Source: Candidatus Undinarchaeota archaeon (GTDB lineage Archaea; SpSt-1190; JASMDC01). From it: 64,000 nt of DNA. A model generated the notes under the pieces. It worked only from the letters and a program-made list of their open reading frames with translations. It was not told the DNA's origin and searched no databases. How positions within the stretch are numbered: the stretch's first letter is position 1; every line of letters starts with the position of its first letter. The position numbers were made by a program, and so were the translations under genes. Where the stretch lies: NCBI GenBank assembly GCA_964519305.1, contig CAZFHY010000010.1, forward strand, positions 32,001 through 96,000. Reading direction: 5' to 3'. This document shows, in pieces, positions 1 to 64,000 of this stretch.

Positions 1-3000
1 AGTACAGGTACCAGAACGGTCGCTGGCAGATCGAGATATCCGCCCCGCCCGATTATGCCTTGAAGTTCAGGGACATCACCGAAGAATGGCTCGAACAGAA
101 CGAAGGCAACGTGATGGGCGGTCATTTTAAAGAGATCACCAAAGAGCTCGCTAAAAGGAACTATAAGGACGGAATGCAGTACCTCTGGGACCACATGCGC
201 AGTACAAAGGGATGGCTTGGAGTGGAACACTCCATCAAAATCCTCTCCGATGATGGAGATGTCAAATATGGTCATGATTCGGGGGATGACAAGTATGAGG
301 ATTTCAGGAATGGGATGCAGGGATCCATCGCCGAGAATCCCTGCGCGTTCGCCGATGTACGGATGCACGTCAACGGTGCGCCCACGGGCGATGACAAACG
401 ACTCTACTCCGTCGAGTTCTGCATCCTGAGAGGCAAGGACGGAGATGGAAAGGAGTACGAGGACCGGAACGATGATAAACCCGGATACAGCGAGGAAGCG
501 TGCATCGACTATCTCAAGAAGCACGGTCTGCGTGACAAGGACGGTAAGAAGATCGGGGTCGATGAACGCGGGGAGGGTCACCAGCTCACTCTCGTCTATG
601 CAGATAGCGGCCAGATGTTCTCCACCGGTGCGCTGGGCGTGGACGTGTACGGTGAGAACGGTCAGAACAAGGTCATCGAATCCCTAGATCCGGCCGTGTC
701 ATCGTACGCACCCGATTACAAACCCACATATGCCTCAACGCTCCAGGAGGAGCAGGTCACTGGTGCCGACCAGGCCGCTGAGCAGGTGGAGGTCGCATCG
801 GACTGGCAGCAGGATGCCATCGATGCCACTAGCGACGAGGTGGAGCGGGCTGCTGAAGAGGCCGCGAAGGAAGCGGCCGAGGCCGCGGAAAAGAAGGCTG
901 AAGGTCTACAGCCACTCGACTTCGCCGCGCTCAAGTGCCCTGACAGCGGTGAATACAGCAACGCTGGGGAGTTCAACGCAGAGTACGCCTCCATGGCAAA
1001 AGAGCTCGCCGTCTTCTATGCCCAAGTCACCGGATACCTCGAGGTCCTGCGCACGTCGGTGAAGACGCAGCAGGACAATTGTCACGAGGCCATCGACTCG
1101 TTCACTGGACAGTACGCCGTCAGCTGCGAGATTAAGGACCTCAAGGACAAGGAGGCAAAGGACCTGGAGCTTACTGTAGTGGAGGACGCTTTTGATCCGG
1201 GGATCTGTTCCAAGGCGGTCGTCGATCATTGCCTGAAGGACGAGCTGTGGAAATGCAGCAAGGACCTCAGCGATGAGACCGCGGGCAAGGTTACGACCTG
1301 CGAGATGTGCACGGTCGAGCCGTGCTGTATCGGAACGGACTGTAAGGCATGCGCTAAGGCGGAGAACAACGAGTACGAGAAGCTACCGAAATGCACGGAA
1401 TCTTCAGGTGTCATCTGCCGTCAGCAGTTCGAATGCTGCACGAACACAGGTACAGACATACTCACTGAAGCCTTCCTCCCCCAAGAGGAATGTGCCTTCA
1501 TGGGAGGGTTTTGGGGTAACTGCCCTCCCGAGCTCGAATTCACGAATGATGAGGAGTTCGGAAGGTACGGGAGCTATCTGTGCTCACAACATTACCTGTC
1601 AACGACTGCCGCGTGCAAGTGTACAAAGAGCGGTATAAAGAAGGCCGAGTGCATCGTTATGCGGTACAATATGATCTGGGACGAAACAGATCGTAATGAC
1701 AAGGTCATCCCCGAGGAAGAGAAGTCCGATACAACAGAAGAGGAATCATCTTCCGAGGAAAGCACTGAGACCACGGAAGAGGAGACGGCTACCGAGGAAG
1801 GGGATGAGGCCACAGAAGAGGGAACGACCGACGAGGAGGATGCCGGACCGACGGACGAGGAGAAGGAGCAGAAGAAGACCCTCGATACTGAACCCTTCGG
1901 CCTCGCCAGTTGCCAACCAAAAGGATCGCTGGAGCTCGGTGATGGCGCAGAGCCGTACATCAAGACCGAGAAAGGAAGACACACCGTAGTCGACCCCATC
2001 AAGGTCGACGCGTGCCAGCGTCAGGTCGCTGACCTCAAGGACCTGTGCATCCTGGACGGAGCGAGCATATTGTTCGACGACGATAAGAAGCGCGGTCCCA
2101 CCGAGGTGCTTGCTAAGCTCGATACTCTCATCACCACCATGAACGGGTATGTCGCGGGTATGAAGGACTCGGCGCAAGTGGCCGAGGAGATGAAGGAACA
2201 GGGCGACGAGACGCTCGAGAACATCGACTCCGATGCCATCGATCCGGAGCTGGTCGACAAGTTCGAGGAGCTGCTGACAAGGGACGCTGACAAGGTCCAG
2301 GACACGCAGAAGGACCTCAAGAACGTAATCACATTCGTCAAGGGCCAGCTGATGGCCGACCTCTCGAACATCCATTTCTTCAAGCACGTACCGTCCTTCG
2401 CCGTCGTGGCGTCAAAGGATTGGCGGTACGAAGCACGATGCAATCCGTTCCAGAAACCTCACTTCGACGAGAAGTGCGAACCGATCGGGGACGGTGAAGA
2501 GACGGAAGAAGGGACTGAGGACGAACAGCCCGAGGATACTACCGATGAGGGCGGCGAAGAAGGCAGTGAGGAGAAGGTCGATCCATTCAACGAGGAGGTA
2601 ACATGCGAGGGACCCGGAGCGCCATCTCCGTTCTGGTGCCCGCTCAAAGAGCGTGGCGGATGCAACGCCACACAAATAACGGTCGTAGTCGCTGATACGA
2701 ACCCTGATTCCTGGGACGACCGCAAGCTGCTCGACCTACTTAGGAACGTGAATCCCGATGACCTTTTCATCAATGAGGAGAAGTGCTCCGAGTACAACAC
2801 CGAGGACGGTGGCGGTACGGCCGTCGATGAAGGCGATGTGCCGCCCGTCGTCGACACCGGCGGGACACCCTGGTACGGTTCCATCACACCGGGCGAGGAC
2901 ATCCCCGAAACGGAGAAGGACCCGCTCGTACAGTGCTGCCAGCGCATCTTCGGTATCGAGGATTCCGCCTGGGCAGGCGGTGGTATCGTCGACACGGCCC

Positions 3001-6000
3001 GGAGCTGGCTTGGTGTACCCTATGTGTTCGGCGGTACCAGCCGCTCGGGGTGCGACTGCTCAGGCCTTACTATGAACGTGCTCAAGGAGAACGGCATCAA
3101 TGTGCCGCGGACCGCGTCCCAGCAGTACTACGCCTGCGAGAGCAACGGTGGTACGTACGTGGACTGGGGCGACCTCCAGGCGGGCGATATCGTCTTCTTC
3201 GAGAACACCTACAAGCCCGGGGTCTCCCATGTGGGCGTCTATGCGGGCGACGACCGGATGATCCATGCGCCCAAACCGGGCGACGTGGTCAAGATCGTCC
3301 AGCTCTCCAACTCGTACTTCCGCGAGCACTGGACCGGTGGATGTCGGTACGTGGAGGGCGGTGCAAGCTACGAGGCGCTCGACATCGACTGGTGCGAGGA
3401 CGACACTGAAGAGCTGTGCTGCCAGGGCCCTGGCCTAGAGCTGGAAAAGAAGATCACCGAGCAGGAGTGCGGGCTCACGTGCGAGGAGCTGTGCGAGGGC
3501 AAGTACGAGCGCCATTCGTACAAGTATCTCGTCTGTCGCCATAAGTGCGGAGCCCGTGACGAGCAGTGCTCGGAAAAGCCCGAGGAGACGGCCTGCGAGG
3601 TCGATGGGATGGACGGTCTGTGCTGCGATGAGAAGTGCATGGTCCACGCCCTCATGTGCGCGGGCCGGGTGGAGGCATGCGTCGGCTCCCTGAGCCTCGA
3701 TCCCTGCACCTATGACGACGAGGACGGCGTGTGCTGCGGCGGGCGCTGTCTCACCGGCGAGAAGGACTGCAGCTCGTGCAAGGACATCACCGTGTGGGCC
3801 CTCAATCCCGAGACCGGTCTGTGCGATAAGTTCACCAATACCTGTGACGTACCCGACGGTTGGATCGACTGCGAGAACTTCGGGTGCGACACCGACGAGG
3901 ACGAGTTCCTCGACTGCTCCAAGGACGGCGAACTGGGCATGTGCTGCGGGAAGAAGTGCGCTCTCAACGCTGAGGACTGTGTGCCCGATGACAGCTGCAA
4001 GGGCATGGGCGACGGCGTCCCGTGCTATGCCAAGGACGTGCCTGGTGTGTGCTGCGGCGAGAAGTGCGCCGTGGGCGGTACCAGGTGCGGCGAGTGCGTA
4101 CAAGCGACGACCCATGCCAAGGACCCGGAAACGGACACGTGCAAGGAGTTCCCGACACCTTGCGACGTACCGTACGGGTACACTGCCTGTGAAGGGTACG
4201 GTTGTACCGGCCTCATCGATGGCGCCGCATGCACCAAGGATGATGAGCGCGGTATCTGCTGCGGCGACGGGTGCGTTGTGGATGCCACCGGATGCGTACA
4301 GGATACAACCCCCTGCGAAGGAAAGGCAGAAGGTGGAGCATGCGAGTCCGATGGTCAGAACGGCGTGTGCTGCGACGGTCATTGCGCGCTCGGCGGCTCA
4401 ATCTGTGGCGTCTGCGCCCAGGTCATCACATTCGCCCTCGATAAGACAACAGAGCAGTGCGAGCAGTACCCGACACCATGCGACGTGCCCAAGGGAGCAC
4501 CCCCGTGCATCGTCGAGAGCTGCCTCTCCGAATGTCAGAACGAGTTCCCTGAGAACCCGTCCCTGGCCCGCAACTGTCGTGAACTGTGCGAGACCATGGA
4601 CATCTCCTGTGAGGAGCGATGCATCATGGACTTCAACGGACGCGACGAGCGCCTTGCGTGTATCGAGCGCTGTCCCGGGGTGATCACCGAACAGATGTCC
4701 GAGAGCCTCAGATGGTGCGAGGAGGACTGCATCGACTTCAACAACGGAGAACCAGCGCCCACCCTGCTATGCTTCAGGCTGTGCCGTGCGATCCACCCGC
4801 GGATCCACGTGACCTTCGCCCTGCTCCGCGACGGTCAGGAGGCCGAGTCGTTCTTCACCGGCGAGAACCCACGAATGCGGGTCGAGGTGGAGAACCGTGG
4901 TAGTGCAGGATTCGCGGGCGACATGAACGTCGCGCTGCGGGTGCTCGACGCCTGCGAATGCGAGCCCTGTCCGGACGACTACATGTGCAGCTGCGACTGC
5001 GAAGAGGAGGAGCGCCAGGTGTTCTCGCTCGATAACATCATGCTCGCCCCCGGCGAGAAGGCGCGGTACCTCACCGACCCGGTCCGCCTGCAGAGCGAGC
5101 TGGCCGGTACGACGGTCCAGCCGGTGGCTACTGTGAGCGATACCTACGACCAGGTCATAGGCAAGCCTCTTGGCAGTTTCTACGGTGTGAGCGAGGCCGA
5201 GAAGATGGCGGTTAACGATGCGTGGTTCCTGGTCAACGACCGTGAGCGCGCGACCGCCGCCTATCCCGGCGAGTATGCCGTGGGTTTCGTGGTGTTCTCC
5301 ACTGATCAGGTGCCCGTGACGCTCGAACTGTTCATGGTCGGATGGGACGGAGCTCCCATCGAGGGCATGGACACGTCCCAGACCATCACCTGGCCCACAA
5401 GGATGGAGACGTTCACCACAGGCGAGCTAGATGTCGATACAGCCCACGTGGACTTCGTCATCCGCCTCGGGTACAAGGTCACGGACGCATCGGGTACGGT
5501 CCTGGCCGAAGGCACTCTCGACGAGCAGGGCAGACCGCCCGGCCTGTGCGAGGGACGCGACCTCACCACGTGGTGCGAGGGGTTGCATGAGCGCGTGAAG
5601 CTGTCCTATCCCGACGCTTACCTTGAAGTGAAACGGCCCATGCTCGACGTGGCGGACGCTGCCTTCATCGATAACGACGGGCTCGCGGTGAACCGGCTGT
5701 CCGGGAGCGATTCGGTCCGGGCCAAGCTCGAGCTGACCAACCTTGCAGCACAGACCTTCGAGGGGACCGTGATCGTGAAGGTCGTCGGTACTGACGGCAT
5801 GGCTGTCCCCGAGTCGGTCGTGGCACTGGACATCGACCGTGGTCTGGAGGGCGCTGGCTCGTCCATCGAGGTTGAGTCCGGGTTCGTATGGCCTAAGCCG
5901 GGCTCGTCCTTCCGCATCTGGATCACGGCAACGGACCGTGATGGTAGGATCTGGCTCGACCAGATAGTCCCGACCGCGCTCTTCCCGTTCGCCGAGCTGA

Positions 6001-6188
6001 GCGTGACCCAGGACGCCACCGAGGGACTGGTGCGGAACACGATCTTCACCACTATCATCCACGAGGGGTGCCTAGCCAGCATCCGGTGCGACGATTGCCT
6101 GACGACATGCGAGCTGCGTGTGGACCGGGCGAGGTGCACGGTCACTCGTGAGCGTTGTGACTGCGAGTGCATCATGGAGGCAATATAG
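1..6188 (+). CDS. Giant Cys-rich acidic surface protein, paralogue 1, with intact NlpC/P60 peptidoglycan peptidase domain; 5'-partial
   Basis: Frame is open from nt 3 (YRYQNGRWQIEIS...) so the start lies left of the window; >2040 aa. NlpC/P60 at ~2982-3350: WLGVPYVFGG..DCSG..PRTASQQ..GDIVFF..SHVGVY..MIHA. Cys-rich repeats and C-terminal Cys module shared with the next two ORFs. Confidence 0.9.
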   Translation, partial: YRYQNGRWQIEISAPPDYALKFRDITEEWLEQNEGNVMGGHFKEITKELAKRNYKDGMQYLWDHMRSTKGWLGVEHSIKILSDDGDVKYGHDSGDDKYEDFRNGMQGSIAENPCAFADVRMHVNGAPTGDDKRLYSVEFCILRGKDGDGKEYEDRNDDKPGYSEEACIDYLKKHGLRDKDGKKIGVDERGEGHQLTLVYADSGQMFSTGALGVDVYGENGQNKVIESLDPAVSSYAPDYKPTYASTLQEEQVTGADQAAEQVEVASDWQQDAIDATSDEVERAAEEAAKEAAEAAEKKAEGLQPLDFAALKCPDSGEYSNAGEFNAEYASMAKELAVFYAQVTGYLEVLRTSVKTQQDNCHEAIDSFTGQYAVSCEIKDLKDKEAKDLELTVVEDAFDPGICSKAVVDHCLKDELWKCSKDLSDETAGKVTTCEMCTVEPCCIGTDCKACAKAENNEYEKLPKCTESSGVICRQQFECCTNTGTDILTEAFLPQEECAFMGGFWGNCPPELEFTNDEEFGRYGSYLCSQHYLSTTAACKCTKSGIKKAECIVMRYNMIWDETDRNDKVIPEEEKSDTTEEESSSEESTETTEEETATEEGDEATEEGTTDEEDAGPTDEEKEQKKTLDTEPFGLASCQPKGSLELGDGAEPYIKTEKGRHTVVDPIKVDACQRQVADLKDLCILDGASILFDDDKKRGPTEVLAKLDTLITTMNGYVAGMKDSAQVAEEMKEQGDETLENIDSDAIDPELVDKFEELLTRDADKVQDTQKDLKNVITFVKGQLMADLSNIHFFKHVPSFAVVASKDWRYEARCNPFQKPHFDEKCEPIGDGEETEEGTEDEQPEDTTDEGGEEGSEEKVDPFNEEVTCEGPGAPSPFWCPLKERGGCNATQITVVVADTNPDSWDDRKLLDLLRNVNPDDLFINEEKCSEYNTEDGGGTAVDEGDVPPVVDTGGTPWYGSITPGEDIPETEKDPLVQCCQRIFGIEDSAWAGGGIVDTARSWLGVPYVFGGTSRSGCDCSGLTMNVLKENGINVPRTASQQYYACESNGGTYVDWGDLQAGDIVFFENTYKPGVSHVGVYAGDDRMIHAPKPGDVVKIVQLSNSYFREHWTGGCRYVEGGASYEALDIDWCEDDTEELCCQGPGLELEKKITEQECGLTCEELCEGKYERHSYKYLVCRHKCGARDEQCSEKPEETACEVDGMDGLCCDEKCMVHALMCAGRVEACVGSLSLDPCTYDDEDGVCCGGRCLTGEKDCSSCKDITVWALNPETGLCDKFTNTCDVPDGWIDCENFGCDTDEDEFLDCSKDGELGMCCGKKCALNAEDCVPDDSCKGMGDGVPCYAKDVPGVCCGEKCAVGGTRCGECVQATTHAKDPETDTCKEFPTPCDVPYGYTACEGYGCTGLIDGAACTKDDERGICCGDGCVVDATGCVQDTTPCEGKAEGGACESDGQNGVCCDGHCALGGSICGVCAQVITFALDKTTEQCEQYPTPCDVPKGAPPCIVESCLSECQNEFPENPSLARNCRELCETMDISCEERCIMDFNGRDERLACIERCPGVITEQMSESLRWCEEDCIDFNNGEPAPTLLCFRLCRAIHPRIHVTFALLRDGQEAESFFTGENPRMRVEVENRGSAGFAGDMNVALRVLDACECEPCPDDYMCSCDCEEEERQVFSLDNIMLAPGEKARYLTDPVRLQSELAGTTVQPVATVSDTYDQVIGKPLGSFYGVSEAEKMAVNDAWFLVNDRERATAAYPGEYAVGFVVFSTDQVPVTLELFMVGWDGAPIEGMDTSQTITWPTRMETFTTGELDVDTAHVDFVIRLGYKVTDASGTVLAEGTLDEQGRPPGLCEGRDLTTWCEGLHERVKLSYPDAYLEVKRPMLDVADAAFIDNDGLAVNRLSGSDSVRAKLELTNLAAQTFEGTVIVKVVGTDGMAVPESVVALDIDRGLEGAGSSIEVESGFVWPKPGSSFRIWITATDRDGRIWLDQIVPTALFPFAELSVTQDATEGLVRNTIFTTIIHEGCLASIRCDDCLTTCELRVDRARCTVTRERCDCECIMEAI

Positions 6189-6216
6189 GATAGACCATAA
6201 GAGAGGTCCATGAGAT

Positions 6217-9200
6217 ATGGTAAGGGGGTTCCTGAGCATCGGGAGGATGGCCGCGGCTCTAGCTGTAGCCGTGGCCTTACTCCTGTCCGGGATCCCGACG
6301 GTCGCTGCTGATGGTGACGAGAATCCCTGCGCAGGCCTCGACATTATGGCGGGCACCATGAACCTCCCCCACGGTGGCGGAACGGACCTCAACCACGTGG
6401 CGTTCTGCATCCCCGCGGGGACCGAGGGCGCGGCAGGCTGCGCCGACCATCTCAAGGACGAGTACGGTCTCGAGCCCGTGGAGGGGACCGATAACCAGTT
6501 CGAGTACACGGGCGAGGAGGAGCTGGACCCGGAGGCGGTCCTCGCTGAGCCCGGTGGCGAGCGAGGGCAACTCGTAATGTCCTCATCGGGCCTCGATGTG
6601 CGCATCAACGGTGCGCCCAGCATCACCGAGGACGGCATCCGCGCCTGGCTGTCGGAAAAGAACCCGGCGCTGCTGGAGGCCGATCCTGACCTCCCATTGA
6701 CGTTCTACGAGACGAGCATCGAGTATAACATCGATCCGGCCATCGCCCTATCCTTCTTCCAGATGGAGTCGAGCTACGGGAAGGCCGGTAGGGCCACCTC
6801 CACGCTCTCCATCGGCAACATCAGGGAGTATGGCGACGGTCCTGCCATCGACGGCTTCAGGGCCTACGACACGTGGTCCGACGGCGTGGAGGACTACTAC
6901 CAGCTCCTCTCCGGCGACGTCTACGTGTCCAGTGGGCTGACCACCGTCGAGCAGATCGTCCCGAAGTACGCGCCGGCGGCGGACAATAATGTGCCCACAC
7001 AGTACATAAACAGTGTACGCGCCACGGCCGAGGCGATCCAGCAGTACGAGGAGGTCATGGGCCCTGATGGCGGCATTTCCACCGGCAGTGGCGGCGGGGC
7101 GCGCGGCTGCTACCCCCACAGGCCCACACCACGACGGTTGCCCGACTGCCCGAAGATGGACAACTTCGACAACGTCGTAGACTACCTCACCGAGATCGAG
7201 GCCATGTTCGACGATATGCTCAAGTTCTACGAACCGCTGGTCAACGAGCTGAAGCACTTCAGGTCCGTGCTATTCGCCGAGCAGGCGAAATGTCACGGTG
7301 CCATCAACGACTTCGCCTCCCGCTACGGTGTTCCGTGCGAGATGGACGCGTTCAGCGCGTCCGAAGAGGGCGAAGAAGAAGAGAGTGAACCTGAGGCGGA
7401 AGAGGACGCTGGTGGCAGTGAAGCGGAGCCCGAGGAGGACACGTACGAGCCGAGCACGGGGATCGAGGGCGACCTGCACCCCGAGGAGGAGGTCACCCTG
7501 TCCGTCTACGGGCCCGAGGTAAGGGACGCCCATCCGCTGGAAGCGCTTGTCCTCAGCGATGGCTTCGGCCCGGCCCTGTGCGCCGCTGCCGTGAAGGACA
7601 ACTGCCTTGCCGACGACGCATGGCAGTGCCGGAAGGGCGAGGGCCACCTCCCCGCGGTCGTCGGGACTTGCAGCATGTGCGTGGCCGAGGGCTGCTGGGC
7701 CGGTACCGGGTGCGGCACGTGCGGCGAGGAGGACGACAGCGATGACAGCGAGGGTGAGAAGAAGCTCACACCAGTGTATACGGACGGGAGCTCAGGCACC
7801 TATCCACGATCTGAGGACGAGGCCCTCACCGGCGGCACGGACCCATTCGGTGTCAAGGAATGCAAGGGCGAAGGGCTGGCCGAGGGGGAGAGGACCTACG
7901 TAGTCATAGAGCGCGGGGTGCATGCGAACGTAGAGGCGCTCGAGCTCCAGCGATGCCAGCAGGCAGCGATCGACGTCAAGGACCTGTGCATGCTCGATGG
8001 TTCAGGCGACTTCCTGGGCGATGGCGGTGTCCACGGCCCCACCGATGTGCTCGTTGGACTTGACGACCTCATCAGGGACATCGAGTCGTTCGTTTTCGAC
8101 CTCGGTAAACTGACCGATGAGGTCCACAAGATGGCCGAGGAGACCAAGAAGGACCTGGACGGCAAGGACGCGATAAACTGGCCCACCGCAGGTTCCCAGA
8201 CATCTGGATACGGGCCTAGGGGCGCGCTATGTGCCGACGCGAACCTGTGCAAACCCCACTTCCACCACGGCCTCGACATCTCGCAGGCGGGCACGGTACC
8301 GGTCATCGCCGCGGCCGACGGCAAGGTCTCGGGCCTGGTCAAGGAGTCGTCAGGCAGCTGCTACGGCAACGCGGTGTTCCTGGACCATGGCAACAACCTC
8401 CAGACGCGGTACGGCCACCTCCGATCCCTCGAGGTGAGCATGAGCCAGGTGGTCGACCAGGGCCAGCGGATCGGGCTCCAGGGCAACACGGGCTGTTCGA
8501 CAGGGCAGCACCTGCACTTCGAGATACGGGTCAACGGCCAGTCCGTTGACCCGCTTGAAGTGCTCGAGGGCAAGAGCAACGTCTTCCTGCTCTTCCACGA
8601 GGCGGAGATCTTCTCGACCATGTCGAAGAACGCCGAGAACATCAAACCGACGCAGGAGGCGCTCAAGGCGTTCGTCACGTTCCTCCGCGAGTACACTAAT
8701 GACGTGTGCGGTGCGGGCGGGACGAGCGAGGGCGACGTGCCATCGTTCCTTGTGGGTGCGTCCGATGAATGGGCGAATGGCGAGAGTTGCGATGTATCCT
8801 TCCCACCGTTGTTCGATGGGGACGACTGCACCTCCACGCAGGACGCCGACACCGAGGAGGACCCGCCCGAGGAAGAGGAGGAGGAAGCAGGCACGAAACC
8901 GGAGGAGAGCGGCGAGCACCTGGACGACTGCCCTTCAGAGAAGCATCGTGGTGGGTGCATCGCTACGACCACGACCACCTCGGTCAGTGATTCGAACAGC
9001 GACGCGTTGGACGAATCGATCGAGATCCTGCTCTCACTCGCCGGCTGGTACCCGGACGAACTGTTCCTCGACGATGAAAAGTGCTTCGGGTACAACACAG
9101 AGGGCGGGAATCCTAGTGTGTCCGGATCCGCGTCACCCGGCGGCAGCCCAGATCCCGGCAGCGAGAGCTTCGGTACCGACGAGGGTGCGGAGGACGACCT

Positions 9201-12200
9201 GCTCCCCGGTCAGGACGCCGAGGAGGGTGACGACGATCCACTAGTCCAGTGCTGCCAGCGTCTCTTCAACACCGAGACCGTGACGGGGACAGGGGGCGCC
9301 ATCGCCTACACGGCGCACAGCTGGCTGGGCGTTGCATACGCGTTGGGCGGCTCCGACCGCGTCGGCGTCGACGGTCCAGGTCTCGTGCTGGGCGTCATGC
9401 GCGAGAACGGCTTCGAGCTCCCCCGGACGGCCGCGGCACAGCTGGGATCTTGCGAGCAGCTGGGCGGTATGCGGATCGCCTGGAACGTGCTCCGACCCGG
9501 CGATCTTGTATTCCTCAAGGACGATGGATCGACGGACGTGTCCCACACCGGAGTATTCGTGGGCGATGACCTCATCGTCAACGCACCGGGTCCCGAGGGC
9601 GTTGTGCGGCTTGACAAGCTGTCCACCTTGCGCCACCGGTGGTCAGGCGGATGTCGGATCGGTTCAAGCGCATCGTCAGATGCAATTGTCGTCAGCTGGT
9701 GCCAGGAGGAGGTAGATGAACTGTGCTGTCGCGGTCCCGGCCTCGAGCTCGAACTGGCCATCTCCGAGGAGGCCTGTGGTATGTCCTGCGACGAGCTGTG
9801 CGACAGGAAGCATACACGCCACACGGTAGCCCACACGCTCTGCCGTCATGCATGCGGTGCACGGGACGAGCAGTGCGACGGCAAGACCGACGAGAGCGCG
9901 TGCGAGGTCGATAGCGTCGAGGGCCTGTGCTGCGAGGAGAAGTGCATGGTTCACGCATTGATGTGCGCGTCTCGTGTCGAGGTCTGTATCGATATAAGAG
10001 ACGGGGAGCAGTGCTCCTTTGGTGGTGATGACGGTATTTGTTGCGGTGGTCGCTGCCTCACCGGCGGCGGTGCGTGCACGCCCTGCGCAGTGGGCCCGAC
10101 ATGGGCCAAGGACCCCGCGAACGGGGAGTGCGAGCAGTTCGAGAGCGTCTGCGACGTCCCGACGGGACGGACCGATTGTGGCCCCTGTTCCGAGGTGGAC
10201 GCATTCGGCAAGGACCCGGCGACCGGGAAGTGCGAGCGGTTCGACTCCCCATGCGACGTCCCCTACGGCTGGTCGGAGTGCGAGGGACACGGATGCGCAT
10301 CTCTTGACGACGGTGCCGTGTGCTCCATCGATGGCACGGCGGGCATCTGCTGCGGTGGCGGCTGCACTGTCGGGGCCACATCTTGCATGGACGATCCAAC
10401 CGTATGTACAGACGTGGGCGAGGGCGAGGCCTGTGCAACCGACTCAGCGGGCGTATGCTGCAACGAACGCTGCGCGGTAGGTGCCGTCGCGTGCGGCGAA
10501 TGCCCCCGGGCGGTCACCCATGCCTACGATCCATCGAGGGGCCAGTGCGTGCGATACGACACGCCGTGCGATGTACCCAAGGGATGGCCGCCTTGCATCG
10601 CGTCCTCCTGCCTCACTGAGTGCCAGAACGCCCACCCGTCCAACCCTGCCCTTGCCCATGCCTGCCGGGAGCAGTGCGAGGGCGCTGACATATCCTGCGA
10701 GGAGCGGTGCCTGGCGGCGAGCGACGACACGGACGAGCGCACCAGCTGCATCGGGCAGTGCTCGAACGACGTCACCAGCAGCATGCCCGAGACGCTCAGG
10801 TACTGCGAGACTGGCTGCCTTAGTGATGACGACGCCCAGACTGGCCTCTGCATGAGCATGTGCCGGGCGACGCATCCGCATGTGAACATCGAGCTCGCTA
10901 TCGTCAGGGGAGAGCAGGAGGCCTCGTCCCTGTTCACGGGCGAGCGACCACGCCTTCGCATCATCGCCGAGAACCGCGGTTCGCGTGAGTTCGCCGGGAG
11001 CATCGAGGCGGTGCTGCGCGAGTTGTCCGCCTGCACGTGCCCGGCCTGTCCGTCAGGGGATGTATGCCACTGCGGCTGCGACACAGGAGAGCGGCCCGTG
11101 GTGCGCTTCGACGACGTGATGCTCGGCGTCGGGAAGAAGACCACCTATCTCTCCGATCCGTTCATTCTACCCGCGACACTGGCAGGTACGACGCTGCAGC
11201 CGGCCGCGACCCTCCGGGATGCCAGTGGTAGGACCGTGGGAGCACCACGCGGTCCTTTCTACGGTGTGGCTGCACCGGGACCCGTCTCGATCGATGACGC
11301 CCAGTTCACCGTCGACGGGAGGGAGCGGGCCACCACCGCCGCCCCCGGAAGCACGGCAACGGCCTCGCTCATCCTCACCACCGCCCGCGCGCCCACCAGC
11401 GTCACGGTATCCGTGGTCACTGCTGTCGGCGTCCCGGTCGAGGGCACCGAACGCATCCACGAGCTTCCCTTCCCCGTCCAGAACAAAGCCCTTGCCACGG
11501 GCCCGCTGACCGTCACCAGCGCTCAAGCTGGATCGCTGTTCCGCATCAGTTACCGAATCGAGTCCGGTGGTGTCGAGCTGGCCGCTGGAGTGCTCGATGA
11601 GCAGGGCAGACCGCCCGGTATGTGCGACGGTCGGGAGCTCACCACTGAGTGCGAGCAACTCCACCTGCAGGCCCATCGTTCGTACCCCCACGCGTTCCTG
11701 GAGGTGCTCCGACCTAAACTCGTGGCGACCGACGCGTCGTTCATGGACGCGGACGGCCGCGAGGCCATACTTATGCCCGCTGGGAAGACAGTCCGGGCCA
11801 TGGTCGAACTGGCGAACCCGTCTGGACGTCCCTTCACAGGCACGGTGACCGTGTCTGTGACGCAGGAGGACGGCTCTACTGCCCTTGGTTCAGATCAGAC
11901 CATCGAGGTCGAGCGTGGGCTCGATGGATCGTTGTCACGGTCGTTCGAGACAGCGAGCTTCCAGACCACTGCAGGCCGTTCGTACCGCATCCGCGTCCTT
12001 GGGAAGGACCGCGACGGTGCGGTCTGGCTCGATGAGATCGTACAAACTGTCCTCTTCCCCATGGCCGGGCTCAACGTTCCGGAGAGCGCTGTCAGCGGCA
12101 TCAGCCGCAACGACGTGTTCACATCCGTTGACCACGAGGACTGCCGTGCCAAGGTAACCTGCGTGCAATGCCTCTCGACCTGCGAGCTGCGTGTCGAGCG

Positions 12201-12264
12201 GACGCGCTGCACCGTCACACCTTTTAACTGTGACTGCCATTGCACCATGGAGGCGATCTCATGA
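6217..12264 (+). CDS. Giant Cys-rich secreted protein, paralogue 2: GH73-like glucosaminidase + M23 peptidase + degenerate NlpC/P60
   Basis: Signal peptide (MAAALAVAVALLLSGIPTVAA). Glucosaminidase-like ~6610-7050 (IDPAIALSFFQMESSYG..GNIR..FRAYDTW..KYAP). M23 ~8176-8568 (HHGLD, YGN, YGHL, GNTGCSTGQHLHFE). NlpC/P60 ~9301-9660 with DGPG instead of DCSG. Confidence 0.9.
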   Translation: MVRGFLSIGRMAAALAVAVALLLSGIPTVAADGDENPCAGLDIMAGTMNLPHGGGTDLNHVAFCIPAGTEGAAGCADHLKDEYGLEPVEGTDNQFEYTGEEELDPEAVLAEPGGERGQLVMSSSGLDVRINGAPSITEDGIRAWLSEKNPALLEADPDLPLTFYETSIEYNIDPAIALSFFQMESSYGKAGRATSTLSIGNIREYGDGPAIDGFRAYDTWSDGVEDYYQLLSGDVYVSSGLTTVEQIVPKYAPAADNNVPTQYINSVRATAEAIQQYEEVMGPDGGISTGSGGGARGCYPHRPTPRRLPDCPKMDNFDNVVDYLTEIEAMFDDMLKFYEPLVNELKHFRSVLFAEQAKCHGAINDFASRYGVPCEMDAFSASEEGEEEESEPEAEEDAGGSEAEPEEDTYEPSTGIEGDLHPEEEVTLSVYGPEVRDAHPLEALVLSDGFGPALCAAAVKDNCLADDAWQCRKGEGHLPAVVGTCSMCVAEGCWAGTGCGTCGEEDDSDDSEGEKKLTPVYTDGSSGTYPRSEDEALTGGTDPFGVKECKGEGLAEGERTYVVIERGVHANVEALELQRCQQAAIDVKDLCMLDGSGDFLGDGGVHGPTDVLVGLDDLIRDIESFVFDLGKLTDEVHKMAEETKKDLDGKDAINWPTAGSQTSGYGPRGALCADANLCKPHFHHGLDISQAGTVPVIAAADGKVSGLVKESSGSCYGNAVFLDHGNNLQTRYGHLRSLEVSMSQVVDQGQRIGLQGNTGCSTGQHLHFEIRVNGQSVDPLEVLEGKSNVFLLFHEAEIFSTMSKNAENIKPTQEALKAFVTFLREYTNDVCGAGGTSEGDVPSFLVGASDEWANGESCDVSFPPLFDGDDCTSTQDADTEEDPPEEEEEEAGTKPEESGEHLDDCPSEKHRGGCIATTTTTSVSDSNSDALDESIEILLSLAGWYPDELFLDDEKCFGYNTEGGNPSVSGSASPGGSPDPGSESFGTDEGAEDDLLPGQDAEEGDDDPLVQCCQRLFNTETVTGTGGAIAYTAHSWLGVAYALGGSDRVGVDGPGLVLGVMRENGFELPRTAAAQLGSCEQLGGMRIAWNVLRPGDLVFLKDDGSTDVSHTGVFVGDDLIVNAPGPEGVVRLDKLSTLRHRWSGGCRIGSSASSDAIVVSWCQEEVDELCCRGPGLELELAISEEACGMSCDELCDRKHTRHTVAHTLCRHACGARDEQCDGKTDESACEVDSVEGLCCEEKCMVHALMCASRVEVCIDIRDGEQCSFGGDDGICCGGRCLTGGGACTPCAVGPTWAKDPANGECEQFESVCDVPTGRTDCGPCSEVDAFGKDPATGKCERFDSPCDVPYGWSECEGHGCASLDDGAVCSIDGTAGICCGGGCTVGATSCMDDPTVCTDVGEGEACATDSAGVCCNERCAVGAVACGECPRAVTHAYDPSRGQCVRYDTPCDVPKGWPPCIASSCLTECQNAHPSNPALAHACREQCEGADISCEERCLAASDDTDERTSCIGQCSNDVTSSMPETLRYCETGCLSDDDAQTGLCMSMCRATHPHVNIELAIVRGEQEASSLFTGERPRLRIIAENRGSREFAGSIEAVLRELSACTCPACPSGDVCHCGCDTGERPVVRFDDVMLGVGKKTTYLSDPFILPATLAGTTLQPAATLRDASGRTVGAPRGPFYGVAAPGPVSIDDAQFTVDGRERATTAAPGSTATASLILTTARAPTSVTVSVVTAVGVPVEGTERIHELPFPVQNKALATGPLTVTSAQAGSLFRISYRIESGGVELAAGVLDEQGRPPGMCDGRELTTECEQLHLQAHRSYPHAFLEVLRPKLVATDASFMDADGREAILMPAGKTVRAMVELANPSGRPFTGTVTVSVTQEDGSTALGSDQTIEVERGLDGSLSRSFETASFQTTAGRSYRIRVLGKDRDGAVWLDEIVQTVLFPMAGLNVPESAVSGISRNDVFTSVDHEDCRAKVTCVQCLSTCELRVERTRCTVTPFNCDCHCTMEAIS

Positions 12265-15200
12265 GGTCGAGGGTGCTCGCTATCCTTTGTGTACTGGCAC
12301 TAGCCCTTGCTCTCGCCAGGCCCACGGTGAGCGTGTTCGTCAACGGTGGCCAGATCCACTCATCCTCCAATGACGGGAGCGTTGCTGCCGCAAACGCTGA
12401 CGCACCTGTCACGGTAAAGTGCACCGGGAGCGACTCCCAGGAGAGCCACATCGATATGTACATCGATGACTACTCATCGGGCCAGTTCATCTGGGGCGAT
12501 GCGTGGAACAGCGTTGTCGATGTCACCTACGACGTGGAGGGCACATACTCACTGCGCTGTCAGGGCAGGGTCGACTGCGGCGCCTCGAACATGGGCCCCT
12601 CCTGTCGCACCTACATCACTGTCACAGTGCCCGTTGGAGCAGCGACACCTACACCCGGTCCTGGCGGGCCGGGAGGTCCCGGCGGCCCTGGTGGTCCTTC
12701 AGGTCCCTCAGGTCCCCTCCCCGAGGGATGCATCGAGCCGGACCACGAACGCTACTGTGACGCATACGACCGGCTGTTCTCCCCCGACAACATCCGCCAG
12801 TACGACGCATCGATCAGGTCCAACGACGGTCTTATGCCACTGGTCGTGAACGGTGACGTGTACCCGTGCTACGAGGGTTGCAGCGACGGGAAGTGCTCCG
12901 GCGGTGACGGCACGGTGGTGTACGGCTCCGGCGTAGGGAGCCATGACCGGGCCAAGGCTCTCGTGCTGGGCGCTGAGCTGGGGATGCCTGTCGTCGAGCA
13001 CACCGGCGCGGTCCCTGGCGGCAATCTGGTGCTCCTGGGCTCGAGCACGTCCAACTCGGTGCTCGATGGTGTGGAGGACGGGATGCGTGTGCGGTACGAC
13101 CAGACCACAAACAAGGTGTTCGTGGGCAGCGAGGAGCTGGACTTCACCGCGGGCGAGCTGGCCGCGCGGTACGACGCGCCATTCATCGTGGCCTTCGAGG
13201 AGCAGGGCGGACGGTTCATCGTGGCGCTGGCCGGCAACGACCAGGCGGGCACCGCGAACGCTGCCAGCGAGTTCCAGAAGAACCTGTGCGAACCCACGTT
13301 CCGGTCCACCGTGTACGGCCTGCTGAAGGGAAGCGGCCGACCCGAGCCGGTCAAGGTGGACGATGGTGGTCAGACCATCGGCGAACGCTTCTGCCGTGAG
13401 CGGGAGGACGGCGAGGCGGGCGAGGTCCACGGATACTCACCGACGGTCGACTGGACCCACACCGACACGGACCCGACACCGCTGGGCGTGCTCGACACGG
13501 GTCTCATCGCCTGTCCCGAAGGCTGGTTCGACAACACGGTCGACTTCCGCACGGACGTGCTAACCACGCTCGACAATCTCCGCGACCTGTACAAGGTGCT
13601 CGGAGCCCACCTGGAAACGCTAGAGGACGCTCTTGACCAGCAGAAGGACCACTGTGCTTCGGCCCTGGGCACTCTGGGTACATTCCAGAACCCCGGACTG
13701 GAGGACGTGGACCTGAGCGACGCCTGCGACGTCGCACCTTGGGACGAGGAGACCGTGGCTACGTCCATGGTCCCCGAGGAGTGCCACCTCCCCAGCCCCG
13801 CCCGGCCCCGGACCTACTACTCCACCTCCTACCAGCGCGTCGTCGACGTCAAGGACGTGTGCACGCTCGACGGCTCGGGCACGCTCCTGGGCGACGAGAC
13901 CACTCACGGCCCCACACGCGTACTGGACAAGGTCACGGTCATGCGCAGCTTCGTGGACCACTTCCTCACCAGTTACCCCGATCTCCGTTCCACGATCAGC
14001 TTGCTGATCGACAACGAGCTCACCGAGATATCTCTTAGCGGCGAGGAGCCCGCTAACGACGCCGTCCCGCTGGTCGAGCGCCTGTCAGCCATCCTCATAG
14101 AGATGTCCCGCGATCCCGACACTGACATGGGTGCTGAGGAGTTCAAGGCCATGCTCGCTGACCTCATCCGGATGCTCCGGACATCGTCCACTGTCGAGGA
14201 CGTCTCGACACTAGGACACGTGTACCCCGGCCTCATGCTCTCGGACAGATGCGGTCCGGGCGAGGGTGACATCACCGACGACAACACCGATGAGTGGTCG
14301 GTACGTCAGCAGCAGGCAGTCCAGGCATTGGCCGCCATCGAAGCGGAGGACGTATTCATCTCGGCCGAAGAGTGCTTCGAGTACGCGTCGCGCTCGGAGG
14401 CCGGCTGCTCACGTATCTGTCGGGAGGAGTGCGGAGCGGATGCGGGCCATTGCCAGCGTCACCTGGGTATGTGCGTATGCCACAATCCAGACGGCACCCG
14501 TACAGCGACCACCCACTCCTGCACCGGGCCCATCATCGAGGAGGATGCCAAGCACATCATCGCCTGCTGTCTCAACGACCTCGGCGGTGTCGCAGCGGTC
14601 CCCCCTGCGCTAGGCGAGGAGGGCTCCTGCTCGGGACCGGACGTGCCAGGATTGACCTTCGACATCTGCTCCGACGAGTCGGGATACCTGTGCTGCATAC
14701 CTGGCGGGCTCGAGGCGGAAGAACGGGCCGACGACACCTGCACCATGGAATGCGGGCCCATGTGCGCCCTTATCCATCCCGACGACGAGGACGCTCGCAT
14801 CGCGTGCGTGGGCACGTGCACCTCGGATGCGGGATGTACGGACCGGGACGGCGATACCTGCGTGGTGGGCGCCAGCGAGGGTGCGTGCTGCGGAGGTACA
14901 TGCGTGGCCGGAGCTTCGGGCTGCGATGCCGGCTCAGGGTCAGGCTGCGCCGGGCTGAGTGACGGCGAGGCCTGTACTAGCGCAGTGGGCGTGTGCTGTG
15001 GAGGCTCGTGCGCCCTGGACGCCACGGACTGCGGTAGTCTGAGCACCTGCAACGATATGTGCCGGGACCTCGTGGCCATCGACCAGGTGTCCGCGTGCAC
15101 CACGGTGTGCGTGGAGATGGACGTGTCCTGCGAGGAGGGGTGCGGCGCGTTCCCCGATCCGGGTCCGTGCCTGCGCAAGTGCGGTAACGGCGCCGACGAG

Positions 15201-16757
15201 GACGGTGATGGCCGAACGGACGAGGACCCCATTGACGGCCGGGACAACGACGGCGACGGGAGGATGGACGAGGACGGTCCCGGTGAGAGCGTACCATCGT
15301 CACTGGTCACCTGCCAGCGCGAGTGTCTGGACGGGGACGACGCCGTACGGTGTCTGCGTGAGTGCAAGCTATCCATGCCCCGCGTCGACGTCCGCCTGGC
15401 CATCCTTCGTGGACTTGCCGAACAGCGCACATTCTACCACGGCGAGCGTGTCCGCCTCTCGCTCGAGGTGCGCAACTCAGGGTTCCGCGCCTTCGCTGGA
15501 GCTGCCGACCTCGCACTCCATCTCCTGCCATCATGCTCCTGCCCGGAGTGCCCCCAGGGCTTCGTATGCCCATGCTCGTGCACCGAGGAACGACGGTTCG
15601 CAGGCTCGCTCTCGAGCATCGTGCTACCGCCGGGCAGCGACTACCACGCACTCACCGGAGAGATCGCCCTCAACGGCGACCTGACGGTGACGGCCGTCCA
15701 ACCGGGCGCCGTACTGCGCCGCGCAGGGGGCGAGGTAGTGCTCGACGCACGGGGCCCCATCTCGTTCATGGTGGTGCCCGACATGCTCACCGTGGCCGAC
15801 GCCTACTTCCTCCGCGACGCGGAAAGGACGACCGAGGGCTACACCGGCGAGCAGGTCGTCGGGGCTGTGACCGTGACCAGCCATACCTATCCGGCGACGG
15901 TGGAGGTGTTCCTCGCCGACGTGCAGAACCAGATGGTGGACGGCTCGGCAAAGGTCCACGAGATCGCGGGGCCTGTTCAGGAGCTCGAGCTCACAACAGA
16001 GACGCTCACACTGGCTCACGAGCACGCCAATGCGGTGTTCTCCATCGGGGTGGAGGTGCGCGACGGTGAAGGTGCCGTGGTCGGCCGCCAGGTGCTCCCC
16101 GGCCAGGGGTACGCTACCAGCCGGTGCAAAGGCCGCGTGATGAACACGTGGTGCGAAGGCGAGCGGTCCCGGGTCCGTCTGGGATATCCCGACGCGAGCC
16201 TGGAAGTGCGGCCCTTGGAGCTCGAGATAGTGGACGCCGCCTTCACAGACGCTACGAACAATCCCCTGGACGAGATGTACACCGCCGGCGAGGCCCGGGC
16301 CACGCTGACGGTGCGCAACACGGTCCCCAAGTCCTTCGTGGGCACAGTGCTCGTCCGCGCCGTGAGCAAGGAGGGTCTGGTAGTGGGCGGGAGCGAGGAG
16401 CGACGCACGATCGCCCTTGGCCGTGGAGACACGTCCGAGCTCACAGGCCAGATGTTCCCGACGACCCTGGGCGAGAATTACCGACTTTGGGTGGTCGCCG
16501 AGCACCAGGACGGAACGGTGTGGACCGACGCCCTGGTCCCGTCCAATGTCTTTATGTACGCTGAGCTCGGTGTGCTGGACCCGACAGCGACCGATGGTGA
16601 GCGCACTGACATCTACACCACTGTGTCACAGGACCCGTGCGGTATGAGCATCTACTGTGAGAACTGTCTCGTGGGATGTGAACTACGTGTGGACCGGGAG
16701 CGGTGTAAGGTCTCAAAGCGCTTCTGCGCCTGCGAGTGCGCCTCCCTGCCGCTCTAG
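12261..16757 (+). CDS. Giant Cys-rich secreted protein, paralogue 3: S-layer-like domain and DxDGDG repeats, no hydrolase
   Basis: ATG 12261 overlaps the upstream TGA (ATGA), with GGAGG before it; signal peptide MRSRVLAILCVLALALALA. Pro/Gly linker. NLVLLGS...ALAGNDQAGTANAA resembles archaeal S-layer C-terminal domains. Same scaffold motifs as paralogues 1 and 2. Confidence 0.88.
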   Translation: MRSRVLAILCVLALALALARPTVSVFVNGGQIHSSSNDGSVAAANADAPVTVKCTGSDSQESHIDMYIDDYSSGQFIWGDAWNSVVDVTYDVEGTYSLRCQGRVDCGASNMGPSCRTYITVTVPVGAATPTPGPGGPGGPGGPGGPSGPSGPLPEGCIEPDHERYCDAYDRLFSPDNIRQYDASIRSNDGLMPLVVNGDVYPCYEGCSDGKCSGGDGTVVYGSGVGSHDRAKALVLGAELGMPVVEHTGAVPGGNLVLLGSSTSNSVLDGVEDGMRVRYDQTTNKVFVGSEELDFTAGELAARYDAPFIVAFEEQGGRFIVALAGNDQAGTANAASEFQKNLCEPTFRSTVYGLLKGSGRPEPVKVDDGGQTIGERFCREREDGEAGEVHGYSPTVDWTHTDTDPTPLGVLDTGLIACPEGWFDNTVDFRTDVLTTLDNLRDLYKVLGAHLETLEDALDQQKDHCASALGTLGTFQNPGLEDVDLSDACDVAPWDEETVATSMVPEECHLPSPARPRTYYSTSYQRVVDVKDVCTLDGSGTLLGDETTHGPTRVLDKVTVMRSFVDHFLTSYPDLRSTISLLIDNELTEISLSGEEPANDAVPLVERLSAILIEMSRDPDTDMGAEEFKAMLADLIRMLRTSSTVEDVSTLGHVYPGLMLSDRCGPGEGDITDDNTDEWSVRQQQAVQALAAIEAEDVFISAEECFEYASRSEAGCSRICREECGADAGHCQRHLGMCVCHNPDGTRTATTHSCTGPIIEEDAKHIIACCLNDLGGVAAVPPALGEEGSCSGPDVPGLTFDICSDESGYLCCIPGGLEAEERADDTCTMECGPMCALIHPDDEDARIACVGTCTSDAGCTDRDGDTCVVGASEGACCGGTCVAGASGCDAGSGSGCAGLSDGEACTSAVGVCCGGSCALDATDCGSLSTCNDMCRDLVAIDQVSACTTVCVEMDVSCEEGCGAFPDPGPCLRKCGNGADEDGDGRTDEDPIDGRDNDGDGRMDEDGPGESVPSSLVTCQRECLDGDDAVRCLRECKLSMPRVDVRLAILRGLAEQRTFYHGERVRLSLEVRNSGFRAFAGAADLALHLLPSCSCPECPQGFVCPCSCTEERRFAGSLSSIVLPPGSDYHALTGEIALNGDLTVTAVQPGAVLRRAGGEVVLDARGPISFMVVPDMLTVADAYFLRDAERTTEGYTGEQVVGAVTVTSHTYPATVEVFLADVQNQMVDGSAKVHEIAGPVQELELTTETLTLAHEHANAVFSIGVEVRDGEGAVVGRQVLPGQGYATSRCKGRVMNTWCEGERSRVRLGYPDASLEVRPLELEIVDAAFTDATNNPLDEMYTAGEARATLTVRNTVPKSFVGTVLVRAVSKEGLVVGGSEERRTIALGRGDTSELTGQMFPTTLGENYRLWVVAEHQDGTVWTDALVPSNVFMYAELGVLDPTATDGERTDIYTTVSQDPCGMSIYCENCLVGCELRVDRERCKVSKRFCACECASLPL
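12645..12722 (+). repeat. Pro/Gly low-complexity linker (TPTPGPGGPGGPGGPSGPSGPLP)
   Basis: GGP/SGP triplet repeats in frame. Confidence 0.8.
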
Positions 16758-16764
16758 GGGCACC

Positions 16765-17109
16765 CTACCAGGCGGTCATCTCCTTACGGACCTCGTCGGT
16801 CCACCGCGCGATGATCCCGAGGATCCGCTGCTTGAGCTGGTCCTTGTCCTTGATAGAGTAGAAGAATGTATAACCGCCTCGGGGATTATTGGACTGGCGG
16901 CGGCGGAGGATGTTCTTTTCGGTGAGCGACATGACCGCGCGCTGCACCGTGGTCCGGTCCTTGTCGAGGTCCTTGGCTATCTCGCGTGCCATGAGCTCTT
17001 CTGCGTTGGAGAGAAGATGCATCATCACTGCGTACTCGGTCCTTGAGAGCTCGAACCCGCAGGTAACGATCTCCTTGAACGATACGGTGCGGCAGGCGAA
17101 GGTCGCCAT
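16765..17109 (-). CDS. TrmB-like archaeal HTH transcriptional regulator
   Basis: CGFELSRTEY..EIAKDLDKDRTTVQRAV..L...RR......GGYTFFY pattern; start taken at MATFAC. Confidence 0.8.
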   Translation of the reverse strand: MATFACRTVSFKEIVTCGFELSRTEYAVMMHLLSNAEELMAREIAKDLDKDRTTVQRAVMSLTEKNILRRRQSNNPRGGYTFFYSIKDKDQLKQRILGIIARWTDEVRKEMTAW

Positions 17110-17171
17110 GGGGCGCGATCGGCACCTCATCAATATCAACCTTTCGCCCGCCGCTATGGGCGCGGGTCCGC

Positions 17172-17498
17172 TCAGGATGAGAGAACGGCGTCCAGCTTCG
17201 TTTTCACGACTTCCTTGTTCCCGAAGCCTACGATCTGTCCCACCGGTTTACCATCGCGAAGTGCGATGAGCGTGGGGATACCGCGTATGCTGAACTGAGC
17301 AGCCAGCGTCGGCTGTTCGTCAGTGTTCACACGTGCGAACTTCACCTTGCCGCCATACTCGGCCGACAGCTGCTCGAACACGGGATGCATCATCTTGCAC
17401 GGCCCGCACCACGGTGCCCAGAAGTCGATGACCACCGGTGTCTCGCTCTTCAGTGCTTCCTGCTCGAAGTTCTCGTTTGTAAGGTCGATTATCGCCAT
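17172..17498 (-). CDS. trxA: Thioredoxin
   Basis: DFWAPWCGPCK, IRGIPTL; 108 aa. Confidence 0.97.
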   Translation of the reverse strand: MAIIDLTNENFEQEALKSETPVVIDFWAPWCGPCKMMHPVFEQLSAEYGGKVKFARVNTDEQPTLAAQFSIRGIPTLIALRDGKPVGQIVGFGNKEVVKTKLDAVLSS

Positions 17499-17628
17499 GG
17501 TATCACGCTCTTTCGGTCGTTAGTGACCATCTCTTTACGAAGATAGAGTCATCGGGCCCTTATAAGAAAGAGAGGAGGGGTGCACAATAGACCGTTGAGG
17601 ACGCACTCCTCCCTGTGTCGGACCCGTT

Positions 17629-18027
17629 CTACGTATCGGAGATGGTCCGTATCAGGTCGGTCATGGTGATGATCCCAACGATGGTCAGACGCCCTTTAAG
17701 GTCGCTGGGATGGGCGACGATCAGCCTCTGCACGTGGTGCTCGGTCATCTTGGCGGCCGCTTCCTTCAGGGTCGACCCCGGTCGTATAGTGATCAGGTCG
17801 CGCGTGATGACCTCCTCTGCGGTCAGAGCGTTGAAGTCGGCCCGGGCCATCGAGCTCACAATATCCCTTGTAGAAATCACACCCCACGGGTTCCCCTTCT
17901 CGTCCCGTACCAATACTGCCCGTATCCTGTTTTTGATCAGGATCCCGGAGATCTCCCTGAGCGTCGATCCGAGCCGTGCCGATACGATGTCCTTGGACAT
18001 TACGTCCTTTACCTGCATGTCTAGCAT
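17629..18027 (-). CDS. CBS-pair domain protein
   Basis: VKDVMSKDIV..GVISTRDI; second repeat TLKEAAAKM..VGIITMTDL; start uncertain (18027 or 18018). Confidence 0.88.
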   Translation of the reverse strand: MLDMQVKDVMSKDIVSARLGSTLREISGILIKNRIRAVLVRDEKGNPWGVISTRDIVSSMARADFNALTAEEVITRDLITIRPGSTLKEAAAKMTEHHVQRLIVAHPSDLKGRLTIVGIITMTDLIRTISDT

Positions 18028-18190
18028 CCGCTTCCCCAGTATACTTAGTAGTCCGAGACATATAAGGTCTGCGCCACAGGGGCCGTCCGGACGTTCTTGG
18101 ACGCGCTGCAAGGATCATCCGACAGGAGGCGGCCGTTAATCCCGATTGAGTTCGGATATACTATGTATCGAATGGGATCGCATGAAATTA

Positions 18191-19366
18191 TCAGTCATAG
18201 CTGCAAATTATCGCTTGATCCCTTGCATCGATCTTGGTAAAGATCACAAGGCCCTTGTGCCTTCCCTTACCCCTGACCTTTCTGTGGATGGTACGCAGGT
18301 CGATCTTTACCCCTCTTGCCTTGAAGTCCACCCGTCCGATACCGAGTTCGGACAAGGCAGTATTGATCGCTCCCAGCTCCGGGCCCAGCACTCGTTTGAC
18401 AAGATATCTCTTGAGAAGGGGGGTCTCGACCCTTTCATCCCCGGTAAGATAAGCGATCTTGGAATTGACAAGACTCAATCCGAACTCCTTTGCCAGGTCC
18501 TCGCTCATACGCGCTTTGATGAACGCGGGATCGGGCTCGTACAGGTATCTGCAGGGTGCGGATCGAGGAATGTCCGGTCCATCTTCTTCCTTTATCCGAG
18601 TGATACCTTCCGGTAATTTGGTGGCCAAGGTCCGGTTCCAATAAGATGATCCTTTGAAGTCCCCGAACCAGAGCATGACCTCCTTGACCTCTCCCTTGTA
18701 GGAGACTACCTCGATATCGCAATCAAGTTCGATCCTGGCCAGGTCCGTACCTGGAGATATCTTGACGCAGATGCTCGGCGAGATCGTCCGGAGCTTCTCT
18801 ACGAACGACAGGGGGGGTTCATACTCCTCGGTCTTTACCGTTCGTTCTTCTCCGGACCTCCTACTGGGATCGAAGAAGATGCAATCCACATCCTTCACAT
18901 TCTCGATGAACTCTTTATCGTCCAGTAATTTGACGCAATCTCCCTGGATGAAGTCGACCTTGTCCTCCAGATCATAGACGGTCACGTTGTGTCGTGCCAT
19001 CTCAAGGGTGGCCTTGTCCTTCTCGACCGCAACTACCTTCCATCGTGTCGCCATGGCGATAGTATCCCCACCGATCCCACAGCACACGTCCAGGGACCGT
19101 TCGATCTTACTCAGGGCCGACCTCATCTTCCACGTCCGGTATTCCGCCACATATTTCGAGGAGGCCTGGGCAAGGCCTTCCCTGCTGAACTTCATCAGAT
19201 GTGCTCGCGGGAACTTCAGTCTGCCCTTGACCAGGAAATGAACACGTTCCAGGATGTCCTCTATCTGGTCCTTATCCAATCCTTTCTTGTTCAGGATCGA
19301 GCGTCTCTTGCAGACATCCCGCACCTTCACGAGCTCTTCGATCAATCGATCCATGGTCACGCTCAA
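18191..19366 (-). CDS. Class I SAM methyltransferase with THUMP-like C-terminus (probable RNA methyltransferase)
   Basis: LAQASS..VA.YR; LDVCCGIGGD; FFDPSRR; KISPG; YLYEPDPAFIKA. Confidence 0.85.
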   Translation of the reverse strand: MSVTMDRLIEELVKVRDVCKRRSILNKKGLDKDQIEDILERVHFLVKGRLKFPRAHLMKFSREGLAQASSKYVAEYRTWKMRSALSKIERSLDVCCGIGGDTIAMATRWKVVAVEKDKATLEMARHNVTVYDLEDKVDFIQGDCVKLLDDKEFIENVKDVDCIFFDPSRRSGEERTVKTEEYEPPLSFVEKLRTISPSICVKISPGTDLARIELDCDIEVVSYKGEVKEVMLWFGDFKGSSYWNRTLATKLPEGITRIKEEDGPDIPRSAPCRYLYEPDPAFIKARMSEDLAKEFGLSLVNSKIAYLTGDERVETPLLKRYLVKRVLGPELGAINTALSELGIGRVDFKARGVKIDLRTIHRKVRGKGRHKGLVIFTKIDARDQAIICSYD

Positions 19367-19541
19367 TGACCACCCCCGGTAGCAATATAAACCAATCCAC
19401 CGGTCCGGGATATCTCAGGTGCCGGAGGGGTGCTCCCCTGGAGGTTATTCCGACACCACGACCTCCACCTATCCCAGGAAGAGCTTCTGTGGACCCCCCA
19501 CTATACGACGTGACGACCGCTGTCCGGCCTTCTCGTTAGTC

Positions 19542-20054
19542 CTACACGACGCAGGTATCGTCCTTGAAGTAGTCCTTCTCGGCGACCTTTGCCCACCGGC
19601 CCCTGGTCATCATGGCCTCTTCCGAGGCGGATGTGTAGCACTCCCCGCCCTCGAACTTGTAGTGTTTCGCGAGGTCAACCGCGCCACCTTTGCCGTCGAG
19701 GAGGACACAGCACCCGCACTTGAGCTTGGTCGTCTCGTCCTTGATGCCATCGCATTCGCTCCATTCGTCCTCCATGCTGTGGAGGTAGGGATAGAGCTTA
19801 TGGTCGTCAGGTACTGTCCCATCGCCCATGTCCCGGGAGCTTGCGTACTTCGCGGTGCTCTTCAGGCAGACGTCGTCCTGACTGGAGATCTTGAGGACGT
19901 TCATGCAGTCATCGCAGGTCTCTTCCACCAACCGGGAGTCTCTGTACGCTGGAACGTAGCTCTCCTTCCCCTTGCAGACATCGTTGTCGCAGCAGCAGCC
20001 GGCGAGGAGGACGGCCAGCACTAGGATTAGTAATACGTTAAGTTGCCTTCCCAT
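19542..20054 (-). CDS. Cys-rich putative lipoprotein
   Basis: MGRQLNVLLILVLAVLLAG-C lipobox-like signal; many Cys. Confidence 0.7.
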   Translation of the reverse strand: MGRQLNVLLILVLAVLLAGCCCDNDVCKGKESYVPAYRDSRLVEETCDDCMNVLKISSQDDVCLKSTAKYASSRDMGDGTVPDDHKLYPYLHSMEDEWSECDGIKDETTKLKCGCCVLLDGKGGAVDLAKHYKFEGGECYTSASEEAMMTRGRWAKVAEKDYFKDDTCVV

Positions 20055-20102
20055 GCATTTTTCGAGTCGCTGCAAGTTAATAAAAGTACTGTCGGTCCTT
20101 GC

Positions 20103-20789
20103 TCACCGGTCGGCTAGCGACAGTTCCACGATTATATCGTCCCTCGACGTGGACGCACCGACGCTGGACCGCACGTTCATCCCGCTGACGTACGAGACCC
20201 GCAGAGCGCTCCGTCCCGAGGGGATGTCCCCGAGACCGCTCGTCCGGACCCGTATGCTGTGCTTCCCGTCGATCACCCTGTCCAGGTCGAACTTGCAGGT
20301 GAACGTCGCAGGCCCTGGTCCCTTGAGGATACCGCAGAACGTCGACTCCCCCTCGAACGAGAGCTGAAGGGGGTTCCCGTCCAGCTCGGGCACTCGGTCC
20401 ATTGCGATCGGCAGCTCGTACCGGACGATGTTCCTTCCTGTGTTCGAGTCCTTCCCGATCCCGAGCACACCCTTTCCGACGTCCAGCGGGACGACGAAGG
20501 TCGCCTGCTGGAGCGCAGACTCGTCGATGTACCCGGACAATGAGGTGAGCATGGACCCGATCCTCTCGATCCTCAGCTGCTCGCACCCGGTGCACGTGAG
20601 AGCGTCCGGAGAAGTGAAGTAGTCGAGGGCGCCGCCGGACGGGCCGTCCGCCTCGCAGATCCTGCAATGGAAGGATGGTTCCAGGAACACAAGGTTGCTT
20701 GCCGAGCATAGTACCAGGACCGTGATGAAGAACTCGAAGCGTCGCACGACAAGGTGCTCCAGTTTCAAGATGAAGTCTTTCTCCGCCAT
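20103..20789 (-). CDS. Hypothetical membrane-anchored protein
   Basis: 228-aa ORF with an N-terminal hydrophobic segment; TATA-like TTTAATA upstream. Confidence 0.65.
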   Translation of the reverse strand: MAEKDFILKLEHLVVRRFEFFITVLVLCSASNLVFLEPSFHCRICEADGPSGGALDYFTSPDALTCTGCEQLRIERIGSMLTSLSGYIDESALQQATFVVPLDVGKGVLGIGKDSNTGRNIVRYELPIAMDRVPELDGNPLQLSFEGESTFCGILKGPGPATFTCKFDLDRVIDGKHSIRVRTSGLGDIPSGRSALRVSYVSGMNVRSSVGASTSRDDIIVELSLADR

Positions 20790-20947
20790 CCTTCGGTCAT
20801 CCTATCCAACATGGAGTATTAAATCATTCCCGGTTTTTCGGGCGGTCCCGACGCAGGGAAATGCATGCTGTCCCCCGGTACGGGCAGAGCGCTCCAGGGG
20901 CGACAACACCACAAAGCATAAGTACGACCGCACCACCGTCACCCACC

Positions 20948-21454
20948 ATGGTGCTCACCCATGACGAGATCCTGAACGAGATGCAGGCAGGCAACATAGC
21001 TGTCGAGCCGTTCAACGAGACGGCGGTCGGCCCTGCGTCCGTTGACCTGACCCTCGCCCCCGAGATCCGCATCTTCCGCAACATCGACCACTCCATCCCC
21101 GTCACCGAAGGCGCCGATTTCCACGACATCACCAAGCGCAAGGTCATCGAGGACAAGTACACCATCAAGCCCAAGGAGCTCATCCTCGGCATCACCAAGG
21201 AGCGGGTCACCCTGGCGCCCACCATCTGCGGCTGGCTCAACTCCCGCTCGCGGTTCGCACGACTGGGGCTCATGGTCCACATCACCGCACCGTTCATCCA
21301 ACCCGGTGTCTCCAACCGGCAGGTGCTCGAGATATTCAATGCCGGACCCAACAACCTGGAAATCGTCCCCGGCGAGCGACTGTGCCAGCTCATATTCCAG
21401 CGGTGCGAGGGCGAAGCAGAATACCGGGGCCTGTTCATGGAGCAGGAGCTCTGA
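20948..21454 (+). CDS. dcd: dCTP deaminase
   Basis: GPASVDLTL, SRSRFARLGL, TAPFIQPG, LEIFN, RLCQLIF. Confidence 0.93.
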   Translation: MVLTHDEILNEMQAGNIAVEPFNETAVGPASVDLTLAPEIRIFRNIDHSIPVTEGADFHDITKRKVIEDKYTIKPKELILGITKERVTLAPTICGWLNSRSRFARLGLMVHITAPFIQPGVSNRQVLEIFNAGPNNLEIVPGERLCQLIFQRCEGEAEYRGLFMEQEL

Positions 21455-21457
21455 GGC

Positions 21458-23080
21458 CTAACCGCCACGGCAGAACGAGAAGTACCCGAACACACAGCTG
21501 CCGAAGACCACGATCGCCAACCCGGCGTAGATGTACATCTGGAGCTTCGACGGCTCCTTTGGCGCCAGATCCTCGGCCCAGTCCTCGCTGCCGTCGGCCA
21601 TCCTGAATGTCTCCGAACGGACCTCGGCGTCATCGTACACTCCGCCTTCCTGCGTAAAGGTCCCCGGCCCGGTCGTGGGCGCTACCGACGTGTCCGGCGG
21701 CGGGGTCACACCCTCCATTCCCGAGACGTTGAGGTCGACCGTCTCGTTGATGTCCTCGGTCCCCATGAGCGTTTTGTTCAGGGTGCCCGAGAAGATGCCC
21801 TCCAGCCCGGTCTCGTTACCACCTGCTTCCGGGTCGTAGTCCTCGATGTCATCCTTCCACGCATCGGGTAGACCCTCGTAGATGGAGCCTATGTCGTCGC
21901 TGCTGACGGTGTCATCTGTGACGTTCCCTGTATCCGTGTCGTTCGTTGCTGGCGCGTCCGGGTCAACCTCTCCGGGTTCGGGGGCGTCCATCACAACGGA
22001 GGGAACGTACACCTCAGCATCAGGCCTCCGCCATACCCTGGCCGTCCCGTCCCACGAAGACGTGTAGATATAGTCCGCGTCGGCGAACACATCGGTCACT
22101 GCATCGGTGTGCCCGGTAAGCGTCACGAGCAGCGTGAGGTCGGTGCGGTTCCAGAGCCGGGCCCTGCCGTCCCTGGAGGCGGTGTACACATAGTCATCGT
22201 CCGCATGGATTGCCGTAACGGTGTCGTTGTGTCCCGAAAGCGTCGCTATCGGTGAGAGGTCGTCCGCGCTCCACACCTGGACAGTGTATTCCTCGGCCTG
22301 TGTGTCCCGGCCGTCGGTGAAGACGTGCTCGTCGTCGGCGAACACCACCTGCATGCCCGTGGGCGTCGGTGCCGAGAGCGTGCCCTCGAGCGACAGGTCG
22401 GACCGGCGCCACACGCGCACCTCCTTGTCACCGAACGACGCCGTGAATACATGATCGGTGTTGGTGACGACGTCAGTGATCCAGCCGCGATGGCCACGGA
22501 GCACGTTCTCGAGAGCAAGGTCGGACCGGCGGTACACGCGCACGGTCTTGTCATCCGAGGCCGTGTAGACGCGCTCACCGTCGCTCCACACTCCCGTCAC
22601 CAGATCGGTGTGCCCCTCCAGTGTCACGACCGGCGAGAAGATTGTGTTGTCCCACACCCGGGCCACGGTCTCGAATGCGACCGTATAGATGTAGGAGTCG
22701 TCCACGACCAGCTCTGACACGGTCGCGCCGTCCATCCGGACCAGCAGGCCCGGGGAGAAGTCCTTGCGGCTCCACACCATGGCCGTGCCGTCGTCCGAGC
22801 CGGTGAAGATGTACTTCTCAACGGCCCACACGGTGTTCACGTAGTCGGTATGGCGGTCGAGCACGGCGACGAGGAGCGGGTGGGAACCTTCCTTGAGCAT
22901 CGGCGCAGCATCGGTGGTCGGCTCAGGCGTGGGTGCTAGCGTTGGTTCCGATGGAGGTGTCGTGACGTCCCCGGCAATGGTGGCGTTCTCGTCCGCGGAC
23001 GATGGCATTAGCAGAAGGACCGCGAGGAGGAGGACCGCGAACCTCGGCACCGTTTGCTGGAAGGTGGCTCCCGACGCCAT
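21458..23080 (-). CDS. Secreted, C-terminally anchored WD40 beta-propeller protein
   Basis: Signal peptide; about 7 GH...TASxDxTxRVW repeats; acidic stalk; C-terminal TM helix. Confidence 0.9.
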   Translation of the reverse strand: MASGATFQQTVPRFAVLLLAVLLLMPSSADENATIAGDVTTPPSEPTLAPTPEPTTDAAPMLKEGSHPLLVAVLDRHTDYVNTVWAVEKYIFTGSDDGTAMVWSRKDFSPGLLVRMDGATVSELVVDDSYIYTVAFETVARVWDNTIFSPVVTLEGHTDLVTGVWSDGERVYTASDDKTVRVYRRSDLALENVLRGHRGWITDVVTNTDHVFTASFGDKEVRVWRRSDLSLEGTLSAPTPTGMQVVFADDEHVFTDGRDTQAEEYTVQVWSADDLSPIATLSGHNDTVTAIHADDDYVYTASRDGRARLWNRTDLTLLVTLTGHTDAVTDVFADADYIYTSSWDGTARVWRRPDAEVYVPSVVMDAPEPGEVDPDAPATNDTDTGNVTDDTVSSDDIGSIYEGLPDAWKDDIEDYDPEAGGNETGLEGIFSGTLNKTLMGTEDINETVDLNVSGMEGVTPPPDTSVAPTTGPGTFTQEGGVYDDAEVRSETFRMADGSEDWAEDLAPKEPSKLQMYIYAGLAIVVFGSCVFGYFSFCRGG

Positions 23081-23237
23081 CGTATAATCTAATGCGCTCA
23101 AGGGTTATATTCCCTTTGATGGGGAAGGGCCATCGGTCCCGGTGATAGGGCACGAAGCGCTCACATCCGACAGCGCTCTTCTATGGGCACGACCATATGC
23201 ACAATGATCTCGGCGGTATCACTGGCCAGGAATGTGT

Positions 23238-23260
23238 GCGGGGGGCGAATCACCCCCCGC
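23238..23260 (-). terminator. GC-rich hairpin just downstream of tRNA-Phe
   Basis: GCGGGGGG-CGAATCA-CCCCCCGC, perfect 8-bp stem, 4 nt from the tRNA 3' end. Confidence 0.5.
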
Positions 23261-23264
23261 TGAG

Positions 23265-23378
23265 TGGGGCCACCGGGGTTCGAACCCGGGACACCCGGAT
23301 CTCAAATCCTTATCTTGGTATCGGAAGATCCAAGTCAGAACTTCAGTCCGGCGCTCTCCCAGACTGAGCTATGGCCCC
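23265..23378 (-). tRNA. tRNA-Phe(GAA) with 40-nt intron at canonical position 37/38 (intron 23301-23340)
   Basis: GGGGCCATAGCTCAGTCTGGGAGAGCGCCGGACTGAAG-[intron]-ATCCGGGTGTCCCGGGTTCGAACCCCGGTGGCCCCA; anticodon stem CCGGA/TCCGG; no encoded CCA. Confidence 0.95.
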
Positions 23379-23408
23379 TTGCTTCCTTTCCGGAGTGCTG
23401 CGGTTTCC

Positions 23409-23416
23409 TTTATATA
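23409..23416. promoter_or_regulatory. TATA box between divergent tRNA-Phe and radical SAM gene
   Basis: TTTATATA, ~30 nt from the tRNA 5' end and ~22 nt from GTG 23438. Confidence 0.7.
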
Positions 23417-23437
23417 CATTTCTTTTGCCATCGGTCC

Positions 23438-24370
23438 GTGGCCACAATCAAGCTGGGTACCACGGGCGCTGAGCTCAGTGCTGCGGTCCAAGCGCTCCCT
23501 ATCTGTCGCCATTGCGAGGGGTGTCAGGGTGCCGATCCGACCAATCCAGATCCGGTCCACCACGCCTCCATCGAGCTCACCGGGAGGTGCAACCATGAGT
23601 GCATATTCTGCTACTCGCGGGTGGCCGGCGATGCGGGGACGCTGCCCGAACCCGGGTACTACGGTGAGCCGGACCCGCGGGCCATCACCGTGAGCCAGTA
23701 CGGCGAGCCCATGATGGTGCCTGAGCGGTTACTAGCAGTGCTGCGCGAGGCCAGGGAGGCGTACGGTAACGTGCGGCTCGATCTCCAGACCAACGGTACC
23801 CTGCTCACGCCCGCCCTCTGGGAACAGCTGGAGGGGCTGGTGGACCTTTGCATGGTATCGGTCAACGCAGCAGATCCCACGCTCCATGCCGTGGTCAGTG
23901 GTGCGGACACGTTCGACCAGCTTAAGCGTACGCTCGAGCTGGTGGGGCGGTCAAGGGTGTGGGGCATCGTCCGCGTGGTCGATATGCCCGGAATCAACAG
24001 CGACCAGCTGCCCGCCATCTTCGAGCTCGCCCGTTCCACCGGCATGGACGAGGTCATGGTGCACCAGTGCGCCGTCCACGAATCCAACCGCGACCGGTTG
24101 GTGGCAGCCGGCCTCGACCTCGACGCCGTGGCCTATGTTCCCGGCCTGGTGATGCGCGTGGCCCGGGCCGCGGAGGAGACCGGGATGCGCGCCACCATCC
24201 AGGGCTGCGTGCTATCCACTCTCCGTACCATGGACGCCGACGCTCTACCGTACCTGGTCAAAGACTCGCTGTCCGAGGTGCCCGTGCTCAAGCGACAGCG
24301 GGCCCAGATGGGGAAGAGCGCGTGCGGTAAGGACTGCCCGGGGTGCCCCAAGCGCGCCGGCAATCCTTAA
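23438..24370 (+). CDS. Archaeal radical SAM protein
   Basis: CNHECIFC (CxxxCxxC), SQYGEP, LQTNG; extra Cys clusters at both ends; start moved to GTG because the longer ORF overlaps the tRNA. Confidence 0.88.
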   Translation: MATIKLGTTGAELSAAVQALPICRHCEGCQGADPTNPDPVHHASIELTGRCNHECIFCYSRVAGDAGTLPEPGYYGEPDPRAITVSQYGEPMMVPERLLAVLREAREAYGNVRLDLQTNGTLLTPALWEQLEGLVDLCMVSVNAADPTLHAVVSGADTFDQLKRTLELVGRSRVWGIVRVVDMPGINSDQLPAIFELARSTGMDEVMVHQCAVHESNRDRLVAAGLDLDAVAYVPGLVMRVARAAEETGMRATIQGCVLSTLRTMDADALPYLVKDSLSEVPVLKRQRAQMGKSACGKDCPGCPKRAGNP

Positions 24371-24411
24371 GAAGGTGAGCCGCACCCACACCAAGCTGAG
24401 GTGTAGATCGT

Positions 24412-25434
24412 ATGAAGGAGGCGATGCTGTACAAGAAGGAAAAGGACGGCGTGGCCGCCTGTTCCCTCTGCAACCATATGTGCCGCATAAGGCCGGGGAA
24501 GCGCGGTGTATGCCGGGTGCGCGAGAACCGTGACGGCAGTCTGTACTCTCTTACGTACGAGCGGCCGGTCTCCATGGCCGTGGACCCTATCGAGAAGAAG
24601 CCGCTGTTCAACTTCCACCCTGGGACACGAGTGTTCTCCATCGCTACCGCCGGGTGCAACCTCACGTGCAGCTTCTGCCAGAACTGGTCGCTCTCCCAGG
24701 CCGATCCCGGGAACATCGGCTCACGCCAGATCACCGCCGCAGAAGTGGCCGAGCTCGTCGAGTCCGAGGGGTGCGCCGGTATCGCCTACACCTACTCCGA
24801 GCCCACCATCTTCTTCGAGTACGCCTACGATATCGCCAGGCTCGTGCACGAGAAAGGACTGTACAACGTGTTCGTCACCAACGGATACATGACCGTCGAT
24901 GCCGTGCGTGCCATCGCGCCGTACCTCGACGCCGCCAACGTTGACCTCAAGTCGATCCGGCCTGCATTCTACAAGGAGCGGTGCGGTGCGCCCAAGGGGC
25001 CTGACGCGGTGCTGGCGTCCATACGCGAGATGCGCGAGCACAACGTGCACGTGGAGGTCACCAACCTGGTGGTCCCCGGGCTCAACGACAGCGATGACGA
25101 CCTGCGCGAACTGTGCGAGGCCGTGGCCGCCATCGATCCCGGTATCGCCATCCATTTCTCGCGGTTCCATCCCGACTACAAGCTCCGCGACCGGCAGGCG
25201 ACACCCCCCGGGACACTGGAGCGTGCCCAGGCCATCGCCAAGGACGCGGGGCTGCAGTACATCTACCTGGGCAACGTACCCGGCAGCGACGGGGAGAACA
25301 CGTACTGCCCCGCCTGCGGGGGATTGCTTATTAAAAGGTACGGCTTCACGATCATCAGCGACGCGGTCTCGCGCACAGGGGAGTGCCCCGAGTGCGGCGA
25401 GGCCATCAAGATAGCAGGTGAGCGACATGGCTGA
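24412..25434 (+). CDS. amrS: AmmeMemoRadiSam system radical SAM enzyme
   Basis: C..C.H.C..GVCRVREN; DPIEKKPLFNFHPG; GCNLTCSFCQNW; NTYCPACG. Confidence 0.93.
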   Translation: MKEAMLYKKEKDGVAACSLCNHMCRIRPGKRGVCRVRENRDGSLYSLTYERPVSMAVDPIEKKPLFNFHPGTRVFSIATAGCNLTCSFCQNWSLSQADPGNIGSRQITAAEVAELVESEGCAGIAYTYSEPTIFFEYAYDIARLVHEKGLYNVFVTNGYMTVDAVRAIAPYLDAANVDLKSIRPAFYKERCGAPKGPDAVLASIREMREHNVHVEVTNLVVPGLNDSDDDLRELCEAVAAIDPGIAIHFSRFHPDYKLRDRQATPPGTLERAQAIAKDAGLQYIYLGNVPGSDGENTYCPACGGLLIKRYGFTIISDAVSRTGECPECGEAIKIAGERHG

Positions 25435-25945
25435 CGACGACAGGACCGAGGAGCGGGACGAGGACGAGGAGCTCGAGTTCAAGGAGCTCCGCTTCATGGA
25501 TGAGGAGGAAGTTGAAGAGCTTCTCGAGAAGAAGGGTTGGATGCATGCCCGGTTCGTGTACGAGGTCCAGCAGGCGGATGCCGACACTGTTCAGGCCGCG
25601 CTCAAGAAGATCGTCGCCACGCTCCGCTCTCAGGACCATGTCGAAGTGGCCGAGGTGAAGTACACCTCCGTAGAGGAAATCGGTAACAACGTGAACTCCA
25701 TGATCGGCGACGTGGGCGTGTACGCACGGGGCCTCGACGTTATGATGATGCTTGTGCTCAACATCACCCCGTCCACCGTAATCCTCATCGAGCCCGAGAA
25801 ACGTGAGCTATCGATCAATGAGATGCAGAACATCCTCACGGACGTGGGATCCATGATGGAGCACATGGCCAACGAGAACATCCAGCTCAACATCAAGCTA
25901 GATGGGATTGCACGGGGAAGGATGCTCGAGCCGGCAAGGGACTAG
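25427..25945 (+). CDS. Conserved archaeal hypothetical protein
   Basis: ARFVYEV...ALKKIV...PSTVILIEP pattern; overlaps the amrS stop. Confidence 0.7.
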   Translation: MADDDRTEERDEDEELEFKELRFMDEEEVEELLEKKGWMHARFVYEVQQADADTVQAALKKIVATLRSQDHVEVAEVKYTSVEEIGNNVNSMIGDVGVYARGLDVMMMLVLNITPSTVILIEPEKRELSINEMQNILTDVGSMMEHMANENIQLNIKLDGIARGRMLEPARD

Positions 25946-26018
25946 ACCACACTCTCACGTGCTGTGCCTGCCCACACCAAGAGATATCCATAAAAAGCTC
26001 GCTCCTTATCGAAAGACC

Positions 26019-26852
26019 GTGGAACTCCCCACGCTCCACGTAATCCCGATAGACTCGGTCCTCCTCCACGAGGCGATCATCCCTGACAAGGTGCAGAGCC
26101 TTGCCAGCATCATCGAGTCCGACGGTGTCCAGAAGAACCCGATCATCGTCTCCCCTACAAAGGACGGGGAGCACTACATCGCTATCGACGGTATCCATCG
26201 TGCCGAGGCCATGCGTGAACTGGGGTGCGTGAGCGTGGTAGCATCGCTCGTCGACTACGCCGATGCCTCCATCGAGCTGTTCGGTTGGTCGCAGGTGTTC
26301 TTCTCCGTGGAGCAGGACGAGCTGCTGGGCATCATCGAGAAGGTGTGCGGACGCGAGCCTGAGCTGCGGGACTTCCGGGATGCGGCTCGCGCGCTTAAGA
26401 CACGACAGGCGTACTTCGGCTGCGCGTTCCGCAAGGGCAAGGGCGCCTTCCTGGTCCCCTGCGATGAGTTCTCGGTGGAGCAATGGGCCGTGTTCGATCG
26501 CGCCCTCATGGCCGAGGTCCGTGACAGGGAGATCGCCCATCGACCCGTCTCCAACGACTACTGTCTTGACGTGTTCGAGCGGGACGAGGACCTCGCCTGC
26601 CTGTGCCGGCGCCCGGTCATCACCAAGGACGAGGTCGTGCGCATGGCGCTGGCGCGGACACCGCTCCCGTCCGACACCACACGCCACATAATCCCCAACC
26701 GTCCGCTGGGGCTCAACACGCCCCTGGGCCTGCTCAAGGCGCACGTCCCCATGGACGTCGCCAACTCGATCATCGAGGCCGAGGTCCAGAACCGGTGGAC
26801 CAAGGGCGCCATCCGACACTATCCCGACTCGGTCTACATCTACGATGAGTGA
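26019..26852 (+). CDS. ParB/Srx-fold protein, SerK/SbnI-like free-serine kinase family
   Basis: LHE...NPIIV...IDGIHR...LG...VDY, and C-terminal TKDEV...TTRHIIP; GTG start inferred. Confidence 0.75.
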   Translation: MELPTLHVIPIDSVLLHEAIIPDKVQSLASIIESDGVQKNPIIVSPTKDGEHYIAIDGIHRAEAMRELGCVSVVASLVDYADASIELFGWSQVFFSVEQDELLGIIEKVCGREPELRDFRDAARALKTRQAYFGCAFRKGKGAFLVPCDEFSVEQWAVFDRALMAEVRDREIAHRPVSNDYCLDVFERDEDLACLCRRPVITKDEVVRMALARTPLPSDTTRHIIPNRPLGLNTPLGLLKAHVPMDVANSIIEAEVQNRWTKGAIRHYPDSVYIYDE

Positions 26853-26896
26853 ATCTCATCGTTGCGCGACGGTTGCGTCTACGTTTCAGGCAAGTG

Positions 26897-26904
26897 TTTT
26901 ATAT
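26897..26904 (+). promoter_or_regulatory. TATA box upstream of the pilin-like gene
   Basis: TTTTATAT in an AT-rich intergenic gap. Confidence 0.5.
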
Positions 26905-26959
26905 CGTGAACAACTCAATATCATGAGAGTGAGAACATCTCCCAGAGCGTGAAAAGGCA

Positions 26960-28366
<1,407 letters not shown>

Positions 28367-28415
28367 GAACAGACCTACCTGTGAAGACAAGAGATCCCGT
28401 ATCCGGAGAACGGAT

Positions 28416-28949
28416 TCAGTCGCTCGCGGTCTTGGCCGCAGGTACCTTCCCGCCGAACCAGCCCTCGCGCTTCCAGCCCCAGTAGGCAAGGCCCAGCAGG
28501 GTGATGAGGGTTATGTCGCCGATGACGGTTAGCCGGGTGATCTTGATGCCCATCAACATGTTCAGGTAGATGATGGACAACACCACCAGAGCGATTGACA
28601 CCGCGAACGCGATAGTGAACCGCTCGATGGCGTCGATCTCCTCGTCGTCGAACAGTCCGATTGTCCAGGCGTACCCGGGCACAACGAACACCAGCAACAG
28701 GCCGGTGAGGATGAGCAGGGGCTTGATCGCATACTTACAGGCGGCGGTCTCGGGCATGGAGGTCGGCTCGAAGATCGAGATCGCCTCAGTCATCCCGGCC
28801 ACCTCGCACAGCCCCGTGTAGGAAGCGAGGCTCGCCCCGTAGAGCACAAGGATAGCCACCAGGGCCACGGGGATGAAGTACTTGTGGTCGGTGTAGGAGG
28901 TTATCTGCGCCTCCAACGCGTCGAGGCCCGAGGGCTCGTCGTCCGCCAT
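28416..28949 (-). CDS. DUF1616-like archaeal membrane protein
   Basis: FVVPGYAW...LF...IDAIERFTIAFAVSI; 4 TM segments. Confidence 0.75.
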   Translation of the reverse strand: MADDEPSGLDALEAQITSYTDHKYFIPVALVAILVLYGASLASYTGLCEVAGMTEAISIFEPTSMPETAACKYAIKPLLILTGLLLVFVVPGYAWTIGLFDDEEIDAIERFTIAFAVSIALVVLSIIYLNMLMGIKITRLTVIGDITLITLLGLAYWGWKREGWFGGKVPAAKTASD

Positions 28950-29001
28950 GGAGCACCGAGCGCTATTGAGTTATTTAAATCTTTGTCGGGGGCGGCGCGG
29001 C

Positions 29002-29559
29002 TCAGGACTTCTTCTTGGCCCCTTTCTTCGGCTTTACCGGCTTCTTTTTCGGCGCTGCCTTCTTTTTCGTCTTCTTCTTTGTGGGCTTCTCGTCCGCATG
29101 ATCATGACAGCCGCATCCGCAACCCGCGTGGGCGTGCGCCGCGACCGGTTTACTGTCCTCGGCCCCGGTCGACTCGGCGCTCTGGGCCGCGATAATGTCG
29201 CGCAGCGCCTCCAGACCGAACACGACCTTCACTTCAGAGGTCACGCCCCCCTCGCCCCTGAGGCTCTCCAGGAACTGTGTGACCTGCTTGATGGCGTCCT
29301 GGTCCTCGGATTTCCATTCCTCGGCCTTACCCTCGGGGTAGACGAACATAAGGATACCGCGCTCCATGTCATGGTAGAGGAACACCTTCTCGATGCGCTC
29401 CGCGACGTTGCACTCGGGGCACACGATCATGTTCAGCTCACCGTCGAGCACGAGCTGGCGCAGTTCAGGATTCTTTGTGACGTTGACGCTCTCCCAGAGT
29501 TTCGCCTTGAAGATAGCACCGCACTCGCACTGGAACTCGTACTCGCAGAAGGTCGACAT
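29002..29559 (-). CDS. CpXC domain protein with His/Cys patch and Lys-rich tail
   Basis: CECG...WESVNVTKNPELRQ.VLDGELN...CPEC...FLYHD. Confidence 0.85.
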   Translation of the reverse strand: MSTFCEYEFQCECGAIFKAKLWESVNVTKNPELRQLVLDGELNMIVCPECNVAERIEKVFLYHDMERGILMFVYPEGKAEEWKSEDQDAIKQVTQFLESLRGEGGVTSEVKVVFGLEALRDIIAAQSAESTGAEDSKPVAAHAHAGCGCGCHDHADEKPTKKKTKKKAAPKKKPVKPKKGAKKKS

Positions 29560-29614
29560 GGTATCCTCTCTTAGCACGTGAAGGTTCTTAAAGCTGGCCC
29601 AGATGCAGCGCCGG

Positions 29615-29965
29615 TCACCGGAACATAGAGTCAGCGCTGTCGTGCTCCCGGGGATGGGTTTCGCTCGGTCCCTTGATGGGGCCGAACATGCGCTCGTACT
29701 CCTCCACGTTACGGGTAAGCCACCCGGCGATGCTCTTTGCCTGGTAGGGATCGATGACCAGACGCACCTCGGCCGTGCGCCGGAACACAGCACGCCCCGG
29801 ATCGATGGCGGCCGTTCCGAACGCCTCCGTAGGATCGGTCTCCTCCGAGAACACGATCACTTCGAAGAACCCCGGTCGCGGGCCTCCGAACACGCCGTTG
29901 ACGTTCACCGTCCGGTATCCGTCCCGCTCCTTGAACACCACCTGCGGCATCTCCTCCTCGTCCAT
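29615..29965 (-). CDS. Hypothetical protein (DUF3467-like)
   Basis: YRTVNVNGVFGG...AKSIAGWL...VEEYE..FGPI; TATA CTTAAA upstream. Confidence 0.65.
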   Translation of the reverse strand: MDEEEMPQVVFKERDGYRTVNVNGVFGGPRPGFFEVIVFSEETDPTEAFGTAAIDPGRAVFRRTAEVRLVIDPYQAKSIAGWLTRNVEEYERMFGPIKGPSETHPREHDSADSMFR

Positions 29966-30017
29966 ACGGGCGGAAGGTCGCGTCATCTTTAAGAAAGGTC
30001 GCGGTCCAGTGGGTGCC

Positions 30018-31643
30018 ATGGGCTCCGGGCAGGGAGGATGGTCCTGTGTCCTCCGGGCGCTAACACCCTCCTGTGACGTCGCCGCGGTCATGGCGCTCGC
30101 CCTGCTACTGCGTCTAGTCTGGCTCGCCTCGGTACCGCCCGGGCTCATCCCCGACGAACTGTCCATCGGTTACGACGCCTACTCCCTACTGCTCACGGGC
30201 AGCGACATGCACGACGAGCCGTACCCCATCCTCTTCCTCTCCCTTGGCGAGTACAAGAACCCGCTCTACATCTACGCCACTATACCCTCGCTGATGCTCT
30301 TCGGGCTCGGTCCCTGGGGCGTGCGGTTCCCGGCGGTCGTTTTCGGCACCCTTGGCGTGGGGGCCGCGTTCGTTCTCGGCAGGGCGCTGGCAGGTCGCCG
30401 TGCCGGGCTGGCAGCAGCTCTGATGCTGGCGGTGTCGCCTTGGCACCACCACCTGAGCAGGGTCGCCTGGGATCCTGTACCCGTACCGCTCTTCATCGCC
30501 CTGGGCTGGTACATGCTCGAGGCTGGGCTGCGGGGACGGAGGAGGGCGCTGCTGGCCGCGCCGCTCCCCCTAGCGCTGGCACTCTACGCGTACGCCATCC
30601 CGCGGTTCTTCATCCCGACGTTCTTTGCAGGCGTGCTCTTCGTACGGCGGGACCTTGTGCGCGCCCGTCTGAACGACGTCCTGCTCGCGCTCGCGGTGTT
30701 CGTCGTCCTGGTCGCGCCCCTCGCCTCTACATACGTCACCATGCCCGATGCAGCGAACGCCCGGTTCAAGCTGGTCTCAATCTTCACCGATGATGTTCTC
30801 ATGTGGCAGCGCTCGCGGTACTCGGACATGGGGATCGAGAGCCCAACGGTTCTTTACGCTCTCCAGTTCGTCCAGAACTATCTGGCCCATCTGCACCCGG
30901 ACTTCCTCCTCCTCCGCGGTGACACCCAGGTGCGGTACACTACCCGGGTCGTGGGCAAGCTCCACCTCTTCGAGGGTCTCCTGCTCCTGGCCGGTATAGT
31001 GCATATGGCCCGAACGCGACGCCCGGTCCATATAATCCTTCTCTGGGGGCTCCTGCTGGTCCCCGTGGCCGCGAGCCTCACCATCGACAGGATCCCCAAC
31101 TCGATCCGCACTACCGTGGCCCTGCCCTTCATCCAGCTCGTGGCCGCCGTGGGATGGATGCGGCTCGAACCGGTCCTCAGGGACATAGGGCTCAAACTGC
31201 CGTTCCTGGCGGCGTCCTGCCTCCTTGTCGGCTACTACCTCGGATACTACTTCGTGGTCTACCCGGCCGATCCCAGCGTAAACTACTACTGGGACACTGG
31301 ATGGGACGAGGTCAGGGACTACCTGCGCGAGGAGGAGGGGTCGTGGGACGAGGTCCGTATCCCGAACAACATCAGGCGGACGGACAAGTTCCTCCAGTTC
31401 TGGACCGCTCGTGATCCGCTCATGACCCAGAGCAAGAGCTGGGAGGGCACCCCCTATCGTATCAAACCGCCCTGCAGCTATCGCCAGGACGGCGGCAGGC
31501 CCGGTGTGCTCTATATGGTGTACCTCCAGGGCTGGCCGCTCGACGAGGAGTGCAGGTTCGACGACCTGGGGCTCGCGGTCCGCAAGAACGTCACCTTCCC
31601 CCGTGGCCAGACCGCCTTCCTCTTCCTCGCACGCGAGGGGTGA
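30018..31643 (+). CDS. GT-C fold glycosyltransferase (GT39/ArnT-like)
   Basis: PPGLIPDELSIGYDAYSLLLTG.D; YKNPLYIY; VRFP; SPWH..LSR; multi-TM. Confidence 0.88.
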   Translation: MGSGQGGWSCVLRALTPSCDVAAVMALALLLRLVWLASVPPGLIPDELSIGYDAYSLLLTGSDMHDEPYPILFLSLGEYKNPLYIYATIPSLMLFGLGPWGVRFPAVVFGTLGVGAAFVLGRALAGRRAGLAAALMLAVSPWHHHLSRVAWDPVPVPLFIALGWYMLEAGLRGRRRALLAAPLPLALALYAYAIPRFFIPTFFAGVLFVRRDLVRARLNDVLLALAVFVVLVAPLASTYVTMPDAANARFKLVSIFTDDVLMWQRSRYSDMGIESPTVLYALQFVQNYLAHLHPDFLLLRGDTQVRYTTRVVGKLHLFEGLLLLAGIVHMARTRRPVHIILLWGLLLVPVAASLTIDRIPNSIRTTVALPFIQLVAAVGWMRLEPVLRDIGLKLPFLAASCLLVGYYLGYYFVVYPADPSVNYYWDTGWDEVRDYLREEEGSWDEVRIPNNIRRTDKFLQFWTARDPLMTQSKSWEGTPYRIKPPCSYRQDGGRPGVLYMVYLQGWPLDEECRFDDLGLAVRKNVTFPRGQTAFLFLAREG

Positions 31644-32332
31644 TCGGAACGCTCCGTGTCGTCCCCATCCCCACGACCATGAGCACATCCTACCTCGTCC
31701 TGGACGAGGGTGCCGTGCTTGTGGACGCTGGCCAGCCGGGTATGTCGCGACGGCTCCTCCCGTCGTTGATGCGGGCGCTCGACGGCCGGCCCCTCGACCT
31801 CCTTATCATCACCCACGCCCATCTTGATCATGGTGGTTGCGCTGAGGCCGTCGTAAAGGCCACCGGGTGCGACGTCGCCATGCACGAGCAGGCCGCGGAC
31901 GCCCTCCCCCAGGGATCACCGGTACCGCCGGGGACCTCGGCATGGGGCTCGATGCTGCGCATCCTGCTCGCACCTGCACGAGCGTTCGGTCCCCTCACCT
32001 GGCCCGATGTGGACATTGTCCTTGGAGAGCGCGCCGACCTCGCCCACTGGGGTGTTGCCGGCAGGGCGGTCCATACCCCGGGCCACACCTCCGGCTCCGT
32101 CTCTGTGGTGCTGGACAGCGGTGATGCGATCGTTGGTGACCTCGCGATGAACGGCCTTCCCATGCGGCGGGGGCCTGGCATGCCCGTTTTCGCCGAGGAC
32201 GTCGGACAGGTGTATCGTTCATGGGCCCACTTGCTGGACATGCATGCAGAGACCGTCCACCCGGCGCACGGACGACCGTTCCCTGCCTCGGTGCTAGAGC
32301 GTGCGCTCGCCGGTCGGGCGCAAGATGTTTAA
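31640..32332 (+). CDS. Metallo-beta-lactamase fold hydrolase
   Basis: THAHLDHGG, TPGHTSGS, GD, PAHG; GTGA overlap start. Confidence 0.9.
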   Translation: MIGTLRVVPIPTTMSTSYLVLDEGAVLVDAGQPGMSRRLLPSLMRALDGRPLDLLIITHAHLDHGGCAEAVVKATGCDVAMHEQAADALPQGSPVPPGTSAWGSMLRILLAPARAFGPLTWPDVDIVLGERADLAHWGVAGRAVHTPGHTSGSVSVVLDSGDAIVGDLAMNGLPMRRGPGMPVFAEDVGQVYRSWAHLLDMHAETVHPAHGRPFPASVLERALAGRAQDV

Positions 32333-32356
32333 GCGATGGTCGACCGGTAGCGGACC

Positions 32357-33133
32357 GTGGAATGCAGGAAGGTCGAGCTCGAGTGTGGTCCGGTCGCCGT
32401 GTGGGAACGGTCCGGGCACGGGCTGCCAGTACTCCTTCTCCACGGTCTGGGCGCCGACGCTCAGACCTTCGCCGGCGCCTTCGGGCCCGGAGTGCTGCCT
32501 GACAGACACCTCATCGCCCTGGACCTCCCCGGCCATGGTGCTTCGCCCCGCGGCACGTGCACATGCACGGTTGGCGACTACGCAGAGGTGGTGCTTTCCC
32601 TCCTGGCGGAGCTGGGCGTGGAGCACTACGACCTGGTGGCCCACTCCATGGGCGGTGCTGTGGGCATCGTGCTCGCCGAGCGATCCGGTGTGACCCGGTT
32701 CCTCAACGCCGAGGGAAACCTCACTGGCGAGAACTGCTTCTTCTCGGGGCCTACTGCGGCCATGGAGCGGGACCGGTTCATGCGCGAGGGACGTGTGCAG
32801 CTCCTCGGAAAGGTGGGCAGGCTCGCCGCCAGGGGCTCTGCGTGCTGGGAGTACTATGCACGGGCGCTCACCCGGTGCGATCCCGAGGCGCTCCACCGCG
32901 CGGCATGCGCGCTGGTGGACGTGTCCAACAACGCCGACCTCCTGGAGCGCTACATCGCCCTCCACAGTTCCACATGCTACGTGGTGGGCACCGAGAACGC
33001 TACCGACTTCCCCGGCAGGGAGCGGTTGTTGGAGGCCGGGTGCGAAGTGCATGCGGTCACTGGCGGTCATTTCATGATGCTCGACGACCCTGATGGTTTC
33101 TACCAGGTGGTCCGTGGGTTCCTCTTCAACTGA
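32357..33133 (+). CDS. Alpha/beta hydrolase
   Basis: LLHGLG, DLPGHG, AHSMGG, GHFMMLDDP. Confidence 0.9.
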   Translation: MECRKVELECGPVAVWERSGHGLPVLLLHGLGADAQTFAGAFGPGVLPDRHLIALDLPGHGASPRGTCTCTVGDYAEVVLSLLAELGVEHYDLVAHSMGGAVGIVLAERSGVTRFLNAEGNLTGENCFFSGPTAAMERDRFMREGRVQLLGKVGRLAARGSACWEYYARALTRCDPEALHRAACALVDVSNNADLLERYIALHSSTCYVVGTENATDFPGRERLLEAGCEVHAVTGGHFMMLDDPDGFYQVVRGFLFN

Positions 33134-33173
33134 CCGTGCGGCACGTTCGCAGGGGGCAAGTCCCAACAATAGC

Positions 33174-33181
33174 TTTATATT
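33174..33181 (+). promoter_or_regulatory. TATA box
   Basis: TTTATATT 30 nt upstream of ATG 33212. Confidence 0.65.
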
Positions 33182-33211
33182 GGCCTTTGCCGTCCTCGGA
33201 ATCGAGATACC

Positions 33212-35146
33212 ATGCCGGACGACACCATCCTCATCACACCTGATACCCGCATCCCACTGGCCCGCGTGACCAGGAACCCGGACGATGCGTTCTACCACGA
33301 GTTCCTCAAGGACTACTACGTCATCACGGCCGACGGCCAGTACCTCTTTGGGTCCACCCAACCGGGGCGGCGGCCGGACCGGGCGTTCTTCCTCGTGCCC
33401 GAGGGATACAAGCTCGGTTACAAGCAGCGGTCGTTCGACGATAAGATAGGCAAACGCGTGTACGAGGCGGCCCTTGCGTACCTCGCAGAAGAGAACGTCC
33501 CCATGGTCGTCATGGACGGTATCCAGGGCGAGGCCGGGTACGAGGTGGGGCTGCGGTTCGCTGCGAGCATGAAGAGCCGGCAGTCCGGATACATAACCTG
33601 GTTCGCCAAGCAGATGGTGTTCCCTGCCAAGGAAGGTCAGAGCCCCGACTGCTGGAACGTTATCGTGCCCGAGCGCCTGCCCGACAAGTACGTGGCCATG
33701 ATCCGCGAGGTGTGGCCCGACTACGATCCGAACGTCCCCATCACGCTCTACAACCTTACAGGTATGGACGACAACGTACGGATGGTGCTCTCTCTGGGCG
33801 TCGACTACTTCGGTGGCGACTTCAAGAAACCGAACCTCACCATGGTGTGGAACAAGGCCGAGGGCGAGGGGCTAATCTCCTACCACGCCGGATGTACCAC
33901 CGACCGGGTCCTCAAAGGCCTGTCGGGTACCGGCAAGACCACGCTCACCGTGGGTCCCGATCTGGAACAGGACGACGCCCTGCTGGGCAAGCCCGAGTAC
34001 GATGAGAACGGTAACGTCTCCCGCGTCCAGATCATCGGTCTGGAGGCCGCCTCCTACGCCAAGTCGGAGGGACTGTACGACGGCAGCCCCGAATGGGCAG
34101 GTCTCATGAGGTCCAAGATGGTCAATCCGGACGGCTCACGGCCCGTAGTGCTGTGCCAGAACATGGACTGCGAGAACGTGGAGTACGAGGTGTTCGAGGA
34201 GGGCGGCAAGCCCATCAAGGTACCCCGTGTCCAGCCCGGGAAGCAGCCGGGCCATCTCCTCTGCCAGCAGTACCACCGCTCCGGTACCACCAACGGCAGG
34301 TTCATCTTCCTGTTCACCGAGCTGAACCCCCAGTGGGGTGAGACCCCCTACAAGTACATGAAGACAGAGGCGCTGAGCTTCAAGAAGTTCGACGTGCTCG
34401 AGCCGATGTTCCGGGTGACCGATCCGGTCATGGCCGTGGCCCTCGACTCTGCATGCGAGTCGATCATCACTTCGGCCATCGCCGCCCAGCGGCCTGGCAC
34501 CCGCGTTCGTTCGTACGCCGCCACGGACTTCATGGCCCGGGAGCAGTGCCAGCAGGCCCTGCTCAAGCTCAAGGTGTACAAGGACCAGGGGCTCGGCCTT
34601 GACGGGAAGCTGGTGTTCTTCATCTCCAATGCCGGTTTCGTGGGCGAGTACAACATGGACGGAGAACAGATCAAGCACCTCGACGAGAACGACGAGCCCA
34701 TCCCCAAGATGGACAAGGAGACAGGAAAGCAGATGATCAACGCTGCGGGCGATCCCGTCTGGATCGGCCAGGGCGAGAAGATCGGCGTCCGCGACTCCAA
34801 GGGCCTTATCGACCTGGTCGAGCATCGCAAGATCAAGAGCTGGCTCGAACACCCTGTGTTCGGCTACCTCCTGCCCGATCCCAAGGAGCTTGAGGAGGTC
34901 CACGGGATGAAGGACTTCGGTAAGCGGTTCAATCCGCTCAACTACTACACTCCTGAGGAGTACATCGCCTTTGCTGAGCGGGAGATCCGCGAGCGCACGA
35001 CCTTCCTTGCAGAACTGTTCTCTGGACAGGAGGGGGAGGGCGACCTCCAGGACGTCATCCATGTGTGGGAGAACTGCACCATCCCGTCGAAGGAGGAGCT
35101 GGTCCGCTTCTACACCAAGCACTACGGACCCTGTAAGAAGGCGTAG
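33212..35146 (+). CDS. Divergent PEP carboxykinase (ATP-type)-like protein
   Basis: YFGGDFKK, SYHAG, P-loop GLSGTGKTTL, QDD, SYAK, TNGR. Confidence 0.75.
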   Translation: MPDDTILITPDTRIPLARVTRNPDDAFYHEFLKDYYVITADGQYLFGSTQPGRRPDRAFFLVPEGYKLGYKQRSFDDKIGKRVYEAALAYLAEENVPMVVMDGIQGEAGYEVGLRFAASMKSRQSGYITWFAKQMVFPAKEGQSPDCWNVIVPERLPDKYVAMIREVWPDYDPNVPITLYNLTGMDDNVRMVLSLGVDYFGGDFKKPNLTMVWNKAEGEGLISYHAGCTTDRVLKGLSGTGKTTLTVGPDLEQDDALLGKPEYDENGNVSRVQIIGLEAASYAKSEGLYDGSPEWAGLMRSKMVNPDGSRPVVLCQNMDCENVEYEVFEEGGKPIKVPRVQPGKQPGHLLCQQYHRSGTTNGRFIFLFTELNPQWGETPYKYMKTEALSFKKFDVLEPMFRVTDPVMAVALDSACESIITSAIAAQRPGTRVRSYAATDFMAREQCQQALLKLKVYKDQGLGLDGKLVFFISNAGFVGEYNMDGEQIKHLDENDEPIPKMDKETGKQMINAAGDPVWIGQGEKIGVRDSKGLIDLVEHRKIKSWLEHPVFGYLLPDPKELEEVHGMKDFGKRFNPLNYYTPEEYIAFAEREIRERTTFLAELFSGQEGEGDLQDVIHVWENCTIPSKEELVRFYTKHYGPCKKA

Positions 35147-35159
35147 TATCTGAACTACC

Positions 35160-36089
35160 ATGGACGTCCTGACGCACGGGCTCTTCTCCTACGGACTCGC
35201 ACGGCAGGTCATCGCCGAGCATGCCCTCCCCGTAGTGATAGCGGGCATTCTGCCCGACCTTGACTTCATAGCTGTCCTTATCAACCGGAAGACCGGATTA
35301 TTTGCCCACAGGAACAAGACGCACTCCATCCTAGCTACCATCCTTGGCCCCTTCCTAGTTGCAGCGGTCTACCTCGTTTCCTTCGATGTCCATGAACATG
35401 TCGGTGCTATCATCGCATTATCTGTGTTTGCAGGGATAAACCATATCCTTTTCGACATATTGACCTCGACAGCAATCCCGTTCGCATGGCCTTTCTCAGA
35501 AAAAAGGATAAAGTTCGATGTAGACAGGTCAGTAAATCCAATATTATTCGCAATAAGTGCAATATTCATCCTTGTTCTGATGTTTCTTCCCGATGAATCA
35601 CTTCTAATTACCAGAATATACATCGGACTCATTATTTTATCATTCTTCCTCAGGTTCTGCATCAAGCTATACCTTAGGTCGAAACATGGGGACGTCGATC
35701 CCATCCCCTCTTTCGACCCCTTCACCTGGGTTCTCGTGAAAAAAGAGGAAAAAGAAGAAGTACGCACAATATCATGGAGACGTATTTGCCTATATTCTTC
35801 AGAAAGTAAAGAATATTCGAATAAATATTCAATAAAGTCACCAAGATTGCCCCTAAAAAGTCCAGATGATGTCGCCGCACACACTAGAACATTCAGTATC
35901 ATCAAGAAATTCTTTGAAAGATTCAAATATCCGCTATTTGAATGCAGGAAGAATGAAAAAGAACAATGGATCGTCTTCTGGTATCCCCTGGAAATGGTGG
36001 CGTTCCACCGTTCATTCGGTATACAGTTGGTGCTTGACGATTCCTGCGACTGCGAATGGGAGTTCAGCCATCGAAAGGTGAACGCTTAG
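35160..36089 (+). CDS. Membrane metal-dependent hydrolase (YdjM/DUF457-like)
   Basis: MDVLTH, LPDLD, HRNKTHS, HILFD; markedly AT-rich. Confidence 0.85.
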   Translation: MDVLTHGLFSYGLARQVIAEHALPVVIAGILPDLDFIAVLINRKTGLFAHRNKTHSILATILGPFLVAAVYLVSFDVHEHVGAIIALSVFAGINHILFDILTSTAIPFAWPFSEKRIKFDVDRSVNPILFAISAIFILVLMFLPDESLLITRIYIGLIILSFFLRFCIKLYLRSKHGDVDPIPSFDPFTWVLVKKEEKEEVRTISWRRICLYSSESKEYSNKYSIKSPRLPLKSPDDVAAHTRTFSIIKKFFERFKYPLFECRKNEKEQWIVFWYPLEMVAFHRSFGIQLVLDDSCDCEWEFSHRKVNA

Positions 36090-36094
36090 AGCGA

Positions 36095-36664
36095 TCATCC
36101 AGGTATCGCATACTCGTGGAAGCGACCGGGCGCATCCCGGTCGTAGTAGCCGACGGGCGGGAGCTCCACGTTAAGTGCATCGAACCGGTCCCTCAGCTCG
36201 ACCAGCTCACCCTCACCGAGCCCCTGTGGGACATAGAGCCTGTTGGGCGCTGCCCCGATGACGGGGAGAATCCCTTCCCAGTCCACTCGACGCGCGTCGT
36301 AGCCAAGGACACCCTTGTCCGCGAAATCGTAGACAGAGTCCAGGTCGTACCGCTCGCCCACCGTGTGCTCCACGGTCTCCCAGAATCCGGGTTCGTCCTC
36401 CGGGCGGCAGGTGGGACATGGGATGAACCCTAGGTCGACCAGCTTCTCCAGCCCTTCGTCACCGACGGCGAGCACGACCTCCGAATAGCCCTTGGGGCCC
36501 CGGTTGCCCGCGGTGCAGTCGGTCCTTCCGAGCAGTCCCGTTGAAAGCCTGGCGGACCAGACGTCGGGCCGTTCCTCCCGCTGTCTGAGGACGCCCACGA
36601 GCTCGCGGGTGCTCATATCCCGGTCAGTACCGTCCAAGTAGACGTGGTACCGTTCTTCGGACAC
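36095..36664 (-). CDS. Hypothetical protein with degenerate Ada-type metal-binding motif
   Basis: STGLLGRTDC...GFIPCPTCRP resembles Ada N-domain TGIFCRPSC...GFRPCKRC. Confidence 0.6.
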   Translation of the reverse strand: MSEERYHVYLDGTDRDMSTRELVGVLRQREERPDVWSARLSTGLLGRTDCTAGNRGPKGYSEVVLAVGDEGLEKLVDLGFIPCPTCRPEDEPGFWETVEHTVGERYDLDSVYDFADKGVLGYDARRVDWEGILPVIGAAPNRLYVPQGLGEGELVELRDRFDALNVELPPVGYYDRDAPGRFHEYAIPG

Positions 36665-36762
36665 AGCACCGGCGGCACGGGAACCGGTATTAATACCTTT
36701 CGAAGGTGCTTGGGCCGGACGCTGGCAAACCCTTATAGCTGCCCTCCTATCACACGAATGTC

Positions 36763-37461
36763 TTGGGAAAGACGAGCCGTCAGCGTGAGGTTGCGTCGGA
36801 CACGCTAGTGTTCTTCGTCCGGGGGGAAGCGACGTGCTCCGCCTGTGGGACAGGGATCGCCAATGGTGGCTTCATCACCAAGCAACGGGGCAGGACTCTC
36901 TGCCTGGGCTGCGCCGGCTTGGACGGTCTTACCTACCTCCCCAAAGGTGATGCTACTCTAACTCGTCGCGCGTCGAAGCACTCCCCTGTCACAGTGAAAG
37001 TGGTCACACGGGTCTACCGCAACCGACGCTACAAACGTCACGGCATCCTCGTGGAGCAGAAAGCACTGAAGCAGGCCGAGAAGGAGTGCCGGGCGGATGC
37101 CGAAGAGCGTGCTAGACGGCGGAAAGCGCGGGAGCGGGAACAGGTCTCGCGCTTCGCCCGTGCCGTGCGCCGGCGCTATCCCTCGTGCCCGAAGGGTGCT
37201 GAACGCAAGATCGCCCGCCATGCCTGCGAGACATCGAGCGGCCGCGTCGGACGTACCGCTGAGGCCAAGCGACTGGACGGCAGAGCAGTGGAGCTCGCGA
37301 TGCGGGCCCACATCCGCCACCATCACACAACCTACGACTCACTTATCGATGGAGGCATGGCCAAGGTCAAGGCCCGGGCTGCGGTCGCTCAGAAAGTGGA
37401 GTCCGTGGTCAAGCGGTGGAGCACACCACGTAAGGACAGCAGGGGCCCGGTACGCAGGTGA
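36763..37461 (+). CDS. DUF2293 domain protein
   Basis: CLGCAGLD.L.YLP.GDATLTRRA; YPSCP..IARHA..SGRVGRT..AHIRHHHTTYD. Confidence 0.85.
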   Translation: MGKTSRQREVASDTLVFFVRGEATCSACGTGIANGGFITKQRGRTLCLGCAGLDGLTYLPKGDATLTRRASKHSPVTVKVVTRVYRNRRYKRHGILVEQKALKQAEKECRADAEERARRRKAREREQVSRFARAVRRRYPSCPKGAERKIARHACETSSGRVGRTAEAKRLDGRAVELAMRAHIRHHHTTYDSLIDGGMAKVKARAAVAQKVESVVKRWSTPRKDSRGPVRR

Positions 37462-37470
37462 TGGGTGAGC

Positions 37471-38391
37471 TCAGGCCTTCTCGGCGTTGGCCTTCTTCTC
37501 GGCCATCTTCTTCTTGACCTCAGCGAGCTTTGCGGCCTTCTCCTTCTCGGCCTTTGCCGCGCGTTCCTTACTTGAGGCCTCGATCTCGTCAGCGGGCCTG
37601 CGGTCATCGATGCACTTCTTCGGGCATTTGTCGGCGCACGCTCCGCACGCGGTGCACTTCTCATAGTCGATGACAGCGAGGTTATCCTCCACGTGGATAG
37701 CGTCAGCAGGGCACACACGCTCGCACATCTTGCAGGCTATACAGCCTACCTTGCACAGCTTGCCCACGACCTTCCCTGGATCGTGGGAGGAGCAGAGCAC
37801 GTGGATCTTAGCTTCCTTGGGCACGAGCTCGAACAGGCCCTTGGGACAGGCCTTGACGCACGCACCGCACGCTACACAGTTGGCCGTGATCACGTGCGGG
37901 ATCCCGCCTTCACCATAGGTGAGCGCGTTGAACTTGCAGGCGTCGACACAGTCGCCCAGCGCGATACACCCGTAGGAACACTTCTTAGGCCCAGTACCTA
38001 CAAGGGCCGCAGCAGAGCAGCACTCGATACCCTCGTACACGCAGTGGAGTCCGCACACGGCCTCGGTACCCCTGCACCGGTTCACGGCGACCTGTGGCTC
38101 TTTATCCTCTACCTCGGCCCCCATGATCTCAGCGATCTTGGCAGCGGCCTCTGCCCCGGCAGGAGTACAACCGTCAGCAGCGGCTTTGCCCTCGACCACG
38201 AGCTCGGCGTAGGCATCGCAGCCGGCCAGGCCGCACGCACCACAGTTGGCACCAGCCAGGAGCTCACGGATCTGGCCCACACGGGGATCTGTCTCCACGT
38301 GGAACGCCTTGGAGGCGAACGAAAGCCCGATGCCGAATATGAAGCCCAGCGCTCCCATGGCGGCCATTGCAGCGACGACCGGCTCTACCAT
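37471..38391 (-). CDS. rnfB: Rnf complex subunit B
   Basis: N-terminal TM, DPRV..LAGANCGACG..GC, multiple CxxCxxCxxxCP. Confidence 0.95.
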   Translation of the reverse strand: MVEPVVAAMAAMGALGFIFGIGLSFASKAFHVETDPRVGQIRELLAGANCGACGLAGCDAYAELVVEGKAAADGCTPAGAEAAAKIAEIMGAEVEDKEPQVAVNRCRGTEAVCGLHCVYEGIECCSAAALVGTGPKKCSYGCIALGDCVDACKFNALTYGEGGIPHVITANCVACGACVKACPKGLFELVPKEAKIHVLCSSHDPGKVVGKLCKVGCIACKMCERVCPADAIHVEDNLAVIDYEKCTACGACADKCPKKCIDDRRPADEIEASSKERAAKAEKEKAAKLAEVKKKMAEKKANAEKA

Positions 38392-38969
38392 CAGAGCATC
38401 CCCCCGAAGCCACTGAAGGCCATGGCCAGGATGCCCGCGGTAATGAGCGCGATCGGAGCGCCCTCCAGGGGCTTGGGTACGTCCGCCAGCTCAAGCCGCT
38501 CACGGATCCCCGACATGATGAGCAGCGCCAGAGTGAACCCGGCGCCCGCACCAAGGGCGAACACAACGGTCCTGATGAGGTCGTTGGCGTCGATGGTGTT
38601 GAGCAGGGTAAGACCCAAGATGGCGCAGTTCGTTGTGATGAGCGGCAGATAGATACCGAACGCCTTGAACAGCGCCTGCTGGTACTTCTTCATGTACATC
38701 TCGATCAGCTGCACCAATGTGGCGATGATGAGGATGTACGAGACTATCTGCAGGAACATCAGCCCGAACGGCTCCAGCACGTAGTTGAAGACCAGCCATG
38801 TGGCCAGGTTGGCCAGCGTCATCACGAAGGTGACGGCCGCGCCCATACCGGCGGCCGACTCGGTCTTCTTGGAGACGCCCAGGAACGGGCAGATCCCCAG
38901 GAACTTGTACAGCACGAAGTTGTTGACCACGGCTGCGCCGAAGAACAGGATGAACAGATCGCGGATCAT
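38391..38969 (-). CDS. rnfA: Rnf complex subunit A
   Basis: NNFVL.KFLGICPFLGVS; YLPLITTNCAILG. Confidence 0.96.
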   Translation of the reverse strand: MIRDLFILFFGAAVVNNFVLYKFLGICPFLGVSKKTESAAGMGAAVTFVMTLANLATWLVFNYVLEPFGLMFLQIVSYILIIATLVQLIEMYMKKYQQALFKAFGIYLPLITTNCAILGLTLLNTIDANDLIRTVVFALGAGAGFTLALLIMSGIRERLELADVPKPLEGAPIALITAGILAMAFSGFGGML

Positions 38970-39607
38970 CGGCACTCACCTCCGCACTCGGCGCACGACA
39001 GTTTCGCTTGTCGCTGGTCATACCAGTTCATGAACCCGATGAGGAATCCCAGGGTGAGGAACGCCCCCGGCGGGAGCACCATGATGAGCATGGGCTTGAA
39101 ACCTGCCCAGAACACCGCGTAGCCGAAGATCGTGCCGAAGCCCAGCGCCTCGCGGATGCTGGCGAGCACGATGAGGCCGAGAGTGAACCCGAGCCCCGAG
39201 CCCAGCGCGTCCATGAGCGACGGGACGACGCCGTTCTTCGACGCGAACGCCTCGATGCGTCCGAGGATTATGCAGTTCACCACGATGAGGGGAACGAAGA
39301 TCCCCAGGATCTTGTGGATGTCCGGCAGGAACGCTGCGAGCATGTAGTCAGCTATGGTGACGAACGTCGCGACCACCACGATGAAGATCGGGATGCGCAC
39401 CTTCGGTGGGATGAAGCGCTTGAACATCGAGATGAGCACTGACGAGCACACCAGCACGAAGGTAGCGGCGCCGCCCATGACGACGCCATTGATCGCCGTG
39501 TTGGTCACGGCCAGCGTCGGACACATTCCCAGCAGTAGTCGGAGCACGGGGTTCTGCGCCCATACGCCCTTGGAGAATATGGTCCCGAGAGATTCTTCTT
39601 CCGCCAT
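38966..39607 (-). CDS. rnfE: Rnf complex subunit E
   Basis: NPVLRLLLGMCPTLAVT; PLIVVNCIILGR; LPPGAF. Confidence 0.96.
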   Translation of the reverse strand: MAEEESLGTIFSKGVWAQNPVLRLLLGMCPTLAVTNTAINGVVMGGAATFVLVCSSVLISMFKRFIPPKVRIPIFIVVVATFVTIADYMLAAFLPDIHKILGIFVPLIVVNCIILGRIEAFASKNGVVPSLMDALGSGLGFTLGLIVLASIREALGFGTIFGYAVFWAGFKPMLIMVLPPGAFLTLGFLIGFMNWYDQRQAKLSCAECGGECR

Positions 39608-40164
39608 TATTTACCTCCCCCCTGTGCATTGAGGCCGTTCACCGAACCGACCACCATATCGACCACTTTGCTCGACGAGATGGTTGCTCCAGTGATCGTG
39701 TCGAACTGGCCCGCCCTCAACGGAGCCTTCTTCCCGGCGAACTGGCCCTTGAAGAAGTCCTCCTTGATACGCTCGCCCAAGCCCGGGGTCTCGAGGTGGT
39801 CGAGCACCTTGATACCGGTGACGGTGGCCTTATTGCCCCTCACATCGACACCGACGAGCAGCTTCATGGAGCCGCCGAATCCGATGCCCTCGACCTTCAT
39901 GGCGTATCCGGCCACCGTGTTGCCGATGTACCCGGCGTATACGGCACGGACACCCTCCTTCTCGGTCGAGATGAGCGCATGATCAGCGAGCTCTTCAAAG
40001 CGTTCCCCGGCAGGGAACACCTCCTTCTGAGCTATCTCGAGGGCCTTGCGCTGGTTCTCCTCGATGTACGGCTTGGTGGTGTCGTACACCATGGCCAGCG
40101 ACATGCCCGAGAGCAGGCACACGACAACCAGCGCTGCTGTCAGCTGTACGGTCTCGCTCACCAT
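39607..40164 (-). CDS. rnfG: Rnf complex subunit G
   Basis: GFGG, ETPGLG, FMN site DTITGATISS. Confidence 0.95.
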   Translation of the reverse strand: MVSETVQLTAALVVVCLLSGMSLAMVYDTTKPYIEENQRKALEIAQKEVFPAGERFEELADHALISTEKEGVRAVYAGYIGNTVAGYAMKVEGIGFGGSMKLLVGVDVRGNKATVTGIKVLDHLETPGLGERIKEDFFKGQFAGKKAPLRAGQFDTITGATISSSKVVDMVVGSVNGLNAQGGGK

Positions 40165-41234
40165 CAGTCATCACCCTCCTTGGTGACGGCCCCGAACGGT
40201 TCGGGTGCTGTGAGTCTGTCGATGAGCGGGGTGAACCCGTTCATGATGAGGATCGAGAACATCACTCCCTCGGGGAGCCCGCCGAACTGGCGGATCACGG
40301 CCGTAAGGAGGCCGCACCCCATGCCGAACACTATGCGTCCGCGCTGGGTGATGGGGCTGGTCACGTAATCGGTGGCCATGAAGAACGCGCCGAGGATGAG
40401 GCCGCCCGCAAGGACGTGGTAGAGGCCCATGAACATGTGAGCGTTGAACGCCATCATGAGCACGAACACCGTGCCCACATAGGAAAACGGGATGCGCCAG
40501 TCGATGATGTCCTTGTAGAATAGGTAGGCGGCACCCAATAGGAGCGCTGCCACCGAGGTCTCGCCGAGCACACCGCCAACGTTCCCCCAGAACGCGTCGG
40601 CGAAGGGCGGGAGGGGTCCTGCCGTGATGAACGGTTCGTGCGAGAAGTACGTTGTAAGGGGGCTTGCCTGCGTCACTGCGTCCGAGGACGCTAAGCGGGC
40701 CGCGGTCTTGAGGTGCGACAACGGTGTCGCCATGGTCACGGCATCGACGCCCACGGGCATCCGGGCCGCCATGAGCACGGGCCAGGAGGCCACGAGGAAC
40801 GCACGACCCGTGAGCGCTGGATTGAATATATTATAGCCCAGCCCGCCGAAGGCGAACTTCGCGACGATGATGGCGAAGGCACTGCCGATCGCGGCCATCC
40901 ACAGCGGGACACCGGAGGAGAGGGTGAGGGCGAGCAGGAGGCCTGTGAGCACTGCTGAACCATCGTTCACGGTGACGGGCTTGCAGAACCACTTCTGGAG
41001 CGCGGCCTCGGTGGCCACGCACGCGACGATGCAAGTAAGGATGACAAGGAGCGCGTCAGCACCGAAGAAGTACACACCGGCAGCGGCGGCCGGTACGAGG
41101 GCCAGTACGACGTCCCACATTATTGAACGGACGGTGTCGGGATTGCGCGCGTGGGGGCTCGTGGACAGGATGTACGGTTCTTCTACCTTCTTCTCGGCCT
41201 TCTTCTCAGTCTTCTTCTCGTCTGCCATCTTCAT
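40164..41234 (-). CDS. rnfD: Rnf complex subunit D
   Basis: SPH..IMWDV; FGGLGYNIFNPA; GETS; FFMATDYVTSP; start at ATGA overlap with rnfC stop. Confidence 0.95.
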   Translation of the reverse strand: MKMADEKKTEKKAEKKVEEPYILSTSPHARNPDTVRSIMWDVVLALVPAAAAGVYFFGADALLVILTCIVACVATEAALQKWFCKPVTVNDGSAVLTGLLLALTLSSGVPLWMAAIGSAFAIIVAKFAFGGLGYNIFNPALTGRAFLVASWPVLMAARMPVGVDAVTMATPLSHLKTAARLASSDAVTQASPLTTYFSHEPFITAGPLPPFADAFWGNVGGVLGETSVAALLLGAAYLFYKDIIDWRIPFSYVGTVFVLMMAFNAHMFMGLYHVLAGGLILGAFFMATDYVTSPITQRGRIVFGMGCGLLTAVIRQFGGLPEGVMFSILIMNGFTPLIDRLTAPEPFGAVTKEGDD

Positions 41235-42550
41235 CCCCCCTTGCATGTCTTGGTGAACATGTTCTTTGCATGCTTGATCCAGTGCACCAGCGGGATGCGC
41301 GAGGGGCACGAGAAAGCGCACGAACCGCACTCGAAGCAGTCCATTGCATGCGCGTCCGCGGCCTCCTGGAACCGGTCCTTGCGCGCCAGTCGGGCGATGA
41401 GGCTCGGCATAAGGTACATGGGGCATGCGTCGACGCACCGGGCGCACTTGATGCAGGGACGTTCTGGTGAATCGTCGATGTCGGTCTCGATCTGGACGAG
41501 AACACCAGAGGAACCCTTGATGATAGGTATGTCGGTAGTGGTCTGGGCGATGCCCATCATGGGTCCGCCGCTGATGAGCTTCCTGATCGGACCTTTGGCG
41601 CCACCGCAGAGTTCGATGAGCTCTGCTGCCGAGGCACCGATGCGCACCACGATGTTCTTGGGCGTTCCGACAGCCCCGGTCACGGTGACCGCTCGCTCCA
41701 CCAATGGCTTCCCATCGTGGACCGCTTCGTGGATGGCCTTGCATGTGCCCACATTGGACACGACGCATCCCACGTCCATGGGGAGGCCACCGGTCGGTAC
41801 CTTTCGGCCGCTGGCGGCATAGATTAGCATCTTCTCGGCACCCTGGGGATACTTGACATCCATGGGCACGAGTTCGAAACCTGAGTATTCCTTCCGCTCG
41901 AGGAGCTCGGAGAACGCTTCGAGCGCGTCAGGCTTGTTATTCTCGATGCATACGTAGGCCTTATCGGCACCAACGGCGCGCCTGACGATATCGAATCCGG
42001 AGAGCACCTTCTCAACCATCTCGAGCATAAGGCAATGGTCGCAGGTGAGGAACGGTTCGCACTCAGCCCCGTTCAGGAACACCGCGTCGATGGGCTTGTC
42101 CTTTGGCGGGGACAGCTTCACGTGCGTTGGGAAGGCCGCACCTCCCAGACCGACGATTCCGGCGTTCTGGATGATGGACCTGAGCTCCTCGACGGTGAGC
42201 TTCCCGGTCTCCTCCTTGGAGCGTGTCTTAAGCTCCACCCATGTGTCCTCCCCATCGCCCTCGATGACGATTGCCGCGCTCCTTCCCTTGGCAGGATGGG
42301 GGTGATTCGCGATCTCCTTTACCGTACCGCTGATAGTAGCATGGATGGGTACGCTCACGAACCCTCCGGCCTCGGCGATAACCTGACCTACCTTGACTGT
42401 ATCGCCCTTTTCGACGATGGCTTTTGCCGGAGCACCGATGTGCTGGGAGAGCGGGAGCACCACCTGTGCGGGCAGAGGTGCTGTCTCGGCCGGCTTGGAG
42501 GCAGACAGTTTATTGTACCGGGGGTGAACACCGCCGATGAAAGTGGCCAT
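41231..42550 (-). CDS. rnfC: Rnf complex subunit C
   Basis: GGVHP; QHIGAPA; GIVGLGGAAFPTHVK; NGAECEPFLTCD; YPQGAEK; two [4Fe-4S] motifs. Confidence 0.97.
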   Translation of the reverse strand: MATFIGGVHPRYNKLSASKPAETAPLPAQVVLPLSQHIGAPAKAIVEKGDTVKVGQVIAEAGGFVSVPIHATISGTVKEIANHPHPAKGRSAAIVIEGDGEDTWVELKTRSKEETGKLTVEELRSIIQNAGIVGLGGAAFPTHVKLSPPKDKPIDAVFLNGAECEPFLTCDHCLMLEMVEKVLSGFDIVRRAVGADKAYVCIENNKPDALEAFSELLERKEYSGFELVPMDVKYPQGAEKMLIYAASGRKVPTGGLPMDVGCVVSNVGTCKAIHEAVHDGKPLVERAVTVTGAVGTPKNIVVRIGASAAELIELCGGAKGPIRKLISGGPMMGIAQTTTDIPIIKGSSGVLVQIETDIDDSPERPCIKCARCVDACPMYLMPSLIARLARKDRFQEAADAHAMDCFECGSCAFSCPSRIPLVHWIKHAKNMFTKTCKGG

Positions 42551-42574
42551 TGCGAGGTTCACAATGATAAGTTG

Positions 42575-42583
42575 TTATAAAAA
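42575..42583. promoter_or_regulatory. TATA element in the divergent rnfC/apbE gap
   Basis: TTATAAAAA ~25 nt from the rnfC ATG. Confidence 0.6.
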
Positions 42584-42638
42584 GTTACTTTTCTCCCAAG
42601 CACTTCCCGTCGGAGCGGGAACGAAGGAGTGTCTTGTC

Positions 42639-43625
42639 ATGGACCGCAAAGGAATGGTTGTAGCGCTCGTCCTGTCGGTCCTGCTGCTCCATGCCGGTTG
42701 CCAGCAGCCCCCCACCGAGATCGTGCGCAACGAGTCGCTCATGGGAACCATCGTGACCATCAAGGTGGTCCACACCGATGGTCAGGCGGCCAACGCCTCC
42801 ATCGACAAGGCCTTCGCCGAGATGCGGCGGATCGAAGCGCTGCTCACGAACACGGCAACCGATAGCGAGGTGTCCCGCCTTAATACGCAGGGGGAAGTTA
42901 AGCCAGCCAGCCCTGAGCTAATCCAGGTCTTGCGTCTCTCCGTTGAGGCCGGTGAGCTCTCGGGCGGTGCCTTCGACGTGACCGTCCAGCCGCTCCTCGA
43001 CCTCTACACCCACAGCTTCCGTGACCTCAAGCGCCCTCCCACCGGGGAAGAGATCAACACCACCCTCGAGGATGTCGACTACCGGAAGATCGAGGTCCAT
43101 GACGGATGGGCCGCTATTCCCACCAACATGTCGATCACGCTGGGCGGCATCGCGAAAGGATACATCATCGACGTCGCATTCCGTGTGCTCCAGGCCGACG
43201 GTATCGAGAACATCCTCGTCAACGCCGGAGGCGACATCCGGGCTCGGGGCAGCAACGCGCAGAGGCTACCATGGACGCTCGCCCTCCAGAACCCCCGAGA
43301 GGCCACCGATTACATCACGCGCATCCATGCGTCCGATGTTGCAGTGGCAACGAGCGGGGATTACGAGCGGTACTACGATGCTGAGAAGAAGTTCCACCAC
43401 ATCGTGAACCCCACGACCGGCTATTCCGCCCTCGGCCTCATCTCCGTGACCGTCATCGCCGACGAGGCGGTTCGCGCCGACTCCCTGGCAACGTCCGTTT
43501 TCGTGATGGGTAAGGACAAGGGGCTCACCCTCATCGATTCGCTGGAAGGTGTCGAAGCACTGGTCATCACCGAGGAGCGCGATGTGTTCCGCTCGAGCGG
43601 GTTCGCTTCCCACGAGCTGCCGTGA
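42639..43625 (+). CDS. apbE: FAD:protein FMN transferase
   Basis: Lipobox-like LHAG-C; MGT; GAFDVTV; LGGIAKGY; ATSGDYERY; HHIVNP.TG; ADSLAT. Confidence 0.95.
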   Translation: MDRKGMVVALVLSVLLLHAGCQQPPTEIVRNESLMGTIVTIKVVHTDGQAANASIDKAFAEMRRIEALLTNTATDSEVSRLNTQGEVKPASPELIQVLRLSVEAGELSGGAFDVTVQPLLDLYTHSFRDLKRPPTGEEINTTLEDVDYRKIEVHDGWAAIPTNMSITLGGIAKGYIIDVAFRVLQADGIENILVNAGGDIRARGSNAQRLPWTLALQNPREATDYITRIHASDVAVATSGDYERYYDAEKKFHHIVNPTTGYSALGLISVTVIADEAVRADSLATSVFVMGKDKGLTLIDSLEGVEALVITEERDVFRSSGFASHELP

Positions 43626-43629
43626 GCGG

Positions 43630-44052
43630 TCACCAGTTGTACTTGAAATAGTTGATATCCACGTGCAGGTCGCGGTCCTTCGCGTCCACGTGGAGGCCCG
43701 GCGTCTCATGTCCCCAAGGCCCGGGCCAGGACGAAGTGCTCGTCTCCACCATCCCACGTGATGCCAGTTCGTCAACGACCTTCTCTGCCGTCCGGTAGAT
43801 GTCCAGGAAGTGGTACTTCTCACCGTGTACGTACGGACCGAAGGACAGCACGCTCTCCTTGACCTTCTCCTCGAGGTCCACGAGTGTATCGTAGAGCTCT
43901 ATCTCGCTCTTATCTTCCAGATCCACCGTCAATTTGCCGTCTATGGACAGTCTCACATAGTCTTGGGCCAGAGGGTTCATTCTAGTCCGGAACAGCTCAT
44001 CCCACGAGTCGCCGTCGCCATTGGAGGCACTATCTACCGGATCACCATACAT
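43630..44052 (-). CDS. Hypothetical protein, tandem paralogue 3 of 3
   Basis: Shares ELYD.L..SV..Y.F..Y..EL..RG.V..GP(W/Y)G..DRDL.V with the next two ORFs. Confidence 0.8.
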   Translation of the reverse strand: MYGDPVDSASNGDGDSWDELFRTRMNPLAQDYVRLSIDGKLTVDLEDKSEIELYDTLVDLEEKVKESVLSFGPYVHGEKYHFLDIYRTAEKVVDELASRGMVETSTSSWPGPWGHETPGLHVDAKDRDLHVDINYFKYNW

Positions 44053-44107
44053 GAGTGGAGTGCCCTGGTTTAGGCGAGATTAAATACCTGCCCTTGGGAT
44101 TGTCGCC

Positions 44108-44449
44108 TCATCCCAGCGAGTGTACCTCGAACCAGTCCACGACCACATGAAGGTCACGGTCATGGGCATCGACGGCGTACCCGGGGATCGGGACGCCGTA
44201 CGGTCCCTTCCGAGGTGTGGTCTCCACATCGACCAGACCCCGCTCCTCAAGCTCACCGATCACTCGAACGGCCGTCTCGTAGACCTCCTGATATCGGTAC
44301 ACTGCTCCCTCGCACTGGGGCTGGCACCACATCACGCTCCGCTCGACCTTCTCAGAAAGGCCGATGAGCGCGTCATATAGCTGGATGTCTGACATATCTC
44401 CGGGATTCTCCAAATAGGAGCTCTCGAGCGGTACGACCTCTTGGACCAT
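44108..44449 (-). CDS. Hypothetical protein, tandem paralogue 2 of 3
   Basis: SDIQLYDAL..SV..YQEVY..ELEERGLVDVE..GPYG..DRDLHV. Confidence 0.8.
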   Translation of the reverse strand: MVQEVVPLESSYLENPGDMSDIQLYDALIGLSEKVERSVMWCQPQCEGAVYRYQEVYETAVRVIGELEERGLVDVETTPRKGPYGVPIPGYAVDAHDRDLHVVVDWFEVHSLG

Positions 44450-44474
44450 GGGTGGACCCTCCCGATCCTACTGC

Positions 44475-44810
44475 CTACGTCCGGTCGGCGAAGTAGTCGA
44501 TGTCCACCGCAAGGTCGCGGTCCTTCGCTTCTACGTGTAGTGCGAAGGTGGTCGAGCCGTACGGTCCGGGTCGCGGGGTGCGCTCAACGTCCACTAGTTC
44601 CCTGGTCTCCAGCTCTCCGACCAGCTTGTTGGTCGCGCCGTAGACCTCCTGGAAGTGGTAGACCGAGCCGCCTGCCCGCGGATTGAGCAGCATCACGCTC
44701 TGCTCCATGATGCCGGGAAGCTCGTTCAACATATCGAAGAGCTCGACGTCGCTGTAGGAGGTAAGATCTCCCGTGTACGCGGCGTCGAGGTGGAGGACCT
44801 CTTGGTACAT
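44475..44810 (-). CDS. Hypothetical protein, tandem paralogue 1 of 3
   Basis: SDVELFDML..SV..FQEVY..ELETRELVDVE..GPYG..DRDLAV; TTTATTAA upstream. Confidence 0.8.
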   Translation of the reverse strand: MYQEVLHLDAAYTGDLTSYSDVELFDMLNELPGIMEQSVMLLNPRAGGSVYHFQEVYGATNKLVGELETRELVDVERTPRPGPYGSTTFALHVEAKDRDLAVDIDYFADRT

Positions 44811-44944
44811 GGATATCCCGCTGCCCCCAGGTCGGTTAATAAACGTTGCCTTTGCGGACGAGCATGATATCTGAGTGCACGGATTGGGAGACGCATGCGT
44901 TTCTTTAAAAGGTTACTACTGACCAATGGTAACGTTTATATATC

Positions 44945-45571
44945 ATGCCCGACTACAATATCACGATGGGGCCGACATTCCTTGATGGTGTGTCCGATGG
45001 CTATAGCGCTGTCAAGGAGAAGGTCGCCGATAACTACCACAATCATCCGGGCACATACAAGGCCGTGGGGACCGTGGCCGCGGGCGTGGGGGCCTACCTC
45101 CTTGCCAAGGAGGGCATGGACGCCATGGGATTCCAGGAGTATCTGGCCAACAGCATGCCCTGGCTCGGCCATTACGCTGATGCTGTCGCCAACGGCACCG
45201 CTGGTGTGCTCGCCGCCCTTGGGGCCAAGGCCCCTGTGGAGAAGACCATAAAGTACCTCGATGGCCAGCGGAAGCACGAGAAGGGCACGTATGCCGCTGA
45301 CGCCAGCGAGAGCGGTGCCAAGGAGGTCGCGGAGGAGATCATCGAGGGGATGGACGGCACGGACCTCGGGTGCGCCGCCCTCGGTATGCCCGTGGGGCTC
45401 ACCGACATGAAAGAGCTCTACGATGGCGTGAAGTCGGACTACCAGAAGAACCACGGCAAGGGTGTCTCGTACAAGGAGAAGGATCCAATCTTCGACGAGA
45501 ATATCCTCGGTGCCAACCCGGCACCGTACCACGTGTTCACAAAGGAGAAGAGCGGGAAGTCCGCACCGTGA
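44945..45571 (+). CDS. Hypothetical protein with Gly/Ala-rich hydrophobic segments
   Basis: 208-aa ORF with typical codon usage; true start may be ATG 44966 (24 nt after TTTATATA). Confidence 0.7.
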   Translation: MPDYNITMGPTFLDGVSDGYSAVKEKVADNYHNHPGTYKAVGTVAAGVGAYLLAKEGMDAMGFQEYLANSMPWLGHYADAVANGTAGVLAALGAKAPVEKTIKYLDGQRKHEKGTYAADASESGAKEVAEEIIEGMDGTDLGCAALGMPVGLTDMKELYDGVKSDYQKNHGKGVSYKEKDPIFDENILGANPAPYHVFTKEKSGKSAP

Positions 45572-45580
45572 GCCCGACCA

Positions 45581-46912
45581 CTACTTATCTAGCACCTGCT
45601 CGGCATCGTCCATCATCTCGATGAACCAGAGCACGGCAGGAAGGTTGTTATCGACAACGTCGTCGATCTCATCCTCGTCGGGATTGAACTGGGTGAATGT
45701 GTTGCCCCACCCTCCACCGCCTTCCAGCTCAACGGTGTAGGCGAGCATCCCCTTGGAGTCCGCCCAGTCCGTGTAGGTGCCGCTGGCCAGCGCCGTGCGA
45801 CCACCGTGGAGCACGTCGTAGGCCCGCTCCATGCGCTCGCTCATCCCATTGCCAATAGCGCGGTAGAGCTCCTCGCGTTCGCCATCCTCGGTGGTGTGGT
45901 CGGGAGCGTACTGGTATTCCCCGCCATAGGAGTGGAACGCCAGCGTTCCCTTGAAATCATGCTCGGCCACGAACTCGGCCATGGCCTTGGCCTCAGGCTC
46001 GCTCATGGCCTCGGGGCCACGGTAGGTCTGGTGCCAGTAGTTACCGCTCGCACCCGGTTTGCCCCAGGCCTCCGAGAAGTTGCGATTTAGGTCAACTCCG
46101 TGGAGAGAGGATGATTTCTCGGCCCAGGTCCCCTCCTCGACGAGCTCACTGTGGTCGCGGGCGGTCTTGCGGTGGTCCGAGTCACCGTACCGCCGCACCT
46201 GCTCGGCCACGATCATCCCGCCATCGGGATTGACGCTCGGGATTATCCATGTGTCCCTGCCGTCAACAAGCTGGGTGATGTAGGCGTCCTTACCATAGCC
46301 GTCGACCATCGCCTTCGCCACGTCGAGTGGTACCTCCACAGCGATGGCCTCCCGGGCATGGAACTGTCCTACCAGCAGCACTTCGGTCCGCGACTCGCGG
46401 TCCTTCACACGAGCATCGCTGCCGATTCGTATCGCGTAGATGGGATTGCCGAGCCCGCTCTTTCCGATTATCTCGACATGGGCTAGGTCGGGCGCCTTCT
46501 TCTCGAGGGCGTACAGTTCCTCTGCGACCTCCTCGGGAACGTGGTACTTGCCCAATCCCCCGTCCCTTAGCGGAGAATCGGTGGGTATACGCTGCCAGGA
46601 CCGGACGTACTGTCCCTGTTCGATGTATTTCTCAAGGGCATCGTCACGGTCGTAGGCGCCCCCTTCAGCGGGAAGCACCATCTCCTTGGGAAGCCGTACC
46701 TCGTAATCGCCGACATCGATCCGGTAGTCGTCCCCCAGCTCGTGCTCCAGCAGTTCCTGGTGGGCGGGAGGCGTCGTGGCCGGATGGTCCGCCGCATACG
46801 CTATCGGTGCGAGAGAAGTAATGGCCGTGGCGCCGAGGACGGCATAGGTAGCGGCGCGCTTCACCACACGGGCGAGCACACCCTCACCATCGCCGTCCCC
46901 GGCTTCTTCCAC
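45581..46912 (-). CDS. Secreted M14 zinc carboxypeptidase (carboxypeptidase T-like)
   Basis: HARE, NPDG, GVDLNRNF, YRGP..SEPE, HSYG, YTVEL; signal peptide ending AYA after an acidic prefix. Confidence 0.93.
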   Translation of the reverse strand: MEEAGDGDGEGVLARVVKRAATYAVLGATAITSLAPIAYAADHPATTPPAHQELLEHELGDDYRIDVGDYEVRLPKEMVLPAEGGAYDRDDALEKYIEQGQYVRSWQRIPTDSPLRDGGLGKYHVPEEVAEELYALEKKAPDLAHVEIIGKSGLGNPIYAIRIGSDARVKDRESRTEVLLVGQFHAREAIAVEVPLDVAKAMVDGYGKDAYITQLVDGRDTWIIPSVNPDGGMIVAEQVRRYGDSDHRKTARDHSELVEEGTWAEKSSSLHGVDLNRNFSEAWGKPGASGNYWHQTYRGPEAMSEPEAKAMAEFVAEHDFKGTLAFHSYGGEYQYAPDHTTEDGEREELYRAIGNGMSERMERAYDVLHGGRTALASGTYTDWADSKGMLAYTVELEGGGGWGNTFTQFNPDEDEIDDVVDNNLPAVLWFIEMMDDAEQVLDK

Positions 46913-46957
46913 GGCCTAAGTCCCCTGTTTCCCTTTATTCCCCTTTCAGATCGGACC

Positions 46958-48658
46958 TTACTCGTCGTCCCAGAAGGTCTCGAGCTCGTCCGTTTTGTTG
47001 GTGACAACCCACTCGTTCGCCGAGACCTCTTCGAGGTGGTACCCGTTCTTGCCGAACCGGGATACCTCCACCTTGTCCTGGCCGTCATCCAGCTTCCAGA
47101 GCTCTTTCTCTCCCATGGCCTTGATGCTCTTGACCACGGGGATGAAGTCCTTGATGCGGCGCTTGTGGGTTAGGTCGACGGTCTCCTCTTCGGAGCCGTT
47201 GTGTTTGATGTACAGATCACCATCGTTGAAGGCGACGGAGTAGTGGTTGTCGTCCTCCCTGACGATCTTACCCTGTTCACCCTTGAACGACACTTCCCAA
47301 CCGGAGTCGAATATGTACCGGTCACCATCATGGATGAAGGCAGTGCCCTCGATGGTGGTCTTGACCTCGGGCTTCTCGTTGTAGAGCGAGAAGAGGAAGT
47401 TGGAACCCACCCAGAGGGCGGCGCCGGCGGCGGCCACAGGCACGCTTGAGACGGGCCAGGCCTTGGTGGCGGCCACAGTGCCCGAATAGGTACCAAGATA
47501 GATGCCGCTGCCGATGGACGACTCTACGCCCATGATCTGCCAGAAGTTCTCCGAGTAGTCGTCGTGCTCATGCTCCTTCTTGTTGATGAGCTGGTCGTGG
47601 ATGGCGATGTTGGCCTTGCCGCTCATGACACCGGAGATAGCGCTGGCCACGGTTGCCGCGCCGTATATACCGATGAACGCATAGCCGGGGTTCTCTCCGA
47701 AGCGCTTGAGGATGTCAGGGTGGAGGGCGAAGTAGCTGGCGCCGGTGACGGTGCCTAGTCCGGCCGTGTAGAGGTTGACCTTCTTTAGCGCCTCCATGGG
47801 CTTTTCGGAGTTGACGGCGTTGTCGACAACACTCCCCAGTACGCTCTCTCCGAGGATACTGAGCGCGGGGCTGCCGATGTTACCGATCGAGGTGATTGTG
47901 CTGGCGATACCGTAGGCGGCGCCCTGCTCCCACAGCTTGGGCGTGATGACGCCCAAGAGCATGGCAGCACCGACGTTCCCCATCAGGTCACCGACCTTCA
48001 GGACGGCGTACTCGGGATCCTCCTTGAACAGTCGGTAGAACACCTTGAACTTGTCCATGAAGGACTTCTCATCCATCTGGTACATCTCAAGGGAGAGGTC
48101 GTCAGGGATGCCAAAGAAGCTCTTGAAGTCCTCGTTGAAACCGAACTCCTCGAACTCCACGGTCTCTTTGAGGTTGAAGCCGTTCTCCTTGAGGTACTCC
48201 TTGAGGCCAGGATCAGCATCATCGGGGACCGGCAGTTTCTTGGTGCCGATCAGCGAGCCGAAGAACTTACCTTCGCCCCGTTCGGTGATGACCTCGGTGC
48301 GGTATGCCATGGCCGGGTGGAAGGCAGGGTCCTTGACGTCGTACGCCGTGAAGACAGCGTCCTTGCCGGCGGCCGCAGCGGCACGGTAGGCGTCCACATG
48401 GATGCCCTCCTCGTCGGTGTGGTACACCACGGAGAACCGCGCGCCATCGTACCCGGCGTTCACCAGATCGATGTACTGCTCCTCAATCCCGAAGTTGGCC
48501 TTCGCGAACTCGATATTGTTCGGGTTCAGTTGGAACTCGTCGTACTGCGTTCCCGCTACGAAGAGCGGGTTCGCATCGAGCTTGCGAGTAAAGATCTCAG
48601 AGGCAGTGTTGTTCTCCTCATGAAAATCCTCTTCGGAGAGGACTGCTGCATCATACAT
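46958..48658 (-). CDS. Hypothetical protein: soluble N-domain, multi-pass Gly/Ala-rich TM core, beta-rich C-domain
   Basis: Long ORF with several hydrophobic helices; start chosen ~26 nt after TTTTTTAAA. Confidence 0.75.
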   Translation of the reverse strand: MYDAAVLSEEDFHEENNTASEIFTRKLDANPLFVAGTQYDEFQLNPNNIEFAKANFGIEEQYIDLVNAGYDGARFSVVYHTDEEGIHVDAYRAAAAAGKDAVFTAYDVKDPAFHPAMAYRTEVITERGEGKFFGSLIGTKKLPVPDDADPGLKEYLKENGFNLKETVEFEEFGFNEDFKSFFGIPDDLSLEMYQMDEKSFMDKFKVFYRLFKEDPEYAVLKVGDLMGNVGAAMLLGVITPKLWEQGAAYGIASTITSIGNIGSPALSILGESVLGSVVDNAVNSEKPMEALKKVNLYTAGLGTVTGASYFALHPDILKRFGENPGYAFIGIYGAATVASAISGVMSGKANIAIHDQLINKKEHEHDDYSENFWQIMGVESSIGSGIYLGTYSGTVAATKAWPVSSVPVAAAGAALWVGSNFLFSLYNEKPEVKTTIEGTAFIHDGDRYIFDSGWEVSFKGEQGKIVREDDNHYSVAFNDGDLYIKHNGSEEETVDLTHKRRIKDFIPVVKSIKAMGEKELWKLDDGQDKVEVSRFGKNGYHLEEVSANEWVVTNKTDELETFWDDE

Positions 48659-48856
48659 GAAGGCCACGGGCACCATCGACGGTTTAAAAAAGGTTTTCCT
48701 ACGCGAACCGGAAAACTCGTGTGTCACTACCGCAGAGACACACCACAAATCGCGAAAAGGAAAGGCATTATCACCCGGAATAGGGTGGTTCGCGAATGTC
48801 CGGCCAGAACCGGAATAAGGTGTCACCCGCGAGTAGGAACAAAAGGGAGGGGATAT

Positions 48857-51319
48857 CTAGGCGGTCGCCTCAGCGCCCTCAGGCGCTCCCTCGCTCGACG
48901 TCTCATCCTCTTTCTTCGTGATCTGGAAGTGGAAGAGAGACCTCGTCGACTGCCAGCGGATCCCGCTCTGCATCCCCTGGTACATGTTGAACGCCTCGGT
49001 CTGGTACTCGATGAACGGGTCCTTCTGAGCATAGGCCCTAAGGTGTACACCGCGCTTCATCTCATCCATACCCAGGAGGTGGTCCTTCCACGACATGTCA
49101 GCAGAGTGCAGAAGGACCTGTCGCTCCACCTGTCGGATGACATCCGTCCCTATCTCGGCCTCGCGTTCGTGGTAGCGTCGCATGGCCTCGTTCGTGAGGT
49201 TCTCGGTCAGCTCGTCAGCGTTCTTGACCGAGGCCACGTTGAGGTCGGCCACGTCGATGCCGAAGAGCGCCTGACAGTTATACGCGAACTGCTTCTGAAG
49301 GAACTCGTTCTCCCACTGGTGGGGCTTGGGGCCCTCGGCGGCGAACGATTCCACGACCTCCTCTGCCGTCCGCTCGATGACGTTGTACACGTCCTGCTGC
49401 AGGTCAGGCCGCTCGAGGATGACGTTGCGGTCCTCGTAGAAGATCTCCCGCTGCGTGTTCATGACCTCGTCGTACTTCAGCAGGTTCTTGCGCATCTCGA
49501 AGTGCATGCCCTCGACCTTGACTTGGGCTTGTCGGACGACCTTGTCGATGAGCTTGCCCGACAGCGGCTCGTCCTTGTGGGCGCCTGAGAAGTACTTCTC
49601 CATGTTCTCCGGTCCGTAGAACCGTAGAAGTTCGTCCTCAGCGGACAGGTAGAACCGGCAGGAACCAGGATCTCCCTGGCGACCCTCGCGTCCCAGGAGC
49701 TGGTCGTCGATGCGACGCGAGTCGTGGCGCTCGGTGCCGATGACATGGAGACCTCCGATGTCGGCCACGCCTTCTCCGAGCTTGATGTCGGTACCGCGAC
49801 CGGCCATGTTAGTGGCGACGGTCACTGCACCCTTCTGCCCGGCCCGGCCAATTATGTCGGCCTCCTGCTTATGGTGTTTGGCGTGGAGCACCTGGTGGTC
49901 GATGCCGCGGGCGATGAGCATATCGCTCAGGTGCTCGGACACATCGATGGAACGGGTGCCAACGAGCACGGGGCGGCCTGCCTCGTGCTGGGCCACGATG
50001 TCGTCAACGATCGCGTCGTACTTCTCCTCGGCTGTGCGGTACACCAGGTCGGGCTGGATGTCCCGCTGCATGGGCTCGTTCGTCGGTATCTGGGAGACGT
50101 CCATGCCATAGAGGGAGATGAACTCGCCCTCCTCGGTCTTTGCGGTCCCGGTCATGCCCGAGACGCGGTCGTACATCCGGAAGAAGTTGGGGAACGTGAT
50201 GGAAGCGTAGGTCTGGGAAGGCTCGCGGACCTTCATTTCGGTCTTCCCGGTGGCTAGAAGGTCGTTGTTGGCCTCTTTCGCCTCCAGGGCCTCGTGCAGC
50301 CCGGCCTCGTACCGCCTGCCGTGCATGAGGCGACCGGTGAACTCGTCGACGATTAGCAGCTCACCGTCCGAGACTACGTAGTTCTTGTCCTTTGTGAAGA
50401 GCGAGTGGGCGGCGATGCACTGGCGTGCCGAGTGGTAGAGATGCATGGTCCGCTCGTCCGTGGGCGAGTCCACCCCGAGGGCCTTGGCCAGCTTGTCATC
50501 CCCGCGCTCCGTGAAGAATACGATATGGTCCTTCTCGTGCACCTCATAGTCGCGCCCGGGTTCGAAGTCGCGGACGATACGGTCCATGATGAGGTACTCG
50601 CGGGCAGAGGTGCCCGTGCGTCCAGAGATGATGAGAGGAGTTCTCCCCTCGTCGATGAGGATGGAGTCGACCTCGTCGATGATAGCATAATGCATGCCCC
50701 GCATGACCCGGTCCTCGGGCCGGCGGACCATGTTGTCTTTGAGATGGTCGAATCCGAACTCGTTGTTCGTCCCGTAGGTGATGTCCGACTGGTATGCCGC
50801 CCTGCGGTCCTCGGGGGACTGGTCGTGCTGGATGGTACCGACGGACATCCCCATGAACTCGTAGACCGGAGCCATCTCCTCGGCGTCGCGACCGGCCAGA
50901 TAATCGTTGGCGGTGATGACGTGGACGCCCTTTCCTTCCAATGCATGGAGGTACCCGGAGAGGGTCGCCACCAGTGTCTTGCCCTCACCGGTCTGCATCT
51001 CGGCGATGCGGCCCTCGTGGAGGATCACGCCGCCCTTGACCTGGACGTCGTAATGGCGCATCCCGGTCACGCGGCTGCTCGCCTCGCGCACAGCAGCATA
51101 GGCCTCGGGCATGAGGTCGTCCAGGCTCTCGCCCTCCGCGTATCTATCCCGGAACTCGTTGGTCTTGCCTGCGAGCTCCTCGTCCGAGAGTGCCGCCATC
51201 TCGTCAGCGTAACCGTTGACCTCATCGACGATGTCGTCCAGACGCCGCTGCTCGCGATGGCTGTAGGAGAAGAAGGACTTCACGCCGTCGTAGAATCGAT
51301 CGAGCAACCCGTCCTCCAT
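48857..51319 (-). CDS. secA: Preprotein translocase ATPase SecA
   Basis: AEMQTGEGKTL, DYLAGRD, YGTNNEFGFD, IDEVDSILIDE, IVDEFTGR, GMTGTA, ATNMAGRGTDI, RRIDDQL.GR.GRQGDPGS, YAQKDP; no C-terminal Zn-binding motif. Confidence 0.98.
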   Translation of the reverse strand: MEDGLLDRFYDGVKSFFSYSHREQRRLDDIVDEVNGYADEMAALSDEELAGKTNEFRDRYAEGESLDDLMPEAYAAVREASSRVTGMRHYDVQVKGGVILHEGRIAEMQTGEGKTLVATLSGYLHALEGKGVHVITANDYLAGRDAEEMAPVYEFMGMSVGTIQHDQSPEDRRAAYQSDITYGTNNEFGFDHLKDNMVRRPEDRVMRGMHYAIIDEVDSILIDEGRTPLIISGRTGTSAREYLIMDRIVRDFEPGRDYEVHEKDHIVFFTERGDDKLAKALGVDSPTDERTMHLYHSARQCIAAHSLFTKDKNYVVSDGELLIVDEFTGRLMHGRRYEAGLHEALEAKEANNDLLATGKTEMKVREPSQTYASITFPNFFRMYDRVSGMTGTAKTEEGEFISLYGMDVSQIPTNEPMQRDIQPDLVYRTAEEKYDAIVDDIVAQHEAGRPVLVGTRSIDVSEHLSDMLIARGIDHQVLHAKHHKQEADIIGRAGQKGAVTVATNMAGRGTDIKLGEGVADIGGLHVIGTERHDSRRIDDQLLGREGRQGDPGSCRFYLSAEDELLRFYGPENMEKYFSGAHKDEPLSGKLIDKVVRQAQVKVEGMHFEMRKNLLKYDEVMNTQREIFYEDRNVILERPDLQQDVYNVIERTAEEVVESFAAEGPKPHQWENEFLQKQFAYNCQALFGIDVADLNVASVKNADELTENLTNEAMRRYHEREAEIGTDVIRQVERQVLLHSADMSWKDHLLGMDEMKRGVHLRAYAQKDPFIEYQTEAFNMYQGMQSGIRWQSTRSLFHFQITKKEDETSSEGAPEGAEATA

Positions 51320-51345
51320 CAAGTTGGCCTCGGCCCCGTACGGCC

Positions 51346-51353
51346 TTAATAAA
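51346..51353 (-). promoter_or_regulatory. Archaeal BRE/TATA promoter of secA
   Basis: AGAAACC-TTTATTAA on the minus strand, ~27 nt upstream of ATG 51319. Confidence 0.7.
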
Positions 51354-51394
51354 GGTTTCTCTGCGGGGGACTGGAAAACGGCATACGTAGGTCC

Positions 51395-52018
51395 TCACCC
51401 CCCCAGAATCGGCTGGACGTCCGACACCTTATCGAACGCGTACCCACCATCCTCGGGGCCCCAGACCTGTTCGTCTCGCTCGTTGTAACCCCGGTCCCAG
51501 GCGTACATCCCGCTCTCGTCGATGACAAGCTCGGTCGTGGCGTACACGGCCCCGCCATAGCTGTTCTCGCACTCCTTGCCCCGGGTACCACCCACGAAGG
51601 CGTCGTTCTCCCGGTGGAGGTAGACGACGTTCCCGCGGAAGCCCTCCAGGTCATCGGTTGTGAGGTCGCGGGCCAGCCTACCGTCCTCCCATGTGCCGAC
51701 GAGCTCCTCGCCGTCCCGGATGCGGTAGATGTGGCTCTCGAGGGTACCGTCATCACCGGAAGTCAGCCGGTACGCCCGCTGACGGTAGGGGGAGCCCTCC
51801 ATTCCGGCCATGGCCTGCTCGACGTAGACCCAGTGGTCACTGTCGCTACCACCCTCTACCTCGATGGGGAGCATCTTGAGGCGGATGTCGTAGTAGCTGG
51901 GGTCCTTTTCGGACTGTCGCTGGCTGGAGAACTCGCCCGTCATCCACGCATGGAGCGTGTCGAGGTCGTTCCTCCCTTCGTTCACTTCAGGCACCATGGT
52001 CCCGATATTCCGTGCCAC
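51395..52018 (-). CDS. CpcT/CpeT chromophore-lyase-like protein
   Basis: WMTGEFSS..Q; WVYVEQA; PYRQR.Y; WDRGY..QVWG...GGYAF. Confidence 0.85.
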   Translation of the reverse strand: MARNIGTMVPEVNEGRNDLDTLHAWMTGEFSSQRQSEKDPSYYDIRLKMLPIEVEGGSDSDHWVYVEQAMAGMEGSPYRQRAYRLTSGDDGTLESHIYRIRDGEELVGTWEDGRLARDLTTDDLEGFRGNVVYLHRENDAFVGGTRGKECENSYGGAVYATTELVIDESGMYAWDRGYNERDEQVWGPEDGGYAFDKVSDVQPILGG

Positions 52019-52022
52019 TCGA

Positions 52023-52397
52023 TCAGAACCTTATCCTGAAGAGCGGGACCGCATGCGGGGCCCGGGGGTCGCTGTCCCACCTGTAGACTTCCAGGTCCAC
52101 GCCGGGCGACTCGCCCCTAGTGATATCGAGGTCCACTCCGATGCCCTCTTGTGGCATGTTGTCCATGTCGATCGTCTCGAGGTCGCTGGCATACACCGGG
52201 GCCTCGGCCTTCTCGACATAGGTGTTCGTCTCTTGCGTCATTACGCTCCCGGCCATGGCACCGACGCCCACCAGGAGACCGGCCGCAAGAGCACCTCCGG
52301 CCAGACCGTAGGTGGAAAGGTCGTCTGCCGCAGTATATCCGTCGGCCATCACCGCCGAGGCGGTTCCGGTCGTCTCAAGTTCTTCCATGTACATCAT
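52023..52397 (-). CDS. Hypothetical protein, ELE(T/S)xG-leader family
   Basis: SD GGAGTGA; acidic leader, Gly/Ala TM segment, ends VPLFRIRF. Confidence 0.7.
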   Translation of the reverse strand: MMYMEELETTGTASAVMADGYTAADDLSTYGLAGGALAAGLLVGVGAMAGSVMTQETNTYVEKAEAPVYASDLETIDMDNMPQEGIGVDLDITRGESPGVDLEVYRWDSDPRAPHAVPLFRIRF

Positions 52398-52440
52398 GAT
52401 CACTCCTTTCAGTTCTTACAGTATGATATCGTTCGCGGCC

Positions 52441-52980
52441 TCATCGGATACGGAAGTCGAATCCGGGGATACGGATCCGGATGTCAACATCGCTCTGCTC
52501 GTAGGAGGGGTGGCTGTCAGGGGCCAAAGGGTCCGAACCGAACCCGAGCTCGTCCATGTCGGTGTAGCCGTCGTGATCGGTGTCGAACCAGTTCGGGTCC
52601 GTACCGAGCTCCATGACCTCAACACGGTCACTGATGCCGTCAGCGTCGGAGTCCCATTCCAACGTGCTCGTCCTGTACACACTGAGCTCCTTCGAGTCAG
52701 CGAGGCCGTCGTTGTCCGCGTCGGGTACGCCCCGGGCGTAGTCCATGCTGTCGATGAGCCCATCGCCGTCAGTGTCGGCGCTGAAGGGGTTGTTCCCGGT
52801 GACGATATCCTTGGCGGTCGAGTAGCCATCCTTGTCGAAGTCTACCGCGAGCACACCCGTGAGGGCGCCCACGGCTCCCAGGAGGGCGAGCCCCCGACCG
52901 TCCATATCGTCCGTGCTGCTGTATGCGTCGGCGGCCGATGCGCCGTAGCTTCCGTTCGTCTCAAGCTCGTATGCGATCAT
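52441..52980 (-). CDS. Hypothetical protein, ELE(T/S)xG-leader family, with DxDxDG Ca-binding (thrombospondin-3-like) repeats
   Basis: DFDKDG, DTDGDG, DADNDG, DSDADG, DTDHDG each followed by xxDxxE-like residues; TATAAAAA upstream. Confidence 0.8.
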   Translation of the reverse strand: MIAYELETNGSYGASAADAYSSTDDMDGRGLALLGAVGALTGVLAVDFDKDGYSTAKDIVTGNNPFSADTDGDGLIDSMDYARGVPDADNDGLADSKELSVYRTSTLEWDSDADGISDRVEVMELGTDPNWFDTDHDGYTDMDELGFGSDPLAPDSHPSYEQSDVDIRIRIPGFDFRIR

Positions 52981-53026
52981 GTCCGGCCCTGCCCCTTGTC
53001 CCCTTTTTATACCTTTCTTTGGTATA

Positions 53027-53058
53027 CCTAATATATTGGGACTGCCTAATATATAGGG
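53027..53058. promoter_or_regulatory. Tandem quasi-palindromic operator CCTAATATAT(T/A)GGG x2
   Basis: 53027-53040 and 53045-53058, 13/14 identical, just upstream of the TATA of the 52980 gene. Confidence 0.6.
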
Positions 53059-53130
53059 CTCTGAGCACAGCTTACCGACATACACAGTAATGTTAGGGGA
53101 TACGAATACATGCAGAGCCGATGAACGGCA

Positions 53131-54102
53131 TCATGCGTCTTCGGAGAGGGCCCAGCACCGGTCGAAGTACTCGATGAGCACCGGGATCAGAACGTTGCCT
53201 GTGGAGCTATGCCACCAGGGAGCGTCGTCGCCAAGCTCCACATCGATGAACGGCAGGCCCTCGGCCTTGAAGGCCAGATCCCGAACACGCCCTTCGGCCA
53301 TCGAATCGCCTGAGATCACCAGCTCACCATCCCCCCATGAGACAGATGCCCGCTTGACGGGGAAGTCGATCTCAATGAAGGGGAGCACCGGACGCTTCTC
53401 CGCGATGTAATAGGTCGCCGAGGCGGGCTCGTGGATTTCGTTGTCGTATTTCACGTCGAATACCTCGGTCACCCTGCCCTTCGGCCCGCGATACAGGAAC
53501 GACATGGACATGTGCGAGTCGCCATCCCGATCCCTGAATAAGTGATGGAACTCGTGGACCGTGAAGGAACCCTTGGTATAGCTGGTCGCCCGTAGGGGGA
53601 CCGCTGGGTGATTCACCAGGTTCTGGACTAGGGGTACACCCAGAGCAGGATGGCGCTCAAGGCCTCGTGCCACTTTCTCCGGATCACGGAGCCGCCAGCG
53701 CGCATAGGATGGCTGGGCGGCGTGCCGCAGCTTGAATGTGACGTCGTAACCATATATCCCATCGGTCTCGTCGTCCACGGCGACCAGATAGTGATGATAG
53801 GGCGATGGGAACACGGTGCGCTCCTCGACCAGATATGCGTTCTCGATGCCCGCGGCCTTGGCGAGCGAGAGCCAGACCAGGGATTGCTCAAGGCAGTTCC
53901 CCTCGCCTTGGGCAACGCACTCTTCCACTGAGCGGAGCCGGTACGGATCATCTGTCTTCAGCAGCTCCTCGTAGCCGTATTGGACGTTCTCCAAGACCCA
54001 GTCGTAGATGATATCTGCCTTCTCCCCATCGTCCATGTCCTGTGTAACAAGGGATTCGATGATTGGTTTGACTGACTCGGGATCCAGGTACTGTCCGTCC
54101 AA
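53131..54102 (-). CDS. Transglutaminase-like cysteine protease domain protein
   Basis: IYDWV.ENVQY; GEGNCLEQS..L.KAAGI; HHY; YDVT (Cys-His-Asp). Confidence 0.8.
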   Translation of the reverse strand: MDGQYLDPESVKPIIESLVTQDMDDGEKADIIYDWVLENVQYGYEELLKTDDPYRLRSVEECVAQGEGNCLEQSLVWLSLAKAAGIENAYLVEERTVFPSPYHHYLVAVDDETDGIYGYDVTFKLRHAAQPSYARWRLRDPEKVARGLERHPALGVPLVQNLVNHPAVPLRATSYTKGSFTVHEFHHLFRDRDGDSHMSMSFLYRGPKGRVTEVFDVKYDNEIHEPASATYYIAEKRPVLPFIEIDFPVKRASVSWGDGELVISGDSMAEGRVRDLAFKAEGLPFIDVELGDDAPWWHSSTGNVLIPVLIEYFDRCWALSEDA

Positions 54103-54259
54103 GGCGGTCTTAAAAATTTAGGCGTGCTTAATAATATTCCCTTTGGACACGTCGACTGTGTTCTGGTGCTCAAGGAAAAGTTTAAGTATGCCTAACTTAG
54201 GTGGCCCTAACTCAAACCGCAAGGAACGCGGACCGGATGATTATCGAAGGTGATCTGAA

Positions 54260-54715
54260 ATGTTCGAAATGGAACTCGAGTCGGAAGGGTACGGTGCTAC
54301 CAACACCACGCAGGCCTATGGACAGGTGGATGACCTGAACCTCAGGGGTGCCGCCGTGGGTGCAGCTATCGGGGGTGCCGTCGGATTTGGCATGGCAGGC
54401 CTCGCCGGTTACGGCCTGGCAAACCACATCAGTGATCACTATCTTCAGGACGTCGGCCCTCTGCCGCAAGTGCTCCTTGAGGTGGACGCTACCATCGCCG
54501 GCCTCTACGTGCTCGGCGTGCCATTCGCTATCGGTGGCGCGCTGACCGCTGGTGCAGCCGGTGCTACCTCCACCCTATTCAGGGGCGAGGAGGAGGCACC
54601 TAACGATGGTGCGGCCTACGACTGGAACGGTGAGCAGGACCTCGACCGTGTCCCCCTCCGGCGCCAGGTACGGTACACGTATCCTCGCAGAGACGCGAAC
54701 GAACTGGACTGGTAA
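54260..54715 (+). CDS. Hypothetical membrane protein, ELE(T/S)xG-leader family
   Basis: SD AGGTGA; acidic leader; two Gly-zipper hydrophobic helices. Confidence 0.7.
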   Translation: MFEMELESEGYGATNTTQAYGQVDDLNLRGAAVGAAIGGAVGFGMAGLAGYGLANHISDHYLQDVGPLPQVLLEVDATIAGLYVLGVPFAIGGALTAGAAGATSTLFRGEEEAPNDGAAYDWNGEQDLDRVPLRRQVRYTYPRRDANELDW

Positions 54716-54725
54716 CGGGATACCT

Positions 54726-56279
54726 GTGTACGAGCCCGAAGGGGACGGACAGTTGGAGGAGAGGCCTGAGGACGGAGAGAATCCGGTCGGGCAAGTCCTT
54801 ACCTACCAGAACCCTATCGACTATACGGTCACACATGACCTATTATCGCAGGATCCCGCATACTGTATGATGACGTTCGAGATGTATCGGCCCCTGTCGG
54901 ACGCGCTGGGCTTCCCGATCGCCAGCGATATGACACTCAGTGCCACGTACCATCCTGATCCATATGATCCGCCCCCGGGACAATCCCTTACTTTCGACCG
55001 CGTCACCCTCGCTAAGAAGCCTGGGGCCGCATGGCTCACCCCTGTGGACCTGGACGGTGACGGGTACGACGAACTGGTGCTCTCCACCCTCTTCGAAGGG
55101 CTCGCAGTGGCCATCCCCCCTATCGGGAACGGAGGGGCGTACATACTCTCAAGAGATGGCGGAGCATCGACGGACGACTCCATCGGCCAGTGGTCGGTCG
55201 ATCCGCTCTTCACGCCCAAGGACGGGATCGGCTTCCCGAACAGTCCGGTCCTCATGGATGTGGACAACGACGGTGTGGAGGACATAGTGGTCCCGTGCGG
55301 TTTCCTCCTAAAACCAACCGGTCGGATCGTGTGGATGAAGGGCGAACCGGTCGACGGTCAGCTCACCTACGGCCCACCACAGGACATCCCCATCCCGGAC
55401 AGCTCCCGCTGGTACCATGCCATCGTACCGGCGGACCTCACCGGCAATGGCCGTATGGACTTCGTCACCACCAACCACGACGGAACGCTCCTATCCCCGG
55501 GCACCAGCAAGGTGGAATGGTTCGAGAACGTGGGCGGTCCTGGTGAGGCCAGGTTCGTCCACCACCATATCGCGGATAGGGGCGGATCCCACCTTGCCCT
55601 CTACGATATGACCGGTAATGGTAAACAGGACATCATCCTCCCCCAATACTTCGATGGCCCGTCGCTCATATGGCTCGAACAGCCCGATACTCCCGACAGT
55701 GACTGGAAGGAGCACGTCATCAACGACACCACCGGTAGAGGATTCGGGATCGAGGTCGTCGATATCGATGGTGACGGTAGACCGGAACTTGTCTACGGCA
55801 ACCACAACCACCAAGGTGCAGCCGATCCCGCTCACCGGACCATGGGTGTGTACTGGTTCGATATCCCCGCCCCCTCCGAGGTCCGCGACCTCAATAACTG
55901 GGACGACCATATGCATGTAGTCCATGAGGGTTTCCATGTCCGTGCCCGGGATCCCAATGCCAACGCCGCTCCAGGGGTCGTGCACGTGGGGGACGTCACC
56001 GGGAACGGTAGGATGGACATCACCGTGTCAGGTGACGGGGACGACGGGCTTTACATATTCACACAGCAGGACGACGGCACTTTCGAGAAGGTTGTTGTCG
56101 ATCGTCAGCCCATGTCCGGCGACCATCACCTGATGGACGTCAACGGGGATGGACGGATGGACGTGGTATGGACCGTGTTCGGGGAGGTCGGCCTCCGCGG
56201 CCCGCGTTCAATGGTGTACGCCTACATCCAGAAAGAGAACGGACAAGCAGACAATGAAAAGAGTAGTGACAAGGAGTGA
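54726..56279 (+). CDS. FG-GAP/VCBS repeat beta-propeller protein
   Basis: Seven DxxGxGxxD(L/I/F/V)-type repeats (DLDGDGYDEL, DVDNDGVEDI, DLTGNGRMDF...); GTG start inferred. Confidence 0.88.
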   Translation: MYEPEGDGQLEERPEDGENPVGQVLTYQNPIDYTVTHDLLSQDPAYCMMTFEMYRPLSDALGFPIASDMTLSATYHPDPYDPPPGQSLTFDRVTLAKKPGAAWLTPVDLDGDGYDELVLSTLFEGLAVAIPPIGNGGAYILSRDGGASTDDSIGQWSVDPLFTPKDGIGFPNSPVLMDVDNDGVEDIVVPCGFLLKPTGRIVWMKGEPVDGQLTYGPPQDIPIPDSSRWYHAIVPADLTGNGRMDFVTTNHDGTLLSPGTSKVEWFENVGGPGEARFVHHHIADRGGSHLALYDMTGNGKQDIILPQYFDGPSLIWLEQPDTPDSDWKEHVINDTTGRGFGIEVVDIDGDGRPELVYGNHNHQGAADPAHRTMGVYWFDIPAPSEVRDLNNWDDHMHVVHEGFHVRARDPNANAAPGVVHVGDVTGNGRMDITVSGDGDDGLYIFTQQDDGTFEKVVVDRQPMSGDHHLMDVNGDGRMDVVWTVFGEVGLRGPRSMVYAYIQKENGQADNEKSSDKE

Positions 56280-56282
56280 TAC

Positions 56283-57044
56283 ATGATGGAGACCGAAGAC
56301 ATGCTCACTAATGATACGAAAAAGACCGGGATTGACACACAAACGGTGTTGGGGGACCCTCGGGCGGCCAGGTTCGTGGAGGACCTTGTGCTGTACTCGA
56401 AGCACACGTTAGATCCATCATTGCTCGAGTTGGATGGAGGTTCGCGATCAGCAGAGGGCCTCCCGCCGGTCAACGAGAGCAACATCGTAGAGCTCATCGA
56501 GTTCTACCGCATGGACCCAGAGCGGGTTAACGGTTTCTTCGAATCCCTGTACGAGGCCCATGAGGGCGATCCGGATGCCCGGGGTTACCTCCACGCTGCG
56601 TACGGCATCGTGGGCGGGAAGGCCGGGCAGGTCGACCGGATAGAGATGCGGTACAAGGAAGGGGTTGAACAGCTGCTCCGTCAGTATGACAGCGAGCTCA
56701 CCGAGATCATCGACTGGATGGACAACATGGACAGCAGGAGCCCCTATCTCGGCCTGCTGACCGGTGTTAGCGCGAGCACTGTGTTCGGGTACATCACCGA
56801 TCATGGAGCGGGAGTGACCGCTGCCGTTGCCGCAGGTCTGGCCCTTGGAGGAACGCTCCTGGGATACATGATCCCCCACGCTTGGGGCAACCACCGCATA
56901 GCTGTCGGCTGGAAGCGCATCACGTCAGAGACCGAGCGAATCGACGGACAGTTCTGCGAGCGAAGAGAAGAGCTCTACGAGCGTGCCGTAGAGAACATCG
57001 GTCAACTCCGGGGCGAGTACGACCTCGAAGAGATTATCTGCTGA
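56283..57044 (+). CDS. Hypothetical helical protein with central TM hairpin
   Basis: SD GGAGTGA; two hydrophobic segments flanked by charged helices. Confidence 0.7.
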   Translation: MMETEDMLTNDTKKTGIDTQTVLGDPRAARFVEDLVLYSKHTLDPSLLELDGGSRSAEGLPPVNESNIVELIEFYRMDPERVNGFFESLYEAHEGDPDARGYLHAAYGIVGGKAGQVDRIEMRYKEGVEQLLRQYDSELTEIIDWMDNMDSRSPYLGLLTGVSASTVFGYITDHGAGVTAAVAAGLALGGTLLGYMIPHAWGNHRIAVGWKRITSETERIDGQFCERREELYERAVENIGQLRGEYDLEEIIC

Positions 57045-57050
57045 GCCGGC

Positions 57051-57854
57051 CTAGATGCCATCCCCTCTCTCGGCCTCCTTCAGCTTCTTGAAGTAGGTCC
57101 AGCTCGTCTCGTTGGGCGTTGTGAAGGTGTCAGGTGCGTGCTCGAACTTCGGCGCCTGTGCGCGCACTTCGTCCTTTATGCGCTGTGGGAGGTCCTCGAA
57201 GCCACATTCCAGCTTGTGGCCCCGACAGTGGTACACCAGCTGTCCTGGCCGATCGCCCATGCCCATCCAGGGCAGCCACTGTCCCGTCCGCGTCCAGCTG
57301 AACGTCATGGGTACGCTGTCCAAGTCATCGTTCTCCAGCTCGTCCTTTCGCACGATGAAGTTGAACAGCTCGGCCGACTCGTACATGTCGCTCTGGGCGT
57401 TGTCAGGGTACTCGTCGCGGGTGAGGGGCGAGGGATAGCGGAGGAACATCTCCGCATGCCAGGCGACGTCATCCCCCAGGTCTGTGGTGGGCACCTTGAA
57501 GTAGGTCTCTCCAAACTCCATGTTCACGGGATCGTTCCACACATGGACCACGTCCTCCCGCCGGCCGGTGTAGGGATTGCTCCACGTATCAAGGAGCTCA
57601 TCGGTGTGCGGATCGTAGTAGAAGGACACCTCGCGGGTGAGCAGCTGGTAGACGCCGTTCACCTTCTCGACGCGGGCGATGTTGTACCCCTCGAAGTGGA
57701 AGAGACGATCGGCTGTCATGTCAGGACGCTTGGCATAGACCTCACCCGACCAGTAGGTGACGACCTCGCTGCCGTCGAGAGATGCCCGTGTGCGCAGGAA
57801 GTCGTGGAGGTTCCCTGCTGAACCCTCAAGGTCATAGTGGTCCATCGCGTCCAT
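57051..57854 (-). CDS. DUF1838 family protein
   Basis: YWSGEVY; LF.FEGYN; REVSFYYDP.T.E.L..W.NPYTG; NDPVN; W.R...WLPWM.MGDRPG. Confidence 0.85.
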   Translation of the reverse strand: MDAMDHYDLEGSAGNLHDFLRTRASLDGSEVVTYWSGEVYAKRPDMTADRLFHFEGYNIARVEKVNGVYQLLTREVSFYYDPHTDELLDTWSNPYTGRREDVVHVWNDPVNMEFGETYFKVPTTDLGDDVAWHAEMFLRYPSPLTRDEYPDNAQSDMYESAELFNFIVRKDELENDDLDSVPMTFSWTRTGQWLPWMGMGDRPGQLVYHCRGHKLECGFEDLPQRIKDEVRAQAPKFEHAPDTFTTPNETSWTYFKKLKEAERGDGI

Positions 57855-57855
57855 C

Positions 57856-58671
57856 TCAGAGCAGTTCCTCGAGCGTTCGCGGCATGTCGTTCAGGAGGTC
57901 GTCCATACTGATGCTCTCCCAGGTCACCCGCTCGGCCACGTAGCCGTAACCGATGCCGTAAGCGTGGTACGACGCGTTCAGGGCCGTTGCGACCGCATCC
58001 ATATCGATCACACCACTGGCCAGCGTCTCGCGTGCGGCCATAAGCTCTCGCACCGCAGGACGTCGATCCCGCTCGCCCCATGCCAGACGCTCCTCGAAGG
58101 CAGTTTCGGCGAACTCGGCCCCTGCGGGTAGCTCCGTGGCGCGCGCCCGGAACATGTTGGTCGCCATGTACTCTGCCTGCCCCTCAAGTGCGGCGAGGAC
58201 AGGTACAGCATCGATGAGGGAGCGGATGTAGTCGCCATGGGTCTCGTCCCGTTGCCGGGCCAGCTCCTTCTGGAGCCCCGCGCCGATGAGCGCGCCGTGG
58301 TTCGCCTGGTAGGCATGGACGAGCTCGTGAGCGAGCACGTACACCAGCTCGCCATCCTGCTCAGGATCAGTGAGGTCCGGTGTTACGACACGGTCCGATA
58401 TGAGCACCCGGTGGTTCAGGTCGTCGTACATACCTTTGTTGCCATGGTAATGTACCGCGGCGTCATGGATGGTCGCCTCATCGGCCTCTACACCCAGGTG
58501 ATCGCAGATATCACGGGCCAATCCTTCATACACGGCAACATCGGCGATGACCACTTCCGGTAGCGGGCCGAAAGCGATCCCGAACTCATCCTCGTAAGCG
58601 GTGACTATGTCATCCATAAGCGAATCGTAGGCATCCACGACAGGACGCCCGTCCCTTTCAATGTCGTACAT
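57856..58671 (-). CDS. Zincin-like metallopeptidase
   Basis: AHELVHAYQ ... LEGQAEY (gluzincin-like) ... YGIGYGYV. Confidence 0.8.
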   Translation of the reverse strand: MYDIERDGRPVVDAYDSLMDDIVTAYEDEFGIAFGPLPEVVIADVAVYEGLARDICDHLGVEADEATIHDAAVHYHGNKGMYDDLNHRVLISDRVVTPDLTDPEQDGELVYVLAHELVHAYQANHGALIGAGLQKELARQRDETHGDYIRSLIDAVPVLAALEGQAEYMATNMFRARATELPAGAEFAETAFEERLAWGERDRRPAVRELMAARETLASGVIDMDAVATALNASYHAYGIGYGYVAERVTWESISMDDLLNDMPRTLEELL

Positions 58672-58740
58672 GTCGCAGGTAAATTTAGGCTTACCTTATA
58701 TTCGTTACTATTCTGTACAAGAATCGCTCCGGAAGATCCC

Positions 58741-60564
58741 TCAGCAGCCCTCGATGCGTGTCACGTACTCGTACCCCTTGCTCGTATGCACGGGGATGAG
58801 CGGATACATCTCAACGGGGACGTTCGTATCGCCCCGTACCCGCACGACTATACCGCGCGACCGCACCTTGTAGGCAGGACGATCGGCCGTGTCGGTCGTG
58901 GCGTGGGCAAGGAGAAGGTACGTACCTGCGTCCACCTCGGGGAACTCGTACTTACCCTCCTCGTCGGCGACCACTGTGACAACGGAGCCCGGGTAGCCGT
59001 CCAAGGGTACCATGTGGAGGCGGACGGCACGGGGCGGCACTCCGTCCACGTAGGCCAGCGTGCGCTCGCCCACTGCTTTCGTACGCCGGTCACCTGAGCA
59101 CGATATCCGGTCCTTGACGAACACGCGGCCGTGCACCCTGCCCTTGTTCCCCAGCTCCACGTCCTTTGTGAGATGGCCGGAGAGCTCTACACGCTCGATG
59201 AGACGACCAAGCCCGGGAGGACTGCTTGCCTCAACGACAAGGGTGTGCTCACCACAGGGTACCTTCGTCCGCTCCAGACGGCCTCCCTCGAATGGATGGA
59301 GACAGGTGTCCAGCCATGCCTGACCGTCAACGGGAGCGTTCCCAGGTCCGGTAACGGTGAGCTCCAGCTCGCATCCGCCGCTCCCGCACAGGTCATCCAC
59401 TGCTGGCGGGTGCTCCTGGCCGAACCGGGCATAAGGATCCACACCGGTTAAGTAGGGGTCGAGCACGAAGGCGAACTCAAGCGGTCGTCCCTCTGTCCGG
59501 ACGCCCATAGCCACCGGTCTGAGGTCCCGCAGGACCATCATAACATTGAACTGGGCGGTATAGCTCACGTTGTACCTGCTCAGGCAGATGGGCTCGTCGG
59601 CATCGCGTCGGTCGATGAACGGGAAAGGGACAGGTACGTATTCCACGTGCTTCGTGCTCTCCTGCTGGGTACCAGGATTGGCCGACAGTGTCATATCGAC
59701 ATGCTCTCGTACCATCTCCATGGACCACTCGATGTCAGGCTCGTCCTTTGCAGCGCTACGCTGTCGCTGAAGCTCCTTTGCTACCGACAGCTGTGCGTTC
59801 TCCACGAAGGGCTGGGCCATGTCGCGCTTAGTGGCGATGATACGCTGTTTGTTGCACGCCATGGTCTCGCCGATGCCACCAGGTGGGCTGGGGATACGGT
59901 CGTCGTTGATGATACCGGAAAGGAGGTTGCGTTCCATGTACCGCTCCTTCTCGTACGTCTCAAGATAGGCCTTGGCCCGGGACCAAAGGGTACGCAGACG
60001 CAGGGGAAGGGTGATGGTCATGTCCTCCACCGAACGGATCGCCTTATCGTCCCCCTGGAGGTGGTAGGTGAGCTCGAGCGTCGCCTCAACCCCCTCCTCC
60101 TGTAGCGTCGCTATGATCCGTGGCGCGCCGAAGACGACCTGGGCCTTCTCGCCCGCGCGGATCGCCTCGAGGCGCGGGACCAAGCGTCGGGTGGACTCCT
60201 GAGAGAGGAGACCCTCCATGACCTGCACCGATGGGAAGAGCACCAAACGGCCCTTCTGAAGATAGACGGGGCGTTTGTTCACCACAGGCCCCGGTAACGA
60301 GTTGGACGTGTAGCCACCGCGCCGTCCCAGCTCGTACACGGACTCCTCCACAGAGTCGCGGAGAGCGCTCTCGATGACGTCAGAAAGGTCGCGTAGGCGG
60401 TCCACGGTCGCCTTCACCTCCCCTGCCGCGGTCCGGGCCTCACGCTCGGTCTTGCTACCGCGCAGGACGAAGGAGACGATCACAAGAACGGCAATGGAGA
60501 TAGCTATGAGGCCGATGAGGCTTATCTGGGCACGCGCACGTTCCCGTACGATCCGGCCGCGCAT
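58741..60564 (-). CDS. Large protein with class III (prepilin-like) signal peptide and C-terminal beta-sandwich domains
   Basis: RERARA|QISLIGLIAISIAVLVIVSFVL; LGRRGGY; ADEEGKYEF.EV.AGTY; TGATG coupling to the upstream gene. Confidence 0.8.
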   Translation of the reverse strand: MRGRIVRERARAQISLIGLIAISIAVLVIVSFVLRGSKTEREARTAAGEVKATVDRLRDLSDVIESALRDSVEESVYELGRRGGYTSNSLPGPVVNKRPVYLQKGRLVLFPSVQVMEGLLSQESTRRLVPRLEAIRAGEKAQVVFGAPRIIATLQEEGVEATLELTYHLQGDDKAIRSVEDMTITLPLRLRTLWSRAKAYLETYEKERYMERNLLSGIINDDRIPSPPGGIGETMACNKQRIIATKRDMAQPFVENAQLSVAKELQRQRSAAKDEPDIEWSMEMVREHVDMTLSANPGTQQESTKHVEYVPVPFPFIDRRDADEPICLSRYNVSYTAQFNVMMVLRDLRPVAMGVRTEGRPLEFAFVLDPYLTGVDPYARFGQEHPPAVDDLCGSGGCELELTVTGPGNAPVDGQAWLDTCLHPFEGGRLERTKVPCGEHTLVVEASSPPGLGRLIERVELSGHLTKDVELGNKGRVHGRVFVKDRISCSGDRRTKAVGERTLAYVDGVPPRAVRLHMVPLDGYPGSVVTVVADEEGKYEFPEVDAGTYLLLAHATTDTADRPAYKVRSRGIVVRVRGDTNVPVEMYPLIPVHTSKGYEYVTRIEGC

Positions 60565-63401
60565 CAGCAAACCACCCCCTCAAGATTGCGCCAGTTACCC
60601 GGATTACCGGAGAGCTGGACCCGTGTCGTGTCCGAGGTCTCGTCCCCGGTGTTATCGCGGACCGTCACCACCACATCGAGCGGCATGGCATGCTCGGGTG
60701 TCGGACAAAGGCGGATGGCTGACAGGTGGAGACGGACTCCGACACTGGTGCGATAAACGAAAGCGACGGTGTCGCTCACGTCATGCGCACCCACCCTGAC
60801 GGAGAAGCTATCCTTGTCGATCGTCTCTCCGCCCTCGAGGTCCATCAGGACGTCCATATCGAACCCGAGCCCCGCCAGGAGCAGGAATAGTGGCCGCTCC
60901 TTGGTCCCCGGCTCCACGCTCAGGATGCGCATGGACAAGGGGACGTGCTCAAGCACTTCCAGCTGGGTCCGGGCCTGACCGGTCCGTCCGAGGTGGTTCA
61001 CCGCAAGTGTCAGGTGGTCCGCCTCCGTGCTCTCCCCATGGAGGTACACGACAACGGTCCAGGTGCCGGTGTGCCGGTCATAGGTGGCCGAGGTCACGTC
61101 CGCCCGAACTGTACTATCGCCACCGCCCAGGTGCGCGGTCATGGCCGAGACGGGTACGTACGGGATATCCTTGTCACCGGTGTCGGTTATGCGCAGACCG
61201 AGACGCACAGTGGCCCCATGCTCCACCGATGCTCGCGATAACCTGCGCGGTGCCACCGAGATCACCTCGATGTCCATCTCGCTCTGCTCCAGGGGGTACC
61301 ATACCTCGAACGGCCTGCGGACGAGGTGCATATCGTCACCGACATTGAGCATGAGGAACGCGTCGTAACGTCCCGGTGCGAGCGTGTGGTTGAAGGCCGT
61401 GGTGAAGGTCCACTCGTTGACGCTTCCGTCGAAGGAGATTCCTGGCGGAGGCCCGCCCGTGCCGCCCAGGAAGCTAGACGCTTCCAGCTCCTCGTGGACG
61501 CGCTTGTCGGCCACGCGATCGTCCATCTTCACGACCCCGGTCCAGGTCAAGGCCACACCATCGCCCATGTCATTGGTGCGCACGTGGATGGGTTTGAAGT
61601 CCTTGACCTCGAAGGTGAAATCCGGTAGCTGGCATCCGGCGAGAGTGCACACCTGACCCGCGGTACATGGGGAGAGCGCCTGGTCCGACGGATCGAGGCA
61701 CACGCACGTGCCTGAGCAGATCTCGCCCACCTCCACGCACGAGAGGGTCTCCACTCCCCGCTTGGCCACGCAGGCACCGCGGGTCCGGACGACCGTGAAC
61801 GGCGATGTCGAGGCAGAGGGGGATGAACATGCAGTGGCGCTCCCTGGCATCGGGAGGCAGGTGTCCTGATATTCGCACACGTCCCGCGGCATACCGTTCT
61901 CATCGAAGCATAGGCAGAGAGGGAAGGCGGAAGACGTGGGATGGCAGGTCATCCGGGGGCCGATGCATGGGATACTGGTGTCGAGCACGGGAAGGGAGCC
62001 TCCGAAGCAAAGGTCGGAGTGCACGGAATCCTGCCTAGGTCGCCAATCCACAATCTCGAACGTCTTGATACCGGTGGCGACCTTCTCACCACCCTGGTAG
62101 ACCTCCATCTCGACCTCGTACATCCCAGGATCTAGCTCCTCCTCAAGTTCGAGGTCGGCGGGCTCGCAGCCGCCGGAGCTCGTCCGGGTCACGATGTTGC
62201 CATCGCTGTCGGTGATAGTGACTTCGCACAGCTCACCTTCTCCGGTGGGGAACACGGCGAGGTTCTCTCCCGGCGAGTACACATCCTTGTCCGTCGTGAT
62301 CTCGACAGTCCCCTCTCCCGTCTCGGCGAAGGTGAACGTTGCTGTACCCGTGCTCGTCGAATCGCCCCGGGTGGCACGTGCGCGGACCAGGTAGTCGCCG
62401 GGGACCAGCCCGGCCGTGCCCAACCGGACATTGTCGCACGAGGCGAGGTCGAGCTCATCCCATCGATGCCCCTCCAGGTCGAGCACGGTAACCTCGCACC
62501 GGTCTACATCACCATCGACGGACAGGTCGACCTCGAAGGACGAACCGGTGACCGTGGTACTGCCGACGTCCACTGAGACCGTCAGGTCCGCACGGGTGGA
62601 TTCCAGAGGTGTGCGCGCGGTGGATATCCGGGGCAGGTCGCCCCATGTGTCAATCGCGATCAATACCAGCTCGGCCCCTTCCTCGACAAGGAGCCCTGTC
62701 GTCGGGAGCACGAAGGGATCACAGGCCGGTGAGACCGCGCTCAGCGCAGGGCGCGCCTCTCCCGATTGCATGATGGCGGCGATGCAGAGCGATCCCTGGA
62801 GACGGGGGATGTTGAACGCGTCGCCGATGACGAGCGCACCAGCGAGCTCCTTTACTGAGGAAGGGATGTCCAGCGGGTTGTTCTTGCCTGATACAGTGAA
62901 GGTGGAGAGGGTGGGCGAATCGCGCACGTCCTCGACGACCGCGCGGTAGGCCGGATAGCGGATCGAGAGCTCGCGTTTCTGAGCAAGCATCCCGGGAGCG
63001 AGGGTGAACTGTCGGGACCGGTACTCGTGGGAGAGCCGGACGCGGACACCATCTTCGCCCCATACGTCCTCCCAGCCGATCTCCTCGATGCCGAAGGCTG
63101 GCTCATCGTTCACCGTGAAGATGATCCTGCCCGTTGAAGTATCACGCCAGGGTTTGCAGTCCGCAGCCGGAGCAGCGATACGGCACCGCGTCTGCAGGTC
63201 GGCGTCCGTCAGTGCAGCAGCTGCGGTCGGCTCGAGGTTGAAGGTGATGATGGCGGTCTGTCCATCGAGCGACGCGAAGTCCACTTCCTCCGTCACCGAT
63301 GAGGAGATGATGGCCATCACAGGCACGGATACGAGCAGGAGCGTAACGAGCAGTGGAAGGAAAGGGAAATTCATCCGGTCCTTCTTCGCAGGAGGCACCA
63401 T
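60564..63401 (-). CDS. Large secreted protein with Ig-like domains and Cys-rich middle region
   Basis: Signal peptide FLPLLVTLLLVSVPVMA; TDKDVYSPGE, PGDYLV, PGMYEV, PGRYD; TATA 63426-63434. Confidence 0.8.
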   Translation of the reverse strand: MVPPAKKDRMNFPFLPLLVTLLLVSVPVMAIISSSVTEEVDFASLDGQTAIITFNLEPTAAAALTDADLQTRCRIAAPAADCKPWRDTSTGRIIFTVNDEPAFGIEEIGWEDVWGEDGVRVRLSHEYRSRQFTLAPGMLAQKRELSIRYPAYRAVVEDVRDSPTLSTFTVSGKNNPLDIPSSVKELAGALVIGDAFNIPRLQGSLCIAAIMQSGEARPALSAVSPACDPFVLPTTGLLVEEGAELVLIAIDTWGDLPRISTARTPLESTRADLTVSVDVGSTTVTGSSFEVDLSVDGDVDRCEVTVLDLEGHRWDELDLASCDNVRLGTAGLVPGDYLVRARATRGDSTSTGTATFTFAETGEGTVEITTDKDVYSPGENLAVFPTGEGELCEVTITDSDGNIVTRTSSGGCEPADLELEEELDPGMYEVEMEVYQGGEKVATGIKTFEIVDWRPRQDSVHSDLCFGGSLPVLDTSIPCIGPRMTCHPTSSAFPLCLCFDENGMPRDVCEYQDTCLPMPGSATACSSPSASTSPFTVVRTRGACVAKRGVETLSCVEVGEICSGTCVCLDPSDQALSPCTAGQVCTLAGCQLPDFTFEVKDFKPIHVRTNDMGDGVALTWTGVVKMDDRVADKRVHEELEASSFLGGTGGPPPGISFDGSVNEWTFTTAFNHTLAPGRYDAFLMLNVGDDMHLVRRPFEVWYPLEQSEMDIEVISVAPRRLSRASVEHGATVRLGLRITDTGDKDIPYVPVSAMTAHLGGGDSTVRADVTSATYDRHTGTWTVVVYLHGESTEADHLTLAVNHLGRTGQARTQLEVLEHVPLSMRILSVEPGTKERPLFLLLAGLGFDMDVLMDLEGGETIDKDSFSVRVGAHDVSDTVAFVYRTSVGVRLHLSAIRLCPTPEHAMPLDVVVTVRDNTGDETSDTTRVQLSGNPGNWRNLEGVVC

Positions 63402-63500
63402 CCGCCCATCACCACCGCGCATTCCTTTATAAAACGAAGGAGAGAGAACGCACGTCGGCCCCCCCTCTCCGTGTCCCCCTTCATCGTTAACCATTCATCA

Positions 63501-64000
63501 TTACCTCCGTGTTGTGCATGTGCACTCGCACTTGTCGGTCACGAGAGTGCAGCTCTCGGGCTCGATGGTGAGCGTACAGGTCGGCAGACAGGCGTCGCAC
63601 GATACCTCCAGGTAGCAGTCGCCCACGGTGAAGGACGCGTCGATGGGCTGGCGCGGACCCTCGCCCTCCCAGACACCTTCTTCGAGCTCCAGGCGGGAGT
63701 AAGGATGGGCCGTCGAGTCCATATCCTCATCCAGCCAGGTCGTGCCGTCCCTATCACGGACAATGACGTGGAGGCCCATGGTGCTGCCACCGGGCGGATC
63801 GTTGAACGCTCCGAAGACCGGGCCCTGGAGGGCGAAGACATCGTTGTGCTCAAGGCCGGTGACGTCCTGCGTGACACGGGAATTGGTGACCTCACGCCCG
63901 TCGGCCAGCTGCGCCCATGCCTCGATCGTGCCCGCGAACATCGTACTCGCGGAATTCTCCACGGTCACCTCGAACGTGACGGGCTCACGGACAGCGGCAG
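63501..64000 (-). CDS. C-terminus of a fourth giant Cys-rich scaffold paralogue; 5'-partial
   Basis: Frame open to the window edge; VEN...FAGT...RDRDGTTWLDE..C....C..CL.TC.L......C......CECTC matches the C-termini of the 1-16.8 kb proteins. Confidence 0.85.
   Translation of the reverse strand, partial: AAVREPVTFEVTVENSASTMFAGTIEAWAQLADGREVTNSRVTQDVTGLEHNDVFALQGPVFGAFNDPPGGSTMGLHVIVRDRDGTTWLDEDMDSTAHPYSRLELEEGVWEGEGPRQPIDASFTVGDCYLEVSCDACLPTCTLTIEPESCTLVTDKCECTCTTRR

What the first reader, a model, noticed from the sequence alone, without database searches (positions are those of the whole stretch)
1..16757. Family of giant Cys-rich archaeal surface proteins acting as a scaffold with swappable peptidoglycan-hydrolase modules
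Seen: three tandem, same-strand ORFs (2 and 3 coupled by ATGA) share a collinear scaffold. It comprises a helical region with DxKDxCxLDG..D....GPTxVL, then (D/E)(L/V)FxxxE(K/E)C..CC, Cys-rich repeats, three beta-sandwich-like blocks (ENRGS..FAG; CxGR...T.CE; D..F.D) and a terminal 8-Cys module. They differ at defined slots: P1 has an intact NlpC/P60; P2 has GH73-like + M23 + dead NlpC/P60; P3 has no hydrolase. Established: GH73, M23 and NlpC/P60 typically cut the glycan, cross-link and stem peptide of bacterial peptidoglycan, which archaea do not make; archaeal PG hydrolases as such are already known. Inference: a hetero-oligomeric, disulfide-rich attachment/wall-breaching apparatus of an archaeon that preys on or parasitises bacteria. 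I do not recognise the scaffold as a named family.
Basis: partly seen in the sequence, partly recalled or inferred. Interest (0 to 1): 0.92.

Follow-up and report, generated by a model that had tools for sequence, protein, structure and literature searches.

The report
Giant archaeal wall-cutting surface protein family
An uncultured marine archaeon with an unusually large genome carries about two dozen giant, cysteine-rich secreted proteins built on one unnamed scaffold, and a third of them, including two of the three genes here, carry enzymes that cut bacterial cell walls, which suggests that this archaeon attacks or feeds on bacteria.

Summary
Window 1-16757 encodes three same-strand giant secreted proteins: P1 (2211 aa, starting 448 nt upstream of the window), P2 (2015 aa) and P3 (1498 aa, ATGA-coupled to P2). 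They share a collinear Cys-rich scaffold.

Pfam confirms an intact NlpC/P60 in P1. P2 has an M23, a dead NlpC/P60 and a sub-threshold GH73-like module that other evidence supports. P3 has no hydrolase.

The host is a single archaeon, not a bacterial or chimeric bin. It has archaeal 16S, four TFB genes, one RpoB and no sigma-70, and Topo VI lies on the same contig. It has no murein-synthesis genes.

The trio belongs to a 24-member family, about 4% of a 3.63 Mb genome. Seven of the 24 carry wall hydrolases. Nine of the genome's 10 M23, NlpC/P60 and SLT Pfam matches sit on this scaffold.

The scaffold has no Pfam or NCBIfam model. It gave 59 hits among 1.84 billion representative proteins, and its fold matches only generic Ig-like arrays.

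A congener shows module gain or loss (GH73) and replacement-level divergence of P2.

Best reading: modular lytic adhesins aimed at bacterial walls. Hetero-oligomers, disulfides and predation are untested. Archaeal wall hydrolases are already published, so this is a new variant.

The parts
1..6188 (+). P1, giant secreted family member (2211 aa). Its first 150 codons lie upstream of the window, with the start at C10:31553.
   Evidence: ORF, translation, start and signal peptide. dN/dS against the congener is 0.11 over 1062 aa.
3012..3341 (+). Intact NlpC/P60 (C40) endopeptidase module of P1
   Evidence: Pfam 88.9 bits. Genome scan places it at C10:35012-35341. Best PDB sequence match is 3h41, E 1e-22, with the DCSG Cys and both His aligned (alignment).
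4476..6185 (+). Conserved C-terminal module of P1: Cys-rich helical segment, three beta-sandwiches and a terminal 8-Cys beta module
   Evidence: Alignment A2. AF2 model with pLDDT 85.4. Foldseek finds only generic Ig-like arrays, TMq 0.14-0.24.
6217..12264 (+). P2, giant secreted family member (2015 aa) with three wall-enzyme-type modules
   Evidence: Only 49-55% identical to the gene at the same position in the congener, while its neighbours are 88-93% identical.
6703..7008 (+). GH73-like (glucosaminidase) module of P2
   Evidence: Pfam PF01832 at 22.4 bits, below the cut-off of 30.2. Atlas score 0.95, with 28 of 30 hits in PF01832 clusters. Eight stand-alone homologues of 179-299 aa, seven of them 45-51% identical and one 35%; 3 of the 8 carry PF01832. 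Not found in the congener. No PDB sequence match.
8260..8553 (+). M23 metallopeptidase module of P2, with HxxxD and HxH motifs present
   Evidence: Pfam 97.6 bits. Genome scan at C10:40260-40553. Motifs HHGLD and HLH read in the translation.
9328..9624 (+). Catalytically dead NlpC/P60 module of P2 (Cys to Gly, third triad His to Asn)
   Evidence: Pfam 43.9 bits. Alignment of the four genomic copies. The congener's copy also has Gly at the Cys position.
10552..12261 (+). Conserved C-terminal module of P2
   Evidence: Alignment A2
12261..16757 (+). P3, family member without any recognised enzyme domain (1498 aa), translationally coupled to P2 by ATGA
   Evidence: No Pfam hit, no NCBIfam hit, no PDB sequence hit for residues 1-480. 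dN/dS is 0.145.
15045..16754 (+). Conserved C-terminal module of P3
   Evidence: Alignment A2
63501..64000 (-). 3' end of a further family member (C10:95501-99460, 1319 aa, SLT-like module). The gene runs on beyond the window and is preceded by another member (C10:99461-105124, M23 plus SLT-like).
60564..63494 (-). 'Y' protein (976 aa, signal peptide, no family hit). Partner gene found next to family members.
   Evidence: No Pfam hit, no PDB sequence hit. Recurrence and gene order.
58741..60570 (-). 'X' protein (609 aa) with an R-[GA]-Q plus hydrophobic N-terminus, a type-IV-pilin-like signal. It always follows Y.
   Evidence: Atlas neighbours are hypothetical proteins of DPANN archaea at 0.89-0.90, a lead only.

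Best explanation
P1, P2 and P3 form one operon-like array of a lineage-specific multigene family. The family has 24 genes in this genome, of 1090-3139 aa each as open frames. Its products are giant, acidic, Cys-rich exported proteins of an archaeon that makes no murein of its own.

Every member has one N-terminal export signal and a long helical stalk region. Cys-rich knots and repeats follow. The most conserved part is a C-terminal block of about 560 aa: a Cys-rich helical segment, three Ig-like beta-sandwiches (the first CARDB/DUF11-like) and an 8-Cys end module.

This common chassis carries different heads and inserts. They are murein-cutting enzymes (M23, NlpC/P60, SLT-like, GH73-like) in 7 of the 24 members, and lectin, FG-GAP or Ca-binding repeats in others.

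The likely working is as follows. The proteins are exported and held at the cell surface or in a fibre. The scaffold and the non-catalytic modules, including the dead NlpC/P60 of P2, bind a bacterial surface. The active modules then cut the glycan strand, the cross-bridge and the stem peptide locally, for antagonism, attachment or feeding. P1 would act as a peptidase arm, P2 as a multi-enzyme arm, and P3 as a binding or structural arm.

Shown: the gene structure, the family and its conservation, the domain identities and catalytic residues, the archaeal host and the absence of murein-synthesis genes.

Inferred: export, surface retention, the bacterial target, cooperation of the three proteins, and the role of the C-terminal block as a common anchoring or sorting module.
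For: Archaeal host:
- Archaeal SSU model 1508 bits against 1157 bits for the bacterial model.
- 0 Sigma70_r2 matches, while the control rang in 10 of 10 bacteria.
- One RpoB.
- Four TFB genes on C1, C3, C9 and C14.
- Topo VI B and A, Thg1, KsgA and DUF655 lie 5-11 kb upstream of P1 on the same contig.
- Family members lie on C1, C3 and C9 too.

No own murein: 0 matches each for Mur_ligase_M, PBP transpeptidase and SEDS in a genome that is 99.8% complete.

Real, constrained genes:
- The frames are open in two species.
- dN/dS is 0.11 for P1 and 0.145 for P3.

Enzymes:
- Pfam scores above cut-off for M23 and NlpC/P60.
- Intact Cys/His/His in P1, C6_32512 and C12_99628.
- 9 of the 10 M23, NlpC/P60 and SLT matches in the whole genome lie on family members.
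- Three members carry a shared SLT-like module.

Export: each of the 24 has one N-terminal hydrophobic segment and no other convincing membrane span.

Modularity:
- The same enzyme type sits at different scaffold positions.
- The GH73-like module is unique to this genome's P2 and missing from the congener's gene.
- More distant family members also carry M23 plus C39-like, or NlpC/P60.

Precedent: archaeal M23 and GH73 proteins are secreted and kill bacteria (PMC12352652, passages read).
Against: - No experiment or expression data exist.
- None of the three proteins has a recognised wall-binding domain such as LysM, SH3 or PG_binding.
- 17 of the 24 family members have no hydrolase. The family's primary role is therefore something else (adhesion or structure), and wall cutting is an add-on.
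- There is no recognisable anchor such as a C-terminal membrane span or a sorting signal. Surface retention is therefore a guess.
- The GH73 call rests on a sub-threshold Pfam score plus indirect evidence.
- M23 and NlpC/P60 domains can act on non-murein substrates.
- The taxonomy of the more distant family members is unknown.
Confidence: 0.55

Rival explanations
1. Scavenging rather than attack. The proteins are surface-bound or released enzyme carriers that bind detrital particles and dead bacterial cell-wall material in anoxic sea water and digest it for carbon and nitrogen. Living bacteria are not targeted.
For: - The domain evidence is the same as for the best explanation.
- The genome is large (3.63 Mb), which fits a free-living heterotroph better than an obligate symbiont.
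- Lectin, FG-GAP and laminin-G-type binding modules occur in family members and neighbours.
- An M14 carboxypeptidase lies in the same window.
Against: - Fast replacement of P2 and module gain or loss between congeners is more typical of conflict with living targets.
- Uptake or catabolic genes for muropeptides were not sought.
Confidence: 0.25
2. Own-envelope role. The family builds or remodels the archaeon's own surface layer, sheath or fibres, and the hydrolase-type domains act on a non-murein polymer of the archaeon or of an archaeal partner.
For: - 17 of the 24 members lack any hydrolase.
- The fold is that of Ig-like arrays found in adhesins and envelope proteins.
- At 8 of 15 family loci the genes sit next to pairs of exported proteins, one of them pilin-like.
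Against: - Four different murein-specific enzyme families converge on the scaffold, which is hard to explain without murein as substrate.
- No Mur ligase is present, so pseudomurein is unlikely as well.
- The active-site residues are kept in the canonical form.
Confidence: 0.12
3. One reading: P1, P2 and P3 assemble into one hetero-oligomeric, disulfide-stabilised wall-breaching machine of a predatory or parasitic archaeon.
For: - The three genes are close together or overlapping (28-nt gap, then an ATGA overlap).
- The gene order is conserved in the congener.
- The enzyme sets are complementary.
- Many Cys columns are invariant.
Against: - No result bears on assembly.
- Other family members occur singly or in other combinations. 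The middle gene is exchanged or strongly diverged between species while its neighbours are conserved, which does not suggest a tightly co-adapted complex.
- Cys clusters such as CxCxxC...CxCxC could bind metal instead of forming disulfides.
Confidence: 0.12
4. Artefact: the contig is bacterial or the bin is a chimera, and these are ordinary bacterial autolysin-bearing surface proteins.
For: - A bacterial-type SecA and Rnf genes lie in the same window.
- The class-mates of this genome have genomes of 0.6-1.2 Mb.
Against: - No sigma-70 anywhere in 3.63 Mb.
- A single RpoB.
- Topo VI and DUF655 lie on the same contig.
- TFB genes lie on other contigs that also carry family members.
- A second genome of the genus, of similar size, has 22-25 matches to the C-terminal module and the same SecA at 92% identity.
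- G+C content is uniform across contigs.
Confidence: 0.02

Closest known systems
Secreted modular peptidoglycan hydrolases of archaea (Woldo: M23 + 2x PG_binding_1; Danwoldo: GH73 + 2x PG_binding_1; Halogranum salarium). PMC12352652, passages read.
   Same: - Murein-cutting M23 and GH73 domains in an organism that makes no murein.
- A secretion signal.
- Patchy distribution and domain shuffling, read there as an arms race.
- That paper reports modular hydrolases in 175 of 3706 archaeal genomes.
   Different: Those are small two- or three-domain enzymes with a recognised wall-binding domain. Here the enzymes are inserts in 1300-2400 aa Cys-rich scaffold proteins that have no recognised wall-binding domain, so that paper's definition would not capture them. 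Here they also belong to a 24-gene paralogous family.
Large DPANN proteins with a murein-like lytic transglycosylase. PMC10936187, passages read; the earlier reports it cites were not read.
   Same: Large archaeal proteins from anoxic marine water that carry a murein-lytic domain, discussed there as a hint of parasitism. The nearest named relative of this genome is a MAG named in that paper (record title).
   Different: The passages read mention one enzyme type in three MAGs. They do not describe a scaffold family, its expansion, or the M23/NlpC/P60/GH73 combinations. The supplementary tables could not be opened and may list these genes.
Giant multi-domain surface proteins of small-celled symbionts or predators (SPEARE proteins of Nanohaloarchaeum antarcticus; giant proteins of Omnitrophota such as Velamenicoccus archaeovorus).
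   Same: Very long exported proteins that combine adhesion-type repeats with lytic or degradative domains, proposed to mediate attachment to and attack on other cells.
   Different: No sequence or specific fold relation was seen here. Those are single giant genes, not a 24-member family on a common chassis.
Ig-like-array adhesins and macroglobulin or integrin legs: PrgB 8beg, antigen I/II C123 6e3f, ice-binding adhesin 5irb/4p99, A2ML1 7q1y, integrin alphaV 4g1e
   Same: Strings of beta-sandwich domains of the kind that form extended extracellular stalks.
   Different: The likeness is generic only (TM-score normalised to the query 0.08-0.24, sequence identity 7-14%). None has the Cys-rich helical segment or the 8-Cys end module.
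C-terminal sorting domains shared by many unrelated cargo proteins (type IX secretion CTD; archaeal PGF-CTERM). Recalled as an analogy.
   Same: A conserved C-terminal module shared by many large exported proteins of one organism.
   Different: Not tested. The shared part here is far larger (about 560 aa plus the mid-scaffold), has no membrane span, and the proteins are true paralogues over most of their length.

Membership tests
NlpC/P60 (Pfam PF00877, MEROPS C40) | Profile score above the curated cut-off | tested here: met
   P1 scores 88.9 bits and P2 43.9 bits against a cut-off of 23. All 4 genomic matches lie on family members.
NlpC/P60 (Pfam PF00877, MEROPS C40) | Catalytic Cys-His-His(/polar) triad (triad recalled; positions taken from the alignment to 3h41) | tested here: met
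   P1 has DCSG, SHVG and IHAP, all aligned with 3h41. P2 does not meet this: Cys is replaced by Gly and the third residue by Asn. P2's copy is therefore a pseudo-enzyme, possibly a binding module.
Peptidase M23 (Pfam PF01551) | Profile score above the cut-off, and HxxxD plus HxH metal ligands (motifs recalled) | tested here: met
   97.6 bits against a cut-off of 28.7. HHGLD and HLH are read in the P2 translation.
GH73 / glucosaminidase (Pfam PF01832) | Profile score above the curated cut-off | tested here: not met
   22.4 bits against a cut-off of 30.2, E 2e-4. No PDB sequence relative.
GH73 / glucosaminidase (Pfam PF01832) | Homology to proteins that are members | tested here: inconclusive
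   3 of the 8 stand-alone homologues carry PF01832; seven of the eight are 45-51% identical and one is 35%. Atlas score is 0.95, with 28 of 30 hits in PF01832 clusters. A Glu in an 'MESS' context is present, but its equivalence to the catalytic Glu was not shown. No structure was predicted for this module.
Modular archaeal peptidoglycan hydrolase as defined in PMC12352652 | At least one catalytic domain plus at least one recognised cell-wall-binding domain | tested here: not met
   Catalytic domains are present. No wall-binding Pfam family appears at E<=0.01 in P1-P3 or at E<=0.001 among the 24 members.
Any named family for the scaffold (Pfam-A, NCBIfam) | A profile hit outside the enzyme inserts | tested here: not met
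   None in Pfam or in NCBIfam. P3 has no hit at all. A source names a close relative 'hypothetical protein'.
Type IV pilin-like proteins (for the neighbouring X genes, not for P1-P3) | Class III signal: basic residue, G/A, then a hydrophobic helix (pattern recalled) | tested here: inconclusive
   By eye, 19 of the 21 X copies show R-[GA]-Q followed by a hydrophobic stretch. No pilin profile hit was found, and processing was not tested.

The most novel reading that the evidence does not exclude
This large-genome member of an otherwise tiny-genome DPANN-type lineage is a bacteriolytic, perhaps predatory, archaeon. Its prey-handling gear would be a rapidly diversifying arsenal of about two dozen giant modular 'lytic adhesins'. 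These would be displayed together with some twenty pairs of pilin-like (X) and Ig-like (Y) partner proteins. Paralogue replacement and enzyme-module swapping between sister species would track prey cell-wall types. That would be the first genomic blueprint of a dedicated wall-breaching apparatus in Archaea.
Probability: 0.25. Interest if true: 0.85.

Novelty: new variant of a known kind. Interest (0 to 1): 0.62.

Why it matters
Interactions in which archaea attack bacteria are barely documented. The first experimental case, small secreted hydrolases of a haloarchaeon, dates from 2025.

Three things stand out here:
- One archaeon concentrates nearly all of its murein-cutting domains on a single unnamed family of giant exported proteins.
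- It spends about 4% of its genome on that family.
- It differs from its sister species exactly in these modules.

If the enzymes are active on sacculi, this would point to an organised, evolvable anti-bacterial surface system in an abundant group of anoxic-ocean archaea. It would also give a concrete set of domains to express and assay.

The scaffold itself is a new structural family, consisting of a helical stalk, Cys knots, three beta-sandwiches and an 8-Cys end module. It could be given a profile and tracked in metagenomes.

Tried and rejected
- Complex prediction for the C-terminal 460 aa of P2 with those of P3 returned 'no answer' (score 0.00). This is no evidence either way.
I replaced it with a degenerate DNA motif for HCHAQ...CVC.
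  - In the species-representative genomes the motif gave 5 loci. Only the 2 from the congener's record are real; the 3 bacterial ones show no similarity.
  - In the metagenome contigs it gave 10 loci. Only 2 are real, both on one contig and both 92-94% identical to genes of this genome.
- Two distant family members, P0024 and P0011, were not found in the representative genomes. The organisms that carry the distant members therefore remain unknown.
- The word-index protein search with the P3 C-terminal module returned one protein only, so it was of little use for a catalogue.
- PDB sequence searches found nothing for four queries: the GH73-like region, P3 residues 1-480, P1 residues 1-816 and protein Y.
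- Fold searches gave only generic beta-sandwich arrays. They covered the C-terminal module against the PDB, and the 1067-aa minimal member against the PDB and against viral models. The helical N-terminal half could not be searched alone.
- The idea that the contig is bacterial, raised by SecA, was rejected.
- The idea that the hydrolases are autolysins was rejected.
- No tRNA genes were found in the window.
- Literature searches on large Undinarchaeota genomes found no description of this family in the listings or passages seen.

Full report
WHAT IS THERE. The first 16.8 kb of the window hold three long + strand ORFs: 3-6188 (open at the window edge), 6217-12264 and 12240-16757 (translations). 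The window is G000:C10:32001-96000. Reading upstream in the laid genome puts the P1 start at C10:31553. That gives a 2211-aa protein beginning with a hydrophobic signal. P1 ends with TAG at 6186-6188, and P2 starts 28 nt later behind GAGAGG. The P3 ATG overlaps the P2 stop as ATGA at 12261-12264, which makes P3 1498 aa.

Pairwise tblastn E-values run from 0 to 1e-90.

DOMAINS. Pfam gives:
- P1: NlpC/P60, 88.9 bits.
- P2: M23, 97.6 bits; NlpC/P60, 43.9 bits; Glucosaminidase (GH73), only 22.4 bits against a cut-off of 30.2.
- P3: nothing.

NCBIfam adds only below-threshold hits to the same enzyme domains, and nothing for P3.

The P1 NlpC/P60 aligns with 3h41 (E 1e-22) with the DCSG cysteine and both histidines in place. 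An alignment of the genome's four copies shows that P2 has Gly for the catalytic Cys and Asn for the third triad residue. The P2 M23 has HHGLD and HLH (motifs recalled).

The GH73-like call is supported indirectly. The Atlas score is 0.95, with 28 of 30 hits in PF01832 clusters. There are eight stand-alone homologues of 179-299 aa, seven of them 45-51% identical and one 35%, and three of the eight carry PF01832.

THE ORGANISM. It does not hold:
- The genome's only SSU rRNA scores 1508 bits with the archaeal model and 1157 bits with the bacterial one.
- Sigma70_r2 gives 0 matches in 3.63 Mb, while the control rang in 10 of 10 bacteria.
- There is one RpoB.
- There are four TFB genes, on C1, C3, C9 and C14.
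- Topoisomerase VI B and A, Thg1, KsgA and DUF655 lie 5-11 kb upstream of P1 on the same contig.
- G+C content is uniform across the 42 contigs.
- The genome is 99.83% complete with 4.29% contamination.

Its nearest named relative has a SecA 92% identical and a record titled as an Undinarchaeales MAG. Earlier notes of this scan use the same label. Some of those notes call the organism tiny. One search shows otherwise: 3.63 Mb, and 3.8 Mb for the congener, against 0.6-1.2 Mb for the 15 other genomes of the phylum held here.

Mur_ligase_M, PBP transpeptidase and SEDS each give 0 matches. The organism therefore has no sign of murein or pseudomurein synthesis, and the hydrolases are unlikely to be autolysins.

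A 24-GENE FAMILY. The C-terminal region of the three proteins hits many other places in the genome. Enclosing ORFs give 24 genes of 1090-3139 aa (open-frame lengths) on 13 contigs. Several are in tandem arrays of two or three. Together they sum to about 48,300 codons, or about 4% of the genome (lengths).
- All 24 align on one collinear scaffold.
- All have one N-terminal hydrophobic segment and no C-terminal membrane span.
- They contain 3.0-9.8% Cys and 12-19% Asp+Glu.

Pfam over the 24 finds M23 in 4, NlpC/P60 in 4, and Lectin_C, FG-GAP, TSP3_bac, SLT (weak), Glucosaminidase (weak) and Bac_A_amyl_C (weak, E 4.2e-4) in one each. Per-member scans and motif reading give 7 of 24 with wall-enzyme modules:
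- P1: NlpC/P60.
- P2: GH73-like, M23 and a dead NlpC/P60.
- C6_32512: NlpC/P60.
- C12_99628: M23 and NlpC/P60.
- C10_99461: M23 and SLT-like.
- C10_95501: SLT-like.
- C19_1049: M23 and SLT.

Across the whole genome, 4 of 5 M23 matches, 4 of 4 NlpC/P60 matches and the single SLT match lie on family members.

Measured against four scaffold landmarks, the inserts are not in fixed slots. M23 lies before the DLKDxC landmark in three members but after it in P2. The SLT-like module lies near the N-terminus in two members and inside the C-terminal block in C19_1049 (also visible).

STRUCTURE. AF2 on 19 aligned C-terminal modules gave mean pLDDT 85.4 and pTM 0.53. The model has a Cys-rich helical segment, three beta-sandwiches and a small terminal beta module carrying the eight cysteines.

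The shortest member (1067 aa) folded with pLDDT 75.9. It shows long helices (residues 63-111 and 155-283), then mixed Cys-rich elements, then the same C-terminal block.

Foldseek finds only generic beta-sandwich arrays, both against the PDB and against viral models. The hits include adhesins, macroglobulin domains, integrin legs, DUF11 and FN3 proteins. The query-normalised TM-scores are 0.07-0.24.

DISTRIBUTION. A profile of the C-terminal module was run against 1.84 billion representative proteins. It gave 59 hits at E<=1e-3, 31 at E<=1e-10 and 24 at E<=1e-30. I fetched 38 of them.
- 30 are similar to a family member of this genome by BLASTP.
- Of these 30, 11 are at least 80% identical, 4 are 50-80% identical and 15 are below 50%. 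One of the 15 is the congener's middle gene. The others have very different amino-acid compositions.
- The remaining 8 share only a DUF11/CARDB-like stretch or nothing detectable.

Pfam was run on 16 fetched representatives that I picked by eye for their composition. Two of them carry wall-enzyme-type domains, one with M23 plus C39-like and one with NlpC/P60. later showed that one of the 16 (P0029) is 82.5% identical to a family member of this genome and that another (P0041) has no BLASTP similarity to any.

Within the phylum, 2 of 17 genomes have the module: this genome with 28 matches and its congener with 25. The 15 small genomes, 72-94% complete, have none (a single-protein query found it in 2 of 31 genomes).

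Motif scans of the genome and metagenome collections recovered only same-genus copies. Two distant members were not found in the representative genomes. The family is therefore rare. It is greatly expanded in this genus and present in a few unknown organisms.

EVOLUTION. The congener keeps the trio in the same order. The results by gene:
- P1: 88.9% identical, dN/dS 0.11.
- P3: 88.1% identical, dN/dS 0.145.
- Middle gene: 49-55% identical, with dS about twice that of its neighbours.

The congener's middle gene lacks the GH73-like module, which was not found anywhere in that genome with this query. It also has Gly at the NlpC/P60 cysteine position. The flanking genes are thus under ordinary purifying selection. 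The multi-enzyme gene has been replaced or has diverged much faster.

CONTEXT SEEN IN PASSING. Two further exported protein families recur beside family members:
- Y, about 930 aa, with a signal peptide.
- X, about 600 aa. By eye, 19 of 21 copies begin with R-[GA]-Q followed by a hydrophobic helix, which resembles an archaeal type-IV-pilin signal (the pattern is recalled).

In the 20 adjacent pairs I count, Y directly precedes X in all but the two on C27, where the call lists X before Y. Pairs adjoin family genes at 8 of the 15 family loci. One case is in this window, with Y at 60564-63494 and X at 58741-60570 on the minus strand, directly after a family member. An X-like segment also lies inside family gene C1_22009. 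The P1-P3 array has no such pair within 7 kb.

INTERPRETATION. The best-supported reading is a family of exported modular proteins on a common stalk-like chassis. A subset carries active murein hydrolases aimed at bacterial walls. P2's dead NlpC/P60 may serve as a binding module. The highly conserved C-terminal block may serve a function common to all members, such as anchoring, sorting or assembly. That last point is inference.

The data do not tell whether the purpose is killing, attachment to a partner, or digestion of dead wall material. Nothing bears on a P1-P2-P3 hetero-oligomer. Conserved cysteines could form disulfides or bind metals.

COMPARISON WITH PRINT. PMC12352652 (passages read) shows that archaeal M23 and GH73 proteins with PG_binding_1 domains are secreted and bactericidal, and that 175 of 3706 archaeal genomes encode such modular enzymes. 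PMC10936187 (passages read) reports murein-like lytic transglycosylases on large proteins in three DPANN MAGs from oxygen-deficient zones and discusses parasitism. It also notes about 4 Mb genomes for one lineage there.

Neither paper, in the passages I read, describes this scaffold family. My searches turned up no paper on it in the listings seen. The concept is therefore known, and the chassis, its expansion and its module traffic are new.

Noticed in passing
window 48857-51322 (-): A full-length bacterial-type SecA (four SecA Pfam domains) in an archaeal genome. It is 92% identical in the congener's record, and the 11 other loci found are bacterial, at 35-52% identity. Archaea normally lack SecA.
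   Followed up: partly
window 58741-63494 (-) and about 20 other places in G000: Tightly coupled gene pairs: Y (about 930 aa) directly followed by X (about 600 aa, pilin-like R-[GA]-Q N-terminus in 19 of 21 copies by eye). By my count there are 20 adjacent pairs, and at 8 of the 15 giant-family loci a pair adjoins a family gene. The Atlas places X nearest to hypothetical proteins of DPANN archaea (0.89-0.90, a lead only).
   Followed up: partly
G000:C1:23089-24339, inside family gene C1:22009-29964: An X-like segment is fused into a giant family member, which links the X family and the giant family.
   Followed up: no
G000:C7:59253-78565: Three tandem divergent family members with 205-207 cysteines each (9.4-9.8% Cys). 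They keep only the last third of the C-terminal module.
   Followed up: no
G000:C6 downstream of 38532; C12 upstream of 99628; C3 and C24 flanks: A further family of very Cys-rich large proteins (for example 193 Cys in 1483 aa, with tandem repeats) recurs next to four giant-family loci.
   Followed up: no
whole genome G000 and G001: Genome sizes are 3.63 and 3.8 Mb, against 0.6-1.2 Mb for the 15 other genomes of the same phylum held here. Earlier notes of this scan that call the organism tiny do not fit this.
   Followed up: partly
window 38966-43625: An Rnf/Nqr-type membrane complex gene (RnfD-like, 534 aa, 381 bits) with neighbouring small ORFs and an ApbE flavin transferase.
   Followed up: no
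window 45581-46912 (-): An M14 zinc carboxypeptidase (179 bits). It could trim peptides released from walls, but that is speculation.
   Followed up: no
window 54552-56279 (+) and 26960-28366 (+): Further probable surface-binding proteins: an FG-GAP repeat protein (575 aa) and a Laminin_G_3 / concanavalin-like protein (468 aa).
   Followed up: no
window 21458-25434: A 547-aa WD40 repeat protein next to two radical-SAM proteins.
   Followed up: no
P3 residues about 925-960 (window about 15030-15140) and C12_99628: An acidic DxDxDG-type repeat stretch (DGDGRxDED...) is inserted in the Cys-rich helical segment. By eye it looks like Ca-binding thrombospondin-type-3 repeats.
   Followed up: no
G000:C1:398613-398900 (-): The only M23 match in the genome that is not on the giant scaffold lies in a 211-aa ORF.
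   Followed up: no

Follow-up and report, generated by a model that had tools for sequence, protein, structure and literature searches.

A canonical SecA native to an archaeon whose only SecY is of the archaeal type

Introduction

The closest described systems are the canonical SecA1 of Bacillus subtilis (PDB 1m6n, 1tf2 and 3jv2, and 6itc/7xha together with SecYE) and the accessory SecA2 of Gram-positives and mycobacteria (models TIGR03714, TIGR04397, NF012136 and TIGR04221; PDB 6sxh and 4uaq). A Zn-binding SEC-C motif is common, but not universal, in canonical SecA, and SecA is not known to operate on a Sec61-type or archaeal channel in any organism. In the excerpts available of reviews from 2010, 2018 and 2026, SecA is described as absent from archaea, and a 2022 review treats this absence as unclear. 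Excerpts of reviews of archaeal secretion likewise give the energy source of archaeal post-translational Sec export as unknown. We found no report of an archaeal SecA in the literature searched.

Here we describe secA-1, a gene on the 136-kb contig C10 of a genome whose genus the tools used place with Undinarchaeia. It lies in a stretch of 64,000 nucleotides of this contig (the window), to which the positions below refer. Public databases automatically label its protein as SecA of 'Undinarchaeales archaeon'. The product has the domain order and length class of canonical SecA1, passes the canonical models NF009538 and TIGR00963, and conserves the motor motifs, the PPXD, the scaffold and the two-helix finger. 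Unlike canonical SecA1, it is encoded where the sole channel is an archaeal SecYE-beta, it has no Zn tail, it carries an 11-aa insertion at the stem of the PPXD and a Leu in place of the first Arg of motif VI, its N-terminus is acidic and extended, and its identity with bacterial SecAs does not exceed 53%. With SecA2 it has in common the occurrence of two paralogs per genome and the lack of a Zn tail, whereas the archaeal paralogs fall below every SecA2 cut-off, were duplicated inside the archaeal lineage and have no SecY2 or accessory Sec genes beside them. A third point of comparison is an Eremiobacterota/Xenobia-like SecA (1082 aa in genome G041, and the related protein P0223), which shares the rare TF(Q→P)N change and likewise has a residue other than Arg where motif VI has its first Arg; identity to the archaeal SecA falls from about 53% over the N-terminal part to 36% over the C-terminal part, and these bacterial proteins are longer than the archaeal ones and do not have the 11-aa insertion.

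Results

The secA-1 gene and its product

The open reading frame occupies 48857..51322 on the minus strand (821 codons from a TTG), and an ATG at 51319 gives a product of 820 aa. The first-pass annotation had drawn the locus as 48857..51353; its first coordinate holds, while 51353 is the distal end of a TATA-like box and the gene itself starts at 51319 (ATG) or 51322 (TTG). The features are as follows.

48857..51319, minus strand: secA-1 coding sequence, 820 aa, alternative TTG start at 51322 (Pfam, B. subtilis alignment, NCBIfam)
secA-1 product, residues: SecA_DEAD 15-400; PPXD 239-346; NBD2 from 416; wing/scaffold and two-helix finger 585-799
50237..50269, minus strand: 11-aa lineage-specific insertion, approximately residues 351-361, following the last PPXD helix and preceding the stem strand that leads back to NBD1
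51346..51353, minus strand: TATA-like box TTTATTAA, at -34..-27 of the ATG
51354..51362, minus strand: BRE-like purine/A-rich stretch AGAGAAACC, adjoining the TATA-like box upstream (consensus match only)
48838..48844, minus strand: T-run TTTTGTT, 13 nt past the TAG stop, resembling an archaeal terminator (putative function)
46958..48658, minus strand: downstream neighbour P0123, a six-helix membrane protein with its own TATA-like run at 48683-48691

All four SecA domains are recognized by Pfam: the DEAD-like NBD1 with Walker A and B (SecA_DEAD, PF07517, E 6.9e-120), the preprotein cross-linking domain inserted in it (SecA_PP_bind, PF01043, E 1.3e-31), NBD2/IRA2 with motifs V and VI (P-loop_SecA, PF21090, E 3.4e-67), and the helical scaffold, wing and two-helix finger (SecA_SW, PF07516, E 3.3e-57). 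Residues 16-788 align end to end with B. subtilis SecA (PDB 3jv2/1tf2; E 6e-228), interrupted by the single 11-aa insertion, which in our alignment is present in all three archaeal SecAs and in 1 of 171 bacterial ones. Of the 176 columns with 90% or higher conservation among these 171 bacterial SecAs, the archaeal trio retains 165, and the tip of the two-helix finger is aromatic, with Tyr in secA-1 (LRAYAQKDP) and Phe in secA-2, the second paralog (LRSFAQKDP). The ATPase motifs, which had been called intact, are all present (Walker A GEGKT, DEVD, TGTAKTE, NMAGRGTDI and motif VI GREGRQGD), but the first Arg of 'QLRGR' in motif VI is Leu in 3 of 3 archaeal SecAs, a position held by Arg in 160 of 174 aligned SecAs.

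The reported absence of the Zn-binding tail was borne out, as Pfam finds no SEC-C match (PF02810) in secA-1 and the C-terminal tail has no Cys/His motif. SEC-C occurs in 116 of the 120 best database matches, the remaining four being the two archaeal clusters plus a pair of proteins that are short or partial. No export signal, signal peptide or delivery domain was found in the protein. Both paralogs exceed the cut-offs of the canonical NCBIfam models, NF009538 (cut-off 814) with 1000.7 bits for secA-1 and 977.3 for secA-2, and TIGR00963 (cut-off 800) with 932.5 and 920.4 bits. Neither reaches the cut-off of any of the four curated SecA2 models, the scores (and cut-offs) of secA-1 being 854.6 (1085) for TIGR04397, 764.6 (930) for TIGR03714, 647.7 (1100) for NF012136 and 579.4 (725) for TIGR04221. 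secA-1 encodes a full-length bacterial-type SecA, as first annotated; it is a real archaeal gene, integrated in the chromosome, for a canonical SecA of the SecA1 type.

Promoter elements and codon usage

Across the genome, the 734 ATG-initiated genes preceded by a gap of 60 nt or more show an A-rich and then T/A-rich peak at -37..-25, and AGAGAAACC agrees with the A-rich peak at -37..-33. An 8-nt A/T run at -40..-20 precedes 177 of these 734 genes, compared with 43 of 734 in a control stretch. The TATA-like box of secA-1, which agrees with the BRE/TATA noted earlier about 27 nt upstream, is a consensus match and a putative archaeal promoter element; only one nucleotide differs between this genome and its sister genome G001 in the 75 nt upstream of the gene. 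With a TATA-like box of its own and a T-run after the stop, secA-1 looks monocistronic and not like a member of an island operon. Its codon score lies at the 90th percentile and its GC3 at the 94th (1379 genes of at least 300 codons), and the 10-kb segment that holds it ranks at the 33rd percentile when segments are compared by their tetranucleotide distance from the genome mean. The gene is typical of the genome in both codon use and tetranucleotides, in accordance with the match in codon style described in the first-pass annotation.

An archaeal genome

That chimeric assembly or misbinning brought in a bacterial gene could be suspected from the assembly, which is of metagenome type (42 contigs, 3.6 Mb, estimated contamination 4.3%), and from the many neighbours that belong to bacterial-looking families (Rnf, CpeT, TSP3_bac, M23). 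We regard this as highly improbable and rejected it on several grounds. Contig C10 carries archaeal core genes 53-79 kb from secA-1, namely TFE-alpha, MCM, aIF2-beta, two aIF1A, RIO1, Topo VI A and B, Rpb4/RpoF, L21e, DUF655 and PAC2. The 16S of the genome scores 1508 bits on the archaeal model versus 1157 on the bacterial one, and sigma-70 was found in neither this genome nor G001, whereas 10 of 10 bacterial controls were positive. G001, an independent assembly, is syntenic with C10 over 70.7-129 kb, secA included, and has the archaeal-type promoter element conserved; its secA-1 ortholog is 93% identical at the amino acid level (dN/dS 0.076, dS 0.49). The exact secA-1 protein recurs on 13 public contigs, the longest of 257,738 bp, and a search of 5.8 billion proteins returned no bacterial SecA more than 53% identical. 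Composition and codon use are genome-typical as well. Nothing points to misassembly, the contig is archaeal rather than bacterial, and SecA is native to the genome; the two ways in which the first-pass annotation could have failed do not apply. A halophile origin, guessed from GC content, was also rejected, as mean D+E is 13.7% versus 10.8% K+R and the relatives are of Undinarchaeia type.

A second paralog and a bacterial ancestor

The paralog secA-2 lies on the short (8 kb) contig C36; it is 63% identical to secA-1 (dN 0.28), both genes are intact, and secA-2 was not found in G001. Full-length SecA was detected in 2 of the 401 archaeal genomes searched, both of the host genus, with none in the other 399 and no SecA in 15 class relatives searched.

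In the phylogeny, which the first-pass annotation had suggested, the three archaeal SecAs form one clade with support 1.0, and its sister is the pair of the G041 SecA and P0223, with support of 0.80 and 0.89 in two trees. These values are FastTree SH-like supports, the archaeal stem is long (0.47 substitutions per site), and 27 of 150 unnamed representatives were left out of the sampling for length; these points count against the donor assignment. The archaeal clade and its bacterial sister have in common the change of Q to P in the TFQNYF motif, where 98% of bacterial sequences have Q. The nearest bacterial branch is likely, with moderate support, an Eremiobacterota/Xenobia-like lineage, a name taken from source labels and not from a taxonomy of our own.

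The ancestor of these SecAs entered from Bacteria by horizontal transfer and was duplicated into secA-1 and secA-2 inside the archaeal lineage. The archaeal SecA lost the Zn-binding tail, gained the 11-residue insertion near the preprotein clamp, took on archaeal promoter-like elements and host codon usage, and has been held under strong purifying selection.

The channel and the Sec partners

This genome and G001 each encode one SecY, which is of archaeal type (E 1e-113 for 3mp7 versus 1e-7 for bacterial SecY) and belongs to an L30-L15-SecY operon; that of the host has 529 aa. SecDF is present in the host genome, in which searches found no bacterial SecY, YidC, SecB, LepB or LspA. No bacterial-type SecYEG was found, each genome having only the archaeal-type SecY, and SecY2 or accessory Sec genes were not found either, SecY being single in both genomes and no such Pfam neighbours occurring. 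The first-pass annotation had suggested inspecting this SecY for bacterial-type SecA-contact loops; its cytosolic loops 6/7 and 8/9 are ordinary and show no adaptation relative to 28 SecA-less archaea. Some 45-70 extra SecY residues in the two genomes were considered as a sign of co-adaptation and set aside, because they fall within the exoplasmic TM7/8 loop, away from the cytosolic loops that face SecA, and are uninformative on SecA docking either way.

Neighbouring genes

The only relatives found for P0123 are bacterial (Eremiobacterota/Xenobia-type), from the same lineage as the sister SecA. Co-transfer of secA and P0123 as a block was rejected, since 6 of 6 bacterial genomes with a P0123 relative have it off every SecA contig. 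An operon of the two genes was also rejected, as the 31-nt gap arises only from the longest-ORF call and the likely start of P0123 is at 48658, behind its own TATA-like run. P0123 has no Pfam match at E<=0.01, and its AlphaFold model (pLDDT 80.4) gave no Foldseek match to the PDB at E<=0.001; the small neighbouring proteins belong to no Pfam family. Conservation of the neighbourhood is partial, since G001 lacks, at the corresponding place, a 7.3-kb block that lies just upstream of secA-1. secA-1 sits among genes for signal-peptide-bearing giant proteins and peptidases. In the genome, 112 predicted proteins have at least 1000 aa, and 90 of them, including those of the giant genes flanking secA-1, have an N-terminal signal or anchor-like segment by a crude hydrophobicity rule applied to crude gene calls.

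Discussion

The most likely reading, to which we give a probability of about 0.55, is that an old bacterial import was duplicated and became a domesticated motor that powers post-translational export on the archaeal SecYE-beta. SecA would bind signal-peptide-bearing preproteins in the cytoplasm and dock on the cytosolic face of the sole channel, where ATP cycles of the DEAD-like motor and the two-helix finger would drive unfolded chains through the pore, assisted on the outside by the archaeal SecDF. The outcome would be an ATP-driven post-translational export route, which could serve the giant secreted or surface proteins that this archaeon encodes in unusual abundance. Counting against a SecY-docked motor are the unadapted SecY loops 6/7 and 8/9 and the lack of SecA in 399 of 401 archaeal genomes and in the 15 class relatives. 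The Leu at the first Arg of motif VI, and a secA-2 that was not found in G001 and lies on an 8-kb contig, also weigh against this explanation.

The same unchanged loops would suit SecAs that are real and functional without driving translocation through SecY, for example as a cytosolic or ribosome-associated holdase, as a targeting factor for very long secretory chains, or with another membrane partner. Several observations fit such a role: bacterial Sec partners were not found, the protein has lost its Zn tail and has an altered, acidic N-terminus, and other archaea secrete without SecA. However, every part that serves only to push chains through SecY has been conserved under strong constraint (the two-helix finger and its aromatic tip, the PPXD clamp, the scaffold helix). 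One would expect a plain holdase to have lost these parts, which disfavours it; we hold this alternative to be unlikely, if worth keeping in mind. The two old and intact paralogs still leave room for a division of labour like that of SecA1 and SecA2, with one general motor and another for dedicated substrates, such as the giant surface proteins or hydrolases clustered near secA-1, and its position among such genes points the same way. Such a division is rather improbable, as both paralogs score as canonical SecA and fall short of all four SecA2 models, SecY2 and accessory Sec genes are absent, secA-1 is apparently monocistronic, and the neighbourhood is partly conserved, its 7.3-kb upstream block being absent from G001. 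The SecA2-like accessory motor for this island offered by the first-pass annotation is not supported on the same evidence of model cut-offs, single SecY and monocistronic appearance.

Its other proposal, a protein that acts on the SecYEG of a bacterial host, draws on the classification of the genome with DPANN-type symbionts and on giant proteins whose peptidoglycan hydrolase domains (M23, NlpC/P60) suggest contact with bacteria. Such an effector would need to enter the cytoplasm of a host that already owns a SecA. The protein, however, lacks both a signal peptide and a delivery domain, its high codon adaptation is housekeeping-like and the genome measures 3.6 Mb, so that we find this proposal barely credible and do not retain it.

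Returning to the export motor on SecYE-beta, a canonical SecA is native, duplicated and strongly constrained in an archaeon that has an archaeal channel only. This is a clean case of a core 'bacteria-only' machine fixed in an archaeon, and it adds to the signs that a large-genome lineage classed among DPANN-type archaea took up much bacterial envelope biology. A native SecA alongside an archaeal channel makes it testable whether SecA can drive a Sec61-type channel, and which features of SecA and SecY docking needs. The fuller proposition, that the genus has a naturally occurring hybrid translocase, with a Sec61-type SecYE-beta driven by a domesticated SecA of bacterial descent that was recruited and then duplicated for the export of giant surface proteins, is tentative, and we put it at somewhat less than an even chance. 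If true, it would be the first such pairing of SecA with a Sec61-type channel known, found in a 3.6-Mb relative of the tiny-genome Undinarchaeia. Recognition between SecA and the channel would then be far more permissive than assumed, and this archaeon would offer a tractable model for what powers archaeal post-translational secretion.

A canonical SecA in the window

The product of secA-1 (P0001) has a complete SecA architecture in Pfam.

Reading frame of secA-1 and domains of its product
48857..51322, minus strand: open frame of 821 codons from a TTG (ORF reading)
51319, minus strand: ATG start, giving the 820-aa P0001 (ORF reading)
P0001 residues 15-400: SecA_DEAD, E 6.9e-120 (Pfam)
P0001 residues 239-346: preprotein cross-linking domain, E 1.3e-31 (Pfam)
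P0001: P-loop_SecA, E 3.4e-67 (Pfam)
P0001 residues 585-799: wing and scaffold domain, E 3.3e-57 (Pfam)

The first-pass annotation had placed a full-length SecA at 48857..51353; the full length stands, but position 51353 is the distal end of a TATA-like box and not of the gene. Residues 16-788 can be aligned with Bacillus subtilis SecA (PDB 3jv2, 1tf2, 1m6n; E ~6e-228), the single indel being an 11-residue insertion in P0001 following 'EAKEA'. The protein retains 165 of the 176 alignment columns in which bacterial SecAs show at least 90% conservation, among them the motor motifs, the clamp and the two-helix finger, the tip aromatic of which is Y in secA-1 and F in its paralog, secA-2. The SEC-C zinc motif is absent from P0001, both by Pfam and in the sequence, and is present in 116 of its 120 best database matches; the zinc tail is common in SecA, not universal. 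Intact ATPase motifs and a missing tail were also what the first-pass annotation had described. With the NCBI curated models of canonical SecA, P0001 reaches 1000.7 bits on NF009538 (cut-off 814) and 932.5 bits on TIGR00963 (cut-off 800), and the secA-2 protein likewise exceeds both cut-offs. Carrying every defining feature tested, P0001 is, as judged from its sequence, a member of the canonical SecA family, and it belongs to no curated SecA2 family.

The gene belongs to the archaeal genome

The window is positions 32001-96000 of contig C10 of the source assembly (G000), which comprises 3.63 Mb in 42 contigs, with an estimated completeness of 99.8% and contamination of 4.3%. Its 16S sequence scores 1508 bits on the archaeal model versus 1157 on the bacterial one, and sigma-70 region 2 was found neither in this genome nor in a sister genome of the same genus (G001), while 10 of 10 bacterial control genomes were positive. 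The other 91 proteins predicted on the 136-kb contig (C10), from crude whole-genome gene calls, were scanned with Pfam. Between 3.7 and 27.4 kb this contig encodes PAC2, TFE-alpha, Trm1, MCM, aIF2-beta, two aIF1A, RIO1, a KH/Krr1-like protein, Topo VI B and A, DUF655, Rpb4/RpoF and L21e, and secA-1 lies on it in common with these archaeal genes, at 80.9-83.3 kb.

In tetranucleotide distance from the genome mean, the 10-kb window containing secA is at the 33rd percentile (344 windows). Ranked with the 1379 genes that have 300 codons or more, secA-1 is at the 90th percentile for codon score and the 94th for GC3, the codon usage of a well-expressed gene; the codon style had already been noted to resemble that of the neighbours, with which these values agree. 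Contig C41 of the sister genome, an independent assembly, aligns collinearly with the 70.7-129 kb part of C10 (77-89% nucleotide identity), and the shared stretch takes in Rnf genes, an M14 peptidase, secA and the membrane protein gene downstream of it. The exact P0001 sequence occurs on 13 public contigs, the longest of 257,738 bp, a further 90% cluster around it counts 8 members, and one public source annotates it as 'preprotein translocase subunit SecA [Candidatus Undinarchaeales archaeon]'. Because of the 16S sequence, the lack of sigma-70, the core genes, the composition, the synteny and the 13 contigs, misassembly or misbinning of secA-1 is very unlikely. The concern raised at first pass, that bacterial DNA had been joined in or that the contig was itself bacterial, is answered by the archaeal core genes of C10 and the synteny with the sister genome, and an assembly artefact as the source of secA is hardly credible.

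Promoter and transcription unit

The candidate promoter and terminator elements of secA were identified as consensus matches, and were set against a survey of 734 genes that start with ATG and have 60 nt or more of spacer before them. In these genes A is over-represented from -37 to -33 and T/A from -31 to -25, hexamers resembling TATA are 3-7 times commoner at -42..-20 than at -100..-60, and a run of eight A/T occurs at -40..-20 in 177 of the 734 versus 43 in the control stretch. A G-rich, Shine-Dalgarno-like signal is found at -12..-8. This profile agrees with archaeal BRE/TATA promoters, many leaders being short or absent.

Candidate promoter element of secA-1
-34..-27 of the ATG, far end 51353, minus strand: TATA-like box TTTATTAA (consensus match)

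This box, which corresponds to the BRE/TATA placed ~27 nt upstream at first pass, is conserved in the sister genome and lies about 3 nt farther upstream than the genome mode. Between the two genomes, the 75 nt that precede secA differ by 1 base, and the genes beyond are different. At secA-2, TTAAAAAA stands 26 nt ahead of the first possible start, a spacing equal to that of the secA-1 box. The secA-1 gene looks monocistronic, because a T-run follows its stop and the next gene, encoding the membrane protein P0123, is preceded by a separate TATA-like run, 25-33 nt upstream of a likely start at 48658.

Genomic neighbourhood

Features around secA-1 (window positions unless stated)
3-16757, plus strand: run of giant genes (2224, 2015 and 1505 aa) with signal-peptide-like N-termini
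26960-28366, plus strand: 468-aa protein with a Laminin_G_3 lectin-type domain
37471-43625: complete Rnf-type cluster (RnfB, A, E, G, D, C-like) and flavin transferase ApbE, syntenic in the sister genome
43630-44810, minus strand: three tandem small acidic paralogs (140, 113 and 111 aa) between ApbE and the M14 peptidase
51397-58738: 7.3-kb block directly upstream of secA, not at this place in the sister genome
58741-64000 and continuing past the window, minus strand: run of giant genes (609, 976, 1318 and 1883 aa) with signal-peptide-like N-termini
G000:C10:110490-117932 (L011, L012), beyond the window: five Peptidase_C11 (clostripain-family) paralogs of ~493-515 aa

The small acidic paralogs have a common N-terminal motif, 'E/D-hydrophobic-x-L-Y/F-D-x-L', and match no Pfam family. 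The 7.3-kb block encodes CpeT/CpcT-family, TSP3_bac-repeat, transglutaminase-like, FG-GAP and DUF1838 proteins and a possible metallopeptidase. The five Peptidase_C11 genes lie within ~7.5 kb, four adjacent and the fifth ~1.4 kb on, with a sixth (549 aa) ~3.5 kb away. The N-terminus of the 468-aa protein we take to be an archaeal class III (prepilin-like) signal sequence.

Distribution and origin of the archaeal SecA

Among 41 genomes (the source genome, one congener, 15 members of the class and 24 from other families), full-length matches to P0001 occur only in the source and sister genomes. The same two are the only ones with a full-length SecA among 401 archaeal genomes of 139 families and 268 genera; its lack in the other 399 is in line with the canonical absence from archaea stated at first pass. 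Passages in reviews likewise describe archaea as lacking SecA or, elsewhere, call the matter unclear, and our full-text searches of main articles turned up no account of an archaeal SecA. Genome size in the class relatives is 0.6-1.2 Mb.

The 401-genome draw also gave two short, marginal helicase-core matches (E ~6e-6), which could be ordinary DEAD-box helicases or divergent SecA-like modules.

Weak local matches to the SecA motor region (inside open frames of 1461 and 849 aa, in this order)
G007:C5:636-854
G224:C3:345424-345828

In a search of 5.8 billion proteins, the nearest sequences after the two archaeal clusters are bacterial SecAs, 50-53% identical, the named ones mostly from Clostridia; in an exhaustive search of representatives, the best matches are 40-55% identical to P0001. 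Two trees were built with FastTree (LG+gamma), one of 144 sequences (3 archaeal, 12 database matches, 6 from labelled loci and 123 of 150 representatives, the 27 longer than 1150 aa being excluded), and one of 174, with 30 further SecAs from the phylum of G041, a genome of an Eremiobacterota/Xenobia-like bacterial lineage. In both, the three archaeal SecAs form one clade (support 1.0) on a long stem (0.44-0.47), and the sister of this clade, in the phylogeny that had been proposed at first pass, is the pair formed by the G041 SecA and P0223, a representative SecA of that lineage (support 0.80 and 0.89). The archaeal proteins and this pair have in common a Q to P change in 'TFQNYF' (Q in 98% of 171 bacterial sequences), and in both the first motif VI arginine is lost, being L in the archaea and K in the pair (R in 160 of 174 aligned). 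The evidence for this putative donor is moderate only.

The P0123 protein (46958-48658, minus strand; ~566-572 aa) consists of an alpha/beta N-domain, six long helices and a beta-rich C-domain in an AlphaFold model of pLDDT 80.4; neither a Pfam family nor, at E<=0.001, a PDB fold was found to match it. The search gave only 28 relatives (43-93% identity), the named ones from Eremiobacterota, Vulcanimicrobiota, Xenobia or 'Armatimonadetes' assemblies, and P0123 thus points independently to the same donor direction as the secA trees. One relative is present in G041, and 6 of 61 sampled genomes of its phylum, all of 5.7-9.1 Mb, have one, in no case on a common contig with SecA. Because of the lineage of these relatives and their separation from SecA, the two genes probably came from the same kind of donor, not as one block.

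Export partners and the second copy

The source and sister genomes each have one SecY, of 529 aa. That of the source genome is encoded beyond the window, at G000:C25:29880-31466 (locus L015 1297-2886), between the L30/L15 and L34e genes. It scores above the NF006341 cut-off and matches Pyrococcus furiosus SecY 3mp7 with an E of 1e-113, versus ~1e-7 for bacterial SecYs. It is closest to the SecYs of class relatives: in the first aligned piece, identity is 51-57% for 14 of the 15 and 46% for the fragmentary G016 (36-54% for the others). By these comparisons the SecY of both genomes is archaeal.

Cytosolic loops 6/7 and 8/9 of bacterial SecY contact SecA, according to a review passage on structure 3DIN. 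In an alignment of 30 archaeal SecYs, both loops, the inspection of which for bacterial-type SecA contacts had been suggested in the first-pass annotation, have ordinary archaeal sequence in the two genomes. The exoplasmic TM7/8 loop of the two proteins has ~45-70 extra residues relative to the 28 other archaeal SecYs, an insert with a shorter form in some class relatives. Each of five genomes tested (source, sister and three class relatives) encodes SecD and SecF, and the same five gave no match to bacterial YidC (PF02096), SecB, LepB-type S26 peptidase or LspA. With an archaeal SecY and none of these four proteins, SecA is the sole bacterial Sec part in an archaeal export apparatus.

The secA-2 gene lies on an 8-kb contig (C36) of the source genome, is intact and 63% identical to secA-1, and also lacks the zinc tail. 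It is identical to a database cluster (P0003), the 4 members of which lie on contigs reaching 32.5 kb, and was not found in the sister assembly (estimated 98% complete, 120 contigs). The secA-1 orthologs of the two genomes are 92.5% identical (dN 0.037, dS 0.49, dN/dS 0.076), and the gene is under strong purifying selection. Between the paralogs dN is 0.28 and dS 0.85, which puts the duplication long before the two species separated.

Proposed function

The simplest reading, to which we give a probability of about 0.55, is that SecA docks on the archaeal SecYE-beta and would there drive post-translational export. It is favoured because the two-helix finger and similar elements serve solely to push a chain into SecY. 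A need for SecA in the export of giant proteins is plausible: 112 proteins from the crude gene calls reach 1000 aa or more, 55 of them 1500 or more and 29 of them 2000 or more, with a maximum of 8378 aa, 90 of the 112 have an N-terminal signal or anchor-like segment by a simple hydrophobicity rule, and secA-1 is flanked by giant-protein genes, including those of the 2015-aa protein, with the peptidoglycan-hydrolase domains M23 and NlpC/P60, and of the 1883-aa protein, with M23 alone.

Against docking stand the unadapted cytosolic loops of SecY and the fact that nearly all archaea live without SecA; we also know of no precedent for SecA on a Sec61-type channel. A chaperone or targeting role independent of SecY is a possible but clearly less probable explanation, under which the retention of finger-type elements would be harder to understand. 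Somewhat less probable still is a division of labour between the paralogs like that of SecA1 and SecA2, which would be compatible with docking on SecYE-beta; the two copies are anciently diverged, and both fall under the cut-off in all four curated SecA2 models. This result, together with the single SecY and the apparently monocistronic gene, speaks against the 'SecA2-like' motor of the first-pass annotation. That SecA is an effector against a bacterial host, as also entertained there, we consider extremely improbable.

All characterised SecA systems operate with a bacterial SecYEG, whereas that of this archaeon, known here from its genes, has none. Because of this difference from every characterised SecA system, we rank it beyond a plain new member of the SecA family.

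Follow-up and report, generated by a model that had tools for sequence, protein, structure and literature searches.

Three Genes with an Acidic Leader beside secA

The window, that is, the entire 64,000-nucleotide stretch of contig CAZFHY010000010.1 analyzed here, contains a complete bacterial-type secA gene and a 7.4-kb block in which three ORFs begin with the same kind of acidic leader. The relevant features are as follows:

48857..51322, minus strand: complete bacterial-type secA, neighbor of the cluster (four SecA Pfam domains; NCBIfam PRK12904 at 1000.7 bits, cut-off 814)
51323..58740, no single strand: 7.4-kb block with three leader genes, CpeT-like, transglutaminase-like, FG-GAP, and DUF1838 genes, and three unnamed genes (Pfam; comparison with the sister locus)
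52023..52397, minus strand: 124-aa member with leader, Gly/Ala-rich helix, and short acidic tail ending ..FRIRF (ORF; HMM E 1.2e-11)
52317..52397, minus strand: leader of the 124-aa protein, residues 1–27, MMYMEELETTG..ADGYTAADDL, net charge −6 (alignment, charge count)
52233..52316, minus strand: residues 28–55 of the 124-aa protein, a hydrophobic, Gly/Ala-rich stretch free of charge (charge/hydrophobicity script)
52441..52980, minus strand: 179-aa member with leader, helix, bacterial-type TSP3 calcium-binding repeats, and C-terminal ..FDFRIR (PF18884 TSP3_bac, 2.4e-8; HMM match)
52903..52980, minus strand: leader of the 179-aa protein, residues 1–26, net charge −5 (alignment, charge count)
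52843..52893, minus strand: hydrophobic helix of the 179-aa protein, residues 30–46, GLALLGAVGALTGVLAV (charge/hydrophobicity script)
54260..54715, plus strand: 151-aa member with leader, two Gly-rich hydrophobic segments, and Arg-containing C-tail (ORF; HMM match)
54260..54337, plus strand: leader of the 151-aa protein, residues 1–26, net charge −6 (alignment, charge count)
54347..54433, plus strand: residues 30–58 of the 151-aa protein, its first hydrophobic, Gly/Ala-rich stretch (charge script; AlphaFold2 helix 25 to 47)

All three ORFs are present with the N-termini quoted for them in the initial annotation, and the leader that it described as common to them is seen in their alignment, in which the M, E-L-E, G, Y, D-D, and G/A positions are invariant, such that the acidic module is confirmed as a real shared element. 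An SD-like GGAGTG precedes the ATG at 52397 of the 124-aa gene, and the 179-aa gene has a TATA-like GGTATAAAAAG ~30 nt before its ATG at 52980. The 124-aa protein matches no Pfam or NCBIfam family, and the 151-aa protein is a paralogue of G000:C9:62990 in the same genome. The further claim that the downstream parts differ entirely holds insofar as the 124-aa and 179-aa proteins have no BLAST link at E <= 1e-3; however, both carry a short TSP3-like VYR..WDSD and a ..FRIR(F) C-terminal end.

Distribution and Conservation of the Module

An HMM search over the six-frame translation of the whole 3.6-Mb genome (G000), which has about 3,200 predicted proteins, returned 33 ORFs at E <= 4.8e-7, with the motif always N-terminal, where the model was seeded with 6 genome copies and then iterated, which inflates the E-values for the training sequences; the first round from these 6 seeds already gave 24 matches. 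The next match lies at E = 0.31 and the best reversed-sequence match at E = 1.3, and a motif initially noticed on three proteins is hence significant across the genome. The genome of a sister species (G001) encodes 27 module ORFs, several of them syntenic with G000 members, with 78–94% protein identity for five matched members. The module was not found in the 299 other archaeal genomes searched (2 of 301 positive), and ~30 clusters carry it among 1.84 billion representative proteins.

The module spans ~50 aa in total and runs from a ~27-aa acidic tail through a short linker into a Gly/Ala-rich hydrophobic helix. The core of the tail, [DE]L[ED][TS]xGY-x5-AxGY-xx[TS]DDL, is 22 aa long, a length kept in 32 of the 33 copies. 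All 33 tails have a net charge of −5 to −9 over the 25–31 residues up to DDL and are nearly devoid of basic residues, which bears out the initial description of the leader as acidic and unlike basic n-regions. The linker comprises 0–11 residues, often with one Lys or Arg, and at least one such residue stands just before the helix in 20 of the 33 members. An uncharged, hydrophobic, Gly/Ala-rich stretch of 15–31 residues follows in every member, with a Gly+Ala content of 44%, compared to 20% in 892 other first hydrophobic segments of the genome, a comparison set picked by a hydrophobicity cut-off that disfavors Gly. The family helices also contain ~4 small-xxx-small motifs each, versus 1 in other first hydrophobic segments. 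We note that transmembrane segments and charges were assigned by simple scripts, without a trained predictor.

Nucleotide identity among the 33 copies is 52%, and identical residues share the same codon in 42% of cases, indicating conservation at the protein level and not recent copying of DNA. An in-frame start codon (ATG in 29, GTG in 3, and TTG in 1) lies within a few residues of the motif start in all members, and of the 33, 15 have an SD-like sequence upstream (background 11%) and 12 a TATA-like box (background 1.8%). In the AlphaFold2 model of the 48-aa module, which has a low-confidence mean pLDDT of 61 and was used for the coil/helix split alone, residues 1–24 are coil (pLDDT 57–59) and a helix extends from DDL onward. 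The acidic tail is predicted to be disordered, and a coil followed by a helix is as expected of a linear motif adjoining a membrane helix. A caspase-like "LETD|G" site in the tail was considered and rejected by eye, as the would-be P1 residue varies.

Beyond residue 52, the 33 members fall into 20 groups without a BLAST link (E <= 1e-3), which excludes full-length paralogy, a possibility raised in the initial annotation. The downstream parts include TSP3_bac repeats, transglutaminase/BTLCP proteases with a sub-threshold LapG-like match, helical repeats, LOR/scramblase-like parts, and many small Gly-zipper proteins. Many members are 63–136 aa long, 13 exceed 150 aa, and many of 200–560 aa carry enzyme or repeat domains, whereas about half are small proteins that have one or two helices but lack an exported domain; the small members often occur in tandem. 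That acidic N-termini and Gly/Ala-rich helices are simply common in this organism, so that the family would be plain paralogy or a compositional artifact, has a negligible chance of being correct, even though three or four tandem clostripain-family proteins do carry a different acidic N-tail and a Gly/Ala-rich helix. Position-specific conservation, constant spacing, the gap in scores from 4.8e-7 to 0.31, and the unrelated downstream sequences all speak against it, as does a crude genome survey in which most first hydrophobic segments follow a net charge of −1 to +3. We consider this reading largely refuted by the downstream groups and the conservation.

No Pfam or NCBIfam model covers residues 1–50 in the 32 members scanned (Pfam at E <= 0.01), the ESM Atlas gave no usable match for residues 1–50 or for the whole 151-aa protein, and metagenome contig scans with the CpeT-like and 124-aa proteins found no relatives. 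Literature searches returned no description of the motif and zero papers for "Undinarchaeota" with "SecA", and those on a negatively charged n-region of archaeal signal peptides returned general reviews, none with the phrase. Eight public DNA sequencing runs from two studies contain the stretch, and may be its source; no RNA run containing it was listed. Finally, all-against-all BLAST of 291 neighboring ORFs, together with Pfam searches on 62, revealed no partner gene recurring across the family loci, with only local paralogue arrays and housekeeping genes turning up.

Comparison with Known Signal Classes

The hydrophobic stretch corresponds to the h-region or membrane helix of a class I Sec signal, while the positively charged n-region of that class is absent from all 33 members. 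Ala-x-Ala-like strings, which might represent signal peptidase I sites with small residues at −3 and −1, follow some helices (..VLAEEANAQ, ..AATAEP). For the Tat pathway, Arg-Arg occurs in the linker of a single member (G000:C10:128663, "DRR"). One clear lipobox-like site was found among the 33 (G000:C8:136306, "LAGC"), and LspA (Peptidase_A8) was not found in the genome, although archaea may use other enzymes.

In archaeal class III signals, which are used on diverse surface proteins, the part ahead of the hydrophobic helix lies on the cytoplasmic side, as is proposed for the module. A genuine example within the window, at 26960–28366, combines a short basic leader with a strongly hydrophobic helix, and ordinary basic signal peptides are also present there, which makes the module an addition and not the general style of the organism. 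In contrast to class III signals, the module has a 25–31-aa acidic leader and no conserved [KR]-[GA] site, with Arg-Gly or Arg-Ala directly before the helix in 4 of 33 members.

Two further systems combine a conserved N-terminal extension with a Sec-type segment. Accessory Sec (SecA2/SecY2) signal peptides resemble the module in that a conserved motif lies within a long N-region, the hydrophobic core is Gly-rich, and the genome encodes an extra or unusual SecA, but their motif is basic and bacterial, and they involve a second SecY and Asp proteins, whereas the module is acidic and the genome gave one SecY match. The KxYKxGKxW motif had no NCBIfam match at the N-terminus of the 32 members scanned. 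The ESPR of autotransporters and two-partner secretion proteins similarly extends the N-terminus ahead of a Sec-type segment on diverse passengers; it differs in being basic/aromatic and proteobacterial, and produced no Pfam match over residues 1–50 of 32 members at E <= 0.01.

The initial annotation offered a RiPP/bacteriocin-like leader as one possibility, in which case the module would be removed upon export of Gly-rich, membrane-active peptides. The acidic leader preceding a Gly/Ala-rich hydrophobic peptide, the many members of 63–136 aa, and the location of the genes partly in the variable genome are all compatible with this, and class II microcins such as colicin V, which use double-glycine leaders and C39-peptidase ABC exporters, pair an acidic leader with a Gly/Ala-rich core. 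However, a 32-sequence alignment has no conserved Gly-Gly column, or other cleavage motif, after DDL; Peptidase_C39 (PF03412) matched control genomes but gave 0 matches in this genome, which is 99.83% complete; the NCBIfam leader models have no match; no modification enzyme recurs nearby; 13 members exceeding 150 aa carry enzyme or repeat domains; and many members are large and multidomain. We thus regard a RiPP-type leader as poorly supported and very improbable.

A parallel in logic comes from LPXTG/sortase, PEP-CTERM/exosortase, PGF-CTERM/archaeosortase A, and GlyGly-CTERM/rhombosortase, in all of which a short motif directly beside a membrane helix occurs in tens of copies on unrelated proteins and is limited to a lineage. 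To our knowledge, short terminal signatures of this kind on dozens of unrelated same-lineage paralogues have so far proved to be sorting signals. The likeness is in logic only: these signals stand at the C-terminus, with a basic cluster at their end, and the cognate enzyme is known for each, whereas the module is acidic, starts from Met1, is N-terminal in all 33 members, and has no recurring neighbor enzyme.

A Possible Sorting Label and Its Topology

The reading that we tentatively favor, and consider plausible, is that signal-anchor (possibly cleaved-signal) proteins are marked for sorting or targeting by the ~50-aa module, a lineage-specific label read by a common partner. The helix would enter the membrane via the single SecY channel, leaving the N-terminus cytoplasmic and the C-terminal part outside, and the acidic tail would serve at the cytoplasmic face as a short linear motif to which this partner binds. 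Such a partner could fix the orientation without the usual positive charges and could route, localize, or process the whole set together, and a further contact, within the membrane and common to the set, may come from the Gly/Ala "zipper" helix. The 33 + 27 N-terminal copies, the clean score gap, the 22-residue core, the 20 downstream groups, and the hydrophobic, uncharged stretch in every member all point in this direction, as do the TSP3_bac and transglutaminase/BTLCP kinds of downstream part, since TSP3 repeats and BTLCP/LapG-like (transglutaminase) proteases work outside the cell. The initial suggestion, a putative new signal for targeting or processing, best fits a single terminal module, always fused to a helix, on so many unrelated proteins. 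Against this reading, the searches identified no partner, cleavage site, or processing enzyme, no gene recurs beside the family loci, and about half of the members lack an exported domain. In addition, Lys/Arg counts leave the positive-inside rule ambiguous (25 in the short linkers versus 38 over the 12 positions that follow the helix), and the strongly acidic 27-aa tail could instead be translocated.

This last arrangement, in which the tail crosses the membrane by YidC/Oxa1-type N-tail insertion driven by the membrane potential and is displayed outside, for example, to bind cations or the cell wall, with the C-terminal parts inside, is distinctly unlikely in our view. It draws on the same charge ambiguity, on a tail of −5 to −9 over 25–31 residues with almost no basic residues, on a tail length within the range known for Sec-independent N-tail translocation, and on helical-repeat and LOR/scramblase-like parts that could be cytoplasmic. 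The extracytoplasmic nature of TSP3 repeats and BTLCP/LapG-like proteases argues against it, as do the Lys/Arg residues just before the helix in 20 of 33 members and a lipobox-like LAGC at the end of one helix (LSGC in a homologue). We gave the lipobox little weight as topology evidence, as chance may produce a site or two in a set of 33 helices so rich in Gly and Ala.

It is somewhat unlikely that the module has no export role and is a common membrane anchor and docking piece, with Gly/Ala zipper helices packing against each other or a scaffold and acidic tails binding a cytoplasmic or envelope-associated partner, so that varied ectodomains and small subunits would be built into one surface complex. 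The small-xxx-small content and Gly/Ala richness of the helix, the many small one- or two-helix members, often in tandem, and the constant tail length, which suggests a defined bound conformation, would all suit such a role; no scaffold gene, however, recurs beside the members. On present data, docking and sorting are not separable.

Relationship to SecA

The SecA of the window is a true and complete SecA, unusual in an archaeon, and is confined to the same genus; a passage of a 2026 review (PMC13673990) states that archaea have no SecA homologue. At E <= 1e-30, SecA was found in 2 of 301 archaeal genomes, the same two that carry the module, with two secA copies in G000 (one on an 8-kb contig) and one in G001. 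The tie to secA implied initially is in line with this co-occurrence, but not with gene order: a gene for a 622-aa protein is conserved next to secA, whereas in the sister species the 7.4-kb block is missing between secA and a gene for a 609-aa protein, which are separated by 76 nt, and the arrangement is likewise in L043. A search of the whole G001 genome covered two genes of the block, finding no CpeT-like gene and, for the 151-aa protein, a 33%-identical paralogue as the sole match. The link between secA and the module is weak.

Horizontally acquired SecA is one candidate for the common partner, which is conjectural. A more specific proposal is that the module is a targeting signal for this SecA in particular, which would bind the acidic tail or the Gly-rich helix and drive post-translational export of very acidic proteins via the archaeal SecY. 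This would fit the complete SecA 700 nt from the nearest member, two members that seem co-oriented in one array with the CpeT-like gene and secA, the shared pair of genomes, and the long conserved N-region and glycine-rich hydrophobic core of Gram-positive accessory-Sec substrates. However, the co-occurrence represents one lineage and counts as one event, the adjacency is not conserved in G001 and L043, and with ~20 independent family loci the chance of one lying within 4 kb of secA is ~0.04, which is modest. Furthermore, only one SecY was found, G001 has one secA for 27 members, and SecA prefers basic n-regions, as is well established. A complex prediction run without controls, in which a 9-row SecA alignment was paired with that of the 48-aa leader-helix, scored 0.00 and carries no weight in either direction. 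We consider the proposal quite unlikely, and judge it no more probable that a dedicated class of SecA substrates, with an acidic N-terminal tag and a glycine-rich signal-anchor, evolved or was co-acquired in an archaeon with a bacterial SecA. If true, this would make it the first archaeal export route to depend on SecA, with a signal charge opposite to that of every known Sec signal.

Conclusions

Judged from sequence, the module resembles a new kind of sorting label on 33 otherwise unrelated membrane or surface proteins of a marine archaeon, although its reach is limited, as it was found in one uncultivated genus. There are few kinds of sorting signal, and the recognition of each new one has led to dedicated machinery; the present module carries the genomic signature of such a signal yet breaks the basic n-region rule of N-terminal signals, and does so in an archaeal lineage with a complete SecA. 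Should a defined partner read the tag, this would provide a handle on surface building in large-genome relatives of DPANN archaea, as well as a natural test of membrane-protein orientation without positive charges.

Genomic Context of the Leader Genes

The initial annotation had singled out three ORFs beside secA with a common acidic leader, and all three are present in the window exactly where it placed them. Across the three N-termini, the alignment leaves M, E-L-E, G, Y, D-D and G/A invariant.

Features around secA (window coordinates; strand in brackets where assigned)
48857–51322 (−): complete bacterial-type secA, with all four SecA Pfam domains; NCBIfam PRK12904 at 1000.7 bits (cut-off 814)
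51323–58740: 7.4-kb block between secA and the gene for a 609-aa protein, holding the CpeT-like gene, the three leader genes, and the transglutaminase-like, FG-GAP, 253-aa unknown, DUF1838 and 271-aa proteins
51395–52018 (−): CpeT/CpcT-like gene (DUF1001; E = 1.6e-40), between secA and the 124-aa gene
52023–52397 (−): 124-aa family member (ORF counted from the ATG at 52397)
52441–52980 (−): 179-aa family member (ORF)
53131–54102: transglutaminase-like gene without a leader (Pfam)
54260–54715 (+): 151-aa family member (ORF)
about 54720–56279: FG-GAP protein (Pfam)
Among the genes around the three leader ORFs: DUF1838 protein (Pfam)

Only 4 nt separate the CpeT-like gene from the leader gene upstream of it, and 72 nt separate it from secA on its downstream side; CpeT/CpcT is a phycobilin lyase family, found here in a non-photosynthetic archaeon. 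The last 164 nt of the 151-aa gene (54552–54715) are also covered, in a different frame, by the FG-GAP ORF, whose protein shows no recognizable signal or helix at its own N-terminus.

The genome holding the window (G000) comprises 3.63 Mb on 42 contigs, at 99.83% completeness and 4.29% contamination. An archaeal SSU rRNA (1508 bits, full model covered) lies on contig C14, which also bears three family members. A 114-nt tRNA match to a 71-position Rfam model (window 23265–23378 (−)), missed by ARAGORN, is probably an intron-containing archaeal tRNA. Among the 17 species of the phylum in the reference set, 15 have genomes of 0.6–1.2 Mb, the exceptions being G000 and its sister species G001 (3.8 Mb). 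Among the records returned, the closest named one, Candidatus Undinarchaeales archaeon isolate ETNP3_MAG_31, has a 92%-identical secA. A study of DPANN MAGs from oxygen-deficient zones describes some that belong to SpSt-1190 and reach ~4 Mb, and treats them as exceptions that may be free-living (PMC10936187).

The Module and Its Copies

Scanning all six translated frames of G000 with a regular expression gave six copies of the module at once. The motif proved significant proteome-wide, in keeping with the initial annotation: an HMM built from these copies settled, after four iterations, on 33 ORFs, the worst at E = 4.8e-7, with the next match at E = 0.31 and the best match in a reversed-sequence control at E = 1.3. 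E-values from the trained HMM are partly circular; the first pass from the six seeds already gave 24 ORFs. The match stands at the ORF beginning in every case (33/33; ATG 29, GTG 3, TTG 1), preceded by an SD-like sequence in 15 members (11% background) and a TATA-like box in 12 (1.8% background).

The consensus, from 32 of the 33 members (G000:C20:57411, with a masked stretch, was left out), is M-[YFIM]-D-[ML]-[DE]-L-[ED]-[TS]-x-G-Y-x5-A-x-G-Y-x2-[TS]-D-D-L, and the core from [DE]L through DDL spans 22 residues, without insertions or deletions, in 32 of the 33 copies. Since the copies average 39% amino-acid and 52% nucleotide identity, and share the same codon at 42% of identical residues, selection acts on the peptide and the copies are old.

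As judged with simple custom scripts for ORF calling, TM detection and charge counting, the tail carries a net charge of −5 to −9 and is followed by a linker of 0–11 residues (at least one Lys/Arg in 20/33 members) and an uncharged stretch of 15–31 residues. Gly and Ala make up 44% of this stretch (Gly 23%), which has ~4 small-xxx-small motifs; in 892 other first hydrophobic segments from G000, a set chosen by a hydrophobicity cut-off and thus biased against Gly, the figures are 20% (Gly 6%) and ~1 motif. AlphaFold2, run on a 48-aa alignment and used only for the coil/helix split given its mean pLDDT of 61, places residues 1–24 in coil (pLDDT 57–59) and 25–47 in a helix. That a tail and helix of this kind form a docking or oligomerization piece with no role in export is a lesser possibility.

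The module occurs 33 times in G000 and 27 times in G001, and in none of the 15 remaining genomes of the phylum nor in any other of the 301 archaeal genomes sampled (2/301). Several G001 copies are syntenic with those of G000 (78–94% protein identity for five matched members). Against 1.84 billion representative proteins, a database size at which weaker relatives of a 47-position profile would escape, 34 matches were obtained at E ≤ 1e-3, of which 17 were inspected as full entries. Thirty lie at the extreme N-terminus, one of these beginning 17 residues in, behind an apparently mis-called start; the other four, internal-repeat proteins, are regarded as false.

Sequences Downstream of the Module

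Once the first 52 residues are removed, the 33 members divide into 20 groups that BLAST does not connect at E ≤ 1e-3. Pfam and NCBIfam name the downstream parts of only some members: bacterial TSP3 repeats, transglutaminase-core/BTLCP domains (one with a sub-threshold LapG-like match), a LOR/scramblase-like domain, long helical repeats and, under the Pfam threshold, DUF4347. Roughly half of the family consists of proteins only 63–136 aa long that have one or two Gly-rich helices, and the module itself was matched by no Pfam or NCBIfam model in the 32 members scanned. The initial description of downstream parts that differ entirely is right only in part, since the 124-aa and 179-aa proteins, although BLAST does not connect them, share a VYR..WDSD stretch and a ..FRIR(F) C-terminus. 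Chance or plain paralogy as the source of the common N-terminus is barely credible.

The ..FRIR(F) ending recurs in two TSP3 proteins on contig C12. Four family members end in a second shared motif, a hairpin-like string in which hydrophobic residues alternate with Arg (..IRIRIPGFDFRIR, ..VRIGLPVLRINIR, ..IIRLPGLRFTFR, ..VPLFRIRF; window 52023–52060 and 52441–52480, G000:C12:69367 and 70087); two homologues among the library proteins have it as well. Outside the window (G000:C10:110490–117932), five tandem clostripain-family (Peptidase_C11) genes adjoin a leader-bearing TSP3/BTLCP gene, whose start the array end overlaps by 10 nt, an arrangement kept at least partly in G001 (locus L040). Because three or four of these five proteins have their own, different acidic N-tail and Gly/Ala-rich helix, a looser version of this style exists outside the family.

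Comparison with Known Signals

General knowledge of the established signal types underlies part of the comparison made here. The acidic tail is no basic n-region; a twin-arginine motif occurs in one of the 33 members and a clear lipobox in one, LspA was not found in G000, and the class III cleavage site is not a feature of the family. A genuine class III (prepilin-like) signal in the window, on a 468-aa Laminin_G_3 protein (26960–28366 (+)), looks quite different. The members scanned gave no accessory-Sec motif (NCBIfam) and no ESPR match (Pfam), and SecY2 was not found in G000. The RiPP/bacteriocin-like leader of the initial annotation is highly improbable, as the alignment lacks a Gly-Gly column and G000 yielded no C39 peptidase. 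Ordinary basic signal peptides are found on the neighboring 609-aa, 976-aa and M14 peptidase genes, and a crude genome-wide survey shows most first hydrophobic segments preceded by a net charge of −1 to +3. A 2015-aa protein (6217–12264 (+)) with a canonical basic signal peptide carries both Peptidase_M23 and NlpC/P60, peptidoglycan-hydrolase domains here encoded by an archaeon.

Relationship to SecA

True SecA (E ≤ 1e-30) was found in 2/301 archaeal genomes. Both are of this genus, and they are also the two with the module; the weak matches that two further genomes of the phylum gave are helicase-like and not SecA. A passage of a 2026 review states that a SecA homologue is absent from archaea (PMC13673990). 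The closest non-archaeal matches are bacterial SecA proteins (40–52% identity). The co-occurrence is real, but a single event, because it concerns one lineage, and phylogenetic profiling has no power for a trait carried by two genomes only.

The adjacency to secA proved not to be conserved. G001 has M14 peptidase, 622-aa protein, secA, 609-aa protein and 976-aa protein in that order, the 609-aa gene standing 76 nt from secA, and on the upstream side of secA the named relative L043 has the same order (951-aa and 609-aa genes, then secA). Since this order lacks the 7.4-kb block, the block, with all three window members, is an insertion or deletion difference, and its absence at secA in the sister species points to variable-genome content. 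A search of G001 with the CpeT-like query gave no match, and the 151-aa protein has at best a paralogue of 33% identity there. With the adjacency not conserved and co-occurrence confined to one lineage, SecA itself is improbable as the reader of the module.

G000 has one SecY, and G001 one secA. A second secA in G000 (G000:C36:3068–5542; 63% identical to the window copy) is carried by an 8-kb contig, possibly from a co-binned relative. The 4-kb contig G000:C37:1–4188 has two more members of the family as well as a gene paralogous to that of the M14 peptidase near secA on C10; C37 and C36 could together stem from a second genome, more divergent, in which secA and the module are both present.

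A Possible Role for the Module

The N-terminus probably faces inward and the C-terminus outward, because the TSP3 and BTLCP/LapG-type domains are extracellular in nature and Lys/Arg lies just before the helix. A reversed topology is distinctly improbable; an acidic tail could in principle be translocated, and the positive-inside Lys/Arg count is ambiguous.

A short terminal signature with a membrane helix, in tens of copies on unrelated proteins, lineage-restricted and conserved in length and sequence while all downstream sequence differs, is the genomic pattern of a sorting or targeting label. Of the readings considered, the targeting signal originally proposed fits the data best, in a form separate from SecA, and the mechanism we favor, at somewhat less than even confidence, is a label read by one partner. 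The acidic tail would be a cytoplasmic linear motif bound by that partner, which would hold the N-terminus inside and would route, localize or process the whole set of module proteins.
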